Below are positions 1 to 64,000 of a DNA stretch of 64,000 nt, piece after piece; positions within the stretch are counted from its first letter, which is position 1, and every line of letters starts with the position of its first letter. The notes below the pieces were generated by a model, which worked only from the letters and a program-made list of their open reading frames with translations, did not search any database and was not told the DNA's origin. A program made the translations under genes and the position numbers. The stretch covers positions 80,089 through 144,088 of the forward strand of contig JAGGTK010000099.1 of the NCBI GenBank assembly GCA_021163765.1, given 5' to 3'. The DNA comes from a bacterium (GTDB lineage Bacteria; 4484-113).

Positions 1-195
1 GACGTTTTCGCTGCCCAGTGCGCGGCAGCAGAGGTCGGCGAGCACCGATGTGTCAATGCCGCCGGATATGCCCAGCAGCACTTTCCCCTTGCGGCTCGCG
101 CTGACGGCAGCCCTGATCTTGGAAGCCACTGACTGCACGACACGGGGGATGTTTATCTCCGGCAGCTCAGGGGTTTCCTTGGTCCGTACAACCAT
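1..195 (-). CDS. nadE: NH3-dependent NAD+ synthetase, N-terminal fragment (gene runs off the window start)
   Basis: Reverse-strand translation from ATG (rc of 193-195) gives MVVRTKETPELPEINIPRVVQSVASKIRAAVSASRKGKVLLGISGGIDTSVLADLCCRALGSENV. It has the SGGxD(T/S)S PP-loop in the context typical of short-form NadE. Other PP-loop ATPases are not excluded. Confidence 0.5.
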   Translation of the reverse strand, partial: MVVRTKETPELPEINIPRVVQSVASKIRAAVSASRKGKVLLGISGGIDTSVLADLCCRALGSENV

Positions 196-302
196 AATCT
201 CGCCCGTTCTCCGTGCGGGCGCAGAGATTGTAGCACACCCGGGCGTTAAAGCGAAAAAGTGGAACCATTGTTATATGAAAGGCAGCGGAGTGCAGGTCAC
301 AG

Positions 303-1748
303 TTAAACGATTGGCTGAGACAGGTAACGTTCAATCAACTCGCGGGCAGCCTTTTCCGTAGCCTCGTCATCCGGAAGTTCGCCGTCAATCTTGCGCCACC
401 ACAACTCCTCCTGCGCTTTCCCCACGAGTGGCCCGGCTGGAAGGCCAAGGCTGATAAGGCGCTCACCTGGGAGAACGTTGCGCCTGGGGGAAAACTCGCG
501 GAGGTGTTTTATAAGGTTCGTTCTGAGCGGCTCCGTATCCTTTGCCAGGTAGCTGCCAAACGCTATAAACAGGAGCGTCTTCCGCGGATACTCCTGGCAT
601 ACACGGTAGATTCGTGAAGGCTGGAAGCCGGTGTGGTTCATGCGTGCGGCTACTTCATCGAACTTCTCGCGGGCTTCCACTATGCTTTGCGCCAACCGCG
701 CGTGCACGCCGATGCGCTTGAGTACGTCCGGCAGTGCGCTGACCCGGACATTCGCCAGAGACCACGAGAGCCGAACCAGCCATTGCGGAACCATGTCCTG
801 TTCGAGCAGCTCTTCCTGGTTGCGGATGCCGAGTTCCAGGACTTCCGCGTCAGAGCCGGACATTGTCGGGAGCTGGTTCCACTCAGGATGTAACGAAGCC
901 AGCAGGTCGCTCGTGTAAGCCGCCCAGAGGATGCCGAACCAGAAATCCTCGCTAAGCATGCACTCTAGCTCGTAGCGTACTCTTTCCGGGCTCAACTGGT
1001 CAAAATAGCTTTCCTCAAGGCCCTGAGTGAGGAGCAATGCGGTTTCCTCGTCAATCCGGTAATTAAGGCGCAGGCTATAGCGGATTGCGCGCAACATGCG
1101 CGTAGGGTCCTCAAAGAAAGACTGTGGGTGAAGTACCCGCAGAATCTTGCCGAAAATGTCCCCCACGCCGCCGGTCGGGTCGTATAGAGTCCCGAAGTCC
1201 TCCTTGCAGATTGAAATGCCGAGCGCGTTGAACGAGAAATCGCGCCTTAGAAGGTCTTCGTATATCTCTGCTTCCCCCAGCACTTCCGGGAGCTTCCCGG
1301 GAATCGGGTAGTGCTCGCGGCGGCACATCGTGACGTCGACTGCGTAACCTGAATCATCGATCCACTTAGCGGTCTGAAAGCGGTCGTTGCGGATGACCAC
1401 GCCGCCGTGTTCTTCGGCCAGCGCCTCTGCAAGCGCTATCGCGTCCCCCTCCACGGCGATGTCAATATCGAAGACGAAATGCTGCAATTTGTCGGTGGAT
1501 ATCTGCTCAACGAATGCGCGGGCCACTTCCCGTGCGCCGCCACCGACAAGATACGCCCTTAGGCTCCTTGCTTCCGCCAGGGCGCTGACCTGCCTGATAA
1601 TCTTCAGCGCGTATGCCGGCAGGTATGTCTCAATGAACTGCGGCAGTTTCGCAAAATCCCAGCGCGACACCGGCGCGATTATATCAAAGGCCTCGATTCT
1701 CGCGCCCCGGCGGAATGTGGGTCCAACATAGAGACAAGACGGCCCCAA
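303..1748 (-). CDS. tRNA nucleotidyltransferase (CCA-adding) / poly(A) polymerase family protein
   Basis: Head-domain motif LVGGGAREVA...DIDIAVEGD (GGxxR...DxD) and RRDFSFNAL motif. The start is TTG with no in-frame ATG nearby, so the 5' end is uncertain. Confidence 0.7.
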   Translation of the reverse strand: MGPSCLYVGPTFRRGARIEAFDIIAPVSRWDFAKLPQFIETYLPAYALKIIRQVSALAEARSLRAYLVGGGAREVARAFVEQISTDKLQHFVFDIDIAVEGDAIALAEALAEEHGGVVIRNDRFQTAKWIDDSGYAVDVTMCRREHYPIPGKLPEVLGEAEIYEDLLRRDFSFNALGISICKEDFGTLYDPTGGVGDIFGKILRVLHPQSFFEDPTRMLRAIRYSLRLNYRIDEETALLLTQGLEESYFDQLSPERVRYELECMLSEDFWFGILWAAYTSDLLASLHPEWNQLPTMSGSDAEVLELGIRNQEELLEQDMVPQWLVRLSWSLANVRVSALPDVLKRIGVHARLAQSIVEAREKFDEVAARMNHTGFQPSRIYRVCQEYPRKTLLFIAFGSYLAKDTEPLRTNLIKHLREFSPRRNVLPGERLISLGLPAGPLVGKAQEELWWRKIDGELPDDEATEKAARELIERYLSQPIV

Positions 1749-1833
1749 GAGCCTACAGCGGCGGTATAATAGTTGTTGGCCACGGTCTGCATTCTGGGAT
1801 CATGCGCGAACTTCTATTTGAGGGCGGAATCGT

Positions 1834-4800
1834 ATGCTCGTGAAACGACTATGGGTCTGGGTGCTCTTCCTCTCGCTGTTTGCGGTCTTTTCTGGCTGCG
1901 GCGGATCTTCGCATAAGAATCCAGGTGTCCTGCCATCTCTTTCCGGCCGGGACGCCGGCTCTGGCGAAGTGTCACAGCTCGATGATTACGGCTTCGGCAC
2001 CGAGGGATTCGTCCCCGGCGTGGACTACTACCCCGACCGCTTCGTTGTCGGCTTTAAGAACGGCGCAAAGGGCACCAGCGGTTCCCCGTCGCCGGTTGAT
2101 TACAACCCCAACTCAAAGCTGTATCGCAACACTGGCGTGGCATCACTGGCACGCGAGATCCGCGACCGTTACGCCGTGGCGCTCGACAAGGAAGCCTACG
2201 TTCGCGGGGTTAACTTCGCAAGCTACCAGACAGAGGGCGGCTCGTGCGCCAAAAGCGTAATGCAGCAAATTCAGTCGGACTACGCCGACGCAATCGAATA
2301 CATCGAATACGACGGGATTCGCTATCTGCAGTACGTTCCCAACGATCCCGATTATCCAGATAACCTCTGGGGCATGGTGAAGATTAACGCCGAGGACGCG
2401 TGGGACACCGAGAAAGGCGACAGCAACATAATGGTCTGTGTAATCGACACGGGCGTGCGCTACTCCGGCGATACCGTGGACGACGCGCCCGACCACGAGG
2501 ATCTAGCTGACAATTACCTGCACCCGCCTGACCACTGGCCGGACGAGCAATTCGATCTCTACGACGAGGATAATGTCCCTGAAGACGAATACGGCCACGG
2601 CTCACACTGCTCTGGCACCATCGGCGCGGTGGGCGACAACAGCAAGGGCGTCGTCGGCGTCAACCACGACATCACGATGGTGATGATCCGCGTGTTCGGG
2701 CCCAGCGGCGGCTGCCCCGATAGCTGGGTGGCGACAGCGATTGAGCTGGCTACGGAGATAGAATCCGATGTCATCAGCATGAGCCTTGCCGGTAGCTTCC
2801 CCAATCTGGCGACCAAGGAAGCCTGCGAGGACGCCTACGATGCCGGGATATTCATCGCTTCCGCAGCGGCAAACTCCTATACTGACGAGCCTTACTACCC
2901 CGGCTACTACGAAGTCTGCTGCTGCGTGGGTGCGACGACCTCATCGGACAACAGGGCCAGCTTCAGCAACTACGGGCAGTGGGTGGATATCGCCGCGCCA
3001 GGTGTTAGCATCAAGTCCTGCGGATATCTTTCAACCTCCTATTACATGTCTTGGAGCGGCACCAGCATGGCCACGCCCCACGTTGCAGGCGCAGCAGCCC
3101 TGCTGCTCAGCTATGACAGCACGTTGACCGTTGACGAGTTGCGTTCGGCCCTGGAAAGCACCGGCGCTGACCTGAGCGACTCCCAGTGGGGGAATCCGGA
3201 TATCAAGCGCCTTGATGTGGACGCGGCGCTGACATTTGTGGTGGACGATGAATTCGGCACGCCGCCCACCGTCAGTATTGACAGCCCCGACGGCACTTCT
3301 TCCGTCAGCGGCACCGTGACGATTGAAGCCAGCGCGTCGGACAGTGACGGCTCGATTCTGAAGGTGTTCTTCTACGCCGACGATGTCCAGATGGGAACTG
3401 ATGATACAGACCCATACACCTACGAATGGGACACAACTAAATACCTGAACAAGGCCTATACGCTGAAAGCCGTAGCGCTCGATAACCAGCATATGACCTC
3501 CGAGGATACGGTCTCGGTTACGGTGTCCAATACGGTCGAGACTCCGAATTACTTCATTGACTTTGAAAGCGGCTCCACGGATTGGTGGCACACCGACGAG
3601 AACGGCTCCGGCTACTGGCAGCTCGTGGACGATGACGGCGCCAGCGGAACGCACAGCTTCCACCAGGGCGGGGCGGGAGGCGGCAACTACGGTAATCGCG
3701 AGTTCGACCGCTTGTATTCGCCAGTGTTCGACCTATCAGCTCTCTCTGCCGTGCGCCTGAAGTTCAAGCACCACCGGGCTTTCGCCAGCGGGGATTATGG
3801 CTACGTTATCGTTCACGATGGGAGTTACGACTTCAATATCCTGGCGTGGTACGGCCCCGGCACGCAGTCGTCCTGGGCTGATGTAACGAAGAGCCTTAAC
3901 AGCTACATCGGCAAGTCAGTCCAGATAGTATTCCTTTTTGAATCCAATACTAGTGGTCAGGCGGCCGGCTGGTGGATTGACGACTTCGCAATTGAGAAGA
4001 AGACGCCCCCTTGCAGCATAGACATCACGTCACCAGGGGCCGACGCGGAGGTCAGCGGCACGGTGGATTTCGCCGCAGACGTGAGCGACGACATTGACGT
4101 CACGCTGGTGGAGATGTCCATCGACGATTCGCTGAAGGCGAGCTTCACCGACGACGGCCCCTACGAATACTCGTGGGTCACGACCGACTACCACGGCGGC
4201 CTGCACGACCTGAAGGTCTACGCGGAGGACGAATGGCCAACCTCCAGCGAGGAGAGCATCAGCGCCACGGTAAAGAACCACACCATCACCGGGGCTGACG
4301 TAACGTCGGGCATAGCCGGCACTGCCGTGACCATAGACGGCACCTACTTCATCGCTGACAGCGGCGATGCCTACAACGCTTCGACGGACAAAGTCTACTT
4401 CAGCGGAGCTTCCGGCTGGTGCGAAGCGGCGGTGAGTAGCTGGCAGAAGGAAGCAATCCAGGTGACCGTGCCCGGTGGCGCGGTGACCGGCCCGCTGATG
4501 GTGGATATAAACGGCGCGGAAGTTACATCCAGCTTCGATTTCACGATGCTTCCGCACCTTGACGCGCTCAATCCCGCCATCCAGATTGTTGGCGGTGACA
4601 TCACTATTGAGGGCACGGGCTTCGGAGCTTCGGCGAACGGGGACAGCGTCGTGGATATCGGCGGTCTCGAGGCGACCATTGTGTCCTGGGACACCAATGC
4701 GATTGAAGTTACTATCCCTTCAGGGGTCATCCAGTCAGACCTGACGGTGACCGTCACCTCGGGGACGAGCAACGCTTTAGTCTTTACACCGAAGCCGAAC

Positions 4801-5085
4801 ATCACGGGTCTTGACCCGGACCGAACCTGGCCGGGCAACGAGATAACGATTAACGGAACCAGTTTAGGAGATGAACAGGGCGATAGCGCGGTTACTTTCG
4901 CCGGTCCTGTCGAAGCCGCGCCGGAAGACATCGTTAGCTGGAGCGATACCGAGATTGTAGTTGTTCTGCCGGAGAGCTCCCTGCGGGGCGATGTTGTTGT
5001 AACGGTAAACGACGTTGACTCCGATGGCGAGTTCCTGATAGTAATACTGCCCCCGCCCAGCCTGGGTGGAGTGCAACAGTACTAA
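1834..5085 (+). CDS. Subtilisin-family (S8) serine protease lipoprotein with Ig-like, MAM/choice-of-anchor-like and 4x IPT/TIG domains
   Basis: ATG preceded by GAGGGCGGAA. Lipobox signal MLVKRLWVWVLFLSLFAVFSGC. I9-like propeptide (YYPDRFVVGF). Catalytic motifs VCVIDTGV (Asp codon 2445-2447), HGSHCSGT (His 2596-2598), SGTSMATPHVAG (Ser 3064-3066). These are followed by Ig-like domains, a beta-sandwich ending WWIDDFAIEK, four IPT/TIG repeats and the tail LPPPSLGGVQQY. Confidence 0.9.
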   Translation: MLVKRLWVWVLFLSLFAVFSGCGGSSHKNPGVLPSLSGRDAGSGEVSQLDDYGFGTEGFVPGVDYYPDRFVVGFKNGAKGTSGSPSPVDYNPNSKLYRNTGVASLAREIRDRYAVALDKEAYVRGVNFASYQTEGGSCAKSVMQQIQSDYADAIEYIEYDGIRYLQYVPNDPDYPDNLWGMVKINAEDAWDTEKGDSNIMVCVIDTGVRYSGDTVDDAPDHEDLADNYLHPPDHWPDEQFDLYDEDNVPEDEYGHGSHCSGTIGAVGDNSKGVVGVNHDITMVMIRVFGPSGGCPDSWVATAIELATEIESDVISMSLAGSFPNLATKEACEDAYDAGIFIASAAANSYTDEPYYPGYYEVCCCVGATTSSDNRASFSNYGQWVDIAAPGVSIKSCGYLSTSYYMSWSGTSMATPHVAGAAALLLSYDSTLTVDELRSALESTGADLSDSQWGNPDIKRLDVDAALTFVVDDEFGTPPTVSIDSPDGTSSVSGTVTIEASASDSDGSILKVFFYADDVQMGTDDTDPYTYEWDTTKYLNKAYTLKAVALDNQHMTSEDTVSVTVSNTVETPNYFIDFESGSTDWWHTDENGSGYWQLVDDDGASGTHSFHQGGAGGGNYGNREFDRLYSPVFDLSALSAVRLKFKHHRAFASGDYGYVIVHDGSYDFNILAWYGPGTQSSWADVTKSLNSYIGKSVQIVFLFESNTSGQAAGWWIDDFAIEKKTPPCSIDITSPGADAEVSGTVDFAADVSDDIDVTLVEMSIDDSLKASFTDDGPYEYSWVTTDYHGGLHDLKVYAEDEWPTSSEESISATVKNHTITGADVTSGIAGTAVTIDGTYFIADSGDAYNASTDKVYFSGASGWCEAAVSSWQKEAIQVTVPGGAVTGPLMVDINGAEVTSSFDFTMLPHLDALNPAIQIVGGDITIEGTGFGASANGDSVVDIGGLEATIVSWDTNAIEVTIPSGVIQSDLTVTVTSGTSNALVFTPKPNITGLDPDRTWPGNEITINGTSLGDEQGDSAVTFAGPVEAAPEDIVSWSDTEIVVVLPESSLRGDVVVTVNDVDSDGEFLIVILPPPSLGGVQQY
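4006..5082 (+). repeat. Copy A of a ~1.08 kb coding module (Ig-like + 4x IPT/TIG + C-terminal tail) shared with the C1 protease gene
   Basis: Colinear with 6770-7840 at protein level (roughly three quarters of residues identical by eye). There are runs of exact nucleotide identity, e.g. 36 nt at 4510-4545 = 7268-7303 (aacggcgcggaagttacatccagcttcgatttcacg). Confidence 0.85.
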
Positions 5086-5185
5086 GTCACAATGCCCGAC
5101 GGCGATTTACCGCCGGAGCATTGGGAGCTCTGAGTATAATAATGCTGCGGACAACGCTCGTATTCGGAAGGATAGGCGGCGCATC

Positions 5186-5740
5186 ATGACTAATTCACGC
5201 AGGACTGTTCTAAACCGACCCGGAGGAACTTTCACACTGCAAGCCCTGAAGGTGCTGTTGGTGGTTGGCGCTTTGGGACTTGTTAGCTGCGGCGGGCATA
5301 GCAAGCATGCGCCCACTCTCGTTAATACCGTAGAACTCGCAGAAACTGCCAATTCAGAGCCGATGGAAGTGGCGGCCCAGGCCCAGGAGCAAGAGTATAC
5401 GCACTTGGTGAGAGTGACAATGAGGCCGCAGGAACCGCTGGAATCCGGGCCGGGCCTGTCTTTGCCGTCTCCCCTGGAGGCTTTTGGCCTCTTGCCCGAT
5501 GTTAAGGGGGGATCGACCAGCGCAGAGCGCCTGATGCGGATGGGGTCGTCCTATGAGGAAATCCTGCCACACAACAGGATTGCGCGAGATGGCGACTATC
5601 TTGTTTTCAATGCTCGACCTGGCAACGACAGGGCTGCTCTCTCCAGCGAGCTGTCGTTCGCCGCTTACCGCTTCTCTCTTGCGGGATATGATGGAAGCCA
5701 GACGATAGGGTTTGACTGGGGGCTTCCGCCAAGCGGATGA
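5186..5740 (+). CDS. Lipoprotein signal peptide + pro-region fragment, in frame with the downstream C1 peptidase and separated from it by one TGA
   Basis: ATG 5186 gives MTNSRRTVLNRPGGTFTLQALKVLLVVGALGLVSCGG (lipobox). AAGGATAGG lies upstream. The frame is the same as 5744-7843 and the junction reads CCA AGC GGA TGA GGC ATG. The ORF-track start at 5066 would overlap the upstream gene. Confidence 0.55.
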   Translation: MTNSRRTVLNRPGGTFTLQALKVLLVVGALGLVSCGGHSKHAPTLVNTVELAETANSEPMEVAAQAQEQEYTHLVRVTMRPQEPLESGPGLSLPSPLEAFGLLPDVKGGSTSAERLMRMGSSYEEILPHNRIARDGDYLVFNARPGNDRAALSSELSFAAYRFSLAGYDGSQTIGFDWGLPPSG

Positions 5741-5743
5741 GGC

Positions 5744-7843
5744 ATGGACAGGCCTGAGTTCCAGGTCGGCTTTGGAAATGTCTCAAGTGACACCTGGGAA
5801 TGGTACGAGGGGCCGCGCGACGACGTTCTGACGCTTGAGTCCTATGAGCCTTACACTGCGGCTAACGGCGATGTGCTGGCAGTGGTTGTGCTGGATGACA
5901 CAATCGAGTTCACGCTCAAGCAACTGGCTGTGGGTGAATACGAAATCCGCGCGCTGGGTGATGAGTGGTCTGAGAGTGACATTTCCGAACTTGATAAGGA
6001 ACGCTGGGCATCTTCGGCGGAAGGGGATGCACAGCGCCAGGCTTCGGATTTGCCATCGTCAGTTGACCTTACCAGCGGTTGCTCGCCGGTGAGGAACCAG
6101 GGGAGTATTGGCTCCTGCACCGCCTTCGCCGTAGGCCCCGGCGCGTATGATTACGAGCTGGGGAGCATCTACGGTTATTACGGCTGGGACTTCGACAATG
6201 ACTTCAACCTGTCCAGCCCGAAGTGGCTATACCGCAAAACCGGCACCGGCTGTGGAGGAAGCTCAGGCCGAACTACCTGGAAAGTGGTGGATTTCCTGAA
6301 GACGGACGGCACGTCTTCCGAAGAGAACTGCCCTTACACGAACGTGTGCGGAAGCGATTGCACAAGCGACGACGCATACGATGATGCAGAGCTTCTACAG
6401 ATCGACAGCTGGTCTTTCGTATTCCGGTGCTGGACTGAGGACGAGATAACTCCCATCAAAGCAGTGCTTGCCAATGAAGAGCGTGTCCTCGTGATGCGCA
6501 CGGACGTTGACAGCTCTATTTTTGATTACAAGGCTGGCGATGTTTGGAATTTCACTGGGCCCAGTATCGGCGGGCACGCAATGTGCATCGTTGGCTATGA
6601 CGATTCTAAAGAAGCGTTCAAAGTCCGCAATAGCTGGGGTGCTGACTGGGGCGATAACGGTTATCTGTGGATTGGCTACGAAACTTTTCTGGACTATGAC
6701 GGTTCATACATCTATTGCTGCAAGATGGTGGATTCCTACAGCGAAGATGTTCGCCAACGGTTCCTGAAACCGCCGTCTATTACCATCACAGCGCCTTCAG
6801 ACGGCGCCACGGTTTCGGGAACGGCAGACTTCACCGCGGATGTAACCGATAACACCGGAGTCGATCTTGTGGAAATGTACATTGACGGCGATATGGTGGC
6901 CGACTTCAGCGCTGAGCCCTACGAGTATTCCTGGGACACCACTGACTACCATGGAGGGGCGCATACGCTAAAAGTCTACGCAGAGGATGACACATCCATA
7001 TGGTATGAGAAACAGATAACTGTTTATGTTGAAAACCACACTGTCACGAGCGTCAGCCCCGGTTCCGGAATCACCGGAACGACGGTAACCATTAGCGGAA
7101 CATCCTTCTTGGCCGGAAGCGGTGACACTTACGATGATTCGACGGATAAAGTCTATTTCAGCGGGGATTCCGGCTGGAGCGTGGCGACGGTGACAGACTG
7201 GCAGGAAGAAGAGATAGAGGCGGTCGTCCCCGGCGGTGCGGTGACCGGCCCGCTGAAGGTGGATATCAACGGCGCGGAAGTTACATCCAGCTTCGATTTC
7301 ACGGTTCTGCCCCATATAGACGCGCTTAATCCTCCAGCTCAGGAGATAGGGGGCAATATAACCGTCGAGGGGACAGGCTTTGGGGTGTCCGCCAACGAGG
7401 ATAGCTCTGTAGACATTGGCGGCATTGAGCCGACTATCGTGTCCTGGGCAAACACTGAAGTCGAGATAACTATCCCGTCCGGTGTTACCAAATCGGACCT
7501 GACGGTTACTGTTACGTCTGGCACGAGCAACGCCGTTGTCTTTAAGCCCAAACCGAACATCACCGGGCTTGATCCGAGCCGCACGTGGCCGGGTAAAGAA
7601 ATTACGATAACGGGAATCAGCTTCGGTAACGAAGTGGGTGACAGCACGGTTACTTTCGCGGGGCCGGTTCAGGCTGGCCCGGAGGACATCGTGGGCTGGA
7701 GCGACTCGGAAATAGTAGTTGTTCTGCCGGAAGGCGCAAAGCGGGGCGACGTTGTGGTGACGGTAGACGGCGTCGATTCGGAAGGCGAGTTCCTGATAGT
7801 CATCCTGTCGCCGCCGGTTCTGGGCGGCGTGCAGCAGTATTGA
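5744..7843 (+). CDS. Papain-family (C1) cysteine protease fused to Ig-like + 4x IPT/TIG module; lacks its own signal peptide
   Basis: NQGSIGSCTAFAV (Gln/Cys nucleophile), GGHAMCIVGYDD (His), VRNSWGADWGDNGYLWIGY (Asn-Ser-Trp). C-terminal module ~75 percent identical to that of the S8 protease at 1834-5085. Tail LSPPVLGGVQQY. Confidence 0.85.
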   Translation: MDRPEFQVGFGNVSSDTWEWYEGPRDDVLTLESYEPYTAANGDVLAVVVLDDTIEFTLKQLAVGEYEIRALGDEWSESDISELDKERWASSAEGDAQRQASDLPSSVDLTSGCSPVRNQGSIGSCTAFAVGPGAYDYELGSIYGYYGWDFDNDFNLSSPKWLYRKTGTGCGGSSGRTTWKVVDFLKTDGTSSEENCPYTNVCGSDCTSDDAYDDAELLQIDSWSFVFRCWTEDEITPIKAVLANEERVLVMRTDVDSSIFDYKAGDVWNFTGPSIGGHAMCIVGYDDSKEAFKVRNSWGADWGDNGYLWIGYETFLDYDGSYIYCCKMVDSYSEDVRQRFLKPPSITITAPSDGATVSGTADFTADVTDNTGVDLVEMYIDGDMVADFSAEPYEYSWDTTDYHGGAHTLKVYAEDDTSIWYEKQITVYVENHTVTSVSPGSGITGTTVTISGTSFLAGSGDTYDDSTDKVYFSGDSGWSVATVTDWQEEEIEAVVPGGAVTGPLKVDINGAEVTSSFDFTVLPHIDALNPPAQEIGGNITVEGTGFGVSANEDSSVDIGGIEPTIVSWANTEVEITIPSGVTKSDLTVTVTSGTSNAVVFKPKPNITGLDPSRTWPGKEITITGISFGNEVGDSTVTFAGPVQAGPEDIVGWSDSEIVVVLPEGAKRGDVVVTVDGVDSEGEFLIVILSPPVLGGVQQY
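6770..7840 (+). repeat. Copy B of the Ig-like + 4x IPT/TIG + tail coding module
   Basis: See copy A (4006-5082). Same domain order and high similarity, strongest over roughly 7130-7840. Confidence 0.85.
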
Positions 7844-7856
7844 GCCTTCGAGCCGG

Positions 7857-8426
7857 CTAGTTGCGCCCCTTCAGCGTGAAAAGGGGCATCTTAAACGCGA
7901 GGTCGTCCGCTAATTGAAGGCCAATCACCGCCGAGACCTTCATGTTGAATAGCAGGTGCGCATTGTGTGTCTCGATGAGCATTTTGCGCGTGCCGTGTTC
8001 ACCGAACTTGTAATAGTTGAGCACCTCACGGGAGCTGGTCCCCAGGGTGACGCCTGTCTTTGTGCGGATATTCGGGAACTCGGTGGCGAACTTGCTCGCG
8101 AGGAAGTCTATGTTTGTATCGCTGTTGATTGAGATTATTATCACGTCCACCCGGTTGTCCTGGTTGACATCTCCGATGATGAAGCTGTAGTTGTTGTAGA
8201 CATCCCTGAACTCGAAATACCGGCTGTCGCGGGAAACGTTGTTGTCCGCTATGCGCTGGCCGAGCGATTCGGCTATTCTCTCTTCGACCTGCGAGTAGGG
8301 GCTCCCCAAAGGCGTGCCCAGCCCGAAACTTTCGTTTTTCAGGAGCTCCCTGTAAGGGTCGGGTTTCTGGCAGCCGAGCGCGGCGCACATTAATACCAGA
8401 ACCACTGCAATCGGGGCTGCTCTCAT
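7857..8426 (-). CDS. Hypothetical lipoprotein
   Basis: Signal MRAAPIAVVLVLMCAALGCQ with lipobox. SD GGAGGGG lies upstream of the ATG. No recognisable catalytic motif. Confidence 0.6.
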   Translation of the reverse strand: MRAAPIAVVLVLMCAALGCQKPDPYRELLKNESFGLGTPLGSPYSQVEERIAESLGQRIADNNVSRDSRYFEFRDVYNNYSFIIGDVNQDNRVDVIIISINSDTNIDFLASKFATEFPNIRTKTGVTLGTSSREVLNYYKFGEHGTRKMLIETHNAHLLFNMKVSAVIGLQLADDLAFKMPLFTLKGRN

Positions 8427-8470
8427 CGGTATCCCCTCCAGGCTGAGGGATTCATCGGACTCCTCAGGAG

Positions 8471-8479
8471 ATTATACCA
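8471..8479 (-). promoter_or_regulatory. Extended -10 box TGGTATAAT for the lipoprotein gene
   Basis: rc of attatacca. About 45 nt upstream of ATG 8426, with an SD in between. Confidence 0.45.
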
Positions 8480-8500
8480 TCGTGCTCGCGGGCAGCAGCC

Positions 8501-8509
8501 TGCTAAAAT
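8501..8509 (+). promoter_or_regulatory. Extended -10 box TGCTAAAAT for the SpoIID-like gene (predicts a leaderless mRNA)
   Basis: The last T is at 8509 and the ATG at 8517, with 7 nt between. The expected transcription start therefore falls at or 1 nt before the ATG. There is no SD. Confidence 0.45.
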
Positions 8510-8516
8510 AGAATGT

Positions 8517-9902
8517 ATGCGACTCCTCGTTGTGATGGCGCTTTGCCTTACCCTCGTCAGCGTTCCGAGGGCTTACGCGGTGGAGGTGGGGCCTGCAAGC
8601 GGTGGCGGCATGGAGACTGAAAGCGAGGGCAAGGATGAGGAGCGTGTTTCCGACAGGGATCTGCACTGTGAGGGCAAACCGCTGTTTCTCCGGGTGTTGC
8701 TCAGTGCGCATCTCCCGCGCCTGGCAATCGGGTGCGATACTGCGATTACTGTCAGCAAGCCGGGCAGCAGCACGTTCGGCAAATTGATACCGCCGGTGAC
8801 GGTTGCCGTAGGAGCAGCACGGATAACAGTCAGTGATGTGTCAGGCAGCTTCACCGGTGCGGAGCTTAAGCTGGCTCCGCAACAGGGGGGCCTGCTGCGC
8901 TTCCGTAATGTCAGCTATCGCGGGACAATGCATCTGCGCGTCAGCTCGCAAGGCGGGGTGCTGCTGCTCAACGTGGTGGAGCTTGAGGACTACCTGCGCG
9001 GAGTGGTTCCGGCTGAAGTGCCGGCCCTGTGGCCGCCTGAAGCGGTAAAGGCGCAGGCGGTAGCGGCGCGCACATATGCGGTACAGCGCGCGAGCGCCAG
9101 AAAGAACTCTCCCTACGATGTAACGAATGATGTCAGCGACCAGGTCTACCTTGGCGTGGCCAGGGAGCATCCGGCGTCCGATGCGGCAATCGCAGCGACC
9201 GCTGGAATGGTAATTACGCACAACGGCGAACCCATCATCGCGTATTTCCACGCATGTTCGGGCGGTCACACACGGGACGGCCCGCAGCCCTATCTCGTTG
9301 GCGTTGAGAGCCCGGAAAACTCCCCCTACGACGCCTGGAAGCTGGAATACACCTTAGGGGAGCTTGGCGGGATTCTGGACAAGGGTGGCTTTGCGGTGGG
9401 CAGCCTGAGGGATGTTCAAACGGTACCCGCGCCGGAAGTGAGAGACGGATTCCGGGTTGTGTTCGCGGGAAGCCGGGCACGGGTGGAATTAACGCCCTCG
9501 CAGACGCGCAGCCTGCTGGGAGTTGATACGCTGCGCAGTCCGCGCTTCCGGGTTGAGCTTGTGGGCGGGGAAGCTGAAGGGCTGTCCGAACTTCAGCACT
9601 GGATGCGCACGAAGCTGGTGTCGGCGGAAGAAGAGACCGAAGTAAAGGTGCGCGGATGCGTCGTGACCAACGGGCGGAAGGCGCGGCGGCTGACCGGCAC
9701 CCATTATGTGCTTGTGCGCGTGCAACAGGTGGAGAAAGTGCGTTTCGCCGGCGGTGGCTACGGGCATGGTCTGGGTATGTCCCAGTACGGTGCGAAGTAT
9801 ATGGCGGAGCATGGAGCCGACTGGCGCGAGATAATACACCACTATTACTCAGACGTAGAAATCTCCGACCTGAGTGAGATAGGCCGTATGCCCGGATTTT
9901 AG
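8517..9902 (+). CDS. SpoIID/LytB domain protein (peptidoglycan lytic transglycosylase family)
   Basis: Signal MRLLVVMALCLTLVSVPRAYA. Motifs EAVKAQAVAARTYAV, DQVY, AYFHACSGGHT, GHGLGMSQYGAKYMAE. Confidence 0.8.
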   Translation: MRLLVVMALCLTLVSVPRAYAVEVGPASGGGMETESEGKDEERVSDRDLHCEGKPLFLRVLLSAHLPRLAIGCDTAITVSKPGSSTFGKLIPPVTVAVGAARITVSDVSGSFTGAELKLAPQQGGLLRFRNVSYRGTMHLRVSSQGGVLLLNVVELEDYLRGVVPAEVPALWPPEAVKAQAVAARTYAVQRASARKNSPYDVTNDVSDQVYLGVAREHPASDAAIAATAGMVITHNGEPIIAYFHACSGGHTRDGPQPYLVGVESPENSPYDAWKLEYTLGELGGILDKGGFAVGSLRDVQTVPAPEVRDGFRVVFAGSRARVELTPSQTRSLLGVDTLRSPRFRVELVGGEAEGLSELQHWMRTKLVSAEEETEVKVRGCVVTNGRKARRLTGTHYVLVRVQQVEKVRFAGGGYGHGLGMSQYGAKYMAEHGADWREIIHHYYSDVEISDLSEIGRMPGF

Positions 9903-10675
9903 GTGTTTGGCTGGCGCCAACCCCGGACAAGCTTCAGCGGATCCGCAATGCTCAGCGGGGTCTCACTCAAGAAGGCTTGTGCGTACCTGCATTTCACAAG
10001 GCGGCCGAACTGCCGGGCTATGCCCTCAAAGAATGCTCTCATCTGGGGATTCTTCTCCTGGTTGCCAAATTGCGAGCTGTGGGCCATTACGGAATCGATC
10101 CATCGGTCGTAATAATCGTCTACCGGCACGATGAAAGTGGGTGTCACAGTGGGCGGTAGGAAGTAATAAAACAGCGCCTGCGCCTGATGCGGGGGATGCC
10201 CCAGGCTCAGTTTCTCCAGGTGTGCGTAGTTGAAAGCATGGCTGGCGAGCAAGCCTGCTTTGATGTGGTCGTTGTGTCCGCGCCCGCGCCCAGGCGCTTG
10301 CCCGTAATACGGCGCGAAAACGATATCGGGGCGCAGCCTGCAGATAACGCGTGCCAGAGCAAGGCGGTATTCCGCCGTGTCGTCCAGCCCGCAGTCGGGG
10401 AGTCCCAGCGTGCCCCTGAAATCCAGCTTGAGGACTGCCGCAGCGCGCTTGCACTCCTCTCTGCGCTCGCCCAGTGTGCCGCCGCTGCTCATTTCGCCTT
10501 CGGTCAGGTCCACGATAGCGGTGGTGGCGCCTGCATCCTTCATCTTGGCCAGAACGCCGCCCGTCCCTATCTCCGCGTCGTCAGGATGTGGCGAGAAGAC
10601 CAGTACATTCGCCGTGAAATCATCGGGGAGCGGCTGATGGGGATACGTCTGGCGAAGAACGCCCGGTTGGGTCAT
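9899..10675 (-). CDS. PIG-L/LmbE family N-acetylglucosaminyl deacetylase (BshB1-like)
   Basis: VLVFSPHPDDAEIGTGG zinc-binding motif and HNDHIKAG. SD GGAGG lies upstream. The 3' end overlaps the convergent SpoIID-like gene by 4 nt. Confidence 0.75.
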   Translation of the reverse strand: MTQPGVLRQTYPHQPLPDDFTANVLVFSPHPDDAEIGTGGVLAKMKDAGATTAIVDLTEGEMSSGGTLGERREECKRAAAVLKLDFRGTLGLPDCGLDDTAEYRLALARVICRLRPDIVFAPYYGQAPGRGRGHNDHIKAGLLASHAFNYAHLEKLSLGHPPHQAQALFYYFLPPTVTPTFIVPVDDYYDRWIDSVMAHSSQFGNQEKNPQMRAFFEGIARQFGRLVKCRYAQAFLSETPLSIADPLKLVRGWRQPNT

Positions 10676-10836
10676 TATTGCCTCCTATTGGGCAGCGGTG
10701 CTGAAGGGCACTTAGCCAGCATTGCACGCACATGCATAATTTCACTGATTATAGCTTATCCTGACGGCACTGCAAGTTGACCCTCCGAATAATGCCCACT
10801 AAAATATCATTTTCAAATCGCAGGGAGGAAAGGCCT

Positions 10837-12129
10837 ATGACGGTGGTCGTAATAGTCGGTTCCCAGTGGGGCGACGAAGGCAAAGGCAAGCTCACACATT
10901 ACCTGGGACCTCAGTTCGACCTTGTGGTGCGATTTCAGGGCGGCAGCAACGCAGGGCACACTGTCAAGACTGGCGGTGAAACGTACCGCTTCAACCTGCT
11001 GCCCTCGGCTATACTCTACTGTGAACACACCTGCCTGATGGCTGACGGCATGGTGGTGAATCTGACGAGGCTGCTCAGCGAGATAAAGTTCCTGCAAGAG
11101 CGTGGCCTGTGGGGCGATAACCTTCGCATCGGCAGCCACGCGCACCTGGTTATGCCTTACCACATCTTCCTGGAAGAGCTGGAGGAGGAGCGGCTCGGCG
11201 GTCGTGCGATCGGCACGACGAAGCAGGGGATTGGCCCTTGCTATGCGGATAAAGCCGCAAGGCTCGGCATACAGGTGGGCGACCTGCTCCACCCGCCAGC
11301 TCTGAAGGAGCGGCTGGCAACGGCTGTAGAGTTCAAGAATGCTTTGATACGTGGCGTCTACAACCGCGACGAGACATACTCGGTGGACAAAATCTACGAT
11401 GAGCTTATGCGCGCCGGAGAAACGATAGGGCCGCTCGTAGTCAGCTCTGTGGAAATGGTGCGCGGATACATCGATGAAGGACGGGCCGTATTGTGTGAAG
11501 GGGCGCAGGGCGCGCTGCTGGATATTGACTACGGTACATATCCCTTCGTGACCAGCTCGCACACTGTTGCCGCCGGAGCCTGTCTGGGCACAGGTATCTC
11601 GGTTAACGATATCACCAAGGTTATAGGTGTCTCCAAAGCCTACACAACCCGTGTCGGCAACGGCGCATTCCCCAGCGAGCTGACCGGCGAGATTGGCGAT
11701 CATCTTCGGGAGAAGGGCCTTGAATACGGTACGACCACCGGGCGACCGCGAAGATGTGGGTGGCTTGACTTGGTGTTGCTGCGCTACACACTGAAGATAC
11801 ACGGGTGCACCGAACTCGCCCTTACGAAGATCGACGTGCTGGACGGCCTGGAGACGGTAAAGGTCGTCAATGCCTACCGCAGGAATGGAGACGTTCTGAC
11901 AGCCACCGAAGTCTCTAACGAGCAGCTATCGCAGTGTGAACCGGTCTATGAGGAGTTCGATGGCTGGGGAGGTCCTGTTTCCGGGCTGCGCGCAGAGGAG
12001 GATCTGCCGCCTCAGCTTGCGCAGTTCGTTGATTTCATTGAACGGGAAGTGGGCGTTCCCGTCAGAATGCTCTCCCTGGGGCCGGACCATGACGAGACTA
12101 TCTGGCGAACCCCCAAGTTAAAGCAGTGA
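10837..12129 (+). CDS. purA: Adenylosuccinate synthetase
   Basis: MTVVVIVGSQWGDEGKGK P-loop at the N-terminus, GGSNAGHTV, TTKQGIGPCY, GTTTGRPRRCGW. ATG 10837 is preceded by GGGAGGAAAGG. The ORF-track start at 10777 is unlikely. Confidence 0.95.
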   Translation: MTVVVIVGSQWGDEGKGKLTHYLGPQFDLVVRFQGGSNAGHTVKTGGETYRFNLLPSAILYCEHTCLMADGMVVNLTRLLSEIKFLQERGLWGDNLRIGSHAHLVMPYHIFLEELEEERLGGRAIGTTKQGIGPCYADKAARLGIQVGDLLHPPALKERLATAVEFKNALIRGVYNRDETYSVDKIYDELMRAGETIGPLVVSSVEMVRGYIDEGRAVLCEGAQGALLDIDYGTYPFVTSSHTVAAGACLGTGISVNDITKVIGVSKAYTTRVGNGAFPSELTGEIGDHLREKGLEYGTTTGRPRRCGWLDLVLLRYTLKIHGCTELALTKIDVLDGLETVKVVNAYRRNGDVLTATEVSNEQLSQCEPVYEEFDGWGGPVSGLRAEEDLPPQLAQFVDFIEREVGVPVRMLSLGPDHDETIWRTPKLKQ

Positions 12130-12205
12130 GCGGATGGCGGGCGGGCAAGTTCCCCGACTTGCGGAACGATGCAAGGCCTGTCCCGAAGGTATAATAATAC
12201 TGATA

Positions 12206-15200
12206 ATGGGTACGCCAAGGGGACAAGTGTCTCGCAGGATTGCTGCGCTTGCCATCGGGGCCTTTTCCGTGTTTATACTGGCGGTCGCGTGCGGCAAAAG
12301 GCAGGGCGCTATTCCACTCACTCCAAAGTTGTCCCCGACGCGCACAGCCGGGGTCGATGCGCAGCGGGATTATTACCCCGACAGGATAATCGTGAAGTTC
12401 GCGCGCGACGCCGCACCTCCAGGCGGCGCTGGCGCGGGAGGTGACAGCCTGCCGCCGTCGGTGCTATATCAGAACACGGCGCCTGCGCTCTTTGCGCGCT
12501 ATCTTGCAGAGCAGTATGCCCTGGACATCGAGCAGGAAGCTTATGTGCGGGAGGTCAACTGGGCATGTTTCTCGGTCGATTCCGCCGAACGGGCCTCGCA
12601 GCTCCTGGGAGAGCTTCCAGCGTCATACCCCAGGGAGATTGAGTACGCAGAGTACGACGGGCGCTTTGAGCTGGACTACGTCCCGAACGACCCATACTAT
12701 CCCGACAACCTGTGGGGGATTGAGAAGATAGGCGCCGAGGATGCGTGGGATACCGCAACGGGCAGCGGAATCAAGATAGCCGTAATCGACACAGGCATCC
12801 GTTACGATGGGAACTCCCCGGCTTCCGTGCCGGACCACGAAGACCTCAACGACAACGTGATGCATCCGCCGGACTACTGGCCGAACGAGAAACTCGACCT
12901 GGTGGATGATGACAACATCCCAAACGACGAAGCGGGCCATGGCACCCACGTTGCGGGAACAGCGGCGGCTGTGGGCGACAACGCGACCGGTGTCGTCGGA
13001 GTTGCGTTTGAAGCGGACATCATTCCCATAAAGATATTCTCCGCCGACGAGCTGCTTTACTACTCTCGCGCCATCCAGGCGGTCACACTGGCGACGGAAC
13101 TGGGCGCGGACGTGGTGAATATGAGCTTCGCCGGCAGCTGGCTCTCCAGAGCGCTCAGCGACGCCCTGACCGATGCCTACGACGAGGGCGTTCTGCTGGT
13201 GGCTGCGGCGGGCAACAAGGTTCTGACTAAACCGTGGTATCCGGCAGGCTACCAGGTGGTAATGGCGGTAGGCTCAACGGAAGGGCAAGACCACCGTTCC
13301 GATTTCAGCAACTACGGGCCTTGGCTGGACATAGCTGCGCCCGGCAGCGGCGTTAAGTCAACCTACTACTTCAACGCTGCTTCTTACTGGACGCTGAGCG
13401 GCACGAGCATGGCTGCCCCTCACGTGGCAGGCACGGGCGCGCTGTTGATGGAAGCGCATCCCGACCTTTCCGTTGGGGAGGTCCGCGCGATACTGGAAGG
13501 CTCGGGCGTGGACCTGCCAGACTCGGAGTGGGACAATACAACCATACGCAGGCTCGATGCCGGGGCTGCAATGAGCTTCAGCCTTGGCAGCGCTCCAACG
13601 GTCACCATCACCTCCCCGGATGACGGCTCTACCGTAGACGGTTTGGTCACCTATAGCGTGAACGTCTCTGACAGCGACGGAAGTGTGGTCAAGGTGTATT
13701 TCTACGTTGGCGATTACCTCCTGGCGATTGATACAACCGCACAGTTCTCGACGACGTGGGATACGGGCAAGTTTCCGAATACGGCCTACGAGTTGCGGGC
13801 TGTGGCATACGACAACCAGGCTCAGCGTACTGCGGCCACGATTACCGTTACGGTCTCCAATACTGCGCTGGCGCCCGATTACTTTACCGATTTCGAGAGC
13901 GGCATAAGCGGATGGTGGAACCTGGATGAGAGCGGGCCTACAAGCTGGCACCTGTCTACTGAGGAAAGCTACAGCCCGACACATTCGTTCAAGATGGGCG
14001 ACACGGGCGACGGCTCCTACGGCAACAGCGAGTACGACCTGCTGTTCTCCCCCGTCTTTGACCTTTCAGGTATCGAGCACGCGCGGGTGAAGTTCTACCA
14101 CCGCCACGTCTTTTCCGGTCCCTGGGATGCCGGCTACGTTACCGTCAACACCGGCGATGGCGAGTACCACGTTCTTGCGTCGTATACCTTCGGTCAGTAC
14201 GAGTGGAAGCTGGAAAACCTTCTGCTCGACGACTATCTTGGGAAGTCCATCCAGGTTGTTTTCCTGATGGAGTCCAACAACACGGTGAACAACGAAGGCT
14301 GGTATATCGACGACTTCCGCCTTGTGAAATCCACTGATCCGCCGACGGTCGCCCTGACCTCGCATCAGGATAACGATATTGTTAGCGGGACGATCACTGT
14401 AACGGCAACCGCCAGTGACGATGTCGGAATCAGCAAGGTAGAGCTTTACGTAAACGGCATACTCTCCGGCGCCGACACTATCCCTCCATACTCGTTTAGC
14501 TACAACACTCTTGAGCTTCACGGCGGCGATAACGTGTTTCGCGTTACTGCATATGACGAATTCCCTCTGACCGCGAGTGACGAGGTGAATCTCATCGTCC
14601 AGAATCACCAGGTAAACTCGTTCTGGCCGTTAAGCGCCACTGCTGGTTCGACGGTGGACATCAGCGGCAACAACTTTATCGCAGACGGCGACGATGCCTA
14701 TAATCCTGCCACGGATAAGGTGCGCTTCACGGGCGAGGAAGATCTGGTCGATGCTGAAGTCGGCAACTGGTACAAGAACAGCATTTCATGCACTGTGCCT
14801 GCGGGCGCTGTAATAGGGCCGGTTTACGTCGTGATCGGCAGCGCCTCTGTTGCTTCGAACGACGATTTCGCAATCAAGCCGCTGGTTGACAGCTTGGAGC
14901 CTGATGCTCAGGTTGTCGGCGAAAATATCCTAATTCACGGGAGTGGTTTCCTGGCCGAGCAGGGCAGCGGCTACGTCACATTCAACGGTCTCCAGGCGTC
15001 GAGTGTGGCCTCCTGGAGCACGCAGGCCATAGAGGTCGTTGTTCCGGGCGGAGTCACGGCAGGGCCGGTGAAGGTCAGCACGGAAGTGGGTGTAAGCAAC
15101 GGGGTCGAGTTTACTCCATTACCGCACATTACCATGCTCTCGTCCAGCCGGGCGTATGCCGGGAAGTTGCTGACGATATTCGGCACCAGCTTCGGCAGCG

Positions 15201-15409
15201 ACTCCAGTGCGGGTTCGGTTTGGTTCCACAATGGCGTTGAGGTGCCGGGCACGGATGCGATGTGGCAGTCCACGCAGATTGGCGTATTCGTGCCGGATGG
15301 CGCGGAAACCGGCGACCTCTACGTGACGGTGAATGGATGCGAGAGCAACAGAGCCTGGCTTACTATTACGCTTCCGCCGCCTCGTCTGGGGGGGCTGTAC
15401 CAGTACTGA
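12206..15409 (+). CDS. Subtilisin-family (S8) serine protease lipoprotein, paralog of 1834-5085 with the same architecture
   Basis: Start chosen at M25 (ATG 12206), which gives the lipoprotein signal MGTPRGQVSRRIAALAIGAFSVFILAVACG. YYPDRIIVKF propeptide. AVIDTGI, HGTHVAGTAAA, SGTSMAAPHVAG. Beta-sandwich ending WYIDDFRLVK, Ig-like domains, four IPT/TIG repeats, tail LPPPRLGGLYQY. Confidence 0.9.
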   Translation: MGTPRGQVSRRIAALAIGAFSVFILAVACGKRQGAIPLTPKLSPTRTAGVDAQRDYYPDRIIVKFARDAAPPGGAGAGGDSLPPSVLYQNTAPALFARYLAEQYALDIEQEAYVREVNWACFSVDSAERASQLLGELPASYPREIEYAEYDGRFELDYVPNDPYYPDNLWGIEKIGAEDAWDTATGSGIKIAVIDTGIRYDGNSPASVPDHEDLNDNVMHPPDYWPNEKLDLVDDDNIPNDEAGHGTHVAGTAAAVGDNATGVVGVAFEADIIPIKIFSADELLYYSRAIQAVTLATELGADVVNMSFAGSWLSRALSDALTDAYDEGVLLVAAAGNKVLTKPWYPAGYQVVMAVGSTEGQDHRSDFSNYGPWLDIAAPGSGVKSTYYFNAASYWTLSGTSMAAPHVAGTGALLMEAHPDLSVGEVRAILEGSGVDLPDSEWDNTTIRRLDAGAAMSFSLGSAPTVTITSPDDGSTVDGLVTYSVNVSDSDGSVVKVYFYVGDYLLAIDTTAQFSTTWDTGKFPNTAYELRAVAYDNQAQRTAATITVTVSNTALAPDYFTDFESGISGWWNLDESGPTSWHLSTEESYSPTHSFKMGDTGDGSYGNSEYDLLFSPVFDLSGIEHARVKFYHRHVFSGPWDAGYVTVNTGDGEYHVLASYTFGQYEWKLENLLLDDYLGKSIQVVFLMESNNTVNNEGWYIDDFRLVKSTDPPTVALTSHQDNDIVSGTITVTATASDDVGISKVELYVNGILSGADTIPPYSFSYNTLELHGGDNVFRVTAYDEFPLTASDEVNLIVQNHQVNSFWPLSATAGSTVDISGNNFIADGDDAYNPATDKVRFTGEEDLVDAEVGNWYKNSISCTVPAGAVIGPVYVVIGSASVASNDDFAIKPLVDSLEPDAQVVGENILIHGSGFLAEQGSGYVTFNGLQASSVASWSTQAIEVVVPGGVTAGPVKVSTEVGVSNGVEFTPLPHITMLSSSRAYAGKLLTIFGTSFGSDSSAGSVWFHNGVEVPGTDAMWQSTQIGVFVPDGAETGDLYVTVNGCESNRAWLTITLPPPRLGGLYQY

Positions 15410-15434
15410 GCCAGGCCACTTATGTGCGGTGATG

Positions 15435-15443
15435 TGCTAGAAT
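15435..15443 (+). promoter_or_regulatory. Extended -10 box TGCTAGAAT
   Basis: Intergenic, 28 nt before ATG 15472. GAGGAGCGGGAG SD lies between. Confidence 0.45.
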
Positions 15444-15471
15444 TTGGGCGCTTTCGAGGAGCGGGAGTTAT

Positions 15472-17190
15472 ATGAGGAATCCAGGACTATATCTTGTGTT
15501 GCTGGCGTTTTTGCTGCTTACGGCCTGTGGGCGAGGGGCTTCCGGCGTTTCTGTGCAGAACGTTAATCCAGGCGCCAACCTTGCCGCGCCGCTCCTGAGC
15601 GGCCTGGAGCTAACCCGTGAGAAGTCGGTGTCCGGCCTGCCAACCGGTGTCATAGTGACCTGGGAGCGCGTGGATGACCCGCTTGCCATCGGCTATTACC
15701 TCTATCGTGACACACAGCACATCGAGACTGCTAATCCTGCGCTGCGGACGAACGGCGGTGACATGATAGATCAGCCGGGCTCCGGCACAACGGTAACCTT
15801 CTACGACGAGTTCTATCCGGTGGTGGGACAGACTTATTACTACCGGCTTTCCGTGGTGGACATCTACGACGAGGAAAGCGATCTCAGCAATGAGCTAGTC
15901 ATAGAGATTTCCGCTCAGGAGGTGACCGGCCTTAACCCGGCGTCTGGCTACTACGGTGACACGGTGACCATCAGCGGCACGGACTTCGGCATCCATAATG
16001 TGGATGACGACTATGTTTTCTTCCCCACGGATTCGTCCGAGAGGGTCGAGGCTGCAATCTTATCCTGGGAGGATACTGAGATTCAGTGCGTCGTCCCGGC
16101 AGGCGCGATTACCGGGCGCGTCCAGGTTGAGATCGCAAGCACCGTCGCGGAAAGCGATGAAGACTTCGTGATACTGAATCCGTTTCTCATCTCGGTGAGC
16201 CCCAAGTACGCTAGCTATAACGAGGAGATACGTATCCTGGGGGACAATCTCACCGACTCGCCCGGACCGGCTGACGGCGTGACTTTCCCGGGCGATGTAT
16301 TCATCTCGTACGGCGCGGGATTCTTCGTTTCCTGGTCGGACACCGAAATAATCATGCGCGTTCCGCCAGCGGTAGGTGCGGACGGCGAGATAACTGCCAG
16401 AGTGGGCGGTGAAGACACGAACGGAGTAGCCTTTTCGGTGCGCCCCGCTATTGAGACGGTGACGCCGCGGAAGCTGGTCCCGGGTTCCCCCACAAAGGTC
16501 TCAGTCGTCGGCCTGAATCTGGGTAACATCCTTGTCAGCGAGCTATATATCGTGGACGCTTCCGACGTAGACCCCGTTCCGTCGGTCAAAGTGGACGATT
16601 CCTACATCGTTTCCTGGGATAACAACGAGGTAGTATTCCGCGTGCCCTTTGAGGAATACGGCGAACTCCCGGCTCTCAGGGTTAAGCGCGGGCCATACTG
16701 GAGCGACAGTTACTCTGTAATCATGCTTGAGCCCCTCCAGATTACCTTTCTGTTTCCCGCCCAGCATTCGACATTGGAGGAGCCTACAACAATCGCGGTC
16801 ACATCGATGATTGACGTCACCCGCGTGGAGTTCTATCTGGGATCAGCGACCTGGCCGCTGTACATTGATGCTGAAGGCCCGGATTATTCACTTGTGATCG
16901 ACCCGCAGGATTACACTAACGGGAGCTACTACTTAAAGGCTAAAGCGTACCGAGGCGCTGAGAGAGCGTACGCATTTCTCCTTTTTGACATACTGTCGCT
17001 CCCCGGGGATACAAACGGCGATGGCGTTGTGGACGATGCCGATGTTGAGAAGCTCAGGTTGCATCTCGGTCTGACGTCCGAAGACGCGCTCTATCACCGC
17101 TACCTTGACCCCAACGACGACGGCCAGATAGACGAGCGGGATGTCAGCTTTATCGGTTACCACTATACAGGCGCCTTTGAGGTACCGTAG
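15472..17190 (+). CDS. Non-catalytic lipoprotein: FN3-like + IPT/TIG repeats + Ig-like domain + C-terminal dockerin-type module
   Basis: Signal MRNPGLYLVLLAFLLLTACG. FN3-like YYLYRD...TYYYRLSVVDIYDEESDLS. IPT/TIG-like repeats (VTGLNPASGYYGDTVTISGTDFG...). Dockerin-like pair GDTNGDGVVDDADVEKL ... DPNDDGQIDERDVSFI. Confidence 0.75.
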   Translation: MRNPGLYLVLLAFLLLTACGRGASGVSVQNVNPGANLAAPLLSGLELTREKSVSGLPTGVIVTWERVDDPLAIGYYLYRDTQHIETANPALRTNGGDMIDQPGSGTTVTFYDEFYPVVGQTYYYRLSVVDIYDEESDLSNELVIEISAQEVTGLNPASGYYGDTVTISGTDFGIHNVDDDYVFFPTDSSERVEAAILSWEDTEIQCVVPAGAITGRVQVEIASTVAESDEDFVILNPFLISVSPKYASYNEEIRILGDNLTDSPGPADGVTFPGDVFISYGAGFFVSWSDTEIIMRVPPAVGADGEITARVGGEDTNGVAFSVRPAIETVTPRKLVPGSPTKVSVVGLNLGNILVSELYIVDASDVDPVPSVKVDDSYIVSWDNNEVVFRVPFEEYGELPALRVKRGPYWSDSYSVIMLEPLQITFLFPAQHSTLEEPTTIAVTSMIDVTRVEFYLGSATWPLYIDAEGPDYSLVIDPQDYTNGSYYLKAKAYRGAERAYAFLLFDILSLPGDTNGDGVVDDADVEKLRLHLGLTSEDALYHRYLDPNDDGQIDERDVSFIGYHYTGAFEVP

Positions 17191-17721
17191 GTGACAGCGA
17201 TATATACCCGTGGCGGCGATAGCGGCAGCACGTCGACTCCGGGTGGCGGCAGGACGAGCAAAGCGGATCTGCGCCTGGAGGCGCTTGGTACTATTGACGA
17301 GTTAAGCGCGGTTATCGGCCTGGCGTTGTCGCTGGCAACCCCTTCAGAGCGCTTTTCGATTCTCCAGGCCGTGCAGAAGAAGCTGATTGTGCTCGGTGCC
17401 GAGATCGCTGCGGACGGGGTGTCCGGGGCCCCTCCCGACCGCCGCATCGTGGATAATGACACCCTGGAGCTGGAGCAGGCGATTGATTCTTATGAAGCGA
17501 GACTGCCGAAGCTCAGGGATTTCATCCTGGCTGGTGGTGTTCCCGCGGCAGCAGCCCTGCACGTCGCCCGGACGGTATGTCGACGGGCCGAGCGCCGGGT
17601 TGTGGATCTTCACGGGCAAAGCCAGGTTAGTCTGGCAATACTGAAATACCTCAACCGCCTGTCGGATCTCCTGTTCGTGTTGGCGAGACTGGCGAACAAG
17701 GAAGTAGAGGGTAGTCCTTAG
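17191..17721 (+). CDS. ATP:cob(I)alamin adenosyltransferase, PduO/MMAB type
   Basis: GTG start immediately after the upstream stop. IYTRGGDSGSTS...ADLRLEALGTIDELSAVIGLA N-terminal signature. Confidence 0.8.
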   Translation: MTAIYTRGGDSGSTSTPGGGRTSKADLRLEALGTIDELSAVIGLALSLATPSERFSILQAVQKKLIVLGAEIAADGVSGAPPDRRIVDNDTLELEQAIDSYEARLPKLRDFILAGGVPAAAALHVARTVCRRAERRVVDLHGQSQVSLAILKYLNRLSDLLFVLARLANKEVEGSP

Positions 17722-17741
17722 GGCAAGGCGCAGCAGGTCTT

Positions 17742-18407
17742 TTAATTCAGATTGGGGTTTTCGACGGGCGGCACCTGCATAAGTACCCGGTTGAGCTTCC
17801 AGAGCCTTGCCATTTCCTGGCGCATGAGTTCGTAGCGCTTAATGAGGTCGTCCTGATTCAGCCACTCCTGCTTTTTGTGCGCGTCAGCGGGGAGGAACGC
17901 GGCTACCGCATTTACCAGTGTGCCGAAGAACTCGCGCCATTTCTCAGGTTTTGGCAGCGCAACCACCGGACGCTCTTTGGTCAGTTTGAATCGCTGAACC
18001 AGCTCTACGATATCGTTCAGCGTCTTGCGGAACTGTTCGGGCGAGGTAACGTGCAAATGGTCTGTCAAGACGGAAATGTTAGCCAGCGGATAAGGGCGAT
18101 GCCTGGTGACTCGGTTGATGCGGGCGCGGTATAGCCCAAGCATGGTTACATTGCACGAGCCGGAAGCGCAGGCTGTAAGCTCGATTATGCGGCCAAATGA
18201 ACCGAGCCGGGCGTATGGCTCGGGTTCATCCTCAGAGATAAGGCGCTTGGCCAGGAACACACCGACCGGCAACCTCTGGGACTGCGCCGTGAGGAACAAC
18301 TCCTGGTGATGGGGCAACGTCAGTTCGAGATCCATGAAGGTGTGCGGGAAGAACACAGTCTCCGGCAGCGCCAGGAAGGGCAGGTTGGTTGTGCGGTGCG
18401 TGCTCAT
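17742..18407 (-). CDS. Lon N-terminal (LON substrate-binding) domain-only protein
   Basis: LPFLALPETVFFPHTFMDLEL resembles the LPLFPLxxxVLFP start of Lon N-domains. No AAA+ or protease domain. The start overlaps the fetB stop (ATGA). Confidence 0.6.
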   Translation of the reverse strand: MSTHRTTNLPFLALPETVFFPHTFMDLELTLPHHQELFLTAQSQRLPVGVFLAKRLISEDEPEPYARLGSFGRIIELTACASGSCNVTMLGLYRARINRVTRHRPYPLANISVLTDHLHVTSPEQFRKTLNDIVELVQRFKLTKERPVVALPKPEKWREFFGTLVNAVAAFLPADAHKKQEWLNQDDLIKRYELMRQEMARLWKLNRVLMQVPPVENPNLN

Positions 18408-19207
18408 CGGCGAAACCTCGCTAGCTCGTCGTATCTAAGCTGGTGGCGCGGCGTAAAGAAGCTGCGAATCCGGACGAAAGCAATGCCAACCGCCGTAAGC
18501 GTGGCTCCGGCGGTGAGCATGTACATCACTACTATCTGGTATTTGGCGGCTTCGATTGCGGGCAGCCCGGCAAGCACCTGGCCTCCGAAGATGCCCGGTA
18601 TGTGCACCAGGCCGACCATCAAGAGCGCCGTGATTGTCGGTACCATACCGGTTCTAACCGCCTCCACCACTGCCGGATGGGCCGCCTCGCGCGCACTCGC
18701 GCCCAGAGCAAGCTTCGTTTCAACAATCGCCAGGTTGTCGTGAAGTAATTTACCCAGGCTGCGCTGCACCAGCAATCCGGCAGTAACCGAGTTGCCAATA
18801 AGCATTCCACCGAACGGAATGATGTACTGCGGTTGGTACCACGGCTTCGCCGCCAGGATCCATTTGCCGATAGGCAGCGTCACGCCCACGAAGACAATTG
18901 CGAGGACAGCGGCAAAAAGCCAGAAGGTGCTGAGCCTTCGGGGTGTGTCAATCAGGTATGCGTTTGCGGCACCGGCAACGATCATCGCAAGGAACACAAG
19001 GGTCGTCACCCAGGGGTTCTGAACGTCAAAGACGATGTCCAGGACAAAGCCCAGCAGAACCAGCTGGGCGAAAGCGCGGACGCCGCCGATGATAATGTCG
19101 CCCTCCGCTCCCAGCCGTAGGAACCGGGATACGATGAGCGCCACCAGTACGAATCCGGCGGCGTATCCCACCTGCAGCCATCCGACGGAGATGAAATCAG
19201 CGGGCAA
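18404..19207 (-). CDS. fetB: UPF0014/YbbM-family ABC permease (iron export FetB-like)
   Basis: Colinear with E. coli FetB by eye: IIPFGGMLIGNSV..., LALGASAREAAHPAVVEAVRTGMVPTI, AAKYQIVVMYML, RHQL near the C-terminus. Confidence 0.75.
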   Translation of the reverse strand: MPADFISVGWLQVGYAAGFVLVALIVSRFLRLGAEGDIIIGGVRAFAQLVLLGFVLDIVFDVQNPWVTTLVFLAMIVAGAANAYLIDTPRRLSTFWLFAAVLAIVFVGVTLPIGKWILAAKPWYQPQYIIPFGGMLIGNSVTAGLLVQRSLGKLLHDNLAIVETKLALGASAREAAHPAVVEAVRTGMVPTITALLMVGLVHIPGIFGGQVLAGLPAIEAAKYQIVVMYMLTAGATLTAVGIAFVRIRSFFTPRHQLRYDELARFRR

Positions 19208-19877
19208 CGCTTTCCAGCCTCCCCTTTTCCATCTGGAGTATGCGGTCCGTGATTCGAAGGTGCTGCTGTATGTGGCTGGTTAATATCGTGCTCAGGTTTT
19301 CCTTGTGACAGATTTCGGCGATGAGCTCGGTGATGTGTTCAGCATTCTCCTGGTCCAGCGCGGATGTAGGTTCGTCCAGCAGCAAGACCTGAGGTCGCAG
19401 AGCCAGGGCGCGCGCGAGTGCCAGGCGCTGTTTCTCTCCCACTGACAGGCTCACGGCTTCGTTGTCAATAAGGTCGCGCGGCAACCTCACCTTGTCGAGC
19501 AGTGTGCTGATGTCCGCTGGCGGAGTTAAGTCCCGGTGCAGGTTGAATACGTAGCGCAAATTATCCTCGACGCTGCCCGCCAGTGCGACCGGGATCTGGG
19601 GGAGAAGGCAAACGTGACGCCGGTATTCCTGCATGTCGATTTCGTTCCAGTCTCTGCCGGAGAACCACACTTTGCCGCTATCCGGTTCCTGCAGCCGGCA
19701 TAGCACCCGCATCAGTGTGGACTTGCCGCAACCGGATTGGCCGGCGAGTCCCAGGATTTCGCCGCGCAACAAGGTGAAACTCACATCATCCAGCAGGAGT
19801 GTCGCGCTGTTGGCCGACTTATTGGGGCTTGGCACGGTAACGCGAAGGTTTTCCGCCCTGAGTATGCCTGTGTTCAT
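19197..19877 (-). CDS. fetA: ABC transporter ATP-binding protein (FetA/YbbL-like)
   Basis: Walker A GQSGCGKST, signature LSVGEKQRLALARAL, Walker B LLLDEPTSALD. Start set to ATG 19877 (MNTGILRAENL), which forms an ATGA overlap with the upstream stop. Confidence 0.75.
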   Translation of the reverse strand: MNTGILRAENLRVTVPSPNKSANSATLLLDDVSFTLLRGEILGLAGQSGCGKSTLMRVLCRLQEPDSGKVWFSGRDWNEIDMQEYRRHVCLLPQIPVALAGSVEDNLRYVFNLHRDLTPPADISTLLDKVRLPRDLIDNEAVSLSVGEKQRLALARALALRPQVLLLDEPTSALDQENAEHITELIAEICHKENLSTILTSHIQQHLRITDRILQMEKGRLESVAR

Positions 19878-20827
19878 TCCCCGTCCTGTTGAGCCTGCAA
19901 GTCCAGCAGGCAATACGTCAATAGCGGGAATAGGATCTCCAGGTTGCCTGTGAAGGCGTATCCTTTACCGTGTGGGAGCGTTGGCCTGCGCACGATGTTT
20001 TCCTGCGGGCGATAATGCTGGATCATATCGAGGTTTACCGCGGTGAAGTCCGCAACTTTGTGGCCGAGGTTGCGAGCTATCGAAAGGCATTTCAGGAACA
20101 CTTCGGGCAGCACCACGGCTGAGCCCACGTTGAGAATGACGCCGCCTTCCAGTTCGCAAACGGTCGCGGCGAGCTTGCGAAAATCGATTTCCGTTGCCTT
20201 GCCCGTCGCGGCGCCATCGGCGCTGGGGTGCATATGGATAATGTCCGTGCCATATGCCACGTGCACTGTGAGCTGGGTTCCGCTCTTATAGCAGAAGTGC
20301 GCCAATGACAGCTCTGCAAAAGGCAAAGCGCTGTCCGCAACCTTGCGCCCGACGGCAGAGCCGATGCCTTCGCCGCTGTTTGCGCCCTCTGCGATTGCGG
20401 CGTTAAGGAACTCAGCGGTTTCCTTAGCCATCCCGAAACTCCCGTCCTGAATCGCTTCAGCAACATCTTCGCTGGTTTCGCCGATCATCGCTAGCTCCGT
20501 GTCGTGAATGATGCCGGCTCCATTCATTACGACGCACGTCACCAGCCCGGCATCAATGAGCCGGCAGATGTAGGGTCCCATGCCTATCTTGATCTGATGG
20601 GCACCGATTGCAAGGATGATCTTCTTGCCAGCACGCGATGCCGCGATTACGCGCGCGCACATCTCCTTGAGATCCCGCGCCCGCAGGATGTCCGGCAGCG
20701 ACTGAAGGAAGCGTGCGAACTCGCCATGCGGAGTAAACACTTCACCGAAGAGCTCCTTCTTCACGATGTTCTTCCGATGGCTAAGCGGGTATGTATGCAC
20801 CTTTCCGAGGTCGATTGGCTCCGTCAT
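19874..20827 (-). CDS. Deoxyhypusine-synthase-like (DHS-like NAD-binding fold) protein, tentative
   Basis: Segment VVMNGAGIIHDTELAMIGETSEDV resembles the archaeal/bacterial DHS-family STGANLVHD region. AAAGGAG SD. Assignment made by eye only. Confidence 0.35.
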   Translation of the reverse strand: MTEPIDLGKVHTYPLSHRKNIVKKELFGEVFTPHGEFARFLQSLPDILRARDLKEMCARVIAASRAGKKIILAIGAHQIKIGMGPYICRLIDAGLVTCVVMNGAGIIHDTELAMIGETSEDVAEAIQDGSFGMAKETAEFLNAAIAEGANSGEGIGSAVGRKVADSALPFAELSLAHFCYKSGTQLTVHVAYGTDIIHMHPSADGAATGKATEIDFRKLAATVCELEGGVILNVGSAVVLPEVFLKCLSIARNLGHKVADFTAVNLDMIQHYRPQENIVRRPTLPHGKGYAFTGNLEILFPLLTYCLLDLQAQQDGE

Positions 20828-20939
20828 AGTGGCTCCTTTTCCTTCCGTTCTCAGCTTACAGGATGCAGGGGTATTTCACAAGTGGCGGTGCTGTAGCGCT
20901 GCGGCGGGTGTCAGCTGGCCAAACAGTTCCGAGAAAAGG

Positions 20940-22238
20940 CTAGAAATACTTGTGCTTGATGGCGTACTCCTGGAGCTCCTCGCGGAAGTCGGGATGCGCC
21001 AGCTCAATGAGTGCCTTAGCGCGCTGCCGGCGGTTCATTCCGAAGAGGTTCACCATTCCAAACTCGGTGCAAACCCACCGCACATCAGCGCGCGTATCCG
21101 TCACGCCGGCGCCTTCCCTGAGCGATCCCACAATTCGCGAGAACTTACCGCCCTTGGCTGTGGCTGGCATGGCGATTACGGGTACGCCGCCCTTGCTGCG
21201 GGCAGCGCCCCGGATGAAGTCGAGCTGACCGCCAAAGCCGGAATATATGGAAGTCCCTATGGAATCGGAGTTTACCTGGCCCGTGAGGTCAATCGACAGG
21301 CATGAGTTGAGGGCGACCATTTTGTCGTTCTGGGCTATGATAAACGGGTCGTTTGTGTATTCCACAGGATGGGCTTCGATGAACGGATTGTTGTCCACGT
21401 AATCGTAGAGCTTCTCACTGCCCATCAGGAAACAGCAGATGACTTTGCCCTGATGAATAGTTTTTTTCTCTCCCGTGATGACTCCGAGCTCCATCAGTTC
21501 CATCGCGCCGTCACTGAACATCTCCGTATGAATGCCCAGGTCGCGCTTCTCCTTCAGGAAGAACAGCACTGCGTCCGGAATGGCACCAATGCCCATCTGC
21601 ATCGTGCTGCCATCCTCGATGTGCTCGGCGATTCTGCGCCCGATTTCGTGGGAGACCTCATCAATGTCGCCCGCGTGGTACTCGTATAGCGGGTGGTCAA
21701 CTTCAACGATACGGTGTAGCTTGCTGATGTGGACGAATGAATCTCCGAGAATCCGGGGCATTCGCGGGTTGATCTCGGCGATTACGTACTTGGAAGAGCG
21801 AATCGCCGCAAGTGTCATCTCGACTCCAACGCCCAGGCTGCAGAAGCCGTGCTCATCGGGTGGTGATACCTGCACCAGAGACACGTCCAGCGGAAGGATG
21901 TTCTCGTAGAAAAGCTTGGGGATCTCATACAGGAAAATCGGGATCCAGTCGGCCCGCCCCTCGTTGACTGCCTGGCGCACATTGTAGCCGCAGAACAAGG
22001 CGTTGTGGCGGAAATGGCCCTCCATTTCCGGATCGGCGTAGGGGCAGTCGCCGAACGTCAGGATGTGGATTATCTCCACGTTCTCCACCCGGTGGCGAAT
22101 GTCTACCAGGTGATCGACCAGGACTTTCGGTGTGGCAGTCCCGGGGTGGATATACACCCGCATTCCGGATTCGATGACGGATAGCGCTTGCTCGGCAGGG
22201 GTGACTTTGTCCTTGTACTTCTGAAGCCACGTGAACAT
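20940..22238 (-). CDS. Acetyl-CoA hydrolase/transferase family protein (4-hydroxybutyrate CoA-transferase-like)
   Basis: 432 aa. Overall resemblance to the AbfT/Cat2 family, with a central MQMGIGAIPDAV-type segment and C-terminal SGFGGQLDFIRGA. Confidence 0.7.
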   Translation of the reverse strand: MFTWLQKYKDKVTPAEQALSVIESGMRVYIHPGTATPKVLVDHLVDIRHRVENVEIIHILTFGDCPYADPEMEGHFRHNALFCGYNVRQAVNEGRADWIPIFLYEIPKLFYENILPLDVSLVQVSPPDEHGFCSLGVGVEMTLAAIRSSKYVIAEINPRMPRILGDSFVHISKLHRIVEVDHPLYEYHAGDIDEVSHEIGRRIAEHIEDGSTMQMGIGAIPDAVLFFLKEKRDLGIHTEMFSDGAMELMELGVITGEKKTIHQGKVICCFLMGSEKLYDYVDNNPFIEAHPVEYTNDPFIIAQNDKMVALNSCLSIDLTGQVNSDSIGTSIYSGFGGQLDFIRGAARSKGGVPVIAMPATAKGGKFSRIVGSLREGAGVTDTRADVRWVCTEFGMVNLFGMNRRQRAKALIELAHPDFREELQEYAIKHKYF

Positions 22239-22241
22239 GAA

Positions 22242-23366
22242 CTACTTGGCCTCCTGTGACGTTGTCGCATTTGCACGCTTCTGATGATGCAGCTCGTGCA
22301 GTGGCGGGTGAAGGATCTTTCCCTCAACGATGAACGCTCCGGACCGGAAGATTTCGCGCTCCTCGACCACTTTCAGTGGCTCACTTGCCGCTCCTAGCTG
22401 GCAGAGCAAGGGGGTAAGCGCGTTGCTGTGGGCACGCGAAGCGGTTCGGGCTACGTTGCTCGTGAGGTTGGGCACGCAGTAATGCAACACCCCGTCCACC
22501 GTATAAACGGGATTCGAAAGCGTGGTCGGGCGGCTGCTTTCGGCAATGCCCCCCTGATCGATTGCCGCGTCGATGATTAGTGCGCGCGGCATCATCTCCT
22601 TCAGCATGTCGTTGGTGATGAGCTTGGGGGCGGTCTCACCCGGCTTGTGGGCTGCGCCGATGATGACGTCCGCAAAAGACACGAGCTTGCGTATTGAACG
22701 TTCGGTGCTTATCAGCGTGTTGATTTGGCCAAGGAAATCCCGGTCTAGCCGCTGGAGCTTGCGGAAATCAGCGTCGAGAACGAGGACTGAGACGCCAGCC
22801 TGAATAAGAGTGAGGGCCGCGTGGTATCCGAAAACTCCGCCTCCAATGATGCCGGCGACGGCTGCGGGGACACCAGGTGTGCCGATAAGGAGCTTGCCCC
22901 GCCCGCCCTCGCAAGTTTCCATGTATCTGGCGGCGATTTGTGGCATCATGCGCCCGCCGATTTCGCTCGCCGGGGCGCGAAGGGGTGCGCAGTCACCCTC
23001 AGTCATCTCCTCATAGCAGAGAGTCGTCACCTTCCTTTCCGTAAGGGCGCCGAGGAGGGACTTCGGTGCCACCAGCAGGTGCATGAATGCGCCAATAATC
23101 TGGTCTTCGCGGATAAGGTCGTACTCCCGCGGTGTGGGGGCCTTTATTTTGCAGAGCACATCCGCGCGTCCGTAGACTTCCTCAGCTGAGAAAACGATTT
23201 CCGCGCCGCAAGCGTGGTATTCGCTGTCCGGGAAGCCGGCATCATTACCGCAGTTCTTCTCGCAGTAAACTCTGTGGCCCGCATTGGTCAAGACCCTAAC
23301 GCCTGTGGGAGTGAGCCCGACGCGGTACTCGTCGGATCGGACCTCCTTGGGAACGCCAAAATCCAT
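22242..23366 (-). CDS. ald: Alanine dehydrogenase
   Basis: MDFGVPKEVRSDEYRVGLTP N-terminus, NAD fold IIGGGVFGYHAALTLIQAGVSVLVLD, VIIGAAHKPGETAPKLI, IDAAIDQGG, YCVPNL. Confidence 0.85.
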   Translation of the reverse strand: MDFGVPKEVRSDEYRVGLTPTGVRVLTNAGHRVYCEKNCGNDAGFPDSEYHACGAEIVFSAEEVYGRADVLCKIKAPTPREYDLIREDQIIGAFMHLLVAPKSLLGALTERKVTTLCYEEMTEGDCAPLRAPASEIGGRMMPQIAARYMETCEGGRGKLLIGTPGVPAAVAGIIGGGVFGYHAALTLIQAGVSVLVLDADFRKLQRLDRDFLGQINTLISTERSIRKLVSFADVIIGAAHKPGETAPKLITNDMLKEMMPRALIIDAAIDQGGIAESSRPTTLSNPVYTVDGVLHYCVPNLTSNVARTASRAHSNALTPLLCQLGAASEPLKVVEEREIFRSGAFIVEGKILHPPLHELHHQKRANATTSQEAK

Positions 23367-23448
23367 ACCACTCCTCCTGAAGATTACATGTGAAGCATAT
23401 CACATAAGGCTGCCGGATAAAAGCCCAGACATTTCAGCCGCTAAACCG

Positions 23449-23457
23449 TGCTAGAAT
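23449..23457 (+). promoter_or_regulatory. Extended -10 box TGCTAGAAT
   Basis: Lies in the divergent ald/epimerase intergenic region, 30 nt before ATG 23488. Confidence 0.4.
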
Positions 23458-23487
23458 ACCAGAGACCACGCTCTGAGACAACATATC

Positions 23488-24429
23488 ATGGCACGATTCC
23501 TCGTTTCGGGAGGGGCCGGTTTTATCGGCTCGAACTTGGTCAGGCGCCTGCTCGCTGCTGGAGAGCGTGTGCGGGTGATAGATGACCTGTCGACCGGCCG
23601 GCTGGAAAACCTGGCGGATATCCTGCCAGACATCGAATTGCATCAGGATACGGTATGCGACCTGAAAGCCTGCCGGCGTGCGCTTGAGGGTGTGGACTAC
23701 GTGCTGCACCAGGCTGCGCTCGGGAGCGTTCCCCGCTCGGTCGAGGACCCGCTGGCGTCCAACGAAGCCAACGTAACCGGCACGCTGAACATGCTGATTG
23801 CCGCCCGGGACGCCGGGGTCCGACGATTCGTTTGTGCAGGGAGCAGCAGCATCTACGGCGATACGCAGGTGCTTCCCAAGGCCGAGGCGATGGCTCCGAA
23901 TCCCATTTCACCTTACGGAGTGACAAAGGTGGCCAAGACGCACTATTGCCACGTCTTCTCGCAGGTTTACGGGCTCCCTACGGTAGTGCTTCATTACTTC
24001 AACGTGTACGGCCCCCGGCAGGACCCGCATTCTGCGTATGCGGCGGTCATCCCGCGATTTGTGAGCGCACTGATGCGGGGCGAACGCGCCGTCATTTATG
24101 GAAACGGGCTTCAAACAAGGGATTTCACCTACATAGACGACTGCGTCCAGGCGAATCTGCTGGCCTGCGAAGCGGGCGAGGAAGCGGACGGGGAAGCTTT
24201 CAACGTATCGTACGGGGAGCAGGTTACTATTCGTACTGTCCATAACATCATCTGCGAACTCCTCGAAGTGGACTCAGAGCCTGAGTATGCCGATCCCCGG
24301 GCGGGCGACGTGCGCGACTCGCTTGCTGATACCGTCAAGGCCCGCGAAATCCTGGGATACCAGCCGCAGTACGACATCCGCGCAGGTCTAAGTAAGGCCA
24401 TCAGTTGGTATCGGGAGCACCTGGATTAA
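23488..24429 (+). CDS. NAD-dependent sugar-nucleotide epimerase/dehydratase (WbpP/TviC-like extended SDR)
   Basis: FLVSGGAGFIGSNL Rossmann motif, SPYGVTK (YxxxK), FNVYGPRQDP. Confidence 0.8.
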   Translation: MARFLVSGGAGFIGSNLVRRLLAAGERVRVIDDLSTGRLENLADILPDIELHQDTVCDLKACRRALEGVDYVLHQAALGSVPRSVEDPLASNEANVTGTLNMLIAARDAGVRRFVCAGSSSIYGDTQVLPKAEAMAPNPISPYGVTKVAKTHYCHVFSQVYGLPTVVLHYFNVYGPRQDPHSAYAAVIPRFVSALMRGERAVIYGNGLQTRDFTYIDDCVQANLLACEAGEEADGEAFNVSYGEQVTIRTVHNIICELLEVDSEPEYADPRAGDVRDSLADTVKAREILGYQPQYDIRAGLSKAISWYREHLD

Positions 24430-24539
24430 ATGGGGAGTAGTCCTGTCGCTTCTTGCTGTCCATGCCTGTTCAACGCAGTGCTTGCAGACAGTGACAGGGG
24501 CCGCTCCGGTGGCAGTGGAATCCCCAAAGGCCCAATGAG

Positions 24540-25859
24540 ATGAGCTTCGTCAGACAGGGAGTCGGTACTCTGACTAGCCGCGCTATTGTTTTTGCGGCGG
24601 CATTCTTCTCGAACGTACTGATCGCCCGTTTCCTCGGGCCCACAGGCAAGGGACAGATCAGCTTGGTCATATTCACGATCACCATTCTGATCAACGTCGC
24701 GGCCCTGGGCATCCCTTCGGCGCTGGTTTTCCACGTGGGCCAGAAGCTCCACAACGCGCGTCGCCTCTTTGGCGCGGGTCTTGTCCTCTACTTCTTCGCG
24801 GTCATCGTTTTTACCGCAATCTACTTGGCTGCAATTCCTTACTTGCAGGGAACGATATTTTCCGATCTCCCGCCGTGGCTGATGTACCTTGTCTTGCTCG
24901 TCTTCCCGACAACTCTGGCCGCCCGCTACGCACAGCACATAGCTCTGGGATTACGACACGTATTTCATTACAACCTGGTGATGGTGATCGACCGCGTCGC
25001 CTACGTAGTGCTGCTCCTGCTCATCTTGTGGGGCTTCGAGCGAAGTGTGGCCGGTGTCGTATACGCCGAAGTGCTGGGCAGGCTGACAGCGTGCGTCGTG
25101 GCCGTATGCTTGCTGCTGGGTGCGCTCAAGCCGCTATTCACCTTTGGCAGAAGGGAGCTGGGCGCATTGCTCGGTTATGGCGTGCGGGCTCATCTGATGC
25201 TGGTGATAGCCCTCATCTCTTACCGGATCGGTCTGTACGTCCTGCGCTACTTCCATGATGCAGCTATTGTCGGCCAGTACTCCATCGCGCTCAATGTGGC
25301 CGAGGTGCTGCTCTTTATTCCCAACTCCTTTGGCATGATCCTGTTTGCGCGTACGAGTTCGAGCACTGATGAAGAGGCGAGTCGCTTCACGCCTATCGCC
25401 GCGCGCAACGTGCTCGCGCTGACTTTGGCGTCCGCGCTGGTGCTTGGGCTTGTGGCGCCGGTACTGGTTCCCTTGGTTTTTGGGCAGGCGTTCCGCCCCT
25501 CAATTGCCCTCTTCCTGGTTCTGCTACCCGGCGTAGTCACATTCGCGCTTTACAGAGTGCTGTCGTACGATTTAATCGGCCGAGGATTCCCGCTGCGCGT
25601 TTCGCTGGCATCCGGTGCGGGCCTGGTAGCAAATGTTAGTGTTGCCATACTGCTGGTTCCGCGGCTGGGAGCAATGGGCGCTGTGTGCGGCAACCTGGCA
25701 GGCTACGGGCTGACGACAATCATCATCACATATATCTTTCTACGGATGACGGGGAATCGGCTTTCTGACCTCATCCTCTGGAAGCGAGAGGACTTCAGGC
25801 ACTACCGTAACCTGCTGGCCAAGCTGCGCAATGGTGGCCCCAATCTGGATGGCGAGTAG
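24540..25859 (+). CDS. Polysaccharide/oligosaccharide flippase (MOP/Wzx family)
   Basis: 439 aa, roughly 12 or more hydrophobic segments. The N-terminus GTLTSRAIVFAAAFFSNVLIARFLGPTGKGQ is typical of Wzx-like proteins. Confidence 0.65.
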   Translation: MSFVRQGVGTLTSRAIVFAAAFFSNVLIARFLGPTGKGQISLVIFTITILINVAALGIPSALVFHVGQKLHNARRLFGAGLVLYFFAVIVFTAIYLAAIPYLQGTIFSDLPPWLMYLVLLVFPTTLAARYAQHIALGLRHVFHYNLVMVIDRVAYVVLLLLILWGFERSVAGVVYAEVLGRLTACVVAVCLLLGALKPLFTFGRRELGALLGYGVRAHLMLVIALISYRIGLYVLRYFHDAAIVGQYSIALNVAEVLLFIPNSFGMILFARTSSSTDEEASRFTPIAARNVLALTLASALVLGLVAPVLVPLVFGQAFRPSIALFLVLLPGVVTFALYRVLSYDLIGRGFPLRVSLASGAGLVANVSVAILLVPRLGAMGAVCGNLAGYGLTTIIITYIFLRMTGNRLSDLILWKREDFRHYRNLLAKLRNGGPNLDGE

Positions 25860-25864
25860 GGGCT

Positions 25865-27085
25865 TTGGCTCAGGCATCGAATGATATAATCCCGCCCGTG
25901 ACTGACCGACCGGTGAAAGTCCTGCAGGTTGCCGGGCTTGACCACGTCTTCAAAGCCTTCCTGAAGGCGCTGGTTGTGGCGATGCAGGCTGAAGGATGGC
26001 AGGTGGATGCAGCAGCATGTTCAACGGGGGACAGCCAGTTCCTGCGGGAACGCGATGTCCGTTTCTTTGAACTCCCTTATGGCAGGGCACGCAACATAAT
26101 CACCAACTTCCGCAGGTTCCAGGCGCTTGTCAAGCTCATCCGCCGCGAGCGTTACGACATCGTACACACGCATAATCCACTGGCGTCCTTCATCGGCCGA
26201 GCGGCGGCGAGATTTTGTAGAGTTCCGGTCGTCGTCTATACCGTGCACGGTTTCAGCTTTTACGAAGACGCATCGCGGCTGCGCTATCACTTGGGCCTTG
26301 CCGCCGAGCGCCTTGCAGGGCGCTGGACACACCTGACATTTTCCCAGAGCAGGGAGGACCACGATCTGGTCGTGCGCAAATGCATCACCCCGCCAGGACG
26401 GGCTTTGTGGATTGGCAACGGTGTCGACCCGGCGCTGTTCGATCCTCGTCGGTTTGGCAAGGAGCAGCGTGGGCGCACACGCGCATCGCTTGGTATTCCA
26501 GAGAACGCTCGAGTGGTCGGTATGCTTACGCGCCTTTCGCGGGAGAAAGGCATTCGCGAGTTTATAGAGGCTGGAGCGAGAGTCCTGTCCAGAATGCCCG
26601 ATGCCTGGTTCTGTATTGTCGGGGGGCGCCAGTCAGGGGCTTACTGGCATATGACGCTTGACGAGATCAGGTCACTGGCAGAAAGGCATGGGCTAGCTTC
26701 CCGGCTGGTGCTGCCCGGTCATCGAGAGGATGTGCCGGAGATTCTGGCAGCGCTGGATGTCTTTTGCCTTCCTTCATACCACGAGGGCCTGCCGCGCTCG
26801 ATTATTGAAGCAATGGCTATGGAGCTTCCTGTGGTCGCAACCGATGTTCGCGGTTGTCGGGAAGAAGTCGTGGATGGCGAGACGGGATTCCTGATTCCGG
26901 TGAGGGACTCCCGCGCACTTGCGGAAAAGCTGCTCCATATTCTGGAAAACCCACAGGTCGCCTCCGAGTTCGGGCGTCGAGCGCGTCGAATCGTACTGGA
27001 GGACTTTGTCGAGGAGGACGTTGTGCGCAAGCAGATCACGGCGATAAAGCAGGCGCTCGCCAGAGATGAGCGCGGAGATGACTGA
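25865..27085 (+). CDS. Glycosyltransferase family 4 (GT-B)
   Basis: C-terminal EGLPRSIIEAMAMELPVVATDVRGCREEVVDGETGFL (E-x7-E type motif). The start is TTG and uncertain; GTG 25913 is an alternative. Confidence 0.75.
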   Translation: MAQASNDIIPPVTDRPVKVLQVAGLDHVFKAFLKALVVAMQAEGWQVDAAACSTGDSQFLRERDVRFFELPYGRARNIITNFRRFQALVKLIRRERYDIVHTHNPLASFIGRAAARFCRVPVVVYTVHGFSFYEDASRLRYHLGLAAERLAGRWTHLTFSQSREDHDLVVRKCITPPGRALWIGNGVDPALFDPRRFGKEQRGRTRASLGIPENARVVGMLTRLSREKGIREFIEAGARVLSRMPDAWFCIVGGRQSGAYWHMTLDEIRSLAERHGLASRLVLPGHREDVPEILAALDVFCLPSYHEGLPRSIIEAMAMELPVVATDVRGCREEVVDGETGFLIPVRDSRALAEKLLHILENPQVASEFGRRARRIVLEDFVEEDVVRKQITAIKQALARDERGDD

Positions 27086-27141
27086 TAACAAGTGATGACT
27101 CGAGTGAGCCATCATTACGGCTCTCAGGCGCAAGCCGGCGG

Positions 27142-28245
27142 TTATGCTCCCGGCCGGCCTTCACTAGCGGTCAGCATTCCGCAGGCTGCCGCAATATCCC
27201 GTCCCCGGCTGCGGCGGTAAGTCGCGTAGACACCAGCGGCTTTCAGGTAGTTCTGGAAATCCTCAGCCTTTGCGTAGGGTGTCGGCTGGAACTCCGCGGA
27301 TGGCAGGGGGTTGTATTCGATCAGATTTACGTGGCAGGCGTTGAATCCCCGAAAGCGGCTGCGAAGGCGGGACGGTGGGATGGCCTTACGCTGGCGCGGG
27401 ACCACGCCGTACGCAAGCGTCGCCAGTGCCGCAGCGTCTTCCCGCGTGTCGTTTACCCCTTCTAGCAGCAGGTATTCCAGTGTCACCTTGCCCAGCCCTT
27501 CAGACGTAATCAGTTCGTCGAACAGGTCGCCCAGAGGGAAGCGTTTTGCCGCCGGCATGTGTTGCTGGCGCTGGCCGTCGCCTGGGAAGTGGAGTGAAAG
27601 CGCAAGCTCCACTCCCGGAAGCTCGCGGGCCAGGTGGGAGATTCGCCCCCGGAGGCCTACCGTGGAAACCGTAATCCGCCGGGGAGAGCAGGCCTGGCCG
27701 TCGGGATGCACCAGGTGCTTCAGGGCTTTTATAACCTGCTGGAAGTTGGCCAGCGGCTCCCCCATTCCCATCAGAAGCACGCGGTAAGACGGCAGTTTGT
27801 GTTCGTTTGCGAGAAAGTACACCTGGTGCAGGATTTCGCCCGCAGTCAGGTTGCGCGTTAGCCCAAGCGTGCCGGTGGCGCAGAAGCTGCAATGGAAGGT
27901 GCATCCGGCCTGAGTGCTTACACACAACGAGGCTCCGCTGCGCGAAGGGAGGAACACTGCTTCAAAGCGTGCGCCGTCCGCGGCGCGCAGCAGGTACTTG
28001 ACGGTGCCATCGCGGCCTTTCGCTTTGTGCGAAGCATCGGGCGGCGACAGGGGGAACTGCTGTGCAAGCCGCTGCCGCAGCGACTTCGGCAGATTGGTCA
28101 TTTCCCCGTATTCGAGTACGCGCCGTGAATGGAGCCACGAGTAAAGTTGCCGCGCGCGGTAATCTGCTTCACCGAAGGTGGCGAACTCGCGCTGCCAGTC
28201 CATTGGCGAGAAGCTTAGCGGGCCGCTGTCACTGTCCCGTTCCAT
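27142..28245 (-). CDS. rlmN: 23S rRNA/tRNA adenine-C2 methyltransferase RlmN (radical SAM)
   Basis: YRARQLYSWLH, CVSTQAGCTFHCSFCATG (CxxxCxxC), MGMGEPLAN, C-terminal DIAAACG. Confidence 0.9.
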   Translation of the reverse strand: MERDSDSGPLSFSPMDWQREFATFGEADYRARQLYSWLHSRRVLEYGEMTNLPKSLRQRLAQQFPLSPPDASHKAKGRDGTVKYLLRAADGARFEAVFLPSRSGASLCVSTQAGCTFHCSFCATGTLGLTRNLTAGEILHQVYFLANEHKLPSYRVLLMGMGEPLANFQQVIKALKHLVHPDGQACSPRRITVSTVGLRGRISHLARELPGVELALSLHFPGDGQRQQHMPAAKRFPLGDLFDELITSEGLGKVTLEYLLLEGVNDTREDAAALATLAYGVVPRQRKAIPPSRLRSRFRGFNACHVNLIEYNPLPSAEFQPTPYAKAEDFQNYLKAAGVYATYRRSRGRDIAAACGMLTASEGRPGA

Positions 28246-28254
28246 CGGTCTGGC

Positions 28255-29529
28255 TTACTCCTTCTCCCACTGTGGCGTTACTATCGGGCAGTCAGCGGCT
28301 GAGAAACCCAGAATTTCCCTGACCTGCTTGAGCAGCCGCGTGTGGAGGTTGAGCACGGGCTCGATGATGTTCTCCTGCCGCCGGCAGCTCCGCTCTATTG
28401 TCAGAAGCTCAGGCTCGTCGGCAGAGCCGCTGCCTGAAAGCGGCAGGCCGGACAGCTCAAACTCGTCGCGAAGAGTAGCCGAGATGCCGTCGTAGAACTC
28501 AAGCGCCTGTTCGAGGCGCTGAGCCTTCTTGGCATCCCCCGTCTGCTCGTAGCAGTTTTTAAGCGCTTCCAGCGCCTGGCCGATGTGGTAGTGGTAAACA
28601 CGGTCAAGGGGGCGCGTCTCGCTGGCCTGGAACAGGAAGACGATAATTTTCCACAGCCTTTCCGGATCGCTACTGAAGCTCTCGTCATCCAGCATGGCCT
28701 CAACCATCTTCTGTATCGCCGCGTAGGAGTAAAGGCCGAAGTGCCACTGTAAATCAAAGAACTCGTCGCGGTCGGGCACAGCGCTCCACTTGTTGATAGT
28801 AAGCGGGAGCGGCGGGACGAAGACGAAATGTCCCTTCGGACGGCTGTTTCCCTGGACAATGTCCTCCCAGCACTTCTCAAGGTCTTTGTCCACCCGGAAC
28901 TGCTGAATCGCCATGAAATAAGGCACGAACCAGTTCTCCGGCCACATCCGCGCGGCCCGCCGCATGACGAGTTCGTACTTGTCCTCGTAGCGTTTCCAGC
29001 GAAGCTGGTCGATGCTGCCGAAACGATAGAAGTCGCCGCACCGCAGCGGTGCAACGTAGGCGTAGGCCATCAGGAACTGCCATGCCGGGTTGTCCTCTTC
29101 CATCGTGATGCCTTTCTGGATGTAATTCAGCGAGTTTTCGTATTCATCGCGCTTCGGAAGCAGGTAGTATCCGTACGATACGTAGTTGGCAGGCTCGTCC
29201 GGGTCTTCAGCGATGGCGGCCTCAAAGCTCTTCCGGGTGATGGGGTTTGCGGTGAAGTAGACCTTGTCCAGCTCGTCGCGCAGCTCTTTCTGGCCGGCCT
29301 TGTCAGTGCTGTCGTACTTCCGGATGAATACGCGATGCAGCAGCGTCTGCTGCGCCCACGCTTCGCGGATGCCGTCTCCGCCCAGTGGCTTTACCAGCCG
29401 GTCGCTTGTGAACTCGCGGTCCGGGTCTGTCGCGGGCGAGGTGGTATCCTGCTTGGAAGGAGCAGGGTTGCACGCGCCGAGCGTTAGCGCAAGTGAAGCG
29501 AGCAGCAACTTTAACAGTATGTTTTTCAC
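28255..29529 (-). CDS. Hypothetical helical-repeat lipoprotein
   Basis: Start trimmed to GTG 29529 (VKNILLKLLLASLALTLGAC lipobox), because the ORF-track extension to 29781 runs through tRNA-Glu and into phoU. No catalytic motif recognised. Confidence 0.55.
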   Translation of the reverse strand: MKNILLKLLLASLALTLGACNPAPSKQDTTSPATDPDREFTSDRLVKPLGGDGIREAWAQQTLLHRVFIRKYDSTDKAGQKELRDELDKVYFTANPITRKSFEAAIAEDPDEPANYVSYGYYLLPKRDEYENSLNYIQKGITMEEDNPAWQFLMAYAYVAPLRCGDFYRFGSIDQLRWKRYEDKYELVMRRAARMWPENWFVPYFMAIQQFRVDKDLEKCWEDIVQGNSRPKGHFVFVPPLPLTINKWSAVPDRDEFFDLQWHFGLYSYAAIQKMVEAMLDDESFSSDPERLWKIIVFLFQASETRPLDRVYHYHIGQALEALKNCYEQTGDAKKAQRLEQALEFYDGISATLRDEFELSGLPLSGSGSADEPELLTIERSCRRQENIIEPVLNLHTRLLKQVREILGFSAADCPIVTPQWEKE

Positions 29530-29589
29530 AGGTAGCAGATTATAACAGCGCCGGGCCTGCGCGCGCTTTGCGCGCCTGCGGGATTTATG

Positions 29590-29595
29590 TATAAT
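29590..29595 (+). promoter_or_regulatory. -10 box TATAAT upstream of tRNA-Glu
   Basis: atgTATAATccctcgcac followed by the tRNA 5' end at 29605. The predicted transcription start is about 3 nt before the mature 5' end. Confidence 0.4.
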
Positions 29596-29604
29596 CCCTC
29601 GCAC

Positions 29605-29677
29605 GGCCCCATCGTCTAGTGGCCCAGGACGCAGCCCTCTCAAGGCTGAAACACGGGTTCGACTCCCGTTGGGGCTA
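29605..29677 (+). tRNA. tRNA-Glu (anticodon CUC)
   Basis: Manual cloverleaf: acceptor GGCCCCA/TGGGGCT, D arm GTCT-AGTGGCCC-AGGAC (as in E. coli tRNA-Glu), anticodon stem CAGCC/GGCTG with loop CTCTCAA, T arm ACGGG-TTCGACT-CCCGT, discriminator A. CCA is not encoded. Confidence 0.9.
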
Positions 29678-29743
29678 TTGGGGAACTCATTTATTGCGTA
29701 ATGATAGTTCCCTCCACAGGATATGGGAATCCATGCTGCCGGT

Positions 29744-30415
29744 TCAGCTAACAGGAGCGTCGGGCGATTTATGCCGCACAATCTCCCCTTCGCTCATGTA
29801 GATTACATTCTCGGCGATGTTTGTGGCATGGTCGGCAATGCGTTCCAGGTGTCGTGCGATTCCAAGCAGGTCCAGCAGGTAAACTAGCTCGTCGGGATTA
29901 TTGCGGTGTCGCTCAAGGATGCAGTCGTAGGCATCGCGCTTCTTAGCATCAACCGTGTCGTCCGAAGTGCGGACTTCCTGCGCCGCATTTGCGTCCATAT
30001 TGATGAGAGCCTGAGTCGCCCGACGCAGCATCGACTGAGCTCTATCAGCCATGTCCACGAAGTCAAACACCTTGCTTGTGTGACTGTAAGTGCTGAGCCG
30101 ACCAGCCTTCTTTCCGATGCTGGCAGCGAAATCACCTATCCGCTCCAGATCGCTTGTGGTGCGAAGAACCGAAACGATGAACCTCAGGTCAATAGCGACC
30201 GGCTGGTAGAGAGCCAGGATTTTAAGGCAGTCTTCCTCGATCTCCACTTCCAGCTCGTCAATCTTGGCGTCTCCTTCATACACTTCTAGGCCCAGTAGGA
30301 CGTTGCTTTCAGACACCGCCGTAACCGCTTTATGGACAGCCTCGCCCACTTCGGCGCTCAGAGTAAGTACCTTTCTCTTCAGCTTCTCGATTTCGTTTCG
30401 AAAGTGCTCAGTCAT
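29744..30415 (-). CDS. phoU: Phosphate transport system regulator PhoU
   Basis: Two PhoU repeats with DLERIGDFAASI and HLERIADHATNIAE. GGAG SD. Confidence 0.9.
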   Translation of the reverse strand: MTEHFRNEIEKLKRKVLTLSAEVGEAVHKAVTAVSESNVLLGLEVYEGDAKIDELEVEIEEDCLKILALYQPVAIDLRFIVSVLRTTSDLERIGDFAASIGKKAGRLSTYSHTSKVFDFVDMADRAQSMLRRATQALINMDANAAQEVRTSDDTVDAKKRDAYDCILERHRNNPDELVYLLDLLGIARHLERIADHATNIAENVIYMSEGEIVRHKSPDAPVS

Positions 30416-30433
30416 GTCGGTCTCCTTGATTAC

Positions 30434-31333
30434 CTATCCAAATCGACCGGTGATGTAATCCTCGGTCTGCCTTTGCTCAGGATTGGTAAACAGCTGCTCA
30501 GTGGGCCCGAACTCCACGAGATGTCCTTCGTAAAGGAATGCCGTGAAATCGGAGACCCGAGCAGCCTGCTGCATGTTGTGCGTCACGATGATAATCGTGT
30601 AGTCTTGACGCAGCTCATTAATGAGATCCTCGATGCGCGCAGTGGACTGGGGGTCCAGAGCCGAAGCAGGCTCATCCATGAGCAAAATTTCGGGTCCCAC
30701 TGCCAGCGCGCGGGCGATGCACAGCCTTTGCTGTTGGCCTCCGGATAGGCCGAGCGCGCTATCCCGCAGTCGGTCCTTTACCTCGTCCCACAGTGCTGCT
30801 CGCCTAAGGCTAACTTCCACGAGTTGGTCCATCTGGCCCCTACTTAGAGCACCATGGAGACGCGGGCCATAGGCGACGTTGTCGTAGACGGACTTGGGAA
30901 AGACGTTCGGTTGCTGGAAAACCATTCCAACGGCGCGACGTAGGGAAACCACGTCCACATTAGAACCGTAGATATTCATCTTGTCCACCAGCAGCTCGCC
31001 TGTCACATGGCATGAGGGAATCAGGTCGTTCATGCGGTTGATGGCGCGCAGCAATGTGCTCTTGCCGCAACCGCTGGGACCTATGATAGCCGTAACCACC
31101 CGCTCGCGGAATGAGAGAGTAACTCCCTTAACAGCCTCGTTGTTCCCGTAGAAAACGCTGAATCCTTTGGCCTCGACCATTATCCTGCGCTGGCCAAGCT
31201 CCTGTTCGTTGAACGACTTACGCGTTCGGCTTCCCAGCAAACCCACATCGCCCGCCCGGTTCATCAGACTTATTGCAGCTACAGTTCCTTTATTCTCGTC
31301 GGAAGTTGTTTGGGTTGTTAATGCCTTTTCCAT
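30434..31333 (-). CDS. pstB: Phosphate ABC transporter ATP-binding protein PstB
   Basis: [45 protein letters not shown]. About 45 aa of N-terminal extension, so the start is uncertain. Confidence 0.9.
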
Positions 31334-31338
31334 TTGGC

Positions 31339-32961
31339 TTAACCTCTGAGCCTTTTGGATATCTTTGCGCGCATAAAGATTGCGAAGGCGTTGAGCAGCA
31401 GCACGATCACCATAAGGGAAAGCACCATGCCGTACTGCACGTGTCGGATCTCGTCAACCATCTGGTGTTCGGTTGCCAGGTTGTAGATTGTCCACGGCAG
31501 AGCCGGTGACGGCTTACTCAGCGTTTCCCACGCGCTGAGGGGAAGCCCCACGCTCACAGCCGCTGTAAAGATGATGGGTGCGGTTTCACCCGCTGCGCGT
31601 CCCATGCTGATGACTATACCGGTCAGCATGCCCGGCAATGCAGCAGGCAGCACCACGGTGAGGACACACCTGCCCTTGCTTGCTCCGAGACCAAGCGAAG
31701 CTTCGCGATAGGTAGTGGGGACCGTCTTGATGGCCTCTTCGGATGCGCGTATTACTGTTGGCAGCACGAGCAGTGCCAGCGTAAGCGCACCCGCTAGTAC
31801 GCTCTTTGAATCCGACACGCCGACTACGTTGATGAAGAACGCGAGTCCGAATAGGCCAAAGACAATGCTAGGCACTGCAGCTAATGTGTCAATGCAGGAG
31901 CGAATTATCCGGATGAAGGCGGTCTTCTTTGCATACTCGGAGAGATATACAGCCGCTGCGATCCCAAACGGTATGGCGAAGAGCAGCGCTCCGATAGTAA
32001 GGTATATTGTCCCCAAGACTGATGGCCATATGCCGCCGAAGAAATGGGCGTCGACTGACTCGTCTGTGATGAACTGCCAGTAAAAAACCCTTCGGGGCAG
32101 CATCATTTCTTCAAGGCTATTCTCTATCATCCCGAAGACCGGCTCAATGGCTGTTCCTCGGTACCGCTCCACTCGCGGAACTTTCTCGACTTTTCTCATC
32201 CCTGTTTCATCGTCGTCAACGTAGGTCTCTTCGTAGAGTATCTGATGGGCCACAAGTTGGGCGCGGTCCCACCTGGTCTCGCCGTACTGGTCACGCACCA
32301 ATGCGGGTTCCGGGTCATCGGGCAGCGGCCCGAATAGCCGGCGAAGGAGGAACTTGAGTTCTTCAAGGTCAGCCGCGTAGATCTCTCGATTGGACAGGTC
32401 AACGCTCTCGATTGTCTCAAGGTACGCCTCGGCCATTGAGAAGATCTCGCTCATGGCTGTATCGTTAAATCCGGCCCTGTACTTCGACTCGAGGAGTGAT
32501 TTTGCAAGGCGTGTAGCTTCTTCGTTGTTAGAAGATGTGATTACCTCCAGGAACTCATCACGCAGGTTCCTGGCAGTGTCGAGCATTCGCTCCGCGTCTT
32601 TCGAGCGCAGGCCTTCCGCTAGGCGTAATTCGCCCTTGTAGCTCCTGTAAACATCTTTGGCTGCGTCTTCGAGGTGGGCAACCGTGATGCCAGCTTCGAA
32701 TGACTTGACTGCATCAAACAAAGGCTGTCGGGCCATTTGGGCGCGTTCTAGCTCCGCCTTGATCTGCGTGGGATTCCCTCGGGAGAAGTGCTCCAGGAAA
32801 AGGGATCGACGCTCAATTGTGGCTTCGAATAGCACTGCTCCCATCCCCCGGGCCACTATGGGGCCGAGGACAACCAGCAGTGTTACGACGATTATTGCGG
32901 TGGAGAACCAGCCGGTAGCCGTGAAGGCCTTGTCAAGCGTCTTGCGCGTCGTAATCAGCAT
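31339..32961 (-). CDS. pstA: Phosphate ABC transporter permease PstA (long form with a large insert after TM1)
   Basis: C-terminal permease core with EAA loop [24 protein letters not shown]. Start set to ATG 32961 (MLITTRK), which overlaps the pstC stop by 7 nt. Confidence 0.85.
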
Positions 32962-34166
32962 TTCCGGTGTCTCCGCTTGGTTATACGGCGGCTGCTGGTT
33001 CTGTGGCCAACATGCTGAGCGGACCATTCACTAACGAGGTTGCACAGGAAGACGAACAGAAGCAGTACTGCCGCCAGGGCAAAGAGGACGCTATAGCGGG
33101 ATGCGCCTGTAACCTGGTCTGCTTCGCCCATTTCCCCGGCAATGGTTGCCGTTACCGTTCTTACCGGTTCGAGGAAGTTGTAAAACGGGCTGGGGATCTT
33201 GGATGCATTTCCGGAGGCCATCCACACAACCATAGTCTCACCGGAGGCGCGCATCACGCCTAGCACGACGGCGGCCAGAATGCCGCTCTTTGCAGATGGC
33301 ACGACCACCTTCAACAGCGTCTCAACGCGGGTTGCACCCAGGGAATAGCTGGCTTCCCGGAGCGTACGTCCCACCGCCGTGAGCGAGTCCTCTGAAACAC
33401 TGACGACCGTAGGTACTGCCATAATCCCGAGTATGATGGCCACGTTCAGCGCATTCGTGCCGCTGACTACTTCAACTCCCATCAGCGTTCTGACCATGAT
33501 GAAGGTCAGGATGGCTGTGACGCCAAGGAAAACGACGAGCAAGACTATACGCGACGCTTTGCCCCTGGATTCCGGGAGCCAATTGGCAATAACGTCCGCT
33601 CCTACCGTAGAGAGAATGATACCTACCGGTATCACTATCAGCGCAGCGCCTATAGCCAGCAGTGCGCCTCCGTGGCTCTGAAGTAACGGCGCAAAGACCA
33701 CAAGTGCAAAGAAGCCGTAAACTACGGACGGTATCGCCGCCAGCAGCTCGACTACAGGTTTGATTACCTGACGGACGCTGAAGGGAACCACGTCGCTGAG
33801 GAACAAAGCTATGATGAGACCCAGGGGAGCAGCGAACAGCGTCGCACCCAGCGTCACCATTGCGCTGCCGAAGAAGAGTGCCAGGGCGCCAAATTGGGGG
33901 GTGATGTTTGACGGAAACCAGTTGGTGCTTGTAAGAAACTCAGCGAGTCCCTGTTCTCTGAAAAAGGGAATCGCCTCGCGGATGATGAAGACGAAGATAA
34001 AGAATACGGCCAGAACGGAACTCGAAGCCACGACGAACAGCAAACCGTTGATGCTCTTTTCGATGAGCGCAGTTAGCTGTATCCTGCGCTTGCTGGCAGT
34101 GATTCTGTCGCCCAGCCTGCGAGGCTGGGCGACAGTCCTGCGACACAACGCGTTTCTAAGCATCAC
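32955..34166 (-). CDS. pstC: Phosphate ABC transporter permease PstC
   Basis: EAA loop VSEDSLTAVGRTLREASYSLGATR. Position between pstS and pstA. GTG 34166 or ATG 34163 start. Confidence 0.85.
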   Translation of the reverse strand: MMLRNALCRRTVAQPRRLGDRITASKRRIQLTALIEKSINGLLFVVASSSVLAVFFIFVFIIREAIPFFREQGLAEFLTSTNWFPSNITPQFGALALFFGSAMVTLGATLFAAPLGLIIALFLSDVVPFSVRQVIKPVVELLAAIPSVVYGFFALVVFAPLLQSHGGALLAIGAALIVIPVGIILSTVGADVIANWLPESRGKASRIVLLVVFLGVTAILTFIMVRTLMGVEVVSGTNALNVAIILGIMAVPTVVSVSEDSLTAVGRTLREASYSLGATRVETLLKVVVPSAKSGILAAVVLGVMRASGETMVVWMASGNASKIPSPFYNFLEPVRTVTATIAGEMGEADQVTGASRYSVLFALAAVLLLFVFLCNLVSEWSAQHVGHRTSSRRITKRRHRKC

Positions 34167-34169
34167 GGC

Positions 34170-35018
34170 TTAGTAACTGGTTAGTGGCACAAAGCCGAGG
34201 CTCTCGATGATTTCCTGCCCCTTCTCCGAGTAGTGCATAGTGACAAGCGCATGAACATGGCCACCCAGTTCGGGATAGCCGTTGGTGAACATGTACAGGG
34301 GACGGGCAATCGGGTAAGTACCCGCTGCGACTGTTTTCAGCGTGGCAGAGACTCCGTTTACCGGAAGGCTCTTGACCGTCTTGTCCACGAAGCCAAGACC
34401 CACGTAGCCGATTGCCGCCTGCGTGCTCTGAACCCGCTGGCGCACAGCGCCATTGCTGCCAACGTACTCCACGCCGGAACCCATTTTCTCTTTACTCATT
34501 ACCTTCTTCTCGAACGTCTCGTATGTGCCGCTATTCGTGTCACGGCTGATGACGACTATCTTCATGTCCGGTCCACCGAGTTGCTTCCAGTTGGTAATCT
34601 TGCCGGTATAAATGCCTTTGAGCTGCTTCATAGTCAGTGCCTTCACCCCATTGCTCGGGTGAACAATCGGTGCTACGCCGTCCATGGCTATTGTGTGTGC
34701 AACAGGCATGATACCCTTGGCAACGCACGCAGAGAACTCGTTTGGTTTCATAAAGCGGGAAAGATTAGCGATGTCACACTTGCCGTTAAGCAGGCTTTTC
34801 ACGCCGTTACCGCTGCCCGACTCGCTGATGGTGATGTTCACGCTCGGATGTGTTTTCATATAGTACTCGGCAAACGCCTTGGCAATCGGACCGACAGTAG
34901 TCGACCCGTCCATGACAATCGTCGTTGCGGCAAAGGCACTGCTGCCGAGCGCGACCATCCCTCCGATTACCACCGCTGATATCGTGGTAAGCAACGAAAT
35001 GCGAAATTGTTTAGTCAT
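34170..35018 (-). CDS. pstS: Phosphate-binding protein PstS
   Basis: Start at ATG 35018 (MTKQFRISLLTTISAVVIGG...), preceded by AAAGGAGAAAGGAGAA. GSTTVGP and SGSGNG phosphate-binding motifs. Confidence 0.85.
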   Translation of the reverse strand: MTKQFRISLLTTISAVVIGGMVALGSSAFAATTIVMDGSTTVGPIAKAFAEYYMKTHPSVNITISESGSGNGVKSLLNGKCDIANLSRFMKPNEFSACVAKGIMPVAHTIAMDGVAPIVHPSNGVKALTMKQLKGIYTGKITNWKQLGGPDMKIVVISRDTNSGTYETFEKKVMSKEKMGSGVEYVGSNGAVRQRVQSTQAAIGYVGLGFVDKTVKSLPVNGVSATLKTVAAGTYPIARPLYMFTNGYPELGGHVHALVTMHYSEKGQEIIESLGFVPLTSY

Positions 35019-35155
35019 TGAGGTTCTCCTTTCTCCTTTAGTGGTTTGTATCAAACCCATATTTCGTACGCCTCAACGTCTTGGCGCAATCGACCCGGCA
35101 GGACCCGGCTTAACAGTAGTGGCCGAGTCCCACATAGTCCGCAATAAAAGTACGC

Positions 35156-36475
35156 TTAGAACTTGAATTTGAAGTCGAACTGCAAGCGTTTGTAGCTCTT
35201 GCCACCAGCCAGACCGGCATCGTTCAGGAAGTAAGTGAGACCGGCGCTCGTGTTTTTCGTAAGCGCAACACCCAGGCCGAGCACGTGGCCTTTGCCGTCG
35301 GTGCCACCGCCAATGAAATCGGAGTCGCAGAAAGCACCGAGGACAGCGTCGGCTTCAACGCGGCGGTAGTTGTATTTGAACTCCCACTCGCCAGGATTCT
35401 TTGCCTTGCCCAGGTTCGCGCCGACCAGCCAGCCTTTATCATCGGTATCCGCATCGGTGTTGGTCACGTAGTCTCCGTAAACGGTGAACGGCGTGTTTCC
35501 CAGTTTTGTGGTTACCTCAGCAAAAGCCTCAAACTCCCTGAAGCCAGTGGTGTAAGTGATGTCACCGGTGTTCGGATCTGTGTTGACACTGTTGCCGAAA
35601 CTGTCGGTGGCATCGACAAGCGGCGTCTGGCCTTCTACGTTGGTGAACGCATAGTAGCCTACGCCCACAGTGGCCTTTGTATTGCTGCCACCTTTCAGGT
35701 GCAGGCCGGTCTGTGCTCCGAGTATCCGCGCATCCGCAGCGGCCTTTCGCTCGTCTGCCCAGAAGTGTGCCACGTTCAGGAACGGTTTCGTATCGCCGGA
35801 ACCTTCGAACCTCACGGCCAGACCTTCGGGATTCATATCCCCGTCCCAGAGTAACTGGCTCTTGGCGGGCTTGAAGAAAGGATTGGACATCTTGCCGCCA
35901 TAGACAGTCATGTTCTCGCTTGGGTGCCAGTCGAAGTAAGCGCGGTCAAGCCAGATGCTCTTGCTGGAAAACGCGCCGTCGAGTGTCTGGTTTGTGGATA
36001 CTGGATCCGCTGAACCTGATGCCAGGCGGACTTTGATGTCCACCTGGTCATTCACCTTACCGGTCAGCCCCAGGCGTGCACGAACACGTTCGCGGTTGCG
36101 GCTCTTTTTCCCCGTCTTGTTGATGTGTTCGTAGCGATAGCGCAAGTCGCCGCTCACCTTCACTTTCGGGACCCAGGACGGGAGCGGCTCCTGTTCCTTC
36201 AGCTTGTCCACCTTCTCAGTATTCGCGCTCAATCCACCTTCAACCGCGACCAGCCTTTCAGAAAGCTCCTCGATTTGAGACTGCTGCTCCTCAATGATTT
36301 TCATCAGGTCGGCTATGTCGAGACCGGCGTAGCTCTCGTCCGGGCCTTCGGTCGCCTCTTGAACAACAACCGCCTCGGTCGTATCGGAGTCGTCCGTTGA
36401 GGATGCTTCGTCAGCCCAGGCAATGACGGAAAGCGCTAGAAGCGCGGACAATGCGATTACGAGTGCTTTTTTCAT
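35156..36475 (-). CDS. Outer-membrane beta-barrel porin with N-terminal acidic/coiled-coil region; first gene of the pst operon (likely phosphate-related porin)
   Basis: Start ATG 36475 with GGAGG SD. Signal MKKALVIALSALLALSVIAWA. Coiled coil IEEQQSQIEELSERL. Alternating beta-strand pattern and C-terminal LQFDFKFKF (terminal Phe). Confidence 0.65.
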   Translation of the reverse strand: MKKALVIALSALLALSVIAWADEASSTDDSDTTEAVVVQEATEGPDESYAGLDIADLMKIIEEQQSQIEELSERLVAVEGGLSANTEKVDKLKEQEPLPSWVPKVKVSGDLRYRYEHINKTGKKSRNRERVRARLGLTGKVNDQVDIKVRLASGSADPVSTNQTLDGAFSSKSIWLDRAYFDWHPSENMTVYGGKMSNPFFKPAKSQLLWDGDMNPEGLAVRFEGSGDTKPFLNVAHFWADERKAAADARILGAQTGLHLKGGSNTKATVGVGYYAFTNVEGQTPLVDATDSFGNSVNTDPNTGDITYTTGFREFEAFAEVTTKLGNTPFTVYGDYVTNTDADTDDKGWLVGANLGKAKNPGEWEFKYNYRRVEADAVLGAFCDSDFIGGGTDGKGHVLGLGVALTKNTSAGLTYFLNDAGLAGGKSYKRLQFDFKFKF

Positions 36476-36662
36476 GAATCCTCCTGTGACTGTATGTTCA
36501 GTGAGGCATCGGACTGAAATGTATAAATCCTCCATGGCAGCCCGCTCGGTAGTTGGCCGGATAAGTTGACGCGAGTCTCTTAGCGAAGAAGACTTGGCGA
36601 GCCTTCATGCGGTATCTACGTGAACGTCGTCCGATTCTCACGGGTTCAAGCTATCCGGACTC

Positions 36663-36701
36663 AATTAGAGTTGGATTAGCCTTCTGTTAGTTTCCTGTTA
36701 G
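36663..36701 (-). promoter_or_regulatory. Four direct PhoP/PhoB-type boxes with exact 11-bp phasing upstream of porin-pst operon
   Basis: Minus strand reads CTAACA-ggaaa-CTAACA-gaagg-CTAATC-caact-CTAATT. On the plus strand the hexamers end at 36668, 36679, 36690 and 36701. This matches the TT(A/T/C)ACA-type 6-bp repeats with ~5-bp spacers of PhoP, and the CTGTxAx 11-bp Pho box periodicity. Confidence 0.6.
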
Positions 36702-36754
36702 CTTATGCGCCTTCGGGCGCTCCTGATCTGCACTCATCGAAATTCTGTCCAAAC

Positions 36755-38527
36755 TCAAGATGCCGGAAGATGTATGTAGAAGATAGAGCCCTTGCCTGGT
36801 GTGCTCTCCACGCTCGCGCTCCCTCCGTGGACAAGCGCTACATGCTTGACGATTGCCAGCCCCAGACCGGTTCCGCCAAACTGGCGGCTGGCCTGCTTGT
36901 CCGCCCTGTAGAACCGCTCGAAAATGCGGTCAATGTGTTCCCGGCTGATGCCATCACCCTCGTCAGCCACGCTGATGACTATCTCTCCATCCGTTTCCGT
37001 GGCTGTTACGTGTACTGATTTCCCACGCCCACCATACTTCACGGCGTTGTCGATAAGGTTCATTACTGCTTGTTCAAGCAATGAGGAGTTTATCCGTGCC
37101 TTGAGGTCGTTAGCGCAGTCGACCCGGACTTGGACTCCTAGCTGCACTGACAGTGTCGCCAAGCTCTCGGCGGCTCTCTCCAGAACTGGTTTGATCCGAC
37201 TCCGCGAGAGCGCAATCTGCTGTTGTTCAGCTTCTTGCTCGAGCCGGGAGAGGATGAGCAAATCTTCAATGATTGAATTCAATCGGTCAGCATGCCTGAC
37301 GATGGTTCTCAGGAATCGCTCAACATCCTCGCGTGCCTCCACGGATCTGTCCAGAAGCGTTTCGGAAAAGCCCTTAATGGCCGTGATAGGTGTGCGCAAC
37401 TCGTGTGAGACGTTGGCTACGAAGTCCTTGCGAATACGCTCAAATTTGGTTTCCTTGGTTACATCGGTAAGGACAACCAGAGTACCAATGGGATTTTGCG
37501 TGGAGTCCCTGAGCAAAGAAGCCGCGGCTTTAACTATCCGCTCATCTTCATCTCGAACGGTTATCAAAGTTTCCCCTTTGGTTTCTCCATCAAGAGTCCT
37601 GGACACCAGCTCCAGCAAAGCTGGTACCTGTGCAATCTCTTCAAGGTTTCTCCCTAAGCTCTCCGTGGGATCCACATTGAACAACTCGGCAGCCGTGCGA
37701 TTGGCAATGATGATGCGCCCGTCAATTCCAACTGCAACAACGCCCTCATTCATACCTGCCAGGACAACATCCATCTGGTTGCGTTGCTGGACGACTTGCG
37801 CCAGCATCGAATCCAGCCGGGAGGCCATGTCGTTGAGCGCCCGGCCGAGTCCGGCGATTTCCTCCGAGCCGTTAGTGACGATGCGGTGCGCAAGCTCCCC
37901 CTTGGCGAACTTCTCCGCCGAGAGCTTGATGTTCTCGAGAGGCCTGCTAATGTGCCGGGAGATGAACAGGCTAATTACCGCCGCGAACACAGCGGCCACA
38001 ATTGCCGCGGTCACTATCGCCCATTGGATGGCGCTCAATGCGCGATTCACCGAGGCAACCGGTATGGACACCCTCAAAACGCCGATTATTTCGCCGTCCT
38101 TGCTGATAGGTGCTGCAAGATAGAGCATTTGCTGTTGGACAGTTTTGCTGAAGCGAACCGAAGTCCCGATGCCGCCTCCCAGAGCCTTCGCTACTTCCGG
38201 GCGGTTAAGGTGATTGTCCATTACAGCCGGGTCTTCATCGGTATCACCTGCAACCGCGCCAACGGGAAGAATGACTGTAATGCGGGTGGTGGATTTTCCG
38301 CCAAGCTCCTTGCAGAGTTCGTCAACACGTTCAAGGTTGTCTGCCTTCAGGAGGGGGACAAATTCGTCGCGCAGGAGCCGTGTGCGGATTTGGAGCTGTT
38401 TGGCTGTCTCTTGTAGATAGAACTGGTGGAGAGATGCTATCGAATACCAAGTCACGCTCACAATCGCAACAAGTGAAATCAACAGATATGAGGGGAATAG
38501 CTGCCAGATTAGCTTCCTTCTGCGCAC
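36755..38527 (-). CDS. phoR: Phosphate regulon sensor histidine kinase PhoR-like (TM-sensor-HAMP-PAS-HisKA-HATPase)
   Basis: H-box VSHELRTPIT, N-box LIDNAVKY, G-boxes DEGDGI and GGTGLGLAIV. GTG start 4 nt after the phoB stop. Confidence 0.8.
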   Translation of the reverse strand: MRRRKLIWQLFPSYLLISLVAIVSVTWYSIASLHQFYLQETAKQLQIRTRLLRDEFVPLLKADNLERVDELCKELGGKSTTRITVILPVGAVAGDTDEDPAVMDNHLNRPEVAKALGGGIGTSVRFSKTVQQQMLYLAAPISKDGEIIGVLRVSIPVASVNRALSAIQWAIVTAAIVAAVFAAVISLFISRHISRPLENIKLSAEKFAKGELAHRIVTNGSEEIAGLGRALNDMASRLDSMLAQVVQQRNQMDVVLAGMNEGVVAVGIDGRIIIANRTAAELFNVDPTESLGRNLEEIAQVPALLELVSRTLDGETKGETLITVRDEDERIVKAAASLLRDSTQNPIGTLVVLTDVTKETKFERIRKDFVANVSHELRTPITAIKGFSETLLDRSVEAREDVERFLRTIVRHADRLNSIIEDLLILSRLEQEAEQQQIALSRSRIKPVLERAAESLATLSVQLGVQVRVDCANDLKARINSSLLEQAVMNLIDNAVKYGGRGKSVHVTATETDGEIVISVADEGDGISREHIDRIFERFYRADKQASRQFGGTGLGLAIVKHVALVHGGSASVESTPGKGSIFYIHLPAS

Positions 38528-38530
38528 GGC

Positions 38531-39214
38531 TTATCCCCTGAAACGATACCCCACGCCCCGGACTGTTTCTATATACTTACCGTAATTCCCTAATTTCTTT
38601 CTCAAACCCGATATTTGCACGTCCACTGCCCGGTCAGTCACAATGTACTCCTCTCCATGTATAGCATCCACGATCTGGTAACGGCTAAATACGAGTCCCC
38701 TGCGGCTGGCCAGAAAGCGCAGGACCTCGAACTCGCCACGAGTGAGTTCTACTGGCCGCTGGCCCAATCGGACCTCGTATTTCGATGGGTCGATTACAAG
38801 ATCTTCGACGACTATAGTTTCGCCTTTTCCCTCTGTCCCCTTAGCCTTCCGGCGAAGCACCGCTTTTACCCGTGCTGCCAAAACACGCGGGCTGAACGGC
38901 TTGGTAATGTAGTCATCAGCGCCAAGTTCCAGTCCGACTACGATGTCGGTGTCCTCGGACTTGGCTGTGAGCATGATAATAGGGATCGTTTTTGAAGATA
39001 CGTCAGCTTTGAGTCGTTTGCAGACCTCCAGCCCGTCGATGTCCGGCAGCATCAGGTCCAGGATGATAAGGTCAGGGGTATCCGATTTCGCGGAGTCAAG
39101 TGCTTCTGCGCCGGCTGACGCCTCTGAGACCCGGAAGCCCTCTCTGGACAGGCTGTGGCTTACCAGCTCCCGGATATCATCGTCGTCTTCTACAATGAGA
39201 ATAGCCTTCTTCAT
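38531..39214 (-). CDS. phoB: OmpR/PhoB-family response regulator
   Basis: Receiver domain ILIVEDDDDI...DLIILDLMLPDIDG...MLTAK, and winged-helix LTRGEFEVLRFL...VDVQISGLRKKL...IETVRGVGYRF. Confidence 0.85.
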   Translation of the reverse strand: MKKAILIVEDDDDIRELVSHSLSREGFRVSEASAGAEALDSAKSDTPDLIILDLMLPDIDGLEVCKRLKADVSSKTIPIIMLTAKSEDTDIVVGLELGADDYITKPFSPRVLAARVKAVLRRKAKGTEGKGETIVVEDLVIDPSKYEVRLGQRPVELTRGEFEVLRFLASRRGLVFSRYQIVDAIHGEEYIVTDRAVDVQISGLRKKLGNYGKYIETVRGVGYRFRG

Positions 39215-39434
39215 GGTTCCTTTGGGTATTGACCCACTGATCGCGCCCGCTCAAATGATATGTTACCACAGAAGCATAAGCAGACCTGCACAGCGGTCTT
39301 CCCCAATGTCCTGCATTCCTCAGATCTCAGAGAAGTTCTAAGATCATCCCGTAAGGATTGTTCGTCACTGCGGGCGAATGGCGCGACGCAGCCGTGCAAT
39401 CCACGCAGACGGGAATCGCCTTTCACCGCTTTCG

Positions 39435-39665
39435 TCAATTCTTTGTTATCGAGCCCGAATAGGTAACCGAGTGCGTCTTCAGCTTGATCCACTTCGCCTC
39501 TTCGATTCCGATGAAATTGCCGCAGGCGCATCTGACTTCGCTGCCCTCGCGCACGCTGTTATCCTCTGTTATCCGCTCCTTCCACAGGTGCCACAGTCGT
39601 CCTTTCCCGACCTTCTCATATCGGAACAGCTTCTTCCTGCAATTGGCGCATTTCACAGTTATCAT
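39435..39665 (-). CDS. Small zinc-ribbon-like hypothetical protein (76 aa)
   Basis: CxxC (CANC) near the N-terminus plus CAC later. Codon usage looks coding, but GC is visibly lower than the neighbours and the SD is weak. Confidence 0.35.
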   Translation of the reverse strand: MITVKCANCRKKLFRYEKVGKGRLWHLWKERITEDNSVREGSEVRCACGNFIGIEEAKWIKLKTHSVTYSGSITKN

Positions 39666-39908
39666 CTCTATGTCGCCGTCCGGTAGTGCTCACACGAGAG
39701 GAAGCGCCGCACGCAATCAAAACCATCGTCATTGGGATCGAACGGACTCAAGAATCCCCCGCGCAATCCACCGCACGACAATCGTCCCCGTTCGCCCCGG
39801 CTTAACCTTCCCGTTCACGTTTTGTCCCCCTGCGCCCGTGTTTGCGGCGAACCCATTATAGGCGTCTCGTAGAGCAGTGTCACTGCATACCAGCTCTTAC
39901 ATACTAAG

Positions 39909-41357
39909 TCACTGCCCCGCCAGCTCGCTGTTGTTCAGGAAGAACATCAGCGTTTGTTCCATAGGGCACGTCATCACAGCGTCTATGCCCTCGATATCGT
40001 CAAACTCCCCGATGGCTAGCCGGTAGGGATGGTGGTTGCCCAAGTTGAGATACACGAAATCCTCGAATGTTCCGTCACCGTTGCCCCTGGCGGTGGCTAT
40101 CGCCCGGGCACCGGACACCGACAGCACCAGGTCGAGATTCCCGTCCTGGTCGAAATCCGCGGAGCCGATATCCTCGCCGCCCGGGCCAATAATGCTCGCC
40201 TGCGACATGGTGAATGTGACCAGATTCTCCGTCTTTCCCTCGGGCACGCCGTTGTTTAGCTGCACTACAAGATAGGAGTCACAGTGGTAAACGGTGCCAA
40301 GAATGTTGTGATCCATTTCTCCCTGGAGAGCCCTGCAGAGCAGGGCGGTATCAGGCAGTTCATCACCGTTGAAATCACCGAGAGCAACGCGATATGAAGT
40401 AAGAACCAGCGTGCCCTGGTCTATCGCCTGTAGAACGTCGGGATCTTCAGTGGCTATGCTCTCGTCAGGGATGACGTCGTTCTCTTCCCCAGGCGTTATC
40501 GCGCAGTTTTGCCCTCTCAGGTCGTATTCCTCTTCTTCTTGGATCTCGCGCTCATACCCGAAGTAAATATCAAAGAACGTGAACCCATACATCGTAAGAA
40601 CCGCATCCTCCCTTCCGTTGCCGTCCATGTCAGCTTTTGCTGCGCACGAGTAGTAGACGTCAGCATCCGGATAATACGCTCCTGCGTAGAAACGATAAGG
40701 CTCAAGGTCGCCGGATGCACTGAAAAGACCTACTAAGCGTTTTGAAATGCTATTAGCAGTCACTATATCGATAACATCGTCATAGTAGTCGAGATAAAAC
40801 GGAAATAGGGCGGTTACCTCAATGTACGAGAGTATAGTCTCCTCTTCTTCAAACGAGCCACCCGATTGAACTACTAAGGAGACGGTATCATCGCCATAGC
40901 TGAAACCTCCTCCTCCCGCCAGCACATCGTCCACGCCATCGCCAGTGAAGTCCTCAGCCCACACTTCCGTAGCTTTGATAGATAGGGGTTTATAAGCAAC
41001 CTCAATCTCCTCTTCGGAGATGAAGTCTATCACTAGCAGCTCGGAAACGCTGGTTACAACCGCTGTGTCCTGGGATGCGCCAGACCTTCGTGCCGCGTCA
41101 ATATCCCCTATCAGGCGCGAGAGCTCGAACTGATACGGGTCCAGCACGATATCTCCAGCTCCTTCCTTGGAACCATCGGGTTGCTGCTGCTGGTCCTGCG
41201 GCTCAATTGGCGCAATCGTCAGCTGCGGTGGATGCGTCCGCCGGCCACGGGAACAAGAGACGAGATATACTCCAAGCATCGAGACTAGTGCTAATGCGAT
41301 GAGCACGAGAGCATAGCTTCGAGGCTTGATGCGTCCATATTGACTTAGCCTTTTCAT
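39909..41357 (-). CDS. FG-GAP/VCBS-repeat lipoprotein (beta-propeller-like)
   Basis: Lipobox LGVYLVSCS. Repeated Ca-binding-like DxDxDG motifs: DFTGDGVDD, ADMDGNGRED, GDFNGDELPD, ADFDQDGNLD. Confidence 0.65.
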   Translation of the reverse strand: MKRLSQYGRIKPRSYALVLIALALVSMLGVYLVSCSRGRRTHPPQLTIAPIEPQDQQQQPDGSKEGAGDIVLDPYQFELSRLIGDIDAARRSGASQDTAVVTSVSELLVIDFISEEEIEVAYKPLSIKATEVWAEDFTGDGVDDVLAGGGGFSYGDDTVSLVVQSGGSFEEEETILSYIEVTALFPFYLDYYDDVIDIVTANSISKRLVGLFSASGDLEPYRFYAGAYYPDADVYYSCAAKADMDGNGREDAVLTMYGFTFFDIYFGYEREIQEEEEYDLRGQNCAITPGEENDVIPDESIATEDPDVLQAIDQGTLVLTSYRVALGDFNGDELPDTALLCRALQGEMDHNILGTVYHCDSYLVVQLNNGVPEGKTENLVTFTMSQASIIGPGGEDIGSADFDQDGNLDLVLSVSGARAIATARGNGDGTFEDFVYLNLGNHHPYRLAIGEFDDIEGIDAVMTCPMEQTLMFFLNNSELAGQ

Positions 41358-41426
41358 TTAGGCTGCTTCTTCACCTGCCCCCCGGGATTTCTCAGTCCCG
41401 CGCAGTGATTATACTTCAGGCTCCCT

Positions 41427-43349
41427 CTAATAATAAAACCAAATCGTCCGATAATCCCTGATATTTTCCCCGCGCGCGGCCAATTCCTCCAGGTAGTTGT
41501 ATATTGGCACGTCCACATAGTTGTACGGCGGCATCGGGGTGATGTTCTTCTCCCAGGGGTGGAACTCGTAGACTCGCGACCCGTCCGGCAGTATCATTAC
41601 CAGGCGCCGGTCCTGCATCGCCCGCAGGTGGTTCTTCCCCAGCTTGGGCACGTTGAAGACGGGTTCGTCGGTGCGGTCAAGGCCCGGAAGCAGCCGCGCC
41701 TCCTCCTTGCGCTCCTGCAGGATGCGCGCAATCGGCACCATATAGCTTAGAGTCTCTTTCTTCCCCTTCATGTTGAAGACGTAATACGGGTCGATGCCGA
41801 CGGCTTTCAGGTCCAGCCTGAGCTTCGCTGTCTCGAAGCGGCGCGAATTCTCAACGGTGAAAACCTGCTGGTTATATACCGAAATGCCGCGCCGGCGCAG
41901 CTTCTGGATGGACTCCTGGAGTTCCGGCGTTATCTCGTAGGAGTGCTCGACGTGCGTCACCACGGTGACTTCTCGGCGGGGAGGCTCGTGATATTTCGCA
42001 AAGATGTCTACCAGCGAATCCGTGAACCTGAACGGCAGCACAACCGGCGTCCTGGTGCCTATGCGGATGCGATAAACGTGGTCTATTTTCGCCAGCGACT
42101 CAAGTATCCAGTCAATCCTGCGGTCGGTCATAACCGCCGGATCGCCGCCGGTGACGAGAATATCGCCCAGGCCGGGGTTGTCCGCAATCCACTCCACCGC
42201 CTGCTCAACAGCCTTGTTCGACGCCATAGCGTGCTTATCAAGGCACTCGTCAATCTCCCAGTTGCGCTGGCAGTAGACGCAGATCTGGGCGCAGGTGTTG
42301 TAGGGCTTGAGAATGCAGACAAGCGGGTAGCGTCGGGTTACCAGGTCAATCGGCGAGGTGTCGTGCTCGCCCATAAAGTCGAAGTACGTTTCCCTGTCCT
42401 TGCGGTGCGCCGACATAGCGTCAACATAGTCCGGTGGCGGAAGCACCTGTGCGCGCACGGCATGGTCGTAGCCGATGGCGGGATTGCGGTCCATCAGGCT
42501 CAGGTAATACGGGGTGATGCCAAACGGCAAGCGGTTCGCGAACGCTTTTTGCAGCGCTTCCCGCAGTTCAGGTGATACCTCAATAAGGTCGAGGACAACC
42601 TGGGGCTTCTTAATGACGTTCTTCAGGTGCCACCTGTAATCGTGCCAGTCCTCGTCGTTGCCGCCGAAGTATTTGAGGATGTGTTCGCGGTTCTCCTCCC
42701 GCCACGTGATTACTTCCTTCTCCATGCCAGAAGGGTAACGCTTGAAGTACTTGCGCAGGTTCGCCGCCATATCTTCAAGCTTGCCGCTGCGCTCGCGCGC
42801 CGCTTCCCTGCCCTCAAGCCGCAGAAAGTCCGGGATGCCCTTCATTATTTCCTCGTGCTCCCGGTAGATGTTTGACTTGCCGGCCACGCCGCGAAAGAGG
42901 TTTATGAACTCCAGGAGGAATCCTACCGACACCTCCCATTGGAGCTTGCTGCGCCTTCCCTTCGCGAGCTTCCACAGGCAGTCCAGGGCGCTCACGCCGG
43001 TGCGCTTTTCGTTGATGGGCCCGATGATGCTCTTGAAGACGCGGATGCAGTCGCGCACCGTCCCTTTCTCAAGTATGTGCAGCTCGTTATCCTCGGCGAA
43101 GATAGCGCGCTCGGCCGCTTCCAGGTACGAATACACGTTGTCCCGCGCCTGCTTGAGGCTTGCGCTTTTTTTCAGGACATCGTGAAGCAGCGGGTTCGCT
43201 TCCCACAGGCGGTTCAGGTACTCGTCGTAGTCCACAACGAAACGCGGCTTCTCCAGTTCCAGAACGTCGGTGAAGACCTCGTTCTCGACAATCCTGGTGG
43301 AGATGGCCCGCATCGCTTTCTTGGTTGTTTTCGCCTTCCGCTTAGGCAT
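41427..43349 (-). CDS. KamA-family (lysine 2,3-aminomutase-like) radical SAM protein with ~230-aa N-terminal extension
   Basis: WHDYRWHLKNVI...LPFGITPYYLSLMD (KamA N-terminal signature), CAQICVYC (CxxxCxxC), ILVTGGDP. The first ~230 aa have no counterpart in canonical KamA. Confidence 0.7.
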   Translation of the reverse strand: MPKRKAKTTKKAMRAISTRIVENEVFTDVLELEKPRFVVDYDEYLNRLWEANPLLHDVLKKSASLKQARDNVYSYLEAAERAIFAEDNELHILEKGTVRDCIRVFKSIIGPINEKRTGVSALDCLWKLAKGRRSKLQWEVSVGFLLEFINLFRGVAGKSNIYREHEEIMKGIPDFLRLEGREAARERSGKLEDMAANLRKYFKRYPSGMEKEVITWREENREHILKYFGGNDEDWHDYRWHLKNVIKKPQVVLDLIEVSPELREALQKAFANRLPFGITPYYLSLMDRNPAIGYDHAVRAQVLPPPDYVDAMSAHRKDRETYFDFMGEHDTSPIDLVTRRYPLVCILKPYNTCAQICVYCQRNWEIDECLDKHAMASNKAVEQAVEWIADNPGLGDILVTGGDPAVMTDRRIDWILESLAKIDHVYRIRIGTRTPVVLPFRFTDSLVDIFAKYHEPPRREVTVVTHVEHSYEITPELQESIQKLRRRGISVYNQQVFTVENSRRFETAKLRLDLKAVGIDPYYVFNMKGKKETLSYMVPIARILQERKEEARLLPGLDRTDEPVFNVPKLGKNHLRAMQDRRLVMILPDGSRVYEFHPWEKNITPMPPYNYVDVPIYNYLEELAARGENIRDYRTIWFYY

Positions 43350-43591
43350 ATCGGCTCCTTTGGCAGTGTTCTCCCTTCCGGGCAGCTAAGGCAAGCGACG
43401 CGTTCCCCCGCCGCATGACCCTTGAAGGGAGTCACAGGCGTGTGTTGCCGCTAGCAGTATAACCTATGTGCCGTCGAAGCTCTCGTTATCCGGTCGCGCA
43501 GCCACATTGCCGGTCCGCCACTCGCCCTGAGCGAAACGCGAGCCCCCGGTCCCCCATCGCAGCGACATGCTCGTCGCTTGCCGGGCTGCTC

Positions 43592-44506
43592 TCAGTAAAG
43601 CTCGCGCACAGGGATTGTCTCAAGCCTTCCCTCATCCCGTAGCCTTGCAGCATAGGCGCATATCTCATCAAATGCGGTCATCATTGCAGGTTTACTTGTG
43701 GCGAAGTCAATCGGGTGGTTCCACAACAGGAAAACGCCGCCGCTCTTCACCGCATGGTTCATCCCCTTGATTGCCCGGACAACCCGGCGAGACACGGGTA
43801 TCGCGCTGCGGTAGCGCCCGCGCCGGTTGAATAGCATTCCGCCTTCAACGTTCAGCATCCCTAATTCGTCACGCGCCGCAGTAACCAGGGGAGGAGTGCG
43901 AGCTAACGCCTCCGTGACGAATTGGCCAAGTGCCGACTTGAAACCTGTACCGGGGGACCGGGATGTCCGATACACCCGCACGCCCGCGTCCCTCAGGACA
44001 TCTAGGTGGCCTGTTCGACCGCGCGGGAAAATGTGCGTCTTCATTTCCTGCCCGAATTCAGATATGAGGTCGCGTGCAAGTTCAAGCTCCTGCGCCGCCC
44101 GCTTGCGAGACAACGCTGGATGGCTGAAATCCACGTGGCTGAAGGAATGCGACGCCAGCTCTTGGGGTGTTGGGCACGCGGCAATCTGCTTCACTAGATC
44201 GCGGCACATCCAGACTGAATCGCCATCGTCGACCCCGCCTTCGTCACGGCTGAACCAGTCCGGGCAGTGTTCCGGGCGGTACGGTTCAAGCTCGCTATGC
44301 ACGCCGTTGCACTCGCGCAGCATCAGGTGCCCCACCACCGCCCATGTCGCCGGCACGTTGTGCCTTTCGAGAACTGCGAGCAACGAGGGTACGACTTCCT
44401 TGCGGGTCAAGCGCACCTGCGAGAGATAGCTTTCGTCGAAGACCTTGTCGAACCGCCCCCAGGCCAGTTCGAAGTCAAAACAGACAATAAAGCGTCCTCG
44501 GGCCAT
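43592..44506 (-). CDS. Polysaccharide deacetylase-like (CE4-related) protein
   Basis: N-terminal FIVCFDFELAWG and later ELASHSFSH, resembling divergent NodB-fold deacetylases. No signal peptide. Confidence 0.5.
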   Translation of the reverse strand: MARGRFIVCFDFELAWGRFDKVFDESYLSQVRLTRKEVVPSLLAVLERHNVPATWAVVGHLMLRECNGVHSELEPYRPEHCPDWFSRDEGGVDDGDSVWMCRDLVKQIAACPTPQELASHSFSHVDFSHPALSRKRAAQELELARDLISEFGQEMKTHIFPRGRTGHLDVLRDAGVRVYRTSRSPGTGFKSALGQFVTEALARTPPLVTAARDELGMLNVEGGMLFNRRGRYRSAIPVSRRVVRAIKGMNHAVKSGGVFLLWNHPIDFATSKPAMMTAFDEICAYAARLRDEGRLETIPVRELY

Positions 44507-44512
44507 GGCCTG

Positions 44513-45544
44513 CTAGCTCACATAGTCAGAATCGCCGCCGCTGGTGTACCACTCGGAGACCTTGCCTGTATCGAGAGGCATATCGCTGCCGTTATAGATA
44601 CCGTTGACGCGCTCGGTTATGTGGGTCATGCCGCTGGCCTTCGCCGCGTGCGAAAGCTCCGAATTCCCCGTGTATATGCTGCGCGCGTTTGCGCCCATCG
44701 CAAGGGCTGCCTGGCGGTGGAACTGCAGGATTCGCCTGAGATCTTCCGGGCGCTGGCGGTTGTAGTATACATCGGCAAGCAGCAGTGTGTCTCTGACTCC
44801 CGTGCAGCGCCACACGAGCGCGAACACGGCCTGCGGCCCCCCGGATTCGCAGTTAAGCTGCAGCAACACGCCGAGGTCCTTTGGATGTTCTAGGTATCGC
44901 CAGCGAAGGTATTCGATGTCGCGCGCGCAGGCGAAAGGATACTGCAACTGGCAGCGCGTCAGCAGCTCGTTGATTTGGCTATCGTCGGCATCCAGGACCT
45001 TGACGCACGGGTCCAGGCGCTCCAATCGCTTTAGATGGGGTTTCATCTTTGGGCGCCGTCTGCATCTATGCCGAGTCACTTTTCGCCACGCGCACTGCAC
45101 AGTCGAGCGCATCGGAGCTAGGTGCTCAACAAGGTCGGCGATACCGCGAAGCCGGTCGAAGCCGTGCCTGAGTGCTGCCTTAATTGAAGGAGGGGATGAG
45201 AGAAAGTGCAGCTTGATCTCCGCTGGCCGGTTGGTGAAGTAAGGAATCAGCTTGTCGCCCATCCCTTTGCCGCGCAGCCGGGGCAGGATGTACCAGTCGT
45301 TGAACGCGCACGACATAAGCTTCTTCCCGTGCACGTAAACGGGGCATTCGGTGAATCCGAGGGTTCCCGCGATCTTGCCTTCGTCGATTACCGTTAGGAA
45401 CTGGCTCACGCCTCTCCGGGCTGCCGGTGACTGGAGATACTTCCAGCGGAAGACATCGGGCTCGCGGGCAAAACCGAGATTCATCACGCGGAAGAACTTC
45501 AGGAGATCCTCCCAGCGCTGCTCGTCGTATTCCACAACTTCCAT
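44513..45544 (-). CDS. GNAT-family acyltransferase (two-domain, FemAB/BioF2-like size)
   Basis: Acyl-CoA binding motif ILPRLRGKGMGDKLI (R/Q-x-x-G-x-G/A). 343 aa. Confidence 0.55.
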   Translation of the reverse strand: MEVVEYDEQRWEDLLKFFRVMNLGFAREPDVFRWKYLQSPAARRGVSQFLTVIDEGKIAGTLGFTECPVYVHGKKLMSCAFNDWYILPRLRGKGMGDKLIPYFTNRPAEIKLHFLSSPPSIKAALRHGFDRLRGIADLVEHLAPMRSTVQCAWRKVTRHRCRRRPKMKPHLKRLERLDPCVKVLDADDSQINELLTRCQLQYPFACARDIEYLRWRYLEHPKDLGVLLQLNCESGGPQAVFALVWRCTGVRDTLLLADVYYNRQRPEDLRRILQFHRQAALAMGANARSIYTGNSELSHAAKASGMTHITERVNGIYNGSDMPLDTGKVSEWYTSGGDSDYVS

Positions 45545-45553
45545 GGCGCACGC

Positions 45554-45562
45554 ATTCTAGCA
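45554..45562 (-). promoter_or_regulatory. Extended -10 box TGCTAGAAT for the GNAT gene (near-leaderless)
   Basis: rc of attctagca. Only 9 nt separate the box from ATG 45544 and there is no SD. Confidence 0.45.
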
Positions 45563-45570
45563 CGGCGCGA

Positions 45571-45579
45571 TGCTACAAT
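45571..45579 (+). promoter_or_regulatory. Extended -10 box TGCTACAAT for folC (leaderless prediction)
   Basis: 6 nt separate the box from GTG 45586, so the predicted +1 coincides with the G of GTG. Confidence 0.45.
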
Positions 45580-45585
45580 CTGCGC

Positions 45586-46914
45586 GTGAAGCTTTCTGAC
45601 GCTGAGAAGTTTCTGCTATCGCTCCAGCCGGGGAAGATTGACCTCGACCTGGGCCGCCTGCGCCGCGTTCTCTCAGGCCTGGGGTTGATTCCGCCGCCAT
45701 TCCCGGTGGTGCTGGTGGGTGGAACTAACGGAAAGGGCAGCGTCATAGTGTTTGCCGAAGCGCTGCTCAGATCGCAGCTTCGCGTGGGTGCGTTCATCAA
45801 GCCGCACGTCTACCGCATTACTGAACGTGTGCGTATCGACGGGCAGCCGCTGTCCGACGACAGCTTCGCGGAAGCTACCGGCCGTCTCAAGAAACACCTT
45901 GACGGCTCGGACGCAAAGGTGACGTTCTTTGAAGCTACGCTGATAGTAGCGCTGCTGGCGATGCAGTCGGCTGCGGTTAAGCTGGCATTAATCGAGGTAG
46001 GCCTGGGCGGGCGTTTTGATGCGGCCAACGCCCTGCCGCGCGTCCTTACCGGCATTACGAGCATCAGCCGCGATCACGAGCAGTATCTGGGATCGAGTCT
46101 AGCAGGTATTGCCGTAGAGAAGGCAGGGATAATGGCAGAAGGTGTGCCGGTTGTCCTTTCGCGCGGCATCCGCAGTGGAGAACCGGACTGCCGCGAGATT
46201 TTGCAAAAGCTCGCCGCGCTGAAGCGCGCGCCCGTTATTGAGCCCGGCGTGGAGCTGAAGCGTGTTGGAGGAGGACTGAGGCCGGCCCACCAGGACTTCA
46301 AAGTCTTTGGACGGCTGAAGGGGTTGGACGTGCCGCGGCAAGTGAGCGTCAATCAGCTTGGCCTATACCAGTCGCGTAACATTGAAGTCAGCTTGGCTCT
46401 GGCGTCCCGGCTCGCTGAACTCGGTCACATTAAGCCGCCTTTGTCAGTCCCTTCCGAGGTCAGCGCTGAAATGCCTGCCCGTTTTGAAGTCAATCGTACT
46501 GGTGCGGGCTGGATCGTCCTGGATGCAGCTCACAATGTGGAAGGTATGCGTATGCTCGCGGAAGCTCTGCAGGAGTATTTCCCCGGAGCCTCGCCCACGC
46601 TGGTCTTTGGCTGCCAGCAGGGGAAGGACGTGCCGCTGATGCTTGCCCCGCTGAAAGGCCTGGTCAAGCGAGTCGTGGCAATCGAGCTGCCCATATTGCA
46701 TCCGATGCCGCTGGGTGAAGTGCAGGACGGCGTGAGGGAAGCCGGATTGGAGCTGCGCCTGTCCGGGCAGGCGTTTTCCCACCAGATGAGCCGGTTGCTC
46801 GGTGAGGTCAAATCCGGCGGTATTGTGGTAGTTGCAGGCAGCATCTACTATCTGGGTTCTGTTGCTGAAGATCTGGGGCTGGGCAGCGCGTCTCATCCCG
46901 GGTTGAATCAGTAG
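45586..46914 (+). CDS. folC: Bifunctional folylpolyglutamate synthase / dihydrofolate synthase
   Basis: VVLVGGTNGKGSV P-loop about 45 aa from GTG 45586. ITSISRDHEQYLG. LDAAHNVEG. The ORF-track start at 45427 would overlap the divergent GNAT gene, and there is no in-frame ATG between. Confidence 0.85.
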   Translation: MKLSDAEKFLLSLQPGKIDLDLGRLRRVLSGLGLIPPPFPVVLVGGTNGKGSVIVFAEALLRSQLRVGAFIKPHVYRITERVRIDGQPLSDDSFAEATGRLKKHLDGSDAKVTFFEATLIVALLAMQSAAVKLALIEVGLGGRFDAANALPRVLTGITSISRDHEQYLGSSLAGIAVEKAGIMAEGVPVVLSRGIRSGEPDCREILQKLAALKRAPVIEPGVELKRVGGGLRPAHQDFKVFGRLKGLDVPRQVSVNQLGLYQSRNIEVSLALASRLAELGHIKPPLSVPSEVSAEMPARFEVNRTGAGWIVLDAAHNVEGMRMLAEALQEYFPGASPTLVFGCQQGKDVPLMLAPLKGLVKRVVAIELPILHPMPLGEVQDGVREAGLELRLSGQAFSHQMSRLLGEVKSGGIVVVAGSIYYLGSVAEDLGLGSASHPGLNQ

Positions 46915-47822
46915 ACGGGCTCTTCGCCCGGCGGTCTGGTTTTCCAGCGCCGGTGCATCCAGAGCCACTGCTCAGGCGCTTCACGTATCGTCTCCTCGTA
47001 CACGCGGTTCATCGCGGCCAGCACCCGCTTCTCAGCCTCTTCGCCCTTGCCGGGGGCCTCGCATTCAACCGGACGGACAATAAAGCGGAAGGAAAAGGGC
47101 TTTAGCCTCTTGGCGACAATGAGCAGCATTGGCGGGCGGAACTTAAGGTGCAGCACCGCCGGGCCGCGCACAGTTGATGCGGGCAGCCCGAAAAGCGGCA
47201 CAAAAGCCCCGTCGACACCGCCGTTCTGGTCCGACAGCAACCCGAGGACTTTATTCTCGCGCAGTGCCCTGAGCATGGCGCTGCCAATCTTCCCGCTGGC
47301 GATGTTCTCAATGCCCAGCCTCTGGCGGGTGAGGAATGCCAGCTCTGTGAAGAAGTCGTCCCGCTGCTCCTTGCCTACGGCTGCAAGCGCGACGCCGGAA
47401 AGCGTCAGGTACGCGCCGGAAAGTTCCCAGTTGCCAAAGTGCATTGCGAGTCCCAGCAGGCCTTTTCCCTGCTTGAGGGCATTCTCCAGGAGTTCCCACC
47501 CCTCAACTTCCTTCACCAGGCTGCGTATGCGCTCCAGCGGCCAGTGGATGAAGTACATAAACTCCAGCGCGGTCAGCGCAATCTGGTGTGCGCTTCTGAG
47601 CGCGAGACGCTCCCGCTGTTTCCTGTTCAGTTCGTCACCGAAGGCAAGTTCAATGTTGCGCAGGGAGGTCCGCCGGAGTGTGGGGTGAATCCGCCACGCC
47701 AGCGCGGTCAGCAGCCGCACGAGGGGAAGCGTCACGCCCGGCGGCAGGAATCTGGTGAGGAAGATGATCAGGCGCGTGACCGACCGGGACACAGATCTCC
47801 CCATATCACGCCCCCAGTTCAC
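46908..47822 (-). CDS. Lipid A biosynthesis (Kdo)2-lipid IVA acyltransferase family protein (LpxL/HtrB-like)
   Basis: HFGNWELSG active-site region and size typical of the Lip_A_acyltrans family. The 3' end overlaps the folC stop by 7 nt (convergent). Confidence 0.65.
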   Translation of the reverse strand: MNWGRDMGRSVSRSVTRLIIFLTRFLPPGVTLPLVRLLTALAWRIHPTLRRTSLRNIELAFGDELNRKQRERLALRSAHQIALTALEFMYFIHWPLERIRSLVKEVEGWELLENALKQGKGLLGLAMHFGNWELSGAYLTLSGVALAAVGKEQRDDFFTELAFLTRQRLGIENIASGKIGSAMLRALRENKVLGLLSDQNGGVDGAFVPLFGLPASTVRGPAVLHLKFRPPMLLIVAKRLKPFSFRFIVRPVECEAPGKGEEAEKRVLAAMNRVYEETIREAPEQWLWMHRRWKTRPPGEEPVY

Positions 47823-49600
47823 TGCCTGGCGCCTCCAAGCTCCGCGCAGAATCGCTTGAACTCCTCTTCAAGCCGCTTAAGTTCGCACAGCCTGACAGCG
47901 AACTGGATAGTTGTGCCGGACCGCAAGCGCGAACTGCGGAGCACAGGACGCACGATATCGCCTTCCTCATAGTAAATGGGCAGGGCGATGCTGCGGATCC
48001 TCTCCACGAACGGCTCCAGTGTAGGGATGTCGTGCTCGGTGGCGAAACGAACAAAGGTAATCTCATCGCGTTCAGCGGCCAGAGTCCATTCGGTCAGGTT
48101 AAACCGGCCGCCGAACGCCACCTTGATGTCCGACTCCGCCACGTGCCTGGCAATGCTCTCGTCCGTATCCGTCCGAAGTATCAATGCGCGAACCGGTATC
48201 CGAAACTCCCGCCGCGCGAACTGTGTTATAAGGATGTTCGTTTCATTGTTCTCAGTAAATGCCAGCAGCAGCCCGGTGCCGGCAGCGCCCGCGTCCATCA
48301 GCACTTCCTCGTCCAGCGCGCTGCCATACGCGACGTGCTTAAACTCTTGGCGTGTCACCACGCAGTTGTGCAGGTTGGTGTCCACAAACGACACGCGGTA
48401 TCCGGCTGAGACAATCCTTCGCGCGACAAGGCGCGAGAATGCGTGGGCGCCGACAATAAGAACCGAGCGGCGACGGTCGAGGAAGACGCCGGCGGCCTGG
48501 GCGAGGAGCTTCGTCAGGGGGGCCATCAGCAGCACCGTCGCGCCGATGGTCATAAATACCACCGTTACAATCGCGTCCGCGCCAACGTGGCCGCGCGCAG
48601 CAAGCTGGATCGCAAAGAGCGATGCGACCGAACCCGAGACGATGCCCCTGGGTGCCACTCCGGCAAGGAACACTTTCTCGCCAGTTGTCAGGTGGCTTCT
48701 GATGGTGCACAGGAATACGGAAAGCGGTCGCGCAACCAGCAGGAGCGCAGCAACGATGAGAACGCCGCTCCAGCCGACACGCGCTACGGAATCCAGGCTG
48801 ATACCCGCGGAGATGAGGACGAATATCACGGCAATGGTCAGAAGCGTGATCTGTCCTTTGAACTGCTTCAGCGAGGCTTTGCCGGCGAACTCCGACCCTG
48901 ATAGCATCAGCCCCGCCAGGACTACCGTCAGAATCCCGCTGTCAGGCGCCAGAGTCTCTGCGGCTCCGAAGGATCCCAGGACAACCGCCAGCGCGGTCAG
49001 GTTCTTGATGTCCTCTCTGGAGCTGATGTAGCGCAGGCCTTTGCGCAGAATCCATCCGGCCACAAGCCCGAAGACGCAGCCGATTGCAATGCTGTGCAGA
49101 AAGAAAGCGACCGCGCTGCGGGCGGTTGGCGATGTCGCTACGGCTATTTCAAAGAGGAGCGCTGCGAGCAGTATGCCAACGGGCTCAATCAGTATCGCCT
49201 CGCCGCGCAGGACGCACGACACGGCATCGCTCACCGGCACGCGTCTCAGCAATGGCTGCACGACCGTGGGGCCGGTTATTGCGACCAGCGCGCCAAAGAG
49301 GAGCGCAAGCAGCAAGTCAACACCCAGCAGCAGCGTAAACAGCGCGGCACCTGCGGCTACCGTGAGCGCGAAGCCCAGAGAGACAAGGTTCCGAATGACT
49401 TTGAAGTGTGCTCTCAGGCGCGCCATGCTGAGAGTCATCGCGCCCTCAAAGATGATGATGGCCACGCCCAGCTTGACAATGACCGGGAGAAACGGGCCGA
49501 ATCCGCCGGGGTCGACCAGGCCCAGGATGTCGGGGCCCGCGAGGATGCCAAGGACCATCAGCGGCGCAATGCTGGGTACCTTCAAGTACTCGGCAATCAC
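47819..49600 (-). CDS. Cation:proton antiporter (CPA family) with C-terminal TrkA-N/TrkA-C regulatory domains
   Basis: LKVPSIAPLMVLGILAGPDILG, multiple TMs, then VLIVGAHAFSRLVARRIVSAGYRVSFVD Rossmann (TrkA-N). The listed start is GTG 49600; the true start is probably upstream (see finding). Confidence 0.8.
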   Translation of the reverse strand: MIAEYLKVPSIAPLMVLGILAGPDILGLVDPGGFGPFLPVIVKLGVAIIIFEGAMTLSMARLRAHFKVIRNLVSLGFALTVAAGAALFTLLLGVDLLLALLFGALVAITGPTVVQPLLRRVPVSDAVSCVLRGEAILIEPVGILLAALLFEIAVATSPTARSAVAFFLHSIAIGCVFGLVAGWILRKGLRYISSREDIKNLTALAVVLGSFGAAETLAPDSGILTVVLAGLMLSGSEFAGKASLKQFKGQITLLTIAVIFVLISAGISLDSVARVGWSGVLIVAALLLVARPLSVFLCTIRSHLTTGEKVFLAGVAPRGIVSGSVASLFAIQLAARGHVGADAIVTVVFMTIGATVLLMAPLTKLLAQAAGVFLDRRRSVLIVGAHAFSRLVARRIVSAGYRVSFVDTNLHNCVVTRQEFKHVAYGSALDEEVLMDAGAAGTGLLLAFTENNETNILITQFARREFRIPVRALILRTDTDESIARHVAESDIKVAFGGRFNLTEWTLAAERDEITFVRFATEHDIPTLEPFVERIRSIALPIYYEEGDIVRPVLRSSRLRSGTTIQFAVRLCELKRLEEEFKRFCAELGGARQ

Positions 49601-49714
49601 CAGCCCCGCAACCCCGAGCAGAATGATGAGCGCTGTGGTTTGCAGGAGATGGCCGCTGGTTAGAACGTAGGTTTCTATCGCAGCCTCCTTGGCAACAGGG
49701 CTTGCAGCCTGACC

Positions 49715-50614
49715 CTAGTCGCCGAACAGGGCCATCTCGATTATCTGGTTGCTCTTGAAGCCCTCGAAGCGCAGGTAGTAATCCATGGATTTCACGAGCG
49801 CCTCCAGTGGGACTAAGCCGACGACCTCGCTGCCCACGATGTCCACTGCGTAGCGCGCGGCCTCAAGCCTCACCAGCTCAAAGACCCGGTACATCGGCGT
49901 GTCGAACGGACTGGTTAGATTCATCGAGATCTGCACCTGGTTGCGGTCCTCTAGCATAAGCGCCATAGCTTTTATGCTCACGAGTCCGCCTTTTGCCTCG
50001 CGTATGCACTTGACGATTTTCTTCCCGACTTTCAGGTTGTCTGTGTTCAGGTTGATGTTGTAGGCCACGAGGAAAGTGCGCGCCCCGACGGCCGTCACCC
50101 CCGCTGTCGGGTGAGGAGCATTCTCGCCGAAATCAGGTGCCCATTTGGCATCCTTCATCTTTTCGGCCATACCTTCAAATTCGCCCTTGCGGACGTTCGC
50201 AAGGTTCCGGCGCGATGGTTTGGATGCAGCCTGCTCGTAGAGGAAAACCGGGATTTTAAGTTCCTCCCACATCCTGGCTCCCAGAGTGCGCGCCAGCTCC
50301 GCGCAGTCCTCCATTTTTACGCCGCTTACGGGCACGAACGGGATAACGTCAACTGCGCCCATCCTCGGATGCCCGCCTTCGTGCTTCGTGAGGTCAATCA
50401 GCTCGGCGGCTTTCTGCGCGAGTCCAAACGCGGCATCAGCGCATCCTTCGGGAGTGCCGGCGTAGGTAATGACTGTGCGATTGTGGTCCGGGTCCGACGA
50501 ATAGTCCAGCAGCTTCACTCCGTCCGTTTGGCGGATTGGTTCAAGGCACGCTTCAACGGTCTCGGAGTTGCGGCCTTCACTGATATTGGGAACGCATTCT
50601 ACGATTTTGGCCAT
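49715..50614 (-). CDS. ftcD: Glutamate formimidoyltransferase
   Basis: MAKIVECVPNISEGRN N-terminus, HPRMGAVDVIPFVP, and ~300 aa size of the formiminotransferase domain. Confidence 0.8.
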   Translation of the reverse strand: MAKIVECVPNISEGRNSETVEACLEPIRQTDGVKLLDYSSDPDHNRTVITYAGTPEGCADAAFGLAQKAAELIDLTKHEGGHPRMGAVDVIPFVPVSGVKMEDCAELARTLGARMWEELKIPVFLYEQAASKPSRRNLANVRKGEFEGMAEKMKDAKWAPDFGENAPHPTAGVTAVGARTFLVAYNINLNTDNLKVGKKIVKCIREAKGGLVSIKAMALMLEDRNQVQISMNLTSPFDTPMYRVFELVRLEAARYAVDIVGSEVVGLVPLEALVKSMDYYLRFEGFKSNQIIEMALFGD

Positions 50615-50735
50615 TGGACAGCTCCTGTTTCCCCCCGGATGGGGTGTCTGCTACATAGCATAGAAGGATTTCGCCATTTGCGCAATCGCCCCCACAACAA
50701 GGCTTATTTGCGTAATCGCGCGCGCGCCGGTCGTT

Positions 50736-50744
50736 TGCTATAAT
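50736..50744 (+). promoter_or_regulatory. Extended -10 box TGCTATAAT for the 50772-56618 operon
   Basis: Intergenic, 27 nt before ATG 50772. Confidence 0.5.
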
Positions 50745-50771
50745 GGGCTACCTTCAAAAGGTCACAAACCT

Positions 50772-52139
50772 ATGAAGAATCTCATCAGACTGGCGGCATC
50801 ACTAGTTGTCGTTTTAATTCTTTTGCTCTGCTCAGCGGCCTTCAGCCAGGAATCGGATGTTGAACTGCCTGAAGAGCCGGCTGCTGCTGAAGAAGCCGGG
50901 CCGGAAGCGCTCGAGGGCGCCGACATAATCATCGGCTTGGAGCCAGCCGCAGAAGAAGTTCCTGCGGTCGAGGTGCCGTTGCCCTCGTACGTCACGGTCA
51001 GCGACCTCCCCAACGACGATGGCACGGGCATTGTAGTGGAGTTCGAAAAGGCCGAGGGCGAGACCGAAGCTCTCACTTACACTGTGAGCGTCGGAGCGGG
51101 GCCGGACGGGCCTTGGCAGGAGGTTGGCAGTTTCCCCGCGACGAAAAAGTGGAAGGAGGAGGCCGGTCATTACTATCCGGCGTTTTTCTGGTTCCAGAAA
51201 GGTCGCGCGGGCGTGAGCAATAACATCCACCTGTTCACCATCCAGAATCTGAGTGGCAACGTGCCTTTAGAGACGGGGGTGGAGTACTTCGTCAAGCTCA
51301 CCGCGAGCCTTGACGGTGCCAACCGGGATTACCCGGAGATTCTAAGCGCAACTCCTGAAGAGCAGTGGTTCGATACCGGGCGCACCAATGTGCTTATCCT
51401 CGCAGTGCTGTTCGGTGCGACGGTTCTTTACTTCATCGCCCGTGCGCGGCGCGACCCGAATCTGTTCATTCGCAAGATTAGCGGTCTGGACGCCGTGGAC
51501 GAGGCTATCGGTCGGGCAACCGAGATGGGCAAGCCCATCCTGTACCTGAACGGTATGTCTTCACTTGCCGATCTCAGCACGCTGGCAGCGCTCAATATTC
51601 TCGGCAGGGTCGCGCGGCGGGTGGCCAACTACGAGTCCAAGCTGACCGTCCCGTGCCGCGACCCGATTGTGCTGACTGTGGCCCAGGAGATTGTGAAAGC
51701 CGGCTACACTGATGCTGGGCGTCCGGATGCTTACAATGCGGACGACATATTTTTCTTGACCGAAGACCAGTTCTCGTATGCCGCAGCGGTCTGCGGCATT
51801 ATGATGCGCGACAAGCCGGCGGCCAACTTCTTTATGGGTTACTACTATGCTGAGGCCCTGATATTGACGGAGACCGGCGCGAGCACGGGGGCCATCCAGA
51901 TTGCCGGCACCGACGCGTCCACCCAGCTTCCGTTCTTCGTGACCACCTGCGATTACACGCTCATCGGCGAGGAGCTCTACGCGGCCAGCGCGTATCTCTC
52001 CCGTGAGCCGCTGGTGCTTGGCAGTTTGAAGGGCCAGGACATGGCCAAGGTCTTTATGATGGTTATGATTATTATCGGGACGCTGCTGATGACCTTCGGC
52101 GTCGTCTTTATCAAAGATCTCTTCAAGGCACTGGGGTAG
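50772..52139 (+). CDS. Hypothetical membrane protein: signal peptide, acidic linker, FN3-like ectodomain, TM, ~210-aa cytoplasmic domain, C-terminal TM
   Basis: MKNLIRLAASLVVVLILLLCSAAFSQ signal. TMs NVLILAVLFGATVLYFIA and VFMMVMIIIGTLLMTFGVVFI. No motif I can assign. Confidence 0.6.
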   Translation: MKNLIRLAASLVVVLILLLCSAAFSQESDVELPEEPAAAEEAGPEALEGADIIIGLEPAAEEVPAVEVPLPSYVTVSDLPNDDGTGIVVEFEKAEGETEALTYTVSVGAGPDGPWQEVGSFPATKKWKEEAGHYYPAFFWFQKGRAGVSNNIHLFTIQNLSGNVPLETGVEYFVKLTASLDGANRDYPEILSATPEEQWFDTGRTNVLILAVLFGATVLYFIARARRDPNLFIRKISGLDAVDEAIGRATEMGKPILYLNGMSSLADLSTLAALNILGRVARRVANYESKLTVPCRDPIVLTVAQEIVKAGYTDAGRPDAYNADDIFFLTEDQFSYAAAVCGIMMRDKPAANFFMGYYYAEALILTETGASTGAIQIAGTDASTQLPFFVTTCDYTLIGEELYAASAYLSREPLVLGSLKGQDMAKVFMMVMIIIGTLLMTFGVVFIKDLFKALG

Positions 52140-52142
52140 CAA

Positions 52143-52775
52143 ATGCAGTTTCTCAGGAAGCAATTTCCGGTGATGCTGGCTTTCGTGATGGGCATGGCGA
52201 TGTTCATCAGGGAATTCGTGCCCTCAAAGTTCTCGGAACAGCTGTACTACGGGTTCACCGACTGGGCCATCGTGATTGTCGGATTCTCTGCGGTCTTCGC
52301 AATCCTCTCGCTGCTGCATCACCATATGAACAAGGTGCGCCGGCGTGTGGAGGGTTACGGGTATTCGGTAATCACCATCCTGGCGTTCATCCAGATGATT
52401 ATCCTGGGGCTCATCTTCAGCGTGCGGCCCGGGACGCCTGCCGGATGGGAATACCAGTGGCTGTTCGTTCCGATGCAGGCAACGATGTTCGCCACGCTGG
52501 CGTTCTTCATCGCTTCGGCCGCTTTCCGGGCGTTCCGGGCGCGAACCTGGGAGGCTCTGGCGCTGCTCCTTGCAGGGCTCATCGTAATGATAGGGCGCGT
52601 GCCCATCGGCGAGTTCATCAGCCCCCACTTGAGCACGTTCTCTGATTGGATTATGAACAATCCCAGCATGGCCGGTTTCCGGGGGATAATTCTGGGTGTT
52701 GCCCTTGCCCAGATAGCCATATCGGTGCGCATCATCTTCGGCATTGAGCGCACCTACATGGGAGGTGGCGACTGA
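52143..52775 (+). CDS. Hypothetical polytopic membrane protein (about 5 TM)
   Basis: Starts 3 nt after the upstream stop. Hydrophobic segments throughout. No recognisable family motif. Confidence 0.6.
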   Translation: MQFLRKQFPVMLAFVMGMAMFIREFVPSKFSEQLYYGFTDWAIVIVGFSAVFAILSLLHHHMNKVRRRVEGYGYSVITILAFIQMIILGLIFSVRPGTPAGWEYQWLFVPMQATMFATLAFFIASAAFRAFRARTWEALALLLAGLIVMIGRVPIGEFISPHLSTFSDWIMNNPSMAGFRGIILGVALAQIAISVRIIFGIERTYMGGGD

Positions 52776-53638
52776 TGGAAAAGGTGCAGAAACCAAGTTT
52801 CATCGAGCGCTTTCTTCAGTTGGACCGCCGCATCATCTACACGCTGGTTGCTCTTGCGGTTGCCATACCACTGCTGTTCCCGCTGGGATTGCCCATCAAG
52901 GTTACGCCGGAGGTTCAGAGCGTCTACGATATGATTGAGGACCTCCCCGAAGGATCCAATATTCTTATGAGCGCCGACTTCGACCCCGCTTCAATGCCCG
53001 AGCTCTACCCGATGATGAAATCCGTGATGCGCCACATCATACGGAAGCACCACAAACTGGCCATCACGGTGCTCTGGCCCAACGGCCCCAATCTCGTGGC
53101 CCAGTGCATCGAGGAACTGAAGCAGGAATATCCCGAGTGGACGAACACGGTGGATTACGTCTTCCTGGGCTACCAGGTCGGGGGTGCCATCGTAATTATC
53201 TCAGTTGGAGATAGCTTCTCCGGTACGTTCCCCAAAGATTATTACGGAGAGTCGACTGACGGAATGCCGATTATCAAGGAGTTCAACCAGCTCGGCCAGG
53301 CCGACTATATGGTGATGTTCGAGGCCGGCAACTCCGGCGACTGGTGGATTGTTTACGGCACCGAAGTGCACGATGTGCCGGTTGGCGGCGGCGTCACTGC
53401 GGTTGTGGCGCCGATGTACTACCCGTATCTGCAGGCCAAGCAGCTAAACGGCATCATAGGCGGTCTGAAAGGCGCCGCTGAATACGAGAAGCTGACCGAC
53501 GTGCCTGCGCTGGCAACATCCGCAATGGACTCCCAGTCTATGGTGCACGCCCTGATATTCGTTGCCATTGTGCTTGCCAACATATTTGCGCTAATGCTCG
53601 TGGGTCAGAAGCGTCGTCAGGCGCGGGAGGAGATGTAG
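52775..53638 (+). CDS. Hypothetical bitopic membrane protein with central soluble domain
   Basis: The ATG overlaps the upstream TGA by 1 nt (TGATG). N-terminal TM IIYTLVALAVAIPLLFPLGL and C-terminal TM VHALIFVAIVLANIFALMLV. Confidence 0.6.
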   Translation: MEKVQKPSFIERFLQLDRRIIYTLVALAVAIPLLFPLGLPIKVTPEVQSVYDMIEDLPEGSNILMSADFDPASMPELYPMMKSVMRHIIRKHHKLAITVLWPNGPNLVAQCIEELKQEYPEWTNTVDYVFLGYQVGGAIVIISVGDSFSGTFPKDYYGESTDGMPIIKEFNQLGQADYMVMFEAGNSGDWWIVYGTEVHDVPVGGGVTAVVAPMYYPYLQAKQLNGIIGGLKGAAEYEKLTDVPALATSAMDSQSMVHALIFVAIVLANIFALMLVGQKRRQAREEM

Positions 53639-53640
53639 CC

Positions 53641-54417
53641 GTGACGCACCTAGGAATCATCTTGCTGCAGAATAACGGCTTGCTGCCCTGGCAGGAAGCA
53701 ATGGGCACCTTCTTCACTGAGGGTGGGATGATCGTTGTGGGTACCTGGATTGCCGCAGGCCTGACCCTCTTTATGTTCTCTTTCGTTTACAAGGACAACC
53801 CGTTCTTCCGCTTTGGCGAGCACCTCTATCTGGGCATCTCAGCGGGCTATCTTATGTCCCTGTACTTCTTCAACAACATGAAGCCCAAGTTCTTTTACCC
53901 CCTGATGCCCTTCCTGGACGCCAGCGGCGACAGCACACTGAACCTGTGGGTTATCATACCGGGCATACTTGGATTGTTCATTATCTTCCGGCTGATACCG
54001 GGCTGGGGCTGGCTCTCCCGCATCACCTTCGCTTTCTATATAGGCGGCTTCACCGGCATCTCGTTCCCCAAAGTGCTCAATGGCCTTCTGCTGCCGCAGT
54101 TTTACGCCACGATGCAGTCTATCCCGTGGCAGGTAAATTCACTTGACTCCGCCGTGTTGCTGCTAAACTCGCTCGTTTTATTCGTGGGCGCGCTGTCGGT
54201 GCTCGTGTACTTCTTCTTCTCGATGGAGCACCGGGGGTTTATTGGAGGCGTATCGCGAGTCGGCATCTACACCCTGATGATAGCCTTCGGCGCGTCCTTC
54301 GGCTACACGATTATGGCGCGCATTTCGCTGCTCATCGGCCGCATGCAATTTTTAATGTTCGACTGGATCGGCGACGAAATAGTGGCCCGAATAGGGTCGT
54401 TGTTCCACGGCGGCTAG
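53641..54417 (+). CDS. Hypothetical polytopic membrane protein (about 6-7 TM)
   Basis: GTG start 2 nt after the upstream stop. Hydrophobic throughout. Confidence 0.55.
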   Translation: MTHLGIILLQNNGLLPWQEAMGTFFTEGGMIVVGTWIAAGLTLFMFSFVYKDNPFFRFGEHLYLGISAGYLMSLYFFNNMKPKFFYPLMPFLDASGDSTLNLWVIIPGILGLFIIFRLIPGWGWLSRITFAFYIGGFTGISFPKVLNGLLLPQFYATMQSIPWQVNSLDSAVLLLNSLVLFVGALSVLVYFFFSMEHRGFIGGVSRVGIYTLMIAFGASFGYTIMARISLLIGRMQFLMFDWIGDEIVARIGSLFHGG

Positions 54418-54419
54418 GA

Positions 54420-56618
54420 ATGGCCCAGAGCCGGCCCCTGGCTGCTGCGCGTCCTACGGCGCTGCTGGTTGCCCTGATATTCTTCCTGCTGCTATGCCCG
54501 CTGCCGGCGCGCGCGGCTCCTGGCGGAATCGTGCGCGACGAATGGGGCGTTCCGCACATCACCGCGGACACAATCCCGGAGCTATTCCGCATGCTTGGCT
54601 ACGCCACCGCCGAGGACCGGCTGGTGCAGGTCGACATCTCACGGCGCAAAGCCTGCGGCCAGCTTGCGGAAATAGGCGGCGAAGGATACCTGCGGGGTGA
54701 CATAGAGATGCGCCGGCTGAATCTGCGCAAGCTTGCCGGGCGCGACCTGGCCCGGCTGGCCGAAACCGCTCCTGATGCTCACGCGGCGCTGCTCGCCTAC
54801 GCTCAGGGAATCAATGACTGCGTGGCCGATGAAGGGCTGCCGCCCGAGTACTTCGCGCTGCCGGAGTTCACGCCGTGGCTTCCTGAGGATACGCTGGCAA
54901 TCGCGGCACTGATGCACGTCTACCTTTCCGGCGACCACTACGATGAGCTTGCCAGGCTGCGTGCCCGAAGGCGCGGCGGGGATTGGGCGCTGATGCAGGA
55001 GACGCTTGATGGTCTCGCGGCGCGGCGGGAATGGTGCTCAGCAATCGCTGAACCGTGGGACGGGCTTACGCTGATGTCTGGTTGCGGTGATAGCGGACGG
55101 GTGCTGGGAAGCAACGCCTTCGTGGTTTCGGGGGAGCTCACCGCCAACGGGCGTCCCATTGTCGCAGGCGACCCGCACCTGGACGTGACCTACCCCGGTA
55201 TCTGGTACGAAGTCGCGCTGGAAGTGCCTGGCGAGATGCGTGTGCGCGGGATAACAGTGCCGGGTGCCGCTCTCGTCGCGATGGGCGAGACTGCGAACTA
55301 CTCCTGGGCGCTAACCGCGCTGCAAGCGGACAATGAAGACATCCTCATCGTTCCCAGGGAAAACGTCGTTGCGGTCTTCGGCGGGGAACTCACATCCCGC
55401 GAGGAAACAATCCGCGTCCGCGATGGCCTGGCTGTCCGCGAAGAGAAGGCGACCATCCTTGACTCGCCGCTGGGGCCGGTTGTGGAAGCCGACGAGGACA
55501 GCTACTACATACTCCACTGGGCGGGCTTTTATCCCAACGACGAGGCGCTGGGCTACTTCTCCATCAACTGCGGGAGTTCGCTGGACGACTTCCAGGCGGC
55601 GCTCACAAAGCTCGCAACCCCCTGCAACTTTGTCTATGCGGATGTAAGCGGGAACATCGCCTACTTCGCTGCGGGATTAGTGCCCCGGCGGGATTACGAC
55701 GGGAATGATGCCCGGCTGGTTGCCACGCCGGAGCAGGCGGCGGATTACCACTGGGATTTCGTCCCGATTGAGGAAATGCCGCACGCCGTCAATCCACCTG
55801 AAGGCTTCCTGGTCACCTGCAACAACCCTCCGGCACTGACCGCATGCGGCCGGCCCGTGTTCCCCGGGAACTACGCCCCCGGGTACCGTGCACGGCGCAT
55901 TAGCGAGCTGATACTTGAAGGCGCAAGCGGCAGCAATCTCACATTGGAAGATGTAGCGCGAATACAACTGGACGTTCACTCCAGCTTTGCGGAAGAAGCC
56001 CTGCCTCCGCTCCTGAGCAGGCTTCGCTCACTGGAAGGCGGGATGCCCGGCGCTGAGCGCAAGGCGCTGCAAGTGCTGTCTGGGTGGGACTTCGAAGAAA
56101 ATACGCAATCGCATGGCGCGCCGCTATACGAGCTGATGCGGCGGGAGCTTACGGCATCCCTGCGAACCGCGCATCGCGTATCAGGTCATTATGACATCGC
56201 CCTCCTGGCCGCGCTGCAAGGGGCTGATTGGATATCGCTCAGTGATTCGGAGCTTTCAGCCGCATGGCATGGCGCGGTGGGCAGGGCACTGTCCCACGGC
56301 CGTTCAGGACTGCCGGCATACGGCGAAATCCACCGCCTGCCGCTGGTGAGCCCGCTTCCATTCTACGCCACGCAATCGCCAGGGATGCTGCCGGCGTCGG
56401 GCGGCTACCGCACGGTGAACGTGTCTGCGGTGCGGTGGGATGGCGCTTATTTACTCAAGAGTTTCGGTCCCACCGCGCGCCTGATAATGGCCCCTGGGGC
56501 AACAGGCGCTTACTGGTCGGCGCTTCCGGGCGGAAACAGCGGGCGCCCCAAAAGCCCCAACTGGGCTGACCAGGTGGCTCTATTCCTGGCTGGGGGATAC
56601 AAGTATCGGCGGCGCTGA
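54420..56618 (+). CDS. Penicillin/AHL acylase family Ntn-hydrolase (peptidase S45), secreted
   Basis: Signal ...LLVALIFFLLLCPLPARA. WGVPHI near the N-terminus. Autoprocessing/nucleophile site G-SNAFVVSG followed by GRPIVAGDPHL. The ATG is 2 nt after the upstream stop. Confidence 0.8.
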   Translation: MAQSRPLAAARPTALLVALIFFLLLCPLPARAAPGGIVRDEWGVPHITADTIPELFRMLGYATAEDRLVQVDISRRKACGQLAEIGGEGYLRGDIEMRRLNLRKLAGRDLARLAETAPDAHAALLAYAQGINDCVADEGLPPEYFALPEFTPWLPEDTLAIAALMHVYLSGDHYDELARLRARRRGGDWALMQETLDGLAARREWCSAIAEPWDGLTLMSGCGDSGRVLGSNAFVVSGELTANGRPIVAGDPHLDVTYPGIWYEVALEVPGEMRVRGITVPGAALVAMGETANYSWALTALQADNEDILIVPRENVVAVFGGELTSREETIRVRDGLAVREEKATILDSPLGPVVEADEDSYYILHWAGFYPNDEALGYFSINCGSSLDDFQAALTKLATPCNFVYADVSGNIAYFAAGLVPRRDYDGNDARLVATPEQAADYHWDFVPIEEMPHAVNPPEGFLVTCNNPPALTACGRPVFPGNYAPGYRARRISELILEGASGSNLTLEDVARIQLDVHSSFAEEALPPLLSRLRSLEGGMPGAERKALQVLSGWDFEENTQSHGAPLYELMRRELTASLRTAHRVSGHYDIALLAALQGADWISLSDSELSAAWHGAVGRALSHGRSGLPAYGEIHRLPLVSPLPFYATQSPGMLPASGGYRTVNVSAVRWDGAYLLKSFGPTARLIMAPGATGAYWSALPGGNSGRPKSPNWADQVALFLAGGYKYRRR

Positions 56619-56624
56619 TATAAT
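56616..56624 (+). promoter_or_regulatory. Extended -10 box TGATATAAT upstream of the CcdA-like gene
   Basis: Overlaps the acylase stop codon. 42 nt before ATG 56667, which has an AAGGAG SD. Confidence 0.4.
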
Positions 56625-56666
56625 ACCGGGCTATTCATATTACACGTGAATTATACAAGGAGATAG

Positions 56667-57605
56667 ATGAACCGCACCATTATTAAGGCGTTTAGCCACT
56701 CGCTTGCCTTTGTGCTGGGCTTTTCGATTATCTTCATAATCCTTGGCCTGCCGGCCAACCTGATAGGCGAAATAATCAACAAGCATCCCCGGTGGTTTGG
56801 TTACGTCGGGGGCGTCATAGTCATAATCCTGGGCCTGCACATCTTTCTCAGCACCTGGGGCCTGTCTCCGCTCAGGTTTCTTTATGTGGAGAAGAAGGCC
56901 CATGTTCAGGCGGGGAGCGGCTACCTGTCGTCGCTTCTAATCGGGATTACCTTCGCCGCCGGCTGGACGCCCTGCCTGGGGCCGATCCTGGCGGTCATTC
57001 TTACTCTCGCCGCCAGTTCTCCCGGCCAGGGTGTGCCAATGATGATTGCGTATTCACTGGGACTGGCGATTCCATTCCTCCTGGTGGCGCTGCTCATTGG
57101 CTCGGCGCTCGGCTTCATCCAGAGAATCGCGCGTTATGTGGGCGCAATCAACGTAGTCAGCTCGCTGCTGCTCATCGCTGTTGGCTTCGTGCTGTTTTTT
57201 GGCTTCCTGTCGCGTTCTTACACGGTTGACCCCGGCCTGCTGCTCCGCATCGCGCTCTATGTCGCTGCCGTGACACTGGTGTTGCTTGTGGTGCTGCTCG
57301 CTGCGAAATGGGTCGCTAAAGACCCGGAGATTGCGAAAAAGACGTTCGTTCCAGCGCTTGCCGCCGGGGCGGTATTCGGCCTGGCGGTATTCTTCTGGGG
57401 TGTGGCGCAACTGGTGATGCTTATGGGCGAAACCACGCTGAACGCTGAGGTCTGGCTGCAGGGGGCTGCGGTGAACCTGGGAATTGCGTTCGTAGCCGGC
57501 ATCGCCTCATTCCTCTCCCCCTGCGTCCTGCCAATGGTGCCGACGTATATACTGATAATCGGCGGGCTGTCGTTTGACGACATTCAGCCTAAGCCGGCGG
57601 CTTAG
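56667..57605 (+). CDS. CcdA/DsbD-family thiol-disulfide transporter, apparently circularly permuted (8 TM)
   Basis: Begins at the CcdA TM2-like segment HSLAFVLGFSIIFIILG. Contains the TM4 motif AAGWTPCLGPILAVIL. Ends with the TM1 motif GIASFLSPCVLPMVPTYILIIGG. An in-frame TAG lies immediately upstream of the ATG. Confidence 0.7.
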   Translation: MNRTIIKAFSHSLAFVLGFSIIFIILGLPANLIGEIINKHPRWFGYVGGVIVIILGLHIFLSTWGLSPLRFLYVEKKAHVQAGSGYLSSLLIGITFAAGWTPCLGPILAVILTLAASSPGQGVPMMIAYSLGLAIPFLLVALLIGSALGFIQRIARYVGAINVVSSLLLIAVGFVLFFGFLSRSYTVDPGLLLRIALYVAAVTLVLLVVLLAAKWVAKDPEIAKKTFVPALAAGAVFGLAVFFWGVAQLVMLMGETTLNAEVWLQGAAVNLGIAFVAGIASFLSPCVLPMVPTYILIIGGLSFDDIQPKPAA

Positions 57606-57659
57606 GAAGGCTTGCCGAGGGTTGTTCGGAGCGTAGCAGACGGCGTCCGCTAAGCGCGG

Positions 57660-58520
57660 CTAGGTTGCCGGTATGCTGGTCGTGAACTCGTCGGGGAATT
57701 CGCTCTGTGCGGCTTCTCCCTCGTCGGCCGGAGCCACTTCGAGCTTGGAACGGCATATGCCGCGCTCACTGCTTCGGTAGAATTCCAGCAGGTAGCTGAG
57801 TTCATCGCTTGATGGCAGCGTCTCCTCAATCTTGGCGATTGCCTTGGTCGTACTCAGGCTCTGTCGGTAGAGGATGTGGAACGCTTGGCGCAGGTGGAGC
57901 CTCACTTCTGGGTCCACTCCGCGCCGCTTCAGCCCGATGTTATTAACGTTAACGACCCTGGCCGGCGCCGGGCCGAATACCATCATGAACGGCGGAGCGT
58001 CCTGCATAAGGCCGCTTGTCCCGCCCACCATCGCAATCTTGCCCACGCGAACAAACTGGTGGACGACGGCCATCCCGCCCAGCACCGCGTAATCCTCAAT
58101 CGAGCAGTGGCCGCCCAGCGTGGCGAGGTTTGCCATAATCACTTCTTTGCCCACATGGCAGTCGTGCGCGATGTGCACGCCGGCCATCAGGAGTGACGAA
58201 TCCCCGACGCGCGTGACCGAGTCTTTTCTGCTTCCGCGGTTGATGGTGACGAACTCGCGGATTTGCACGCCGTCGCCGATCTCAACGTGTGAGATGTCCC
58301 CGTTGTACTTGAGATCCTGCGGCTCGGTGCCGATGACGGCGTGGGAGTATATCTTGCAGCCGGTGCCGATGGCCGTGTTCTCGCCGATGACCACGTGGCT
58401 GGCGATGTTCGTGTCCGCGCCTATGGCCACGTTTCGCCCGATGACCGAGTAGGCGCCGACTTCAACGCCCGGTTCGATACGGGCTTCAGGATGCACAATG
58501 GCGGTGCGATGTATAAGCAT
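57660..58520 (-). CDS. lpxA: Acyl-ACP--UDP-N-acetylglucosamine O-acyltransferase
   Basis: Left-handed beta-helix hexapeptide repeats colinear with E. coli LpxA: PQDLKY, VEIGD, IAHDCHVG, GGMAVVHQF, VGGTSGLMQDAPPF, GLKRRG. Confidence 0.9.
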   Translation of the reverse strand: MLIHRTAIVHPEARIEPGVEVGAYSVIGRNVAIGADTNIASHVVIGENTAIGTGCKIYSHAVIGTEPQDLKYNGDISHVEIGDGVQIREFVTINRGSRKDSVTRVGDSSLLMAGVHIAHDCHVGKEVIMANLATLGGHCSIEDYAVLGGMAVVHQFVRVGKIAMVGGTSGLMQDAPPFMMVFGPAPARVVNVNNIGLKRRGVDPEVRLHLRQAFHILYRQSLSTTKAIAKIEETLPSSDELSYLLEFYRSSERGICRSKLEVAPADEGEAAQSEFPDEFTTSIPAT

Positions 58521-58633
58521 ATCCGTTTCCAGATGGAGACTGTTGCTAAATGTTCGCGTTCTCGTGCTAAGAGTTAAACGAATGTGCTATATTTCTCTAT
58601 CCAGGAAACCGGGCCAGGGGGTTTATCGTCACA

Positions 58634-59398
58634 TTGAAGGCCAAGCCTGTATTTGACTTCACCGGCGGTGTCGCGCTGGTCACCGGCGCAAGCCGGGGCA
58701 TAGGCGCGGTAACCGCACGGATGCTTGGCGCCGGGGGCGCGAAGGTCTACGTCAACTACCTGACGCACGGGAGCGAAGCTGACAGCGTTGTCGCAGCCAT
58801 CCGGGATGCGGGCGGCTCGGCTGAAGCTGTGCGGTTCGACGTGTCCTCACCCCAGGAGGTGTCGCCCGCCATCGCGAGTATATTCGAGCGTGAGGAGGGT
58901 ATTGACTACCTGGTAAACAACGCCGGAGTCCGCTATAACAGCCTCACCCACGCGACCAGCGATAAGCTGTGGCAGGACTGCCTGAGGATCAATCTGGACG
59001 CGGCCTTTTGTGTTACGCGCCAGGTTGTCAAGTCGATGGCGCGGCGGCAGAAAGGCAGCATAGTAATTGTGAGCAGCATTGCCGGTTCCATTGGCAGTCT
59101 TGGCCAGAGCGCATACGCGGCGGCGAAAGCCGGCCTGGTGGGTTTCGCCAAGTCCGTGGCGCTTGAATACGGCCCCAAGGGTGTCCGCACCAATGTGGTT
59201 ATCCCGGGCATAATAAACACGGATATGACGAAGAACCTGCGCGAGGATTTCCGGAAGTCGGTGCTTGCCCAGATTCCCTGCAACCGCTTCGGCGAACCGG
59301 AGGAGGTTGCGGGGCCGATTTGCTTCCTGCTCTCGGACGCAGCGAGCTATATTAACGGCGCGACTCTGCACATCAACGGCGGTGGATCGCGCCTCTAG
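58634..59398 (+). CDS. fabG: 3-oxoacyl-ACP reductase
   Basis: ALVTGASRGIG, NNAG, SSIAGSIGSLGQSAYAAAKAG (S...YxxxK), PGIINTDM. TTG start, uncertain. Confidence 0.85.
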   Translation: MKAKPVFDFTGGVALVTGASRGIGAVTARMLGAGGAKVYVNYLTHGSEADSVVAAIRDAGGSAEAVRFDVSSPQEVSPAIASIFEREEGIDYLVNNAGVRYNSLTHATSDKLWQDCLRINLDAAFCVTRQVVKSMARRQKGSIVIVSSIAGSIGSLGQSAYAAAKAGLVGFAKSVALEYGPKGVRTNVVIPGIINTDMTKNLREDFRKSVLAQIPCNRFGEPEEVAGPICFLLSDAASYINGATLHINGGGSRL

Positions 59399-59429
59399 TG
59401 AAGGGCATTATGCAGAAGGGGAACTTCTA

Positions 59430-60683
59430 ATGAAGCGACGGGTGGCGATTACTGGAGTAGGCGCGGTGACAAGCTACGGGACGGGTTTGGCGCCACTGCT
59501 GGACTCTGTTTTCAGCGGAAAGAGCGGCGTTAGCCGCATAGACACATTCGACGTGAGCAAGTATCCGGTCCAGATCGGAGCCCTGCTAAACGAGTTTACC
59601 CCGGCGGACTTTATGAATCCCAAGGATGCCCGGCGCTACGACCTTTATATCTCTGTTTCGGTTGCCGCAGCGAAGATGGCTGTGGAGCACAGCGGGCTGG
59701 TGATAGACGACGGCAACCGTGACCGCGTTGGCGTGTACTTCGGAAGTGGCATCGGCGGCATCCGTACGATACTCAACCAGTCCAAGTCCCTGCTTGAAAG
59801 GGGCCCCGGTCGGGTAAGCCCCTTGTTCATCCCCAACAGCATCAGCAACTCCGGATCGGCCGTCATAGCGATGGAGCTGAACGTGACCGGCTCCAACTTC
59901 TGCATCGTCTCGGCATGCAGCACAAGCAACCACACCATCGGCGAAGGCTTCCGGGCGGTGCAGCACGGGTATCTGGACGTCTGCATTGCCGGAGGAGCCG
60001 AGACTGCGATTAACCCCCTTGGGCTGAGCGGCTTCTGCGTGATGAAAGCCATATCCCCAAGCTGGAATGACGAGCCGCACCGTGCCTCAAGGCCGTTCGA
60101 TGCCAAGCGTGACGGGTTCGTGATGGGCGAGGGCGGCGGGGCGATGGTGCTGGAAGCTTACGACGATGCGGTGGCGCGCGGCGCAAAGATCTACGGCGAG
60201 GTTGTGGGCTACGGCAGCAGTTGTGACGCCTACCATATCACCGCGCCCGCTCCGGGTGGCGTAGGGGCGGCGCACGCCATGGAGTTGGCGATTGCGGATG
60301 CCGGGATTGCGCAGGCCGATATCAGGTACATAAACGCGCACGGTACTTCAACAGAGCTCAACGACAAGAACGAAACCGAAGGTATCAAGCGCGCCTTCGG
60401 TGATTACGCATACAAGCTGAAGATTTCCTCAACCAAGTCGATGCACGCCCACCTGCTGGGCGCCGCCGGAGTCGTGGAGGGCATTGTCACCGTGGCCGCG
60501 CTCAACCGGCAAATCGTGCCGCCTACAATCAACTACGAGAATCCCGACCCGGAATGTGACCTCGATTACACGCCAAACGAGCCCGCACCGCTGGACTTCG
60601 AGTACGCGGTGAACAACTCGTTCGGCTTCGGCGGACATAACGCGGTGCTCGTCTTCCGGCGTGGCGAGCACGATCTGGCCTAA
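59430..60683 (+). CDS. fabF: 3-oxoacyl-ACP synthase II
   Basis: Start at ATG 59430 (MKRRVAITGVGAVTSYG). Active-site ACSTSNH, HGTST, NSFGFGGHNAVLVF. Confidence 0.9.
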   Translation: MKRRVAITGVGAVTSYGTGLAPLLDSVFSGKSGVSRIDTFDVSKYPVQIGALLNEFTPADFMNPKDARRYDLYISVSVAAAKMAVEHSGLVIDDGNRDRVGVYFGSGIGGIRTILNQSKSLLERGPGRVSPLFIPNSISNSGSAVIAMELNVTGSNFCIVSACSTSNHTIGEGFRAVQHGYLDVCIAGGAETAINPLGLSGFCVMKAISPSWNDEPHRASRPFDAKRDGFVMGEGGGAMVLEAYDDAVARGAKIYGEVVGYGSSCDAYHITAPAPGGVGAAHAMELAIADAGIAQADIRYINAHGTSTELNDKNETEGIKRAFGDYAYKLKISSTKSMHAHLLGAAGVVEGIVTVAALNRQIVPPTINYENPDPECDLDYTPNEPAPLDFEYAVNNSFGFGGHNAVLVFRRGEHDLA

Positions 60684-60704
60684 TTGGCTGGCTGGCTTAG
60701 CCCG

Positions 60705-61547
60705 TCAGTAGCTGATTACCTTCCATTCGTCGCTGCCGTTTACCTTGTGGCCGTTCAGGACATCGCTGTTGGCATGCGCCATCATCTGGCTCATCGTGAC
60801 GAAGGAGTAGCCTCGCCGCTGCAATGTCTCAATCAGGCGCGGCAGCATCTCAATCGTGGCTTCGGAGCCGTCGTGCATCAGGATGATCGAACCGGGCTGC
60901 ACTTCTTCGAGGACACGACGGTACATTGCGTGCTGCTCGCAATCCGGGGCGGTGTCGTTGGAGTTAATAGTCCACAGTCCCAGCGCCATGCCGTTTCGGT
61001 TCATCAGCTCAACCGTGAACTGGTTGTACCGTCCGCCGGGCGGCCGGAGCAGGCGCGGGCGCTTTCCGGTAATGTCGCAGATGAGGTTTGAGAACTCCTC
61101 TATCTGGTAAATCTGCTCGTCCAGCGGGAGATTCACCAGGCGGAAGTGGTCATAAGTGTGGCAGCCGATCTCGTGCCCCTCCTGGTGAATCATCTGCACC
61201 CATTCGGGATACCGTTCAGCCTGCACTCCCACCAGGAAAAACGTGGCAGGCAGCCGGTAGTAGCGGAGGATGGACAGGAGCCTGGCCGTGTAAAGCGGGT
61301 GCGGGCCGTCGTCGAAAGTCAGGGCGACTTCTTTGAGATACGGGTTGCCGCGGCGCAGTTCTTTGATTATCAGCTCGCCGTCGTCTCCCTGGTTGAAGTC
61401 CGCGATATTCTCGGGCAGCACGTCGTGGATAAACGGCAGCATCGGGTAGTCGTTGTCCTGGGTGTGAGCAGGGGTGTGCGCGCCGAGCATAAGCGCGGCG
61501 ATACAGCCAAAGAAGATGCCGGCCCGCCTGAACATGGGGGAGAACAT
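60705..61547 (-). CDS. Secreted polysaccharide (peptidoglycan-type) deacetylase, NodB homology domain
   Basis: Signal peptide. ALTFDDGP, TFFLVG, HEIGCHTYDH, LRPPGG, IILMHD motifs of CE4. Confidence 0.85.
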   Translation of the reverse strand: MFSPMFRRAGIFFGCIAALMLGAHTPAHTQDNDYPMLPFIHDVLPENIADFNQGDDGELIIKELRRGNPYLKEVALTFDDGPHPLYTARLLSILRYYRLPATFFLVGVQAERYPEWVQMIHQEGHEIGCHTYDHFRLVNLPLDEQIYQIEEFSNLICDITGKRPRLLRPPGGRYNQFTVELMNRNGMALGLWTINSNDTAPDCEQHAMYRRVLEEVQPGSIILMHDGSEATIEMLPRLIETLQRRGYSFVTMSQMMAHANSDVLNGHKVNGSDEWKVISY

Positions 61548-61723
61548 TATAAGCCTTCGCGCAGTGAATAACTAGGCTTGCCCGGCAGGATTGCAGCCGC
61601 AGGAAGCCGTTTGCGTGGCAAGATTAGGGCTGCTATGTGGGGGGCTGCCTGGATTTTATGGATTCAGAGCTTTGCACAGGGGCGCATTGCCTATACAATT
61701 AGGCTTTGCCTGTGGGGCGCCAT

Positions 61724-63031
61724 ATGTGCGAGACAATCCAAATCCGGGACGCGAAAGGACACATCGGCCAGAAGGTGCGGCTGCGAGGGTGGCTGCGCAA
61801 CAAGCGCAGCGGGAAAAACCTCCATTTCCTGATAGTGCGCGACGGCAGCGGCGAATTGCAGTGCGTGGCCGCAGGCGGGAGCCTGCCTGCTGACACGATG
61901 GGCCTGTGCGAACGGATGGGTATTGAGACGTCGCTTGAAGTATGCGGCGAGCTCAGCGCCGATGGCCGCGCGCCCGGCGGGGTGGAACTGCAGGTGTCGC
62001 AGATAGGCGTGCTGCAACTGGTCACAGACTACCCCATCACGAAGAAGGAGCACGGAACAGAATTCCTGATGGAGAACCGGCATCTGTGGCTGCGTTCGAG
62101 CAAGCAGATAGCGATAATGCGGGTGCGCGACGAGGTGGAGAAGGCCTGGGCCGATTTCTTCTACGACCGGGGCTTCGTGCGCGTGGACACGCCGATATTC
62201 ACCCCTAACGCCGTGGAGGGCACGACCACGCTGTTCGATGTGGACTACCACGGCGACAAGGCGTATCTCTCGCAGACAGGGCAGCTCTACAACGAGGCCA
62301 CGGCTGCCGCTCTGGGGCGCGTTTACTGCTTCGGCCCGACGTTCCGCGCGGAGAAGAGCAAGACCCGCCGCCACCTCCTGGAATTCTGGATGCTCGAAAT
62401 GGAAGCGGCGTTCTTTGACCACGAGGACAACATGCGCTTCCAGGAAGAACTGATACTCGATACTGTCCGAGCAGTGCTGGAGAACTGCGAAGCCGAACTG
62501 GAGACCCTTGAGCGTGGCACGGAGAAGCTTAAGGCGATTGAAGCGCCGTTTCCGCGCATGCACTACCGGGATGCGGTGAAGTTGATAAACGACAAGATGC
62601 CCGGTCGCGGGGAGGAGTTTGAGTATGGCTCCGATTTCGGTGCACCAGAGGAGACCTTTCTCGGCGAGCAGTTCGAGAGCCCCGTATTCATAACCAACTT
62701 CCCCGCGCACACAAAAGCGTTTTATATGAAGCGCGACCCGGATGATCCAGAGACCGTGCTTGCTTCCGACCTGCTGGGTCCGGAGGGATACGGCGAACTC
62801 ATCGGCGGGAGCCAGCGGGAGGACGACCTTGAGGTTATCCTTGAGCGGGTGAAGGAGTTCAAGCTGCCCGAAGAAGCGTTCCAGTGGTACTTCGACCTGC
62901 GCCGCTATGGCAGCGTCCCGCACTCAGGCTTCGGGATGGGGCTTGAACGCACGCTTACCTGGCTGTGCGGCGTGCCCCATATCCGTGAAACGATTGCGTT
63001 CCCGCGGATGCTTCATCATATGTACCCGTGA
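61724..63031 (+). CDS. asnS: Asparagine--tRNA ligase
   Basis: Class II motifs FGPTFRAEKSKTRRHLLEFWMLEME and GFGMGLERTLTWLCG. OB-fold N-terminus KVRLRGWLRNKR. About 435 aa. ATG 61724 chosen. Confidence 0.85.
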   Translation: MCETIQIRDAKGHIGQKVRLRGWLRNKRSGKNLHFLIVRDGSGELQCVAAGGSLPADTMGLCERMGIETSLEVCGELSADGRAPGGVELQVSQIGVLQLVTDYPITKKEHGTEFLMENRHLWLRSSKQIAIMRVRDEVEKAWADFFYDRGFVRVDTPIFTPNAVEGTTTLFDVDYHGDKAYLSQTGQLYNEATAAALGRVYCFGPTFRAEKSKTRRHLLEFWMLEMEAAFFDHEDNMRFQEELILDTVRAVLENCEAELETLERGTEKLKAIEAPFPRMHYRDAVKLINDKMPGRGEEFEYGSDFGAPEETFLGEQFESPVFITNFPAHTKAFYMKRDPDDPETVLASDLLGPEGYGELIGGSQREDDLEVILERVKEFKLPEEAFQWYFDLRRYGSVPHSGFGMGLERTLTWLCGVPHIRETIAFPRMLHHMYP

Positions 63032-63219
63032 TGGCGATGGAAGAATCTGAATTCAGCCGGAGAAAAATCATTAAAGCGCTGGAGGAGCTGAATACAGCAC
63101 TGGAGGGTCAATCACTCGACGACCTTTCGCCCGAAGTGGCGGACAAGGTCAGGCCATTGCGCAATAATGTGCGTTCGTTGCTCGAGCGTCTGCGTCAGGA
63201 GCGGGAAGAGCGGGACTGA
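63028..63219 (+). CDS. Small acidic coiled-coil hypothetical protein (63 aa)
   Basis: The ATG overlaps the asnS stop (GTGATGG). Helical heptad-like sequence. No family recognised. Confidence 0.3.
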   Translation: MMAMEESEFSRRKIIKALEELNTALEGQSLDDLSPEVADKVRPLRNNVRSLLERLRQEREERD

Positions 63220-63228
63220 TGCTAGAAT
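63220..63228 (+). promoter_or_regulatory. Extended -10 box TGCTAGAAT upstream of the ABC exporter gene
   Basis: 23 nt before ATG 63252. Confidence 0.4.
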
Positions 63229-63251
63229 AGGCGCACTTCGGTCAAGTGACT

Positions 63252-64000
63252 ATGCCGACAGCCAACCGCGCAAAGTGGACTTCCAGCCGGGGCTGGTGGG
63301 AGCTTCGTAGAATCCGTCCGCTGCTTGCCCGCCACATGAAATACATCTATGTGGCGCTGGCTGCCGCTGCTGTCTTCTCCCTGGCCCAGCTCTCGCTGCC
63401 TGTCGTCATAAAATACCTGTTTGACGAGGTTATTGCGAAACGGCGCGACCTGGTGTTGTTATGGTGGACCCTGGGTGGCCTGGTACTGGCATTGCTCGTC
63501 CGCTCGCTGGCGCTTTCGGTGCGCATCTACAGCATCAACTGTCTGGCGCATACGGTTACAGCTCAGCTCAGGCAGCGGCTGTTCGACCACCTCCAGCATC
63601 TGTCCTATTCCTTCTTCGACCGAAGCCGCGTCGGCGACCTGATGTCCCGGCTTACAAACGACGTAATCACGCTTCAGAACTTCGTGGTCACGTCCCTTGA
63701 GGACTTTTTCGTCGCCCCGCTGATGCTGACGGGCGCGCTCATTATCCTGTTCGTGCGGAGCTGGCAGCTCGGACTGACCATCCTCATAGTATCTATCGTT
63801 GTAGGCTTTGGGCTGCGATTCGTCGGGGGCCGCCTGCGCAAGATTAACCAGCGCATCCAGGATTTCACCGGCGAACTCACGGGCGTGCTCTCAGAAGGGC
63901 TGAACGTTATCCGGCTGACCCAGTCCTTCAATATGGAGGCGAAGGTAAGCGACAAGTTCCACGACGTGAACTGGCGCACGCTGCGGGAGAACCTGAGGGC
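63252..64000 (+). CDS. ABC exporter, fused TMD-NBD type (MsbA-like), N-terminal part; continues beyond window end
   Basis: Open frame from ATG 63252 to the window end. Type I exporter TMD pattern: ...LSYSFFDRSRVGDLMSRLTNDV..., QDFTGELTGVLSEGLNVIRLTQSF. Confidence 0.65.
   Translation, partial: MPTANRAKWTSSRGWWELRRIRPLLARHMKYIYVALAAAAVFSLAQLSLPVVIKYLFDEVIAKRRDLVLLWWTLGGLVLALLVRSLALSVRIYSINCLAHTVTAQLRQRLFDHLQHLSYSFFDRSRVGDLMSRLTNDVITLQNFVVTSLEDFFVAPLMLTGALIILFVRSWQLGLTILIVSIVVGFGLRFVGGRLRKINQRIQDFTGELTGVLSEGLNVIRLTQSFNMEAKVSDKFHDVNWRTLRENLR

Follow-up and report, generated by a model that had tools for sequence, protein, structure and literature searches.

How is a papain-like protease made when a stop codon interrupts its reading frame, and do the four large lipoprotein genes to which it belongs constitute one proteolytic system? 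We addressed these questions in a stretch of bacterial DNA of 64,000 nucleotides (hereafter, the window), in which the first-pass annotation had listed four large ORFs as a surface-protease arsenal. Three of these, at 1834-5085, 12134/12206-15409 and 15472-17190, were found to be intact, whereas the frame of the C1 protease is broken by a TGA (Table 1). Overall, we consider it probable that the region encodes modular lipoprotein proteases together with a recoded UGA. Four lipoproteins built from shuffled common domains are ordinary; a recoded stop codon in a papain-like protease is unusual for a protease. The conserved in-frame UGA, the truly unusual feature of this region, had been overlooked previously.

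Table 1. Features of the protease region; positions are counted from the first nucleotide of the window.
Feature	Position	Strand	Description and basis
S8a	1834..5085	+	1083 aa; lipoprotein precursor; ORF, Pfam, thermitase alignment
S8a signal peptide with lipobox	1834..1899	+	..LFAVFSG-C22; read from translation; kept in L007, L008
S8a catalytic domain	2332..3190	+	YVPNDP start aligned with residue 1 of mature thermitase (phmmer vs 1thm)
MAM-like beta-sandwich of S8a	3559..3999	+	Between two Big_7 domains; sub-threshold Pfam match
Shared C-terminal module of S8a	3994..5082	+	Big_7, 3 TIG, tail ILPPPSLGGVQQY; alignment
C1 protease gene	5186..7843	+	885-codon frame if read through the in-frame TGA; selection, Pfam, homologue continuity
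C1 N-terminal beta-sandwich domain	5540..5970 (approximate)	+	TGA in loop; mapped from model of homologue P0095
Conserved in-frame TGA	5738..5740	+	Candidate Sec or readthrough codon; clade-specific insertion GGA-TGA-GGC-NNN
17-nt hairpin	5751..5767	+	GGCCUG[AGUUC]CAGGUC; SECIS-like; 10 nt past UGA; G21-U22 in loop
Papain-like (C1A) catalytic domain	6050..6676	+	PF00112, ficin alignment, homologue model
Shared C-terminal module of C1	6755..7840	+	Big_7, 3 TIG, tail ILSPPVLGGVQQY
Small conserved lipoprotein	7857..8426	-	189 aa; lipobox AALG-C19; convergent with C1 gene
S8b	12206..15409	+	S8a paralogue, 45% identity, same architecture; alternative starts 12134, 12227
Shared module of S8b	14327..15406	+	40% identity to S8a module; tail TLPPPRLGGLYQY
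Non-catalytic lipoprotein (dockerin protein)	15472..17190	+	Lipobox LLTA-C19; beta-rich domain without family match, 3 TIG, Big_7, type I dockerin
Type I dockerin module	17002..17151	+	Two Ca-loop motifs DTNGDGVVDDAD, DPNDDGQIDERD; Pfam

The C1 protease gene and its in-frame UGA

The TGA splits the C1 gene into a signal-peptide part (5186-5737) and a catalytic part (5744-7843), which together specify a lipobox (LGLVS-C35), a linker, a beta-sandwich N-domain, a papain-like domain, Big_7, three TIG domains and a tail. The catalytic domain matched Peptidase_C1 in Pfam (PF00112, E 4.5e-17), and alignment with ficin matched Q, C, H and N within NQGSIGSC, GGHAM and VRNSWG, confirming the earlier reading of this motif as intact. 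These residues are shared with xylellain (PDB 3ois), as is the papain fold predicted by a homologue model (TMt 0.77 against 3ois). Cwp84 of C. difficile likewise joins a C1A head to non-catalytic modules associated with the cell envelope. Unlike cathepsin-type C1 enzymes, the protein carries a beta-sandwich N-domain instead of a helical prodomain, in addition to the lipobox and the Big_7/TIG domains, and it differs from every described C1 protease in that a conserved in-frame UGA must be decoded.

The UGA lies within the N-domain, a family of about 80 representatives. In the AF2 model of the homologue P0095 (pLDDT 89), the predicted strands span residues 99-236 and the site equivalent to the TGA falls in a loop at residues 161-171. 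The beta-sandwich is continuous across this site in about 80 distant homologues, and the UGA occupies a clade-specific insertion of four residues (G-TGA-G-x) in the loop. Neither a cysteine nor any other conserved residue stands opposite the UGA in these contiguous homologues, in which the loop is variable.

About ten distinct orthologues (L003, L004, L007, L008, L009, L010, L016/L020, L017, L018 and L011-L015) carry the TGA at this codon position; the most diverged of them, L010 and L016, share 50-61% identity. All nine clusters of N-terminal fragments end at the TGA, and no close relative with a contiguous gene exists. Both flanks of the UGA are coding and under purifying selection: dN/dS was 0.17-0.32 before it and 0.13-0.26 over the 49 codons after it, with dS reaching values above 1, and the range for the gene throughout was 0.09-0.32. 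The second codon after the UGA varies (ATG, ATT, GTT, GCG, GAG, TGG or GTG), with no conserved restart. Because TGA serves as the normal stop of 17 of the 48 ORFs in the window, the genetic code is not reassigned. A full-length C1 product that bears the signal peptide needs decoding of the UGA.

The downstream hairpin and the reading of the UGA

The hairpin that follows the UGA was recovered by folding in every orthologue (-8.7 to -14.8 kcal/mol), with a stem of 6-9 bp, a loop of AGUUC, GUU or AGUU, and a spacing of 16-17 nt. Bacterial SECIS elements have been defined by a 4-16-bp stem, a 3-9-nt loop with G then G/U first, a distance of 16-37 nt from the UGA and an MFE <= -7.5 (PMC13188914), and the hairpin agrees with this definition in all four respects, as do hairpins at a background rate of 0.8-2.6% of codons. 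When the codons of four lineages were recoded synonymously with the peptide fixed, only 5.5%, 0.4%, 1.2% and 1.9% of trials equalled the observed stability. The hairpin is conserved beyond the demands of the protein sequence, that is, it is selected. Covariation is thin: RNAalifold found one compensatory pair (U-A to C-G, in L016), and L010 retains the hairpin only through a one-base register shift. Synonymous sites of codons +1 to +15 were not depressed as a block, and the Rfam SECIS families gave no match to the hairpin.

Selenocysteine insertion directed by SelB and a SECIS is, in our tentative assessment, the most likely mechanism. The ribosome would decode the UGA and thereby give full-length C1 with its signal peptide, and SelB would engage the hairpin, so that selenocysteine would be put into the G-UGA-G-x loop. 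We infer both the residue inserted at the UGA and its purpose. The closest precedent is fdhF of E. coli, which likewise has an in-frame UGA and a coding-region hairpin with G-U in its loop; the minimal E. coli SECIS comprises nt 15-31, with G23/U24 (PMC8659212), whereas the C1 hairpin is 17 nt long, starts 10 nt past the UGA, carries its G-U in a 3-5-nt apical loop and has no bulged U. Exported proteases with predicted selenocysteine have also been described, namely secreted serine proteases in GOS data (PMC2398784). In fdhF and the GOS cases, cysteine homologues exist at the site of selenocysteine, which for the most part belongs to a redox or disulfide motif, whereas the C1 site is a loop insertion with no cysteine counterpart; nearly all known selenoproteins have cysteine homologues (PMC13188914).

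A programmed leaky stop is a less likely, though still credible, reading. Here a near-cognate or suppressor tRNA would insert a standard amino acid with the hairpin stimulating readthrough, and only a small fraction of ribosomes would make the full-length, potentially self-damaging protease, throttling its output. The character of the site suits this reading, since in a variable, insertion-tolerant loop that is flanked by glycine and lacks cysteine homologues any residue would probably be tolerated at the UGA; moreover, the hairpin is selected yet displays little SECIS-specific covariation, and selA, selB, selD and tRNA-Sec are all missing from the 64-kb window. A leaky stop accounts less readily for the geometry and G-U loop of the hairpin, which fit the SelB-binding consensus, and for the fact that in none of the approximately ten lineages has a sense codon taken the place of the UGA, even though dS exceeds 1. 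Conserved in-frame UGA codons are usually due to selenocysteine and, to our knowledge, there is hardly any bacterial record of a UGA whose programmed readthrough is conserved and stimulated by a hairpin. Selenocysteine is therefore favoured over leaky readthrough.

It is very improbable that the gene specifies two products, a lipoprotein of 184 aa that stops at the UGA and a cytoplasmic C1 protease of about 650-700 aa with a translation start of its own. Gene callers do split the gene in this way in every assembly, and in the window an ATG lies two codons past the stop; however, that ATG is replaced in relatives, and the 49 codons under purifying selection after the UGA lie upstream of the called starts. 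The stop also falls midway through a single beta-sandwich domain, and the C-terminal part would be left without a signal peptide although it shares its Big_7/TIG modules with exported paralogues. Lastly, a pseudogene, most commonly recognised by just such a lone in-frame stop, or an assembly or sequencing error is effectively refuted by the identical stop in independent JGI, ENA, NCBI and Logan assemblies and in the diverged orthologues, together with the low dN/dS.

The S8 proteases, the shared module and the dockerin protein

Both S8 proteins matched Peptidase_S8 in Pfam (PF00082; E 1.3e-47 for S8a, where it spans residues 197-447, and E 1.9e-54 for S8b). Over its whole length the catalytic domain can be aligned with thermitase, of the thermitase/subtilisin group (MEROPS S8A; E 5e-47), including the mature N-terminus and the D/H/S triad, which is present in order as DTG, HGSH and GTSMATPH, as the first-pass annotation had it. 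Because the N-terminus of mature thermitase falls opposite S8a residue 167 (YVPNDP), with about 145 residues upstream, residues 23-166 represent a linker and a presumed propeptide; a Pfam search of residues 53-189 for an I9-type propeptide gave no match at E up to 10. The subtilase of S8a is followed by Big_7, a MAM-like domain, a second Big_7, three TIG domains and a PPPxLGGxxQY tail. The MAM-like sandwich previously assigned to both S8 enzymes is a candidate domain: the Pfam match covers the full model in each (PF00629; positions 2-154 of 158 in S8a, E 1e-3), but its scores of 19.2 bits in S8a and 21.6 bits in S8b are below the cut-off of 26.4, and no PDB sequence matched it.

Environmental S8 enzymes often have Ig-like extensions at the C-terminus, and S8 proteins with Big_7 are common; in contrast, the tail of Big_7, MAM-like domain, Big_7, three TIG and PPPxLGGxxQY is limited to this clade. 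Dentilisin (PrtP) of Treponema denticola is likewise an S8 protease bearing a lipobox, but the two proteins here reached only 122 and 124 bits against NF033595, far under its cut-off of 300, and PrcA/PrcB are not nearby.

Pfam searches of the C-terminal regions showed that the Big_7 and TIG domains are real and that the three proteases are homologous there. The modules of S8a and C1 are 68.6% identical over 363 aa (blastp) and 74% identical in DNA over 767 nt, and that of S8b shares 36-40% identity with them. Each protease module contains three TIG domains, not the four reported before, given that Pfam reports three stretches and that Big_7, three TIG and a 12-aa tail use up the 363 aa. Nor does the same ending hold for all four proteins: in the dockerin protein the order is reversed (TIGs, Big_7, dockerin), and its homology to the protease module is confined to the TIGs, at about 30% identity. 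The complete module, with Big_7, TIGs and tail, occurs only in this clade, on C1 as well as S8 heads, and arose via ordinary domain duplication and shuffling.

The dockerin of the non-catalytic protein, which has orthologues in L005, L007 and L008, scored 27.5 bits, above the Dockerin_1 (PF00404) cut-off of 22.9, and has two D-x-N/D-x-D-G motifs. Like dockerin proteins of cellulosomes, it ends in a type I dockerin that has two repeats of the Ca-binding loop; in contrast to cellulosomes, the window has no glycoside hydrolase or cohesin scaffoldin, and the carrier is a non-catalytic TIG/Big_7 lipoprotein. No cohesin partner was found among the approximately 45 window ORFs scanned. Dockerin-like modules are widespread outside cellulosomes, their partner being mostly unknown.

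Predicted lipid anchor, gene order and the proposed stalk

Lipoboxes were identified by inspection of the translations, on the basis of an n-region, an h-region and [LVI][ASTVI][GAS]-C near residues 15-35: VFSGC-G in S8a, LVSC-GG in C1, AVAC-GK in S8b and LTAC-GR in the dockerin protein. All four signal peptides are kept in the L007 and L008 orthologues, in line with the initial assignment, and all four proteins are predicted to be precursors of lipoproteins, their domains being of extracytoplasmic types. The two S8 subtilases and the C1 protease would most likely act in extracytoplasmic protein degradation. A location at the surface, lipidation, cleavage of the propeptide and a role in proteolysis are predicted from what is known of these families.

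The original proposal, that a dedicated proteolytic system is lipid-anchored at the cell surface and presents interchangeable heads and the dockerin protein on a common Ig/TIG stalk, draws on these lipoboxes, on the homologous module of the three proteases, on the restriction of this module to the clade, with C1 and S8 heads alike, and on conserved synteny. We nevertheless regard it as unlikely, and the domain order is at odds with the stalk itself. In the S8 proteases the lipid anchor is followed by a linker and pro-region of about 145 aa, the catalytic head and then the Ig/MAM/TIG array; being distal to the anchor, beyond the head, the array cannot be a stalk beneath the heads, and with a propeptide between anchor and head, autoprocessing would sever the head from the lipid. 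A binding or retention module is more likely than a stalk for a Big_7/TIG module in this position. What was read as interchangeable heads on one module is ordinary domain shuffling, since in distant homologues the N-domain and C1 head bear PKD, PPC, PEGA, CarboxypepD_reg or beta-propeller tails. The dockerin protein, with its reversed order and low identity, and the lack of a cohesin in the window also weigh against a common system.

Co-occurrence in related genomes, by comparison, was borne out: at least six metagenomic genomes of relatives (L003, L004, L005, L007, L008 and L009) keep the gene order of the four-gene set. Within the set, S8a is paired with C1, and S8b with the dockerin protein; in the 4.3 kb between the two pairs lie the genes for the small lipoprotein, SpoIID/LytB and a PIG-L deacetylase, as well as purA. 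As housekeeping genes (purA, SpoIID and PIG-L) sit between the pairs and the window scan found no sorting or secretion genes adjoining the four genes, these do not form the one dedicated locus that had been assumed; promoter and terminator scans likewise gave nothing above chance. The 189-aa lipoprotein is syntenic in all relatives and matches no named family.

An LpxL-like acyltransferase and a porin, both diderm markers, are also encoded in the window, and relatives occur on JGI and ENA metagenome contigs; the host is an uncultivated diderm bacterium of saline sediments or mats. The best named relatives of its purA are RBG_13_59_9 (75%) and 4484_113 (65%).

The in-frame UGA of the papain-like protease gene

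The interest of the region is the conserved hairpin-associated UGA in its papain-like lipoprotein gene (the C1 gene). The first-pass annotation had taken this gene as a single open frame, noting two alternative starts and no TGA; however, the frame is interrupted by a TGA codon (...GFDWGLPPSG-stop-GMDRPEFQVGF...; see the table). The identical TGA lies at the identical codon in independent assemblies of this organism and in every recovered orthologue (about ten, from the related metagenomic loci L003, L004, L007, L008, L009, L017, L018, L010 and L016/L020), including L010 and L016/L020, which are divergent (~50-61% identity). The N-terminal fragment forms nine clusters at 90% identity; all stop at the TGA and measure 181-186 aa (or are partial), and no close relative with a contiguous frame was found among these clusters. 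Every annotation pipeline breaks the gene in two, calling a 184-aa 'hypothetical' lipoprotein and a protease that lacks a signal peptide, and the family is therefore systematically mis-annotated. Because TGA terminates 17 of the 48 ORFs in the window, the organism uses the standard genetic code; genome-wide TGA reassignment was rejected on this count, and other split genes were not found.

Some 80 more remote homologues have an unbroken N-terminal domain at the TGA position; in this clade, the TGA falls within a clade-specific insertion of four residues (G-TGA-G-x), placed in a variable inter-strand loop. An alignment-based AF2 model of the contiguous distant homologue P0095 (pLDDT 89, pTM 0.85; the alignment was needed, single-sequence AF2 giving pLDDT 35) displayed a beta-sandwich with the TGA site in loop 161-171. 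A Foldseek search with the whole model matched the papain domain only and returned nothing for the N-domain.

Features of the window, in window coordinates
Feature	Position	Strand	Remark
S8a (thermitase-like subtilase)	1834-5085	+	signal peptide ..LFAVFSG-C (translation)
C1 gene	from 5186	+	signal peptide ..ALGLVS-C (translation)
In-frame TGA	5738-5740		in C1 frame
Hairpin	5751-5767		17 nt
S8b (thermitase-like subtilase)	12134/12206-15409	+	signal peptide ..ILAVA-C (translation)
Dockerin protein (non-catalytic)	15472-17190	+	signal peptide ..LLLTA-C (translation)
C-terminal tail	5047-5082 (S8a), 7805-7840 (C1), 15371-15406 (S8b)	+	after last TIG
Small lipoprotein	7857-8426	-	189 aa, MRAAPIAVVLVLMCAALG-C; convergent with C1 gene; no Pfam family
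tRNA-Glu(CUC)	29605-29677	+	within 5' end of 508-aa ORF
508-aa ORF	28255-29781	-	no Pfam match
Two-component pair and phosphate transporter cluster	30434-39214		PhoR/PhoB-like; Pst-type
FG-GAP repeat and radical SAM proteins	39909-43349	-	adjoining
DUF6754 to penicillin-amidase-family protein	50772-56618		three family-less ORFs at 52143-54417

The downstream hairpin and the probable decoding of the UGA

A 17-nt hairpin, GGCCUG[AGUUC]CAGGUC, starts ten nucleotides past the UGA. Longer stems occur in L003 and L008 (both 9 bp) and in L016 (8 bp), L010 retains the hairpin via a one-base register shift, and the energies among the orthologues range from -8.7 to -14.8 kcal/mol. The hairpin conforms to the bSECIS consensus on all four points listed in PMC13188914, and its layout (nt 14-30, G21/U22) parallels that of the minimal SECIS of E. 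coli, whose 17-nt stem-loop occupies nt 15-31 and carries G23/U24 (PMC8659212). Comparable hairpins trail only 0.8-2.6% of the window codons, and when synonymous codons were resampled with the peptide fixed, the observed stability was attained in 5.5%, 0.4%, 1.2% and 1.9% of the trials in four lineages, showing that the hairpin is selected beyond the coding requirement. Covariation is thin, with one compensatory pair (U-A to C-G) detected in L016 by RNAalifold; codons +1 to +15, taken as a block, show average synonymous conservation, and an Rfam search around the TGA site matched neither a SECIS family nor any other RNA. A larger minimum-free-energy fold (nt 5738-5800) was discarded and the short hairpin preferred, as the larger fold was not significant (z = -1.4) and was broken in L003.

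Among six orthologues, the C1 gene shows the least synonymous divergence at ~5786-5830 (0.13) and ~6990-7020 (0.09-0.11), the gene mean being 0.36. The former stretch covers codons +16 to +30, 48-90 nt past the UGA, and includes WEWYEGPRDDV, in which all third positions are invariant; it might represent a further RNA element or mere codon bias.

Selenocysteine (Sec) is classically marked by a conserved in-frame UGA and a G-U hairpin in the correct position. We regard decoding of the conserved UGA as Sec as approaching an even chance. A sense codon replaces the UGA in no lineage, the habitat is anoxic sediment, and exported proteases with Sec have been predicted earlier (PMC2398784), all of which count for Sec; counting against it, none of the ~80 homologues has a Cys aligned with the UGA, the site is a tolerant loop, and no sel genes or tRNA-Sec were found in the 64-kb window. 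In this reading, Sec would be placed at a lineage-specific Gly-Sec-Gly loop of the non-catalytic N-terminal beta-sandwich domain, where, speculatively, it could latch reversibly onto the catalytic cysteine (the C of GSCTAF) through a selenenyl-sulfide bond; alternatively, protease output could be under selenium-dependent control. We tentatively propose the papain-like lipoprotein protease as the founder of a new selenoprotein family, with Sec at a loop lacking a Cys counterpart in any homologue. Such a selenoprotein would be invisible to current Cys/Sec-pair searches and would carry Sec in a hydrolase, at a non-catalytic loop, widening the view of Sec usage and implying a non-canonical role for it in an exported protease.

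Leaky readthrough of the UGA is the main alternative and somewhat less likely; with the hairpin as the stimulatory element, the gene would offer one of the rare conserved examples of programmed readthrough of a stop codon in a bacterium. Synthesis of two separate products, split at the UGA, is highly improbable: the codon at +2 after the stop is ATG, ATT, GTT, GCG, GAG, TGG or GTG, indicating that there is no conserved restart, and with termination the lipid anchor would bear only half a domain and the protease would have no signal peptide. Therefore, the functional C1 product must read across the UGA. Values of dN/dS that are low on both sides of the TGA (0.17-0.32 upstream, 0.13-0.26 over the next 49 codons and 0.09-0.25 over the rest, at dS from 0.25 to above 1), together with the TGA shared by all recovered orthologues, effectively rule out a pseudogene or an assembly error.

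The protease set and its C-terminal module

The four large plus-strand ORFs of the first-pass annotation are present, and their lipobox signal peptides are evident in the translations, with lipoprotein-type motifs kept in orthologues from two further genomes. The catalytic residues reported as intact are indeed correctly placed in alignments with thermitase (D/H/S) and ficin (Q/C/H/N). Pfam searches matched Peptidase_S8 in both subtilases (E 1e-47 and 2e-54), Peptidase_C1 in the C1 protease (E 4.5e-17), Big_7 and three TIG stretches in each protease, and Dockerin_1 (27.5 bits, cut-off 22.9); however, the proposed MAM-like segment, between the Big_7 copies of the S8 enzymes, scored 19-22 bits, below the 26.4 threshold, while spanning the full model in both paralogues.

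According to Pfam and alignment, the C-terminal module of the proteases comprises one Big_7, three TIG repeats and a 12-residue tail, which fully take up its 363 residues, so that the fourth TIG previously claimed is absent. The S8a and C1 modules share 68.6% identity, and either shares 36-40% with S8b. The common Ig-like and TIG ending assigned to four proteins is thus homologous in the three proteases, but the dockerin protein matches over the TIGs only (~30% identity) and has the order TIGs, Big_7, dockerin. The full module with its tail is restricted to this small clade, where it occurs on C1 as well as S8 heads. The S8a and C1 modules have 74% DNA identity, with a longest exact match of 36 nt, and cluster according to gene, not genome, indicating an old duplication without ongoing conversion; recent gene conversion was rejected on these grounds.

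The extreme C-terminal tail, [IVT]L[PS]PPx[LI]xGxxQ[YL]-COOH, occurs in all three proteases and their orthologues. It resembles no sorting motif recognised by inspection, and may serve in sorting, retention or partner binding. In L010 (Logan SRR27456516 contig, 262-2292), which carries the C1 orthologue that has diverged most, Big_7 is absent and the TIG repeats number four, one of them duplicated; tail-module composition therefore varies in the clade, whereas the UGA and hairpin are retained.

The alignment with mature thermitase begins at S8a residue 167 (YVPNDP), so that the lipid anchor is followed by a ~145-residue linker and presumed propeptide, then by the head and finally by the Ig/MAM/TIG array. 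This places the array distal to the anchor, in contrast to the common stalk envisaged beneath the catalytic heads. In subtilases and papain-like zymogens, the propeptide is removed from the mature enzyme, and by analogy its removal would free the mature enzyme from the lipid. With a distal array and the expected release of the head, the C-terminal module, which ends in the conserved PPPxLGGxxQY, would more plausibly serve in binding or retention than as a spacer.

As to the idea of interchangeable heads, head and tail mixing is general: ~80 representatives with the same N-domain and C1 head carry PKD, PPC, PEGA, CarboxypepD_reg or beta-propeller tails, and Big_7 is frequent on S8 enzymes. The original observation was partly confirmed, and its reading as a surface arsenal on a common stalk is only partly supported. 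As a system, the set is ordinary modular protease evolution and adds little in itself, since S8 and C1 lipoproteins with Ig-like tails reflect routine domain shuffling in environmental bacteria.

Gene order, host and neighbouring genes

The four genes form two pairs, separated by the small lipoprotein gene (-), SpoIID/LytB, a PIG-L deacetylase gene (-) and purA. The order S8a, C1, small lipoprotein, SpoIID, (PIG-L), purA, S8b, dockerin protein and cobalamin adenosyltransferase recurs in L003, L004, L007, L008 and L009, thus bearing out the synteny expected of the set; L005 (CAZXPM010000027) has the identical order without the C1 gene, S8a being followed directly by the small lipoprotein (L005 contig positions 5700-5734). 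In L004 and L005, the PIG-L deacetylase is unmatched between SpoIID and purA. The small lipoprotein is syntenic in all relatives, including the C1-less L005, and might be a protease partner or inhibitor. Promoter and terminator scans gave chance-level results only.

The metagenomic sequence was also recovered on JGI 3300016457 (252-kb contig) and an ENA scaffold (221-kb). Assemblies with the locus comprise GCA_030606285.1/JAUWGS01, JAOZQG01 and CAZKNJ01, besides bins from JGI 3300016457 and 3300018080 and from ENA ERZ23499370; the samples are hypersaline sediments or mats. The remaining window genes encode ordinary housekeeping and envelope functions, including a lipid A acyltransferase and a porin, which indicate a diderm organism. 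Among named organisms, purA matches best in 'Ca. Riflebacteria RBG_13_59_9' (75%), followed by 'Planctomycetales bacterium 4484_113' (65%), and placement of this uncultivated lineage, based on purA neighbours only, is uncertain.

The 508-aa ORF overlapping tRNA-Glu(CUC) probably either has its true start downstream of the tRNA or is partly spurious. The FG-GAP repeat protein adjoins a 640-aa radical SAM protein just downstream of the two-component pair and the phosphate transporter cluster. The DUF6754 protein, the three family-less ORFs and the penicillin-amidase-family protein look like a conserved operon.

Follow-up and report, generated by a model that had tools for sequence, protein, structure and literature searches.

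Three protease genes on the forward strand of the window, which is the whole 64-kb stretch of DNA that was analyzed, each end in a related 12-residue peptide placed directly after an IPT/TIG domain (Table 1). We designated the two S8 subtilases S8-A and S8-B and the papain-like enzyme the C1 protease. S8-A comprises a probable lipoprotein signal (VFSGC, recognized by eye), the S8 domain, a Big_7 domain, a MAM-like domain, a second Big_7 domain, three TIG domains, and the tail. S8-B has the same order from its S8 domain onward, and its real start is probably about 31 codons downstream of the start of the ORF. The downstream ORF of the split C1 gene (5744-7843, papain family, 699 aa) encodes the C1 domain, one Big_7 domain, three TIG domains, and the tail. 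In S8-A the terminal IPT/TIG domain and the tail form a C-terminal cassette of about 95 aa.

Translation of 5047-5085, 7805-7843, and 15371-15409 confirmed the original prediction that the three ORFs close with LPPPSLGGVQQY, LSPPVLGGVQQY, and LPPPRLGGLYQY, each followed by a stop codon. The beta strand that had been proposed to lie directly before the tail was recovered as a predicted strand (E173-177) in an AlphaFold2 model of the module. ORF translation and Pfam also agreed that the dockerin lipoprotein encoded downstream of S8-B lacks the tail, and none was found on any other ORF of the 64-kb window. A back-translated tail pattern had 3 matches in the window versus 0 in 100 shuffles.

Table 1. 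Features of the three tail-bearing protease genes and of the lipoprotein gene downstream of S8-B
Feature	Position	Strand	Basis or remark
S8-A gene (S8 subtilase, 1083 aa)	1834..5085	+	Pfam
Terminal IPT/TIG domain of S8-A	4795..5046	+	Pfam TIG 988-1062; AlphaFold2 pLDDT >90
12-residue tail LPPPSLGGVQQY of the S8-A protease	5047..5082	+	Stop codon 5083-5085
C1 protease gene, split by in-frame TGA 5738-5740	5186..7843	+	ORFs, Pfam
Terminal IPT/TIG domain of the C1 protease	7553..7804	+	Pfam, module comparison
12-residue tail LSPPVLGGVQQY of the C1 (papain-like) protease	7805..7840	+	Translation, pattern scan
S8-B gene (second S8 subtilase, ORF of 1091 aa)	12134..15409	+	Pfam
Terminal IPT/TIG domain of S8-B	15119..15370	+	Pfam, module comparison
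12-residue tail LPPPRLGGLYQY of the S8-B protease	15371..15406	+	Translation, pattern scan
FN3-like/TIG lipoprotein with Big_7 and type I dockerin at its end	15472..17190	+	Pfam, neighborhood comparison

The C1 gene has a feature of its own. The 184-codon ORF upstream of its in-frame TGA carries the sole (lipoprotein) signal peptide, and the TGA and its context (FDWGLPPSG*G.DRPEFQVGFGN) were conserved across ten loci. The downstream ORF has no conserved start, because the second codon past the TGA may be ATG, GTG, GTT, ATT, or GCG. In the protein database, each of the nine homologue clusters terminates at the TGA, with no example of a sense codon in its place. Third positions were variable in 1 of the 7 codons from +3 to +9 after the UGA, versus 13 of 20 upstream and 18 of 29 downstream. 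A hairpin (GGCCUG-AGUUC-CAGGUC) beginning 13 nt past the UGA is formed by these seven codons. RNAalifold gave no covariation and Rfam no SECIS match for the UGA region, and no tRNA-Sec was found within the window. These genes also use TGA as a normal stop codon. The in-frame UGA looks like a recoded codon, read as selenocysteine or by programmed read-through, in a secreted protease.

The Big_7 and triple-TIG module, about 350 aa long, is common to all three window proteins, with identities of 71% and 41%. Therefore, from the window alone, the tail could be dismissed as a piece of a duplicated module. The tails of S8-A and S8-B are identical at 8 of 12 positions, which is marginally above the module average (binomial estimate, p ~0.07). 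Special conservation of the tail is thus a result of wider comparison beyond the window and not of its three window copies.

To cover that wider range, 185,579 species-representative genomes (596 Gb) were scanned with the pattern CCNCCNNNNYTNGGNGGNNTNNNNCARTAYTRR, which matched at 21 loci. Nine matches close long ORFs ending in TIG and came from six MAGs labeled Planctomycetales, PVC, or "bacterium," 4484_113 among them. MAGs that have the tail include JAUWGS01, JAOZQG01, MVCR01, CAZKNJ01, CAVVLL01, and JBBIJQ01. The other 13 loci were chance matches, either in ORFs of fewer than 100 codons or with the match ending in TGG (Trp) rather than in a stop. The window shares synteny with the tail MAGs; nucleotide identity was 83.6% for one of them and 65-78% for the others. 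A looser pattern applied to a metagenome collection yielded 12 more long-ORF matches, all of them TIG-plus-tail proteases, and the remaining 32 loci were chance. In both scans every protein with the tail also had a terminal TIG domain. A word-indexed protein search for the last 97 aa gave two fragments only; it was too insensitive and was replaced by DNA-pattern scans and a full HMMER search. In the HMMER search with two S8 queries, representatives with less than 50% identity still ended in the tail, for example, in LPPPVLAGLSQY, LPPPLLEGVGQY, LPPPEIVDAGQL, and LPPPEITGMGQL, and further in LPPPGLGNLTQK, LPNPNLGDLDQL, and LGPPVLDGLEQR. The homologue clusters were named "[bacterium]," plus one "Candidatus Riflebacteria."

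Altogether, 37 distinct tail variants were collected, and every one of them follows a terminal IPT/TIG domain and makes up the final 12 residues of its protein. The carriers are S8 serine, C1 cysteine, and M6-like metallo-proteases and a nonprotease FN3-TIG lipoprotein, from several uncultivated lineages, with only about four or five carriers seen per genome. The M6-like carrier (1,092-1,097 aa) has an HEYGH zinc motif, MAM-like domains, a Big_7 domain, and a single TIG domain and then ends in LPPPTLGG[LV]TQY; distant relatives of this HEYGH metalloprotease match Pfam Peptidase_M6. Because the tail extended beyond the three paralogues and was never internal in the genome, metagenome, or HMMER searches, the original prediction survives the two tests of simple paralogy and of a position other than the C terminus. 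Its suggestion that the tail is specific to this protease family does not hold, because M6-like proteases carry it and so do orthologues of the nonprotease FN3-TIG lipoprotein in other lineages. No description of the motif was found in Pfam, in NCBIfam, or in the literature under the lineage name 4484-113, and literature under that name contained no biology of the lineage. The tail is a real and newly delineated feature, with carriers and lineages that are broader and an invariant core that is narrower than first thought.

The core was defined from 22 of the 37 distinct tails, which were recovered without the tail pattern as bait. Their consensus is L-[PAGS]-P-P-x-[LI]-[GD-rich]-[GD-rich]-hydrophobic-x-Q-(Y/L/F/I/K/R)-COOH. 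L at position -12, P at -9, and L or I at -7 were present in 22/22, P at -10 in 19/22, and Q at -2 in 21/22 (one K). Position -11 is P, A, G, or S, position -8 is free, positions -6 and -5 are G/D-rich, position -4 is mostly hydrophobic, and position -3 is free, polar, and the most variable of all. The last residue is Y in 10 tails, L in 5, F in 3, I in 2, K in 1, and R in 1, that is, aromatic in 13 of the 22 and hydrophobic or aromatic in 20. The distance from L-12 to the carboxylate is constant at 12 residues. The GG pair and terminal Tyr that were initially regarded as the core are lineage-specific, and the stronger features are the near-invariant Q-2 and the fixed register. Because neither the GG pair nor the terminal aromatic residue is invariant, the analogy to an outer membrane protein (OMP) beta-signal or a Y-x-F PDZ ligand is weak.

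Of the 11 invariant columns in an alignment of ten TIG2-TIG3-tail sequences, 4 fell inside the 12-residue tail. The tail was also the lowest-entropy 12-column block (0.65 versus 1.25 bits) among 21 aligned terminal TIG-plus-tail sequences, which are a bait-biased set. The differing codons noted between the window copies are real, and they extend to the wider collection: each invariant residue is encoded by two to four synonymous codons among 22 distinct DNA copies, and the stop codon that follows may be TAA, TAG, or TGA. This result indicates that selection acts on the peptide and not on the DNA, as had been proposed.

When terminal TIG domains were queried without their tails, the best matches were mostly the terminal TIG domains of other tail proteins, across families. 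For example, the terminal TIG domain of an S8 protein (P0152) matched an M6 protein (L073) at 53%, and that of the window C1 protease matched both the lipoprotein and the M6 protein of locus L072. Exceptions exist, such as the M6 protein of L072. From these comparisons, the terminal TIG domain plus tail tends to behave as a transferable cassette. A terminal TIG domain accompanied the tail in every case, so that it may be the whole cassette, and not the peptide by itself, that is the functional unit. Within a genome, S8-A and C1 have cassettes that vary together, with AWLLLVL in both at locus L004 and EFLIVIL in both in the window, which indicates gene conversion. With few carriers per genome, converted in part, the raw counts overstate the independent evidence.

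One candidate origin for the tail was an orphan or truncated A-strand of a TIG domain. The P-x-hydrophobic-x-x-hydrophobic anchor spacing of 19/21 tails is the same at the linker and A-strand of internal TIG junctions, and the tail and the internal TIG2-TIG3 junction align well by eye (VFTPKPNITGLDPD versus VILPPPSLGGVQQY). That junction was the best or second-best ungapped match to the tail in S8-A, P0004, and P0013, and a sliding BLOSUM test of tails against TIG junctions gave mixed ranks. However, when a position-specific scoring matrix (PSSM) built from 25 internal TIG junctions was applied, the free positions scored equal to those of control 14-mers sharing the anchors (Mann-Whitney p = 0.20). 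Therefore, we do not claim this origin, and the tail has its own signature.

AlphaFold2 modeled the TIG domains with pLDDT >90 and the tail as a coil, both in the isolated module and in full-length S8-A. The last ten residues of the module model averaged pLDDT 56, with the last three <50, and residues 1075-1083 of full-length S8-A were also <50. Because they were built on shallow alignments (10 and 13 sequences) and termini commonly have low pLDDT, the models are weakly supportive, and not decisive, of the tail being an exposed flexible coil. They lent no support to a tail docked on its own TIG domain or on the S8 catalytic domain. Many TIG-terminated proteins in the HMMER list stop right after the G strand ("...FTVLP"), which indicates that the tail is dispensable for the fold. 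The tail resembles a short linear motif in having 12 residues, four or five near-invariant positions, and a predicted coil (<60 beside domains >90, from the same shallow alignments). A PDB sequence search returned generic TIG domains only (CGTase domain D, MET, and Deinococcus radiodurans DR_1364), none with a comparable tail. The last of these is entry 8CO1, in which DR_1364 is the secretin belt protein of D. radiodurans (PMC10828601).

The end of the protein that the tail occupies can be occupied by a dockerin. Four close S8 homologues (P0055, P0070, P0081, and P0114) have the same N-terminal architecture and a dockerin-type end, which Pfam confirmed for P0055, and the MAG that encodes P0055 also has the tail loci L006 and L011. 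The FN3-TIG lipoprotein gene, directly downstream of S8-B in the window, neighbors tail proteases in distant lineages too. About 30 clusters of this lipoprotein end in a dockerin and at least nine end in the tail. The tail-ended, dockerin-less orthologues were found at loci L068, L072, and L073 and in clusters P0178-P0184, P0190, and P0191, with tails such as LSAPDLTKAGQL, LAPP[WN]LDD..Q[YF], LPPPNLLDGEQF, and LPPPNLGGAGQI. At L073 a tail-ended and a dockerin-ended paralogue adjoin each other. This exchange demonstrates that the position tolerates different endings; functional equivalence does not follow.

A second conserved neighbor is a small lipoprotein gene immediately upstream of the M6-tail gene at loci L030 (4287-4928) and L013, both of the window lineage, and at L072 and L073; in L030 the two genes overlap by 4 nt. 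The small lipoprotein matched Pfam Cohesin with 24.8 bits in L073 (gathering score, 24.1) and, below threshold, with 17.5 bits in L072. By eye, the S8, C1, and FN3-TIG proteins have lipobox-like signal peptides and the M6 protein has an ordinary signal peptide. The window also encodes a porin that ends in FDFKFKF, an ordinary beta-signal unlike the tail, and its presence suggests that the host is probably diderm. A 189-aa lipoprotein encoded on the minus strand of the window (7857-8426) is, like the FN3-TIG and cohesin-like lipoproteins, a candidate partner of the tail. In the gene neighborhoods of ten loci, no PDZ protein, S41 peptidase, sortase, or secretin adjoined the tail genes, and thus these neighborhoods identified none of the partners (a sortase, a secretin, or a PDZ protein) that the original prediction had envisaged.

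Tentatively, we prefer to explain the tail as a short linear docking or retention motif on a TIG stalk, functionally parallel to a dockerin, through which the protein would bind a partner. The cassette of the last IPT/TIG domain and the tail, about 95 residues, would have been shuffled onto exported S8, C1, and M6 proteases and onto the FN3-TIG lipoprotein in uncultivated, probably diderm bacteria. A rigid Pro-rich spacer might then present a seven-residue peptide with a free carboxylate to a cell-surface receptor, and this contact would keep the enzyme cell associated or in a multi-enzyme assembly. The propeptide of subtilases is N-terminal. Its removal from the S8 proteins would detach an N-terminal lipid anchor, and a C-terminal retention device would thus be useful. 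The tail would be the minimal functional counterpart of the Big_7 plus dockerin ending. We infer the binding of a partner, its identity, and the retention role, as well as lipoprotein status from lipoboxes recognized by eye; because the tail always follows a TIG domain, its role might also be purely intramolecular. Of the short secretion, attachment, or docking tag that was initially suggested, this explanation keeps the conserved C-terminal peptide but not the protease specificity, the GG/Tyr core, or the sortase, secretin, or PDZ partner.

A more far-reaching form of the docking explanation, which we consider doubtful, is that TIG plus tail is a minimal C-terminal docking system not described before, in which the 12-residue peptide, through its free carboxylate end, brings the serine, cysteine, and metallo-proteases and the accessory lipoprotein to a shared surface receptor and so into a cell-bound multi-protease assembly beside cohesin-dockerin. 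By analogy, these uncultivated bacteria would have a cellulosome-like assembly that degrades protein. A candidate for the receptor is the small cohesin-like lipoprotein, whose gene and the M6 gene are apparently linked by translational coupling. Should the tail prove to be a docking or retention tag, it would be among the smallest known, with no transmembrane segment, Ca-binding module, or dedicated domain. It would show how a poorly known bacterial group organizes its proteolysis outside the cell, a process of importance for protein turnover in sediments and the subsurface, and a 12-residue tag with a defined receptor would be a useful handle for protein engineering.

The tail might instead be a structural cap, a Pro-rich end of the last TIG domain that shields an edge of the sandwich or blocks the host's own exoproteases and that has no partner. 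A PPP run is intrinsically protease resistant, and a cap would fit with a tail that is always on a TIG domain, that moves together with the terminal TIG domain as a cassette, and that has the anchor spacing of internal TIG junctions, as in VFTPKPNITGLDPD versus VILPPPSLGGVQQY. However, we regard a cap as rather unlikely. The predicted structures leave the tail unpacked on the domain, many TIG-terminated proteins have no extension, and an invariant Q-2 at an exact distance from the carboxylate is hard to explain with a cap. Furthermore, the resemblance between tails and TIG junctions was no better than that of control 14-mers once the anchors were conditioned on (p = 0.20). If the tail were only a structural cap, then these results would amount to a modest note on domain architecture.

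It is also conceivable, although we judge it unlikely, that the tail belongs to a true secretion or sorting signal, with TIG plus tail read by an outer-membrane translocon or processing enzyme for export or surface attachment, much as the type IX secretion system (T9SS) C-terminal domain (CTD) is. The alternative ending at this position, a dockerin, is a docking module and not an export signal, only a few carriers are present per genome, and no translocon or peptidase candidate is conserved beside the tail genes in the loci inspected. The absence of NCBIfam matches to T9SS, PEP-CTERM, LPXTG, or GlyGly models at E <= 1 argues against such a signal too. What speaks for it is that one Ig-like cassette of about 95 aa is found on unrelated catalytic domains, all with Sec or lipoprotein signals, that the more distant search matches are giant proteins with ends that look T9SS-CTD-like by eye, and that the window porin suggests a diderm host. 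"Sorting signal" is no better supported as a description of the tail than "docking tag" or "structural cap."

Subtilisin BPN' prefers a hydrophobic P4 and an aromatic P1 residue. It is very improbable that the tail binds the S8 active site in the manner of a cleavage product, its hydrophobic-x-Q-Y-COOH end mimicking that of a cleaved propeptide and tethering or transiently inhibiting subtilases: although the predicted propeptide junction of S8-A (...RYLQY followed by VPNDP) has a QY end like the tail, Y or W precedes VPNDP/APNDP in S8-A, S8-B, P0004, P0005, P0013, and P0057 (both by eye), and a hydrophobic P4 with an aromatic P1 matches the classical preference, the propeptide cleavage site is a predicted one, AlphaFold2 leaves the catalytic cleft free of the tail, the tail is also present on C1 and M6 proteases and on a nonenzyme lipoprotein, and terminal K, R, L, or I occurs with no matching change at the propeptide junction.

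A docking or retention motif of this kind, the explanation that we prefer, can be compared with several known systems. The tail is unlike known sorting signals, as was originally noted: it has no transmembrane helix or separate domain, and no Pfam or NCBIfam sorting model covers it. Like LPXTG, PEP-CTERM, and GlyGly-CTERM signals, the tail is a short Pro/Gly signature near the C terminus of lineage-restricted exported proteins. In contrast to them, it has no hydrophobic helix or basic cluster, and the protein ends 12 residues past the last strand. With no hydrophobic stretch after the G strand and no NCBIfam match, these signals were rejected; full proteins and their last 100 aa gave no match to a T9SS, PEP-CTERM, LPXTG, or GlyGly model at E <= 1.

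The T9SS CTD is likewise an Ig-like beta-sandwich of about 80-100 aa that ends secreted proteases and adhesins and is common to unrelated catalytic domains. However, the most conserved part here is a flexible peptide after the domain and not the domain itself. Membership among the T9SS CTDs was rejected because no type A or B CTD model in NCBIfam matched and Pfam calls the terminal domain TIG. No T9SS machinery genes (PorV, SprA, PorU, etc.) were seen within the 64-kb window or the loci of 8-20 kb.

OMP beta-signals and PDZ ligands, such as the Y-x-F ends of porins sensed by DegS, resemble the tail in having a free C terminus with a residue that is usually hydrophobic or aromatic. The tail proteins differ in that they have no barrel and no hydrophobic alternation at -1, -3, and -5, and Q is at -2. 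A beta-signal was ruled out because Pfam found no barrel, -3 is variable and polar, -5 is G or D, and the terminal residue is aromatic in just 13/22. In PDZ-ligand terms, P0 is hydrophobic in 20/22, P-2 (position -3) is the most variable position, and a near-invariant Q is at P-1.

Dentilisin (PrtP) is comparable as a lipoprotein S8 protease encoded beside accessory lipoproteins, and conserved gene pairs were also found here: S8-B with the FN3-TIG lipoprotein and the cohesin-like lipoprotein with M6. Dentilisin has neither a TIG stalk nor a tail, and the S8 proteins are not PrtP members because they match the NCBIfam PrtP model with 122-124 bits versus a cut-off of 300.

The type I dockerin, which comprises two Ca-binding repeats of about 22 residues (PF00404), was rejected as an identification of the tail because the tail proteins had no Dockerin_1 match, whereas the neighboring FN3-TIG lipoprotein and P0055 did match Pfam Dockerin_1. 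A dockerin is about 60 residues long with duplicated Ca-binding D-x-N-x-D-G loops, whereas the tail has 12 residues and no such loops. Like the tail, it is placed at the extreme C terminus of exported enzymes after Ig-like spacers, and in S8 and FN3-TIG orthologues the two endings occupy the same position.

The gene for the C1 protease is interrupted by an in-frame TGA, which separates an ORF encoding a lipoprotein signal from the C1 protease ORF in the same frame. The TGA is conserved in other homologous loci (L001, L004, L011, L019, L043, L046, L051, L053, and L059), and none of the database homologues of the gene has a sense codon at this position. Conservation was of the coding type both upstream and downstream of the TGA, and conservation of third codon positions was unusually high just downstream of it. 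The downstream ORF lacks a signal peptide and, in the loci compared, a conserved start codon. A hairpin, GGCCUG-AGUUC-CAGGUC, starts 13 nt 3' of the UGA. This UGA may therefore be a recoding site of a secreted protease, a candidate for either selenocysteine insertion or programmed read-through.

Coordinates of the features discussed
Feature	Locus	Position	Strand	Remark
In-frame TGA, C1 protease gene	Window	5738-5740 (context 5186-5800)		Between lipoprotein-signal ORF and C1 ORF
C-terminal modules compared, S8-A vs C1	Window	4042-5082 vs 6800-7840
S8-A/C1 gene pair compared	L004	3675-6974 vs 930-3029
Probable lipoprotein, 189 aa	Window	7857-8426	minus	Convergent to C1 protease gene
S8-B + FN3-like/TIG lipoprotein	Window	12134-15409 + 15472-17190		Conserved pair
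Tail-bearing protease + FN3-like/TIG lipoprotein	L068	7677-12554		Pair
Tail-bearing protease + FN3-like/TIG lipoprotein	L072	6588-11512		Pair
Tail-bearing protease + FN3-like/TIG lipoprotein	L073	6430-13330		Pair
Small cohesin-like lipoprotein	L030	4287-4928		Upstream of M6-like tail protease
Small cohesin-like lipoprotein	L013	about 7676-8000	minus	Upstream of M6-like tail protease
Small cohesin-like lipoprotein	L072	6031-6591		Upstream of M6-like tail protease
Small cohesin-like lipoprotein	L073	5846-6433		Upstream of M6-like tail protease
Porin_5 family outer-membrane protein	Window	35159-36535	minus

The C-terminal modules of the adjacent S8-A and C1 proteases co-vary genome by genome, both carrying EFLIVIL in the window and both AWLLLVL in L004. 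Such within-genome covariation of sequence indicates gene conversion between the two genes.

The 189-aa probable lipoprotein, which had no match in Pfam, is found at the equivalent position in L004, L011, L019, L041, L045, L049, and L059 (41 to 99% identity) and could be a protease inhibitor, chaperone, or partner. The operon-like arrangement in which an FN3-like/TIG lipoprotein gene accompanies that of a tail-bearing protease (S8 or M6) is conserved between lineages, with identity of about 33%. SpoIID is encoded near this pair in the window, and likewise in the contig that carries the gene for the S8 homologue P0152. Directly 5' of the tail-bearing M6-like protease is the gene for a lipoprotein of 186 to 213 aa, overlapping the protease gene by 4 nt in L030, with a weak cohesin-like domain (Pfam Cohesin score 24.8 bits for the L073 protein, 17.5 for that of L072). 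This pair is kept across distant lineages at about 30% identity, and the lipoprotein might serve as a receptor, either of dockerin or of the tail.

Of 22 distinct DNA copies of the tail, 21 have CCG as the codon of the middle proline (position -10 from the C terminus, such as 5053-5055 in the window), and the flanking prolines use three to four different codons. This bias could reflect codon-specific translation kinetics or chance.

The Porin_5 protein of the window ends in FDFKFKF, which suggests that the envelope is diderm, with a conventional beta-signal.

Follow-up and report, generated by a model that had tools for sequence, protein, structure and literature searches.

To begin with, five tightly packed open reading frames were found on the + strand of the window (the whole stretch of 64,000 nucleotides that was analysed), at exactly positions 50772-56618, where a sequence-only reading had placed a five-gene operon. 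The features of the locus are as follows:

50736-50744, + strand: extended -10 promoter box TGCTATAAT, read from the sequence
50772-52139, + strand: G1, DUF6754 subunit, 455 aa
52143-52775, + strand: G2, subunit with 6 TM helices, 210 aa
52775-53638, + strand: G3, 287 aa, TM helix, periplasm-facing Rossmann-like alpha/beta domain and TM helix
53641-54417, + strand: G4, 258 aa, about 6 TM helices
54420-56618, + strand: gene 5, secreted S45 acylase precursor (PF01804), 732 aa
56667-57605, + strand: probable sixth gene, CcdA/DsbD_TM-like polytopic membrane protein (PF02683 at 6.8e-9)

On direct reading, the junctions were TAG-CAA-ATG between G1 and G2 (3 nt), TGATG between G2 and G3 (1-nt overlap), TAG-CC-GTG between G3 and G4 (2 nt) and TAG-GA-ATG between G4 and the acylase gene (2 nt), in agreement with the spacings first reported, and TGCTATAAT was likewise present where an extended -10 promoter had been proposed. 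The TGnTATAAT box was invariant in six genomes of the family, the surrounding spacer being only 62% identical, and a conserved inverted repeat, ACCTTC-AAAGGT, lay between it and the ATG of G1; the box was not among the calls of a simple sigma-70 scan requiring a -35 hexamer. Downstream, a 48-nt gap containing AAGGAG separated the acylase gene from the CcdA/DsbD-like gene, no terminator was found when looked for between them, and the operon probably runs on into this sixth gene. The CcdA-like gene lay 3′ of the acylase in the f1 genomes and directly 3′ of G4 in genome G002, in which the acylase was deleted.

Gene 1, for which no family had been recognized, matched the full length of the Pfam model DUF6754 (PF20539; 7.9e-123, 409 bits against a cut-off of 27). 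The AF2 model of G1 (pLDDT 76) and Foldseek confirmed the architecture read from the sequence, consisting of a signal peptide, a disordered acidic linker (25-61), an FN3-like sandwich (74-193), a TM helix (202-227), the cytoplasmic alpha/beta DUF6754 domain (239-410) and a final TM helix (413-441). The ectodomain resembled FN3 domains with a Foldseek probability of 1.0, the alpha/beta part resembled only generic SIS/Rossmann folds, and the invariant motifs were GRATEMG, GAIQIAGTD and CDYTLIGEELYAASAY. G2, which always followed G1, presented 6 TM helices in topology analysis (N-in/C-in) rather than the 5 or so first counted, and its alignment showed the conserved motifs AxRAFRAR in a cytoplasmic loop and GIERxYxGGG at the C-terminus. 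G3 had been described as bitopic, but the AF2 model (pLDDT 95, pTM 0.88) and the topology gave two TM helices, N- and C-terminal, flanking a periplasm-facing alpha/beta domain of about 200 aa, with both termini in the cytoplasm by the positive-inside rule. Its best Foldseek match (E 8.7e-4, TM-score of about 0.33, to GT-B half-domains) was a generic one, and neither a family match nor a PDB sequence match was obtained. The hydropathy of G4 indicated about 6 TM helices, within the range of 6-7 given before, and the alignment showed the invariant residues E60, Q153, R227 and R234 together with the conserved motifs YFFFSxEHKG and GFGASFGYTVMAR. Neither G2 nor G4 had a family match in Pfam or NCBIfam, and no subunit from G1 to G4 resembled a known transporter, channel or solute-binding protein by sequence or fold. 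Overall, a four-subunit inner-membrane complex is predicted, in which G1 and G3 carry alpha/beta domains between TM pairs, facing the cytoplasm in G1 and the periplasm in G3 according to the AF2 models and topology, and G2 and G4 contribute about 6 TM helices each.

Judged by sequence, G1-G4 are one copy of a widespread and strongly conserved DUF6754 four-gene cassette. About 100 loci, spread over more than 12 phyla, shared the order G1-G2-G3-G4, which held in all the complete loci; the DUF6754 family comprises at least 8,000 protein clusters. Between phyla, the DUF6754 domain was about 60-65% identical, as was the associated ATPase c5 described below, and the carriers included the chemolithotrophs Nitrospira, anammox bacteria and Methylomirabilis. 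Moreover, genomes often had 2-4 paralogous copies of the cassette, which were found in tandem in seven loci (L049, L076, L082, L085, L094, L096 and L111). The genome studied here harboured a second cassette on contig C6, with a TIG-domain surface protein of 1087 aa encoded two genes upstream of it and a gene of 193 aa in between. The neighbours of the cassette were heterogeneous across phyla, with no dominant substrate-related context, and no function was assigned to it in Pfam, NCBIfam, PDB sequence searches, fold searches or the literature, nor did these searches match genes 1-4 to any well-characterized system. Thus, of the proposed novel multi-component system, the conserved membrane module stood, having no characterized match, but the novelty does not belong to the window, since the cassette is present in more than 12 phyla: it is strongly conserved and catalogued, yet uncharacterized.

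The core conserved partner of the cassette appears to be a GlmL-like ASKHA ATPase module and not the acylase. This module consists of a small protein (c7), a long ATPase of the GlmL/MutL family (c5) and a protein of 375 aa (c4) with barrel-sandwich-hybrid, Rossmann-like and KOW-like parts. In about 40 loci, spanning Nitrospirota, Planctomycetota, Methylomirabilota, Ignavibacteriota, Eisenbacteria and the phylum of this genome, the trio c7-c5-c4 immediately preceded G1. Furthermore, the long GlmL-like gene was present in 26 out of 27 DUF6754-positive relatives and missing from the DUF6754-negative genomes, the exceptions being one incomplete genome and one with a canonical short GlmL. A single copy of the module was found per genome, compared to 2-4 cassettes. 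However, the 100%-complete genome G039 had three cassettes and c4 with no GlmL-like ATPase, so ATP coupling via c5 is not universal. In the genome studied here, the module was encoded on another contig (C17), apart from the window, which is why it escaped the sequence-only reading. Its c5 had intact nucleotide-binding motifs (DCGSTTTK, VDIGGATTD and GSGGVLSH) and matched Pfam MutL over 450 of 450 positions (2.8e-129). The N-terminus of c4 gave sub-threshold matches to RnfC_N in 13 out of 18 members (best 1.3e-6) and to NQRA_N in 5 out of 18; the same barrel-hybrid matches extended to biotin/lipoyl, HlyD and M23 domains, and they therefore reflect a shared fold rather than family membership.

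Gene 5 matched the penicillin-amidase family PF01804 over its full length (3e-144), and its signal peptide, G230-S231-N nucleophile site and beta-His23 (GDPH) bear out its identification as a secreted S45 Ntn hydrolase with an intact G-SN site. The precursor was laid out as signal peptide, alpha chain, spacer and beta chain. The nearest solved relatives were D-succinylase (7eby, 3.3e-35) and the cephalosporin/glutaryl acylases (about 1e-25), while PvdQ matched at only about 1e-6 and its equivalog model scored 46 bits against a cut-off of 950, which weakens the earlier framing in terms of AHLs, lipopeptides and PvdQ.

The linkage between acylase and cassette was considered in 24 genomes of the phylum and in 80 loci from other phyla. 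All the 11 acylase-bearing genomes of the phylum had a copy either directly downstream of the cassette (10 genomes: G000, G001, G005, G006, G007, G019, G020, G021, G022 and G023) or split from it at contig ends (G003), so the linkage postulated from a single genome is conserved in others. The adjacency was kept across three families even where acylase identity had dropped to 28-31%, the cassette proteins remaining 47-68% identical. On the other hand, the acylase adjoined the cassette in none of the 80 loci from other phyla, was cleanly deleted in the same-genus genome G002 and was absent from the whole family f2, which does not agree with a core partnership with genes 1-4; in other lineages, four relatives of the acylase, about 30% identical, had no cassette nearby. 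The window's cassette grouped in a clade (SH-aLRT 97) with the c4-adjacent cassettes of families f2 and f3 and is therefore of the primary, ATPase-adjacent type, which is the type followed by the acylase in every acylase-bearing genome of the phylum sample. The family to which the window belongs has its primary cassette beside ftcD, where it moved from the ATPase module, keeping the acylase and the CcdA-like gene downstream and one extended -10 promoter upstream. The acylase is a phylum-specific accessory of the primary cassette, retained in this small candidate phylum alone, and in most lineages the cassette apparently works without it. This add-on offers an uncommon experimental way into the function of the DUF6754 complex.

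A modular, ATP-dependent importer, whose cargo in this phylum would be a product of the periplasmic acylase, is tentatively preferred, as a possible rather than a probable reading; its transport function is suggested, with low confidence, only by architecture and modularity. In this modular primary transporter, the cassettes would be exchangeable membrane units, each specific to its substrate, and the shared ASKHA module would energize or gate them by docking on the cytoplasmic domain of G1. Outside the membrane, the substrate would be handled by the periplasmic domain of G3 and the ectodomain of G1. The secreted acylase would act on an N-acylated amine or amino acid from the environment and strip its N-acyl group, probably short or dicarboxylic given the enzyme's nearest relatives, and the primary cassette would then import one product of the reaction.

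Alternatively, the cassette and the ASKHA module could form a platform, not an importer, that exports or assembles some part of the envelope (protein, lipoprotein, glycan or lipid), with the acylase maturing or recycling an acylated envelope or secreted molecule; this is regarded as unlikely. Actin-fold proteins act as cytoplasmic scaffolds in known envelope machines (PilM/GspL-type, in the type IV pilus and type II secretion), and a platform would suit the domains on both membrane sides, the variable, adhesin-like ectodomains of FN3 type in G1, the T2SSE ATPases and TPR proteins near cassettes in a few loci, and the TIG-domain surface protein close to the second cassette. However, nothing in the cassette was similar to PilM, PilN, PilO, GspL or another component of a secretion system, no secretin, pilin or other substrate gene was consistently linked to cassettes, and many paralogous cassettes per single ATPase suit substrate-specific units better.

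The probability is lower still for an ion-translocating or redox-coupled bioenergetic complex, loosely Rnf/Nqr-like, of which the acylase would be merely a co-regulated neighbour. The subunit sizes and topologies do recall RnfA, RnfE and RnfG, and the layout is analogous to Rnf/Na+-NQR in having a peripheral RnfC_N/NqrA_N-like subunit (c4), two subunits of about 6 TM helices (G2 and G4) and a membrane-anchored periplasmic domain (G3); the high conservation between phyla and the occurrence in chemolithotrophs would also fit. In contrast to those complexes, the recurrent c4 matches are below threshold and clan-wide, as expected of a shared fold, G2 and G4 lacked any Rnf-Nqr family match even at E <= 1, G3 lacked an FMN_bind match, and no conserved Cys clusters for Fe-S centres were present, the sole invariant Cys being in G1. 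Moreover, a respiratory complex would not usually come as several paralogous cassettes per genome.

A sensor or signal-transducing receptor complex was also among the suggestions of the sequence-only reading. Such a complex, with the acylase hitch-hiking neutrally in the operon and sharing no substrate with it, is just as improbable, as the receptor-like layout of G1 (a conserved cytoplasmic domain combined with a variable one outside the cytoplasm, borne on a flexible linker) and the dispensability of the acylase, lost in G002, f2 and all other phyla sampled, are set against the lack of any kinase, cyclase, HAMP, PAS or DNA-binding output domain in the cassette or its conserved partners, four membrane subunits that are stoichiometric and have invariant polar residues within the membrane, which suggests a machine and not a receptor, and an adjacency that survived an acylase identity of about 30% across three families, for which chance neighbourhood is not an easy explanation.

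Returning to the preferred transporter, its parts can be compared with known systems. The window's cassette shares with DUF6754 cassettes elsewhere the full-length G1 model match and G2, G3 and G4 in the same order. Nevertheless, it is detached from c7-c5-c4, while those of the sister families lie directly downstream of the module, and the arrangement with an S45 acylase and a CcdA-like gene behind it was met in this phylum alone. Regarding GlmL/MutL, the accessory of coenzyme-B12-dependent glutamate mutase, c5 has the full-length MutL match and the ASKHA phosphate-1, phosphate-2 and adenosine motifs. However, it falls below the NCBIfam cut-offs for GlmL (231 vs. 475 bits), for the GlmL-related ornithine-degradation protein Or-4 (216 vs. 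600) and for the subfamily (165 vs. 204), is about 150 aa longer than GlmL and was never beside a mutase in the loci examined, its neighbours being c7, c4 and the membrane cassette. The acylase shares the precursor layout, Gly-Ser-Asn and beta-His23 with the S45 Ntn-hydrolases (D-succinylase, glutaryl-7-ACA/cephalosporin acylases, penicillin G acylase and PvdQ), with only about 25-30% identity to any solved MEROPS S45 member. It is closest to enzymes removing short dicarboxylic acyl groups and far from the PvdQ/AHL acylases, and its translational coupling to a membrane complex (2-nt gap to G4) is not reported for the studied S45 enzymes. Finally, group II ECF transporters combine a shared energizing module with interchangeable membrane S-components, and they offer a functional analogy only, in that each genome has one cytoplasmic ATPase module and several paralogous, dispersed membrane cassettes. 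There is no sequence or fold relationship between them: the ATPase of the cassette is of the actin fold and that of ECF transporters is ABC, and each membrane unit of the cassette comprises four subunits with domains on both faces.

The five plus-strand open reading frames claimed by the sequence-only reading were present with exact coordinates, and the features of the operon in the window were the following:

50736-50744: extended -10 box TGCTATAAT, read from the sequence
50772-52139, + strand: G1, open reading frame of 455 aa
52143-52775, + strand: G2, open reading frame of 210 aa
52775-53638, + strand: G3, open reading frame of 287 aa
53641-54417, + strand: G4, open reading frame of 258 aa
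54420-56618, + strand: acylase, open reading frame of 732 aa
56667-57605, + strand: CcdA/DsbD_TM-like gene, the probable sixth gene, after the acylase

The junctions between consecutive genes were TAG-CAA-ATG (G1/G2), TGATG (G2/G3), TAG-CC-GTG (G3/G4) and TAG-GA-ATG (G4/acylase). The -10 box was not among the promoters listed by a generic sigma-70 scan, because a good -35 hexamer is absent. When the spacer between G1 and ftcD, which adjoins the cassette, was aligned for six genomes of the family, TGnTATAAT was invariant and stood at a constant distance from the G1 ATG, in surroundings with a conservation of only 62%. Between the -10 box and this ATG (50745-50771), a small inverted repeat (ACCTT-CAA-AAGGT) overlapping a Shine-Dalgarno-like AAAGG was largely conserved in six genomes of the family, and it could be a 5′-UTR hairpin or an operator. 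At the other end, the operon is probably six genes long, as the sixth gene starts 48 nt past the acylase, is preceded by AAGGAG with no terminator predicted between the two, and is followed by a convergent gene.

G1 matched the Pfam family DUF6754 (PF20539) over profile positions 2-256 of 257, with an E-value of 7.9e−123 and 409 bits against a cut-off of 27, while G2, G3 and G4 had no match in Pfam or NCBIfam. Of the first four genes, which the sequence-only reading could not assign to a family from motifs, G1 does belong to one, and the other three have none in these two collections. The cassette was defined as a co-directional and tightly spaced G1(DUF6754)-G2-G3-G4 with all four homologues ordered alike in other phyla, an arrangement found for G1-G4 of the window. 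DUF6754 appeared in 27 out of 41 related genomes, usually in at least two copies, while 14 well-known control genomes all lacked it. Moreover, homologues of G2, G3 and G4 followed G1 in unchanged order in 20 of the 20 loci fetched from relatives, very distant genomes (24-40% identity) included. A pattern scan of named genomes gave at least 598 DUF6754 loci, in Nitrospirota, Planctomycetota (Scalindua, Brocadiaceae, Phycisphaerae), Methylomirabilota, Latescibacterota, WOR-3, Poribacteria, Gemmatimonas, Ignavibacteriota, Edwardsbacteria, Stahlbacteria and Eisenbacteria. The gene order was kept in every complete locus among 80 from named phyla, several of which presented two or three cassettes in tandem. 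Relatives of G1 filled at least 8,000 protein clusters, all labelled hypothetical or 'DUF6754 domain-containing', and no informative (Rosetta-stone) fusion to DUF6754 was found in the best 120 of them. Furthermore, a literature search returned nothing relevant to DUF6754, PF20539, PF13941 or the GlmL-like protein, and a Pfam tally of 86 co-directional cassette neighbours showed no dominant context, with two GcvP_C matches and one SBP_bac_5 match among them. The system is not close to any known kind and is unstudied, but it is widespread and has a DUF entry in Pfam, so the window does not represent its discovery.

The predicted model of G1 (pLDDT 76) began with a signal peptide and a disordered acidic linker; these were followed by an FN3-like sandwich and then by an alpha/beta domain held between two TM helices, the second of them C-terminal. 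The sandwich matched FN3 domains in Foldseek (prob 1.0, rmsd 3-4 Å), and the alpha/beta domain showed only a weak likeness to SIS/Rossmann folds. The length of G1 reached 502 aa at another locus of f1, the family of the window's genome (L016). For G3 (pLDDT 95), the model showed a Rossmann-like alpha/beta sandwich set between an N-terminal TM helix and a long C-terminal one, the best PDB fold matches being generic ones to GT-B half-domains (TM-score about 0.33). The helix/strand order of the alpha/beta domains of G1 and G3 was identical in the models. Profile-profile comparison gave no support to homology between the two (probability 1.8%) or to internal paralogy of G2 and G4 (5%). By the positive-inside rule, the alpha/beta domain of G1 is predicted to be cytoplasmic and that of G3 periplasmic. 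G2 had six TM helices with both termini inside, G4 had about six, and motifs invariant across phyla were found in all four subunits, including charged or polar residues in or beside the membrane. PDB profile searches with the G1-G4 alignments gave nothing credible for any subunit, and when all sequences in the alignments of G2 and G4 were scanned at E ≤ 1, the matches were hydrophobic noise only (e.g. DUF373, 7TMR-DISM, DUF3704). ABC, ECF, TRAP, MFS, RND, Sec, T2SS/T4P and MotAB/ExbBD were considered and rejected as identities for G1-G4, as no significant family, solved-structure or fold match was obtained. Apart from DUF6754, therefore, the Pfam, NCBIfam, PDB profile and Foldseek searches bore out the proposal that these genes stand apart from well-characterised systems.

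To find partners of the cassette, all open reading frames were clustered across about 100 loci. In about 40 loci, which covered at least six phyla, a co-directional trio, c7-c5-c4, immediately preceded G1. The first protein, c7, was about 110-150 aa long and had no family match. The second, c5 (about 600-660 aa), matched Pfam MutL over the whole model (2.8e−129) and is related to the GlmL family, yet it fell below all NCBIfam cut-offs, the representative scoring 230.9 against 475 bits for GlmL (NF040745) and 164.6 against 204 bits for TIGR01319. Its identification as GlmL, the methylaspartate mutase accessory protein, was ruled out by these scores and by its neighbours, which were c7, c4 and the cassette, with no mutase. 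The third, c4 (about 375 aa), had recurrent sub-threshold matches to barrel-sandwich-hybrid families (RnfC_N, NQRA_N, biotin/lipoyl) and a KOW-like tail. The long GlmL-like gene was found as a single copy in 26 of the 27 DUF6754-positive relatives; among DUF6754-negative genomes, GlmL-like genes appeared only in one that was 62% complete and in another with a canonical GlmL of 463 aa. By gene neighbourhood and co-occurrence, the conserved partner of the cassette is this module with the GlmL-like ASKHA ATPase c5, not the acylase. A genome from another phylum (G039) carried c4 as a stand-alone gene (G039:C33:12985-14103, L124:3983-5104) besides three DUF6754 cassettes. No GlmL-like gene was found in it despite a completeness of 100%, so the ATPase is not a strict requirement in all carriers of the cassette.

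In the genome of the window, c7, c5 and c4, which complete the DUF6754 system with its ATPase module, are encoded on a contig other than that of the cassette (C17). Moreover, a second cassette was found on contig C6:

C17:30793-34364, outside the window: ATPase module, with c7, a 620-aa c5, a 235-aa membrane protein and c4
C6:11191-14616 (L013:4012-7740): paralogous second cassette (G1-G4), with 37-47% identity to that of the window

The ASKHA motifs of c5 (DCGSTTTK, VDIGGATTD, GSGGVLSH) were intact, and c4 was cut by the contig end at residue ~172. The 235-aa protein inserted between c5 and c4 was polytopic with a Pro-rich tail; it was also seen in relatives of the same phylum (L117:4144-4980) and in none of the other phyla examined. 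Two genes ahead of the cassette on C6, a 1087-aa IPT/TIG-domain protein was encoded, and a TruB pseudouridine synthase came after the cassette. In a tree of DUF6754 domains, G1 of the window grouped with the c4-adjacent cassettes of the families f2 and f3 (SH-aLRT 97), and the second cassette fell in a separate, older clade with the second cassettes of f3 (support 99). From this placement, the window holds the primary, ATPase-associated cassette, relocated beside ftcD in f1, and the two paralogues are older than the radiation of the phylum. In f3, the string c7-c5-(TM)-c4-G1-G2-G3-G4-acylase was wholly co-directional, and in f1 the ATPase module stood alone (L117, L118). In two f3 genomes, an extra short gene of 296-309 aa lay directly upstream of the second-cassette G1 (L025:12097-12987 in G023, L028:3209-4138 in G019), consisting of a very divergent DUF6754 domain alone (Pfam 1.5e−53) on a long basal branch of the tree.

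The acylase matched Penicil_amidase (PF01804) over its full length (3e−144, 483 bits against 21.3) and carried a signal peptide, a Gly230-Ser231-Asn nucleophile (GSNAF) and a beta-His23 (GDPH), the beta chains of solved acylases aligning from S231. The acylase-family Ntn hydrolase with an intact G-SN site proposed earlier was thus recovered, and its membership of MEROPS family S45 can be taken as solid given the full-length match, the matches to relatives and the nucleophile. Among solved relatives, the closest was D-succinylase (E 3.3e−35), followed by the glutaryl-7-ACA/cephalosporin acylases (about 1e−25) and penicillin G acylase (about 1e−22). The chains of PvdQ matched only at about 1e−6 in the PDB search, and the score for the PvdQ/AHL acylase equivalog (NF051460) was 46.3 bits against a cut-off of 950, so that this identity was rejected and the suggested AHL/lipopeptide specificity found no support. 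To judge from the nearest neighbours, with only 25-30% identity, a short or dicarboxylic N-acyl compound would be at least as likely a substrate as an AHL or a lipopeptide. An in-frame TAG apparent in the f3 acylases was dismissed as the natural stop codon.

In a sample of 24 genomes from four families of the phylum, 11 had an S45 acylase, and in 10 of these 11 a copy lay immediately downstream of G4 (G000, G001, G005, G006, G007, G019, G020, G021, G022 and G023), so the linkage to the acylase is kept in other genomes. In the remaining one (G003), acylase and cassette were at contig ends, compatible with adjacency. No acylase was found in the 10 genomes of f2. Between f1 and f3, identities were 28-31% for the acylases and 47-68% for the cassette proteins. 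In another genome of the same genus (G002), the acylase was cleanly deleted and the CcdA-like gene still followed G4 directly; therefore, the linkage of this gene to the cassette in f1 is not acylase-dependent. Outside the phylum, the acylase-cassette linkage was found in 0 out of 80 loci, and four acylase relatives (~30% identity) on long contigs had no DUF6754 neighbour. On this distribution, the acylase is an accessory specific to the lineage and not a core component. In an unrelated lineage (L121:3699-8436; GCA_977927215.1, CDWRBG010000028.1), tandem S45 acylase genes of 745 and 811 aa adjoined ribosomal protein L31 and an M23 peptidase, with no DUF6754 cassette nearby. In Nitrospira, a ~415-aa Memo/AmmeMemoRadiSam-B-like protein was consistently encoded behind G4 and co-directional with it (L048:13199-14446 and about 25 Nitrospirota loci). 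This protein, too, accompanies the primary cassette as a lineage-specific accessory, much as the acylase does in the window's phylum.

Taken together, the cassette encodes an inner-membrane unit of four subunits that has domains on either side of the membrane, and several paralogous versions of this unit occur per genome with one shared actin-fold ATPase module. As for the earlier interpretation, the five-gene observation stood and a conserved membrane module outside the characterised systems was supported, while the acylase as core partner and the AHL/lipopeptide framing were not. Each cassette would be the part of a modular ATP-dependent transporter that is specific for a substrate, and in the window's phylum the periplasmic acylase may either provide the substrate of the primary cassette or act on it. 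As to structure and evolution, this proposal is very probable, while a transport function falls somewhat short of an even chance, a modular transporter fed by the acylase is on the whole a tentative reading, and uptake of the acylase product is doubtful. The lack of a dominant neighbour context and the genome without the ATPase (G039) caution against over-reading the transporter model. Instead, the cassette might be a platform for export or assembly, which we consider unlikely. That it forms a bioenergetic complex of the Rnf/Nqr kind is quite improbable. The N-terminal barrel of c4 gave sub-threshold matches to RnfC_N and NQRA_N (e.g. 21.6 bits against a cut-off of 25.6), and no other subunit matched the membrane or FMN-binding families of Rnf-Nqr. 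A receptor with a merely hitch-hiking acylase is just as improbable.

The value of the window lies in a primary cassette that is coupled, across the phylum, to a secreted acylase open to assay, a link of the kind that can lead to a testable substrate hypothesis; if the cassettes are transporters, the substrate of the acylase would reveal the first one of the whole transporter class. The carriers of the system include the nitrifier Nitrospira, anammox bacteria, Methylomirabilis, Poribacteria and many candidate phyla. In its strongest form, which is rather unlikely, the cassettes with c7, the GlmL-like protein and c4 would be an undescribed class of modular primary-active transporters driven by an ATPase of the actin/sugar-kinase fold, and in this phylum the primary cassette would form with its translationally coupled acylase a 'deacylate-then-import' scavenging pathway. 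The seven proteins of the system keep about 60% identity across phyla and are found in thousands of species, and no relative of the system was detected among the membrane machines that have been studied. The logic of the proposed modular units is similar to that of group II ECF systems, with no homology between them. In the proposed class, the actin-fold ATPase would take the place of one of the ABC, P-type or rotary kind, and a transporter or energy-coupling device driven in this way would extend a short list by one class.
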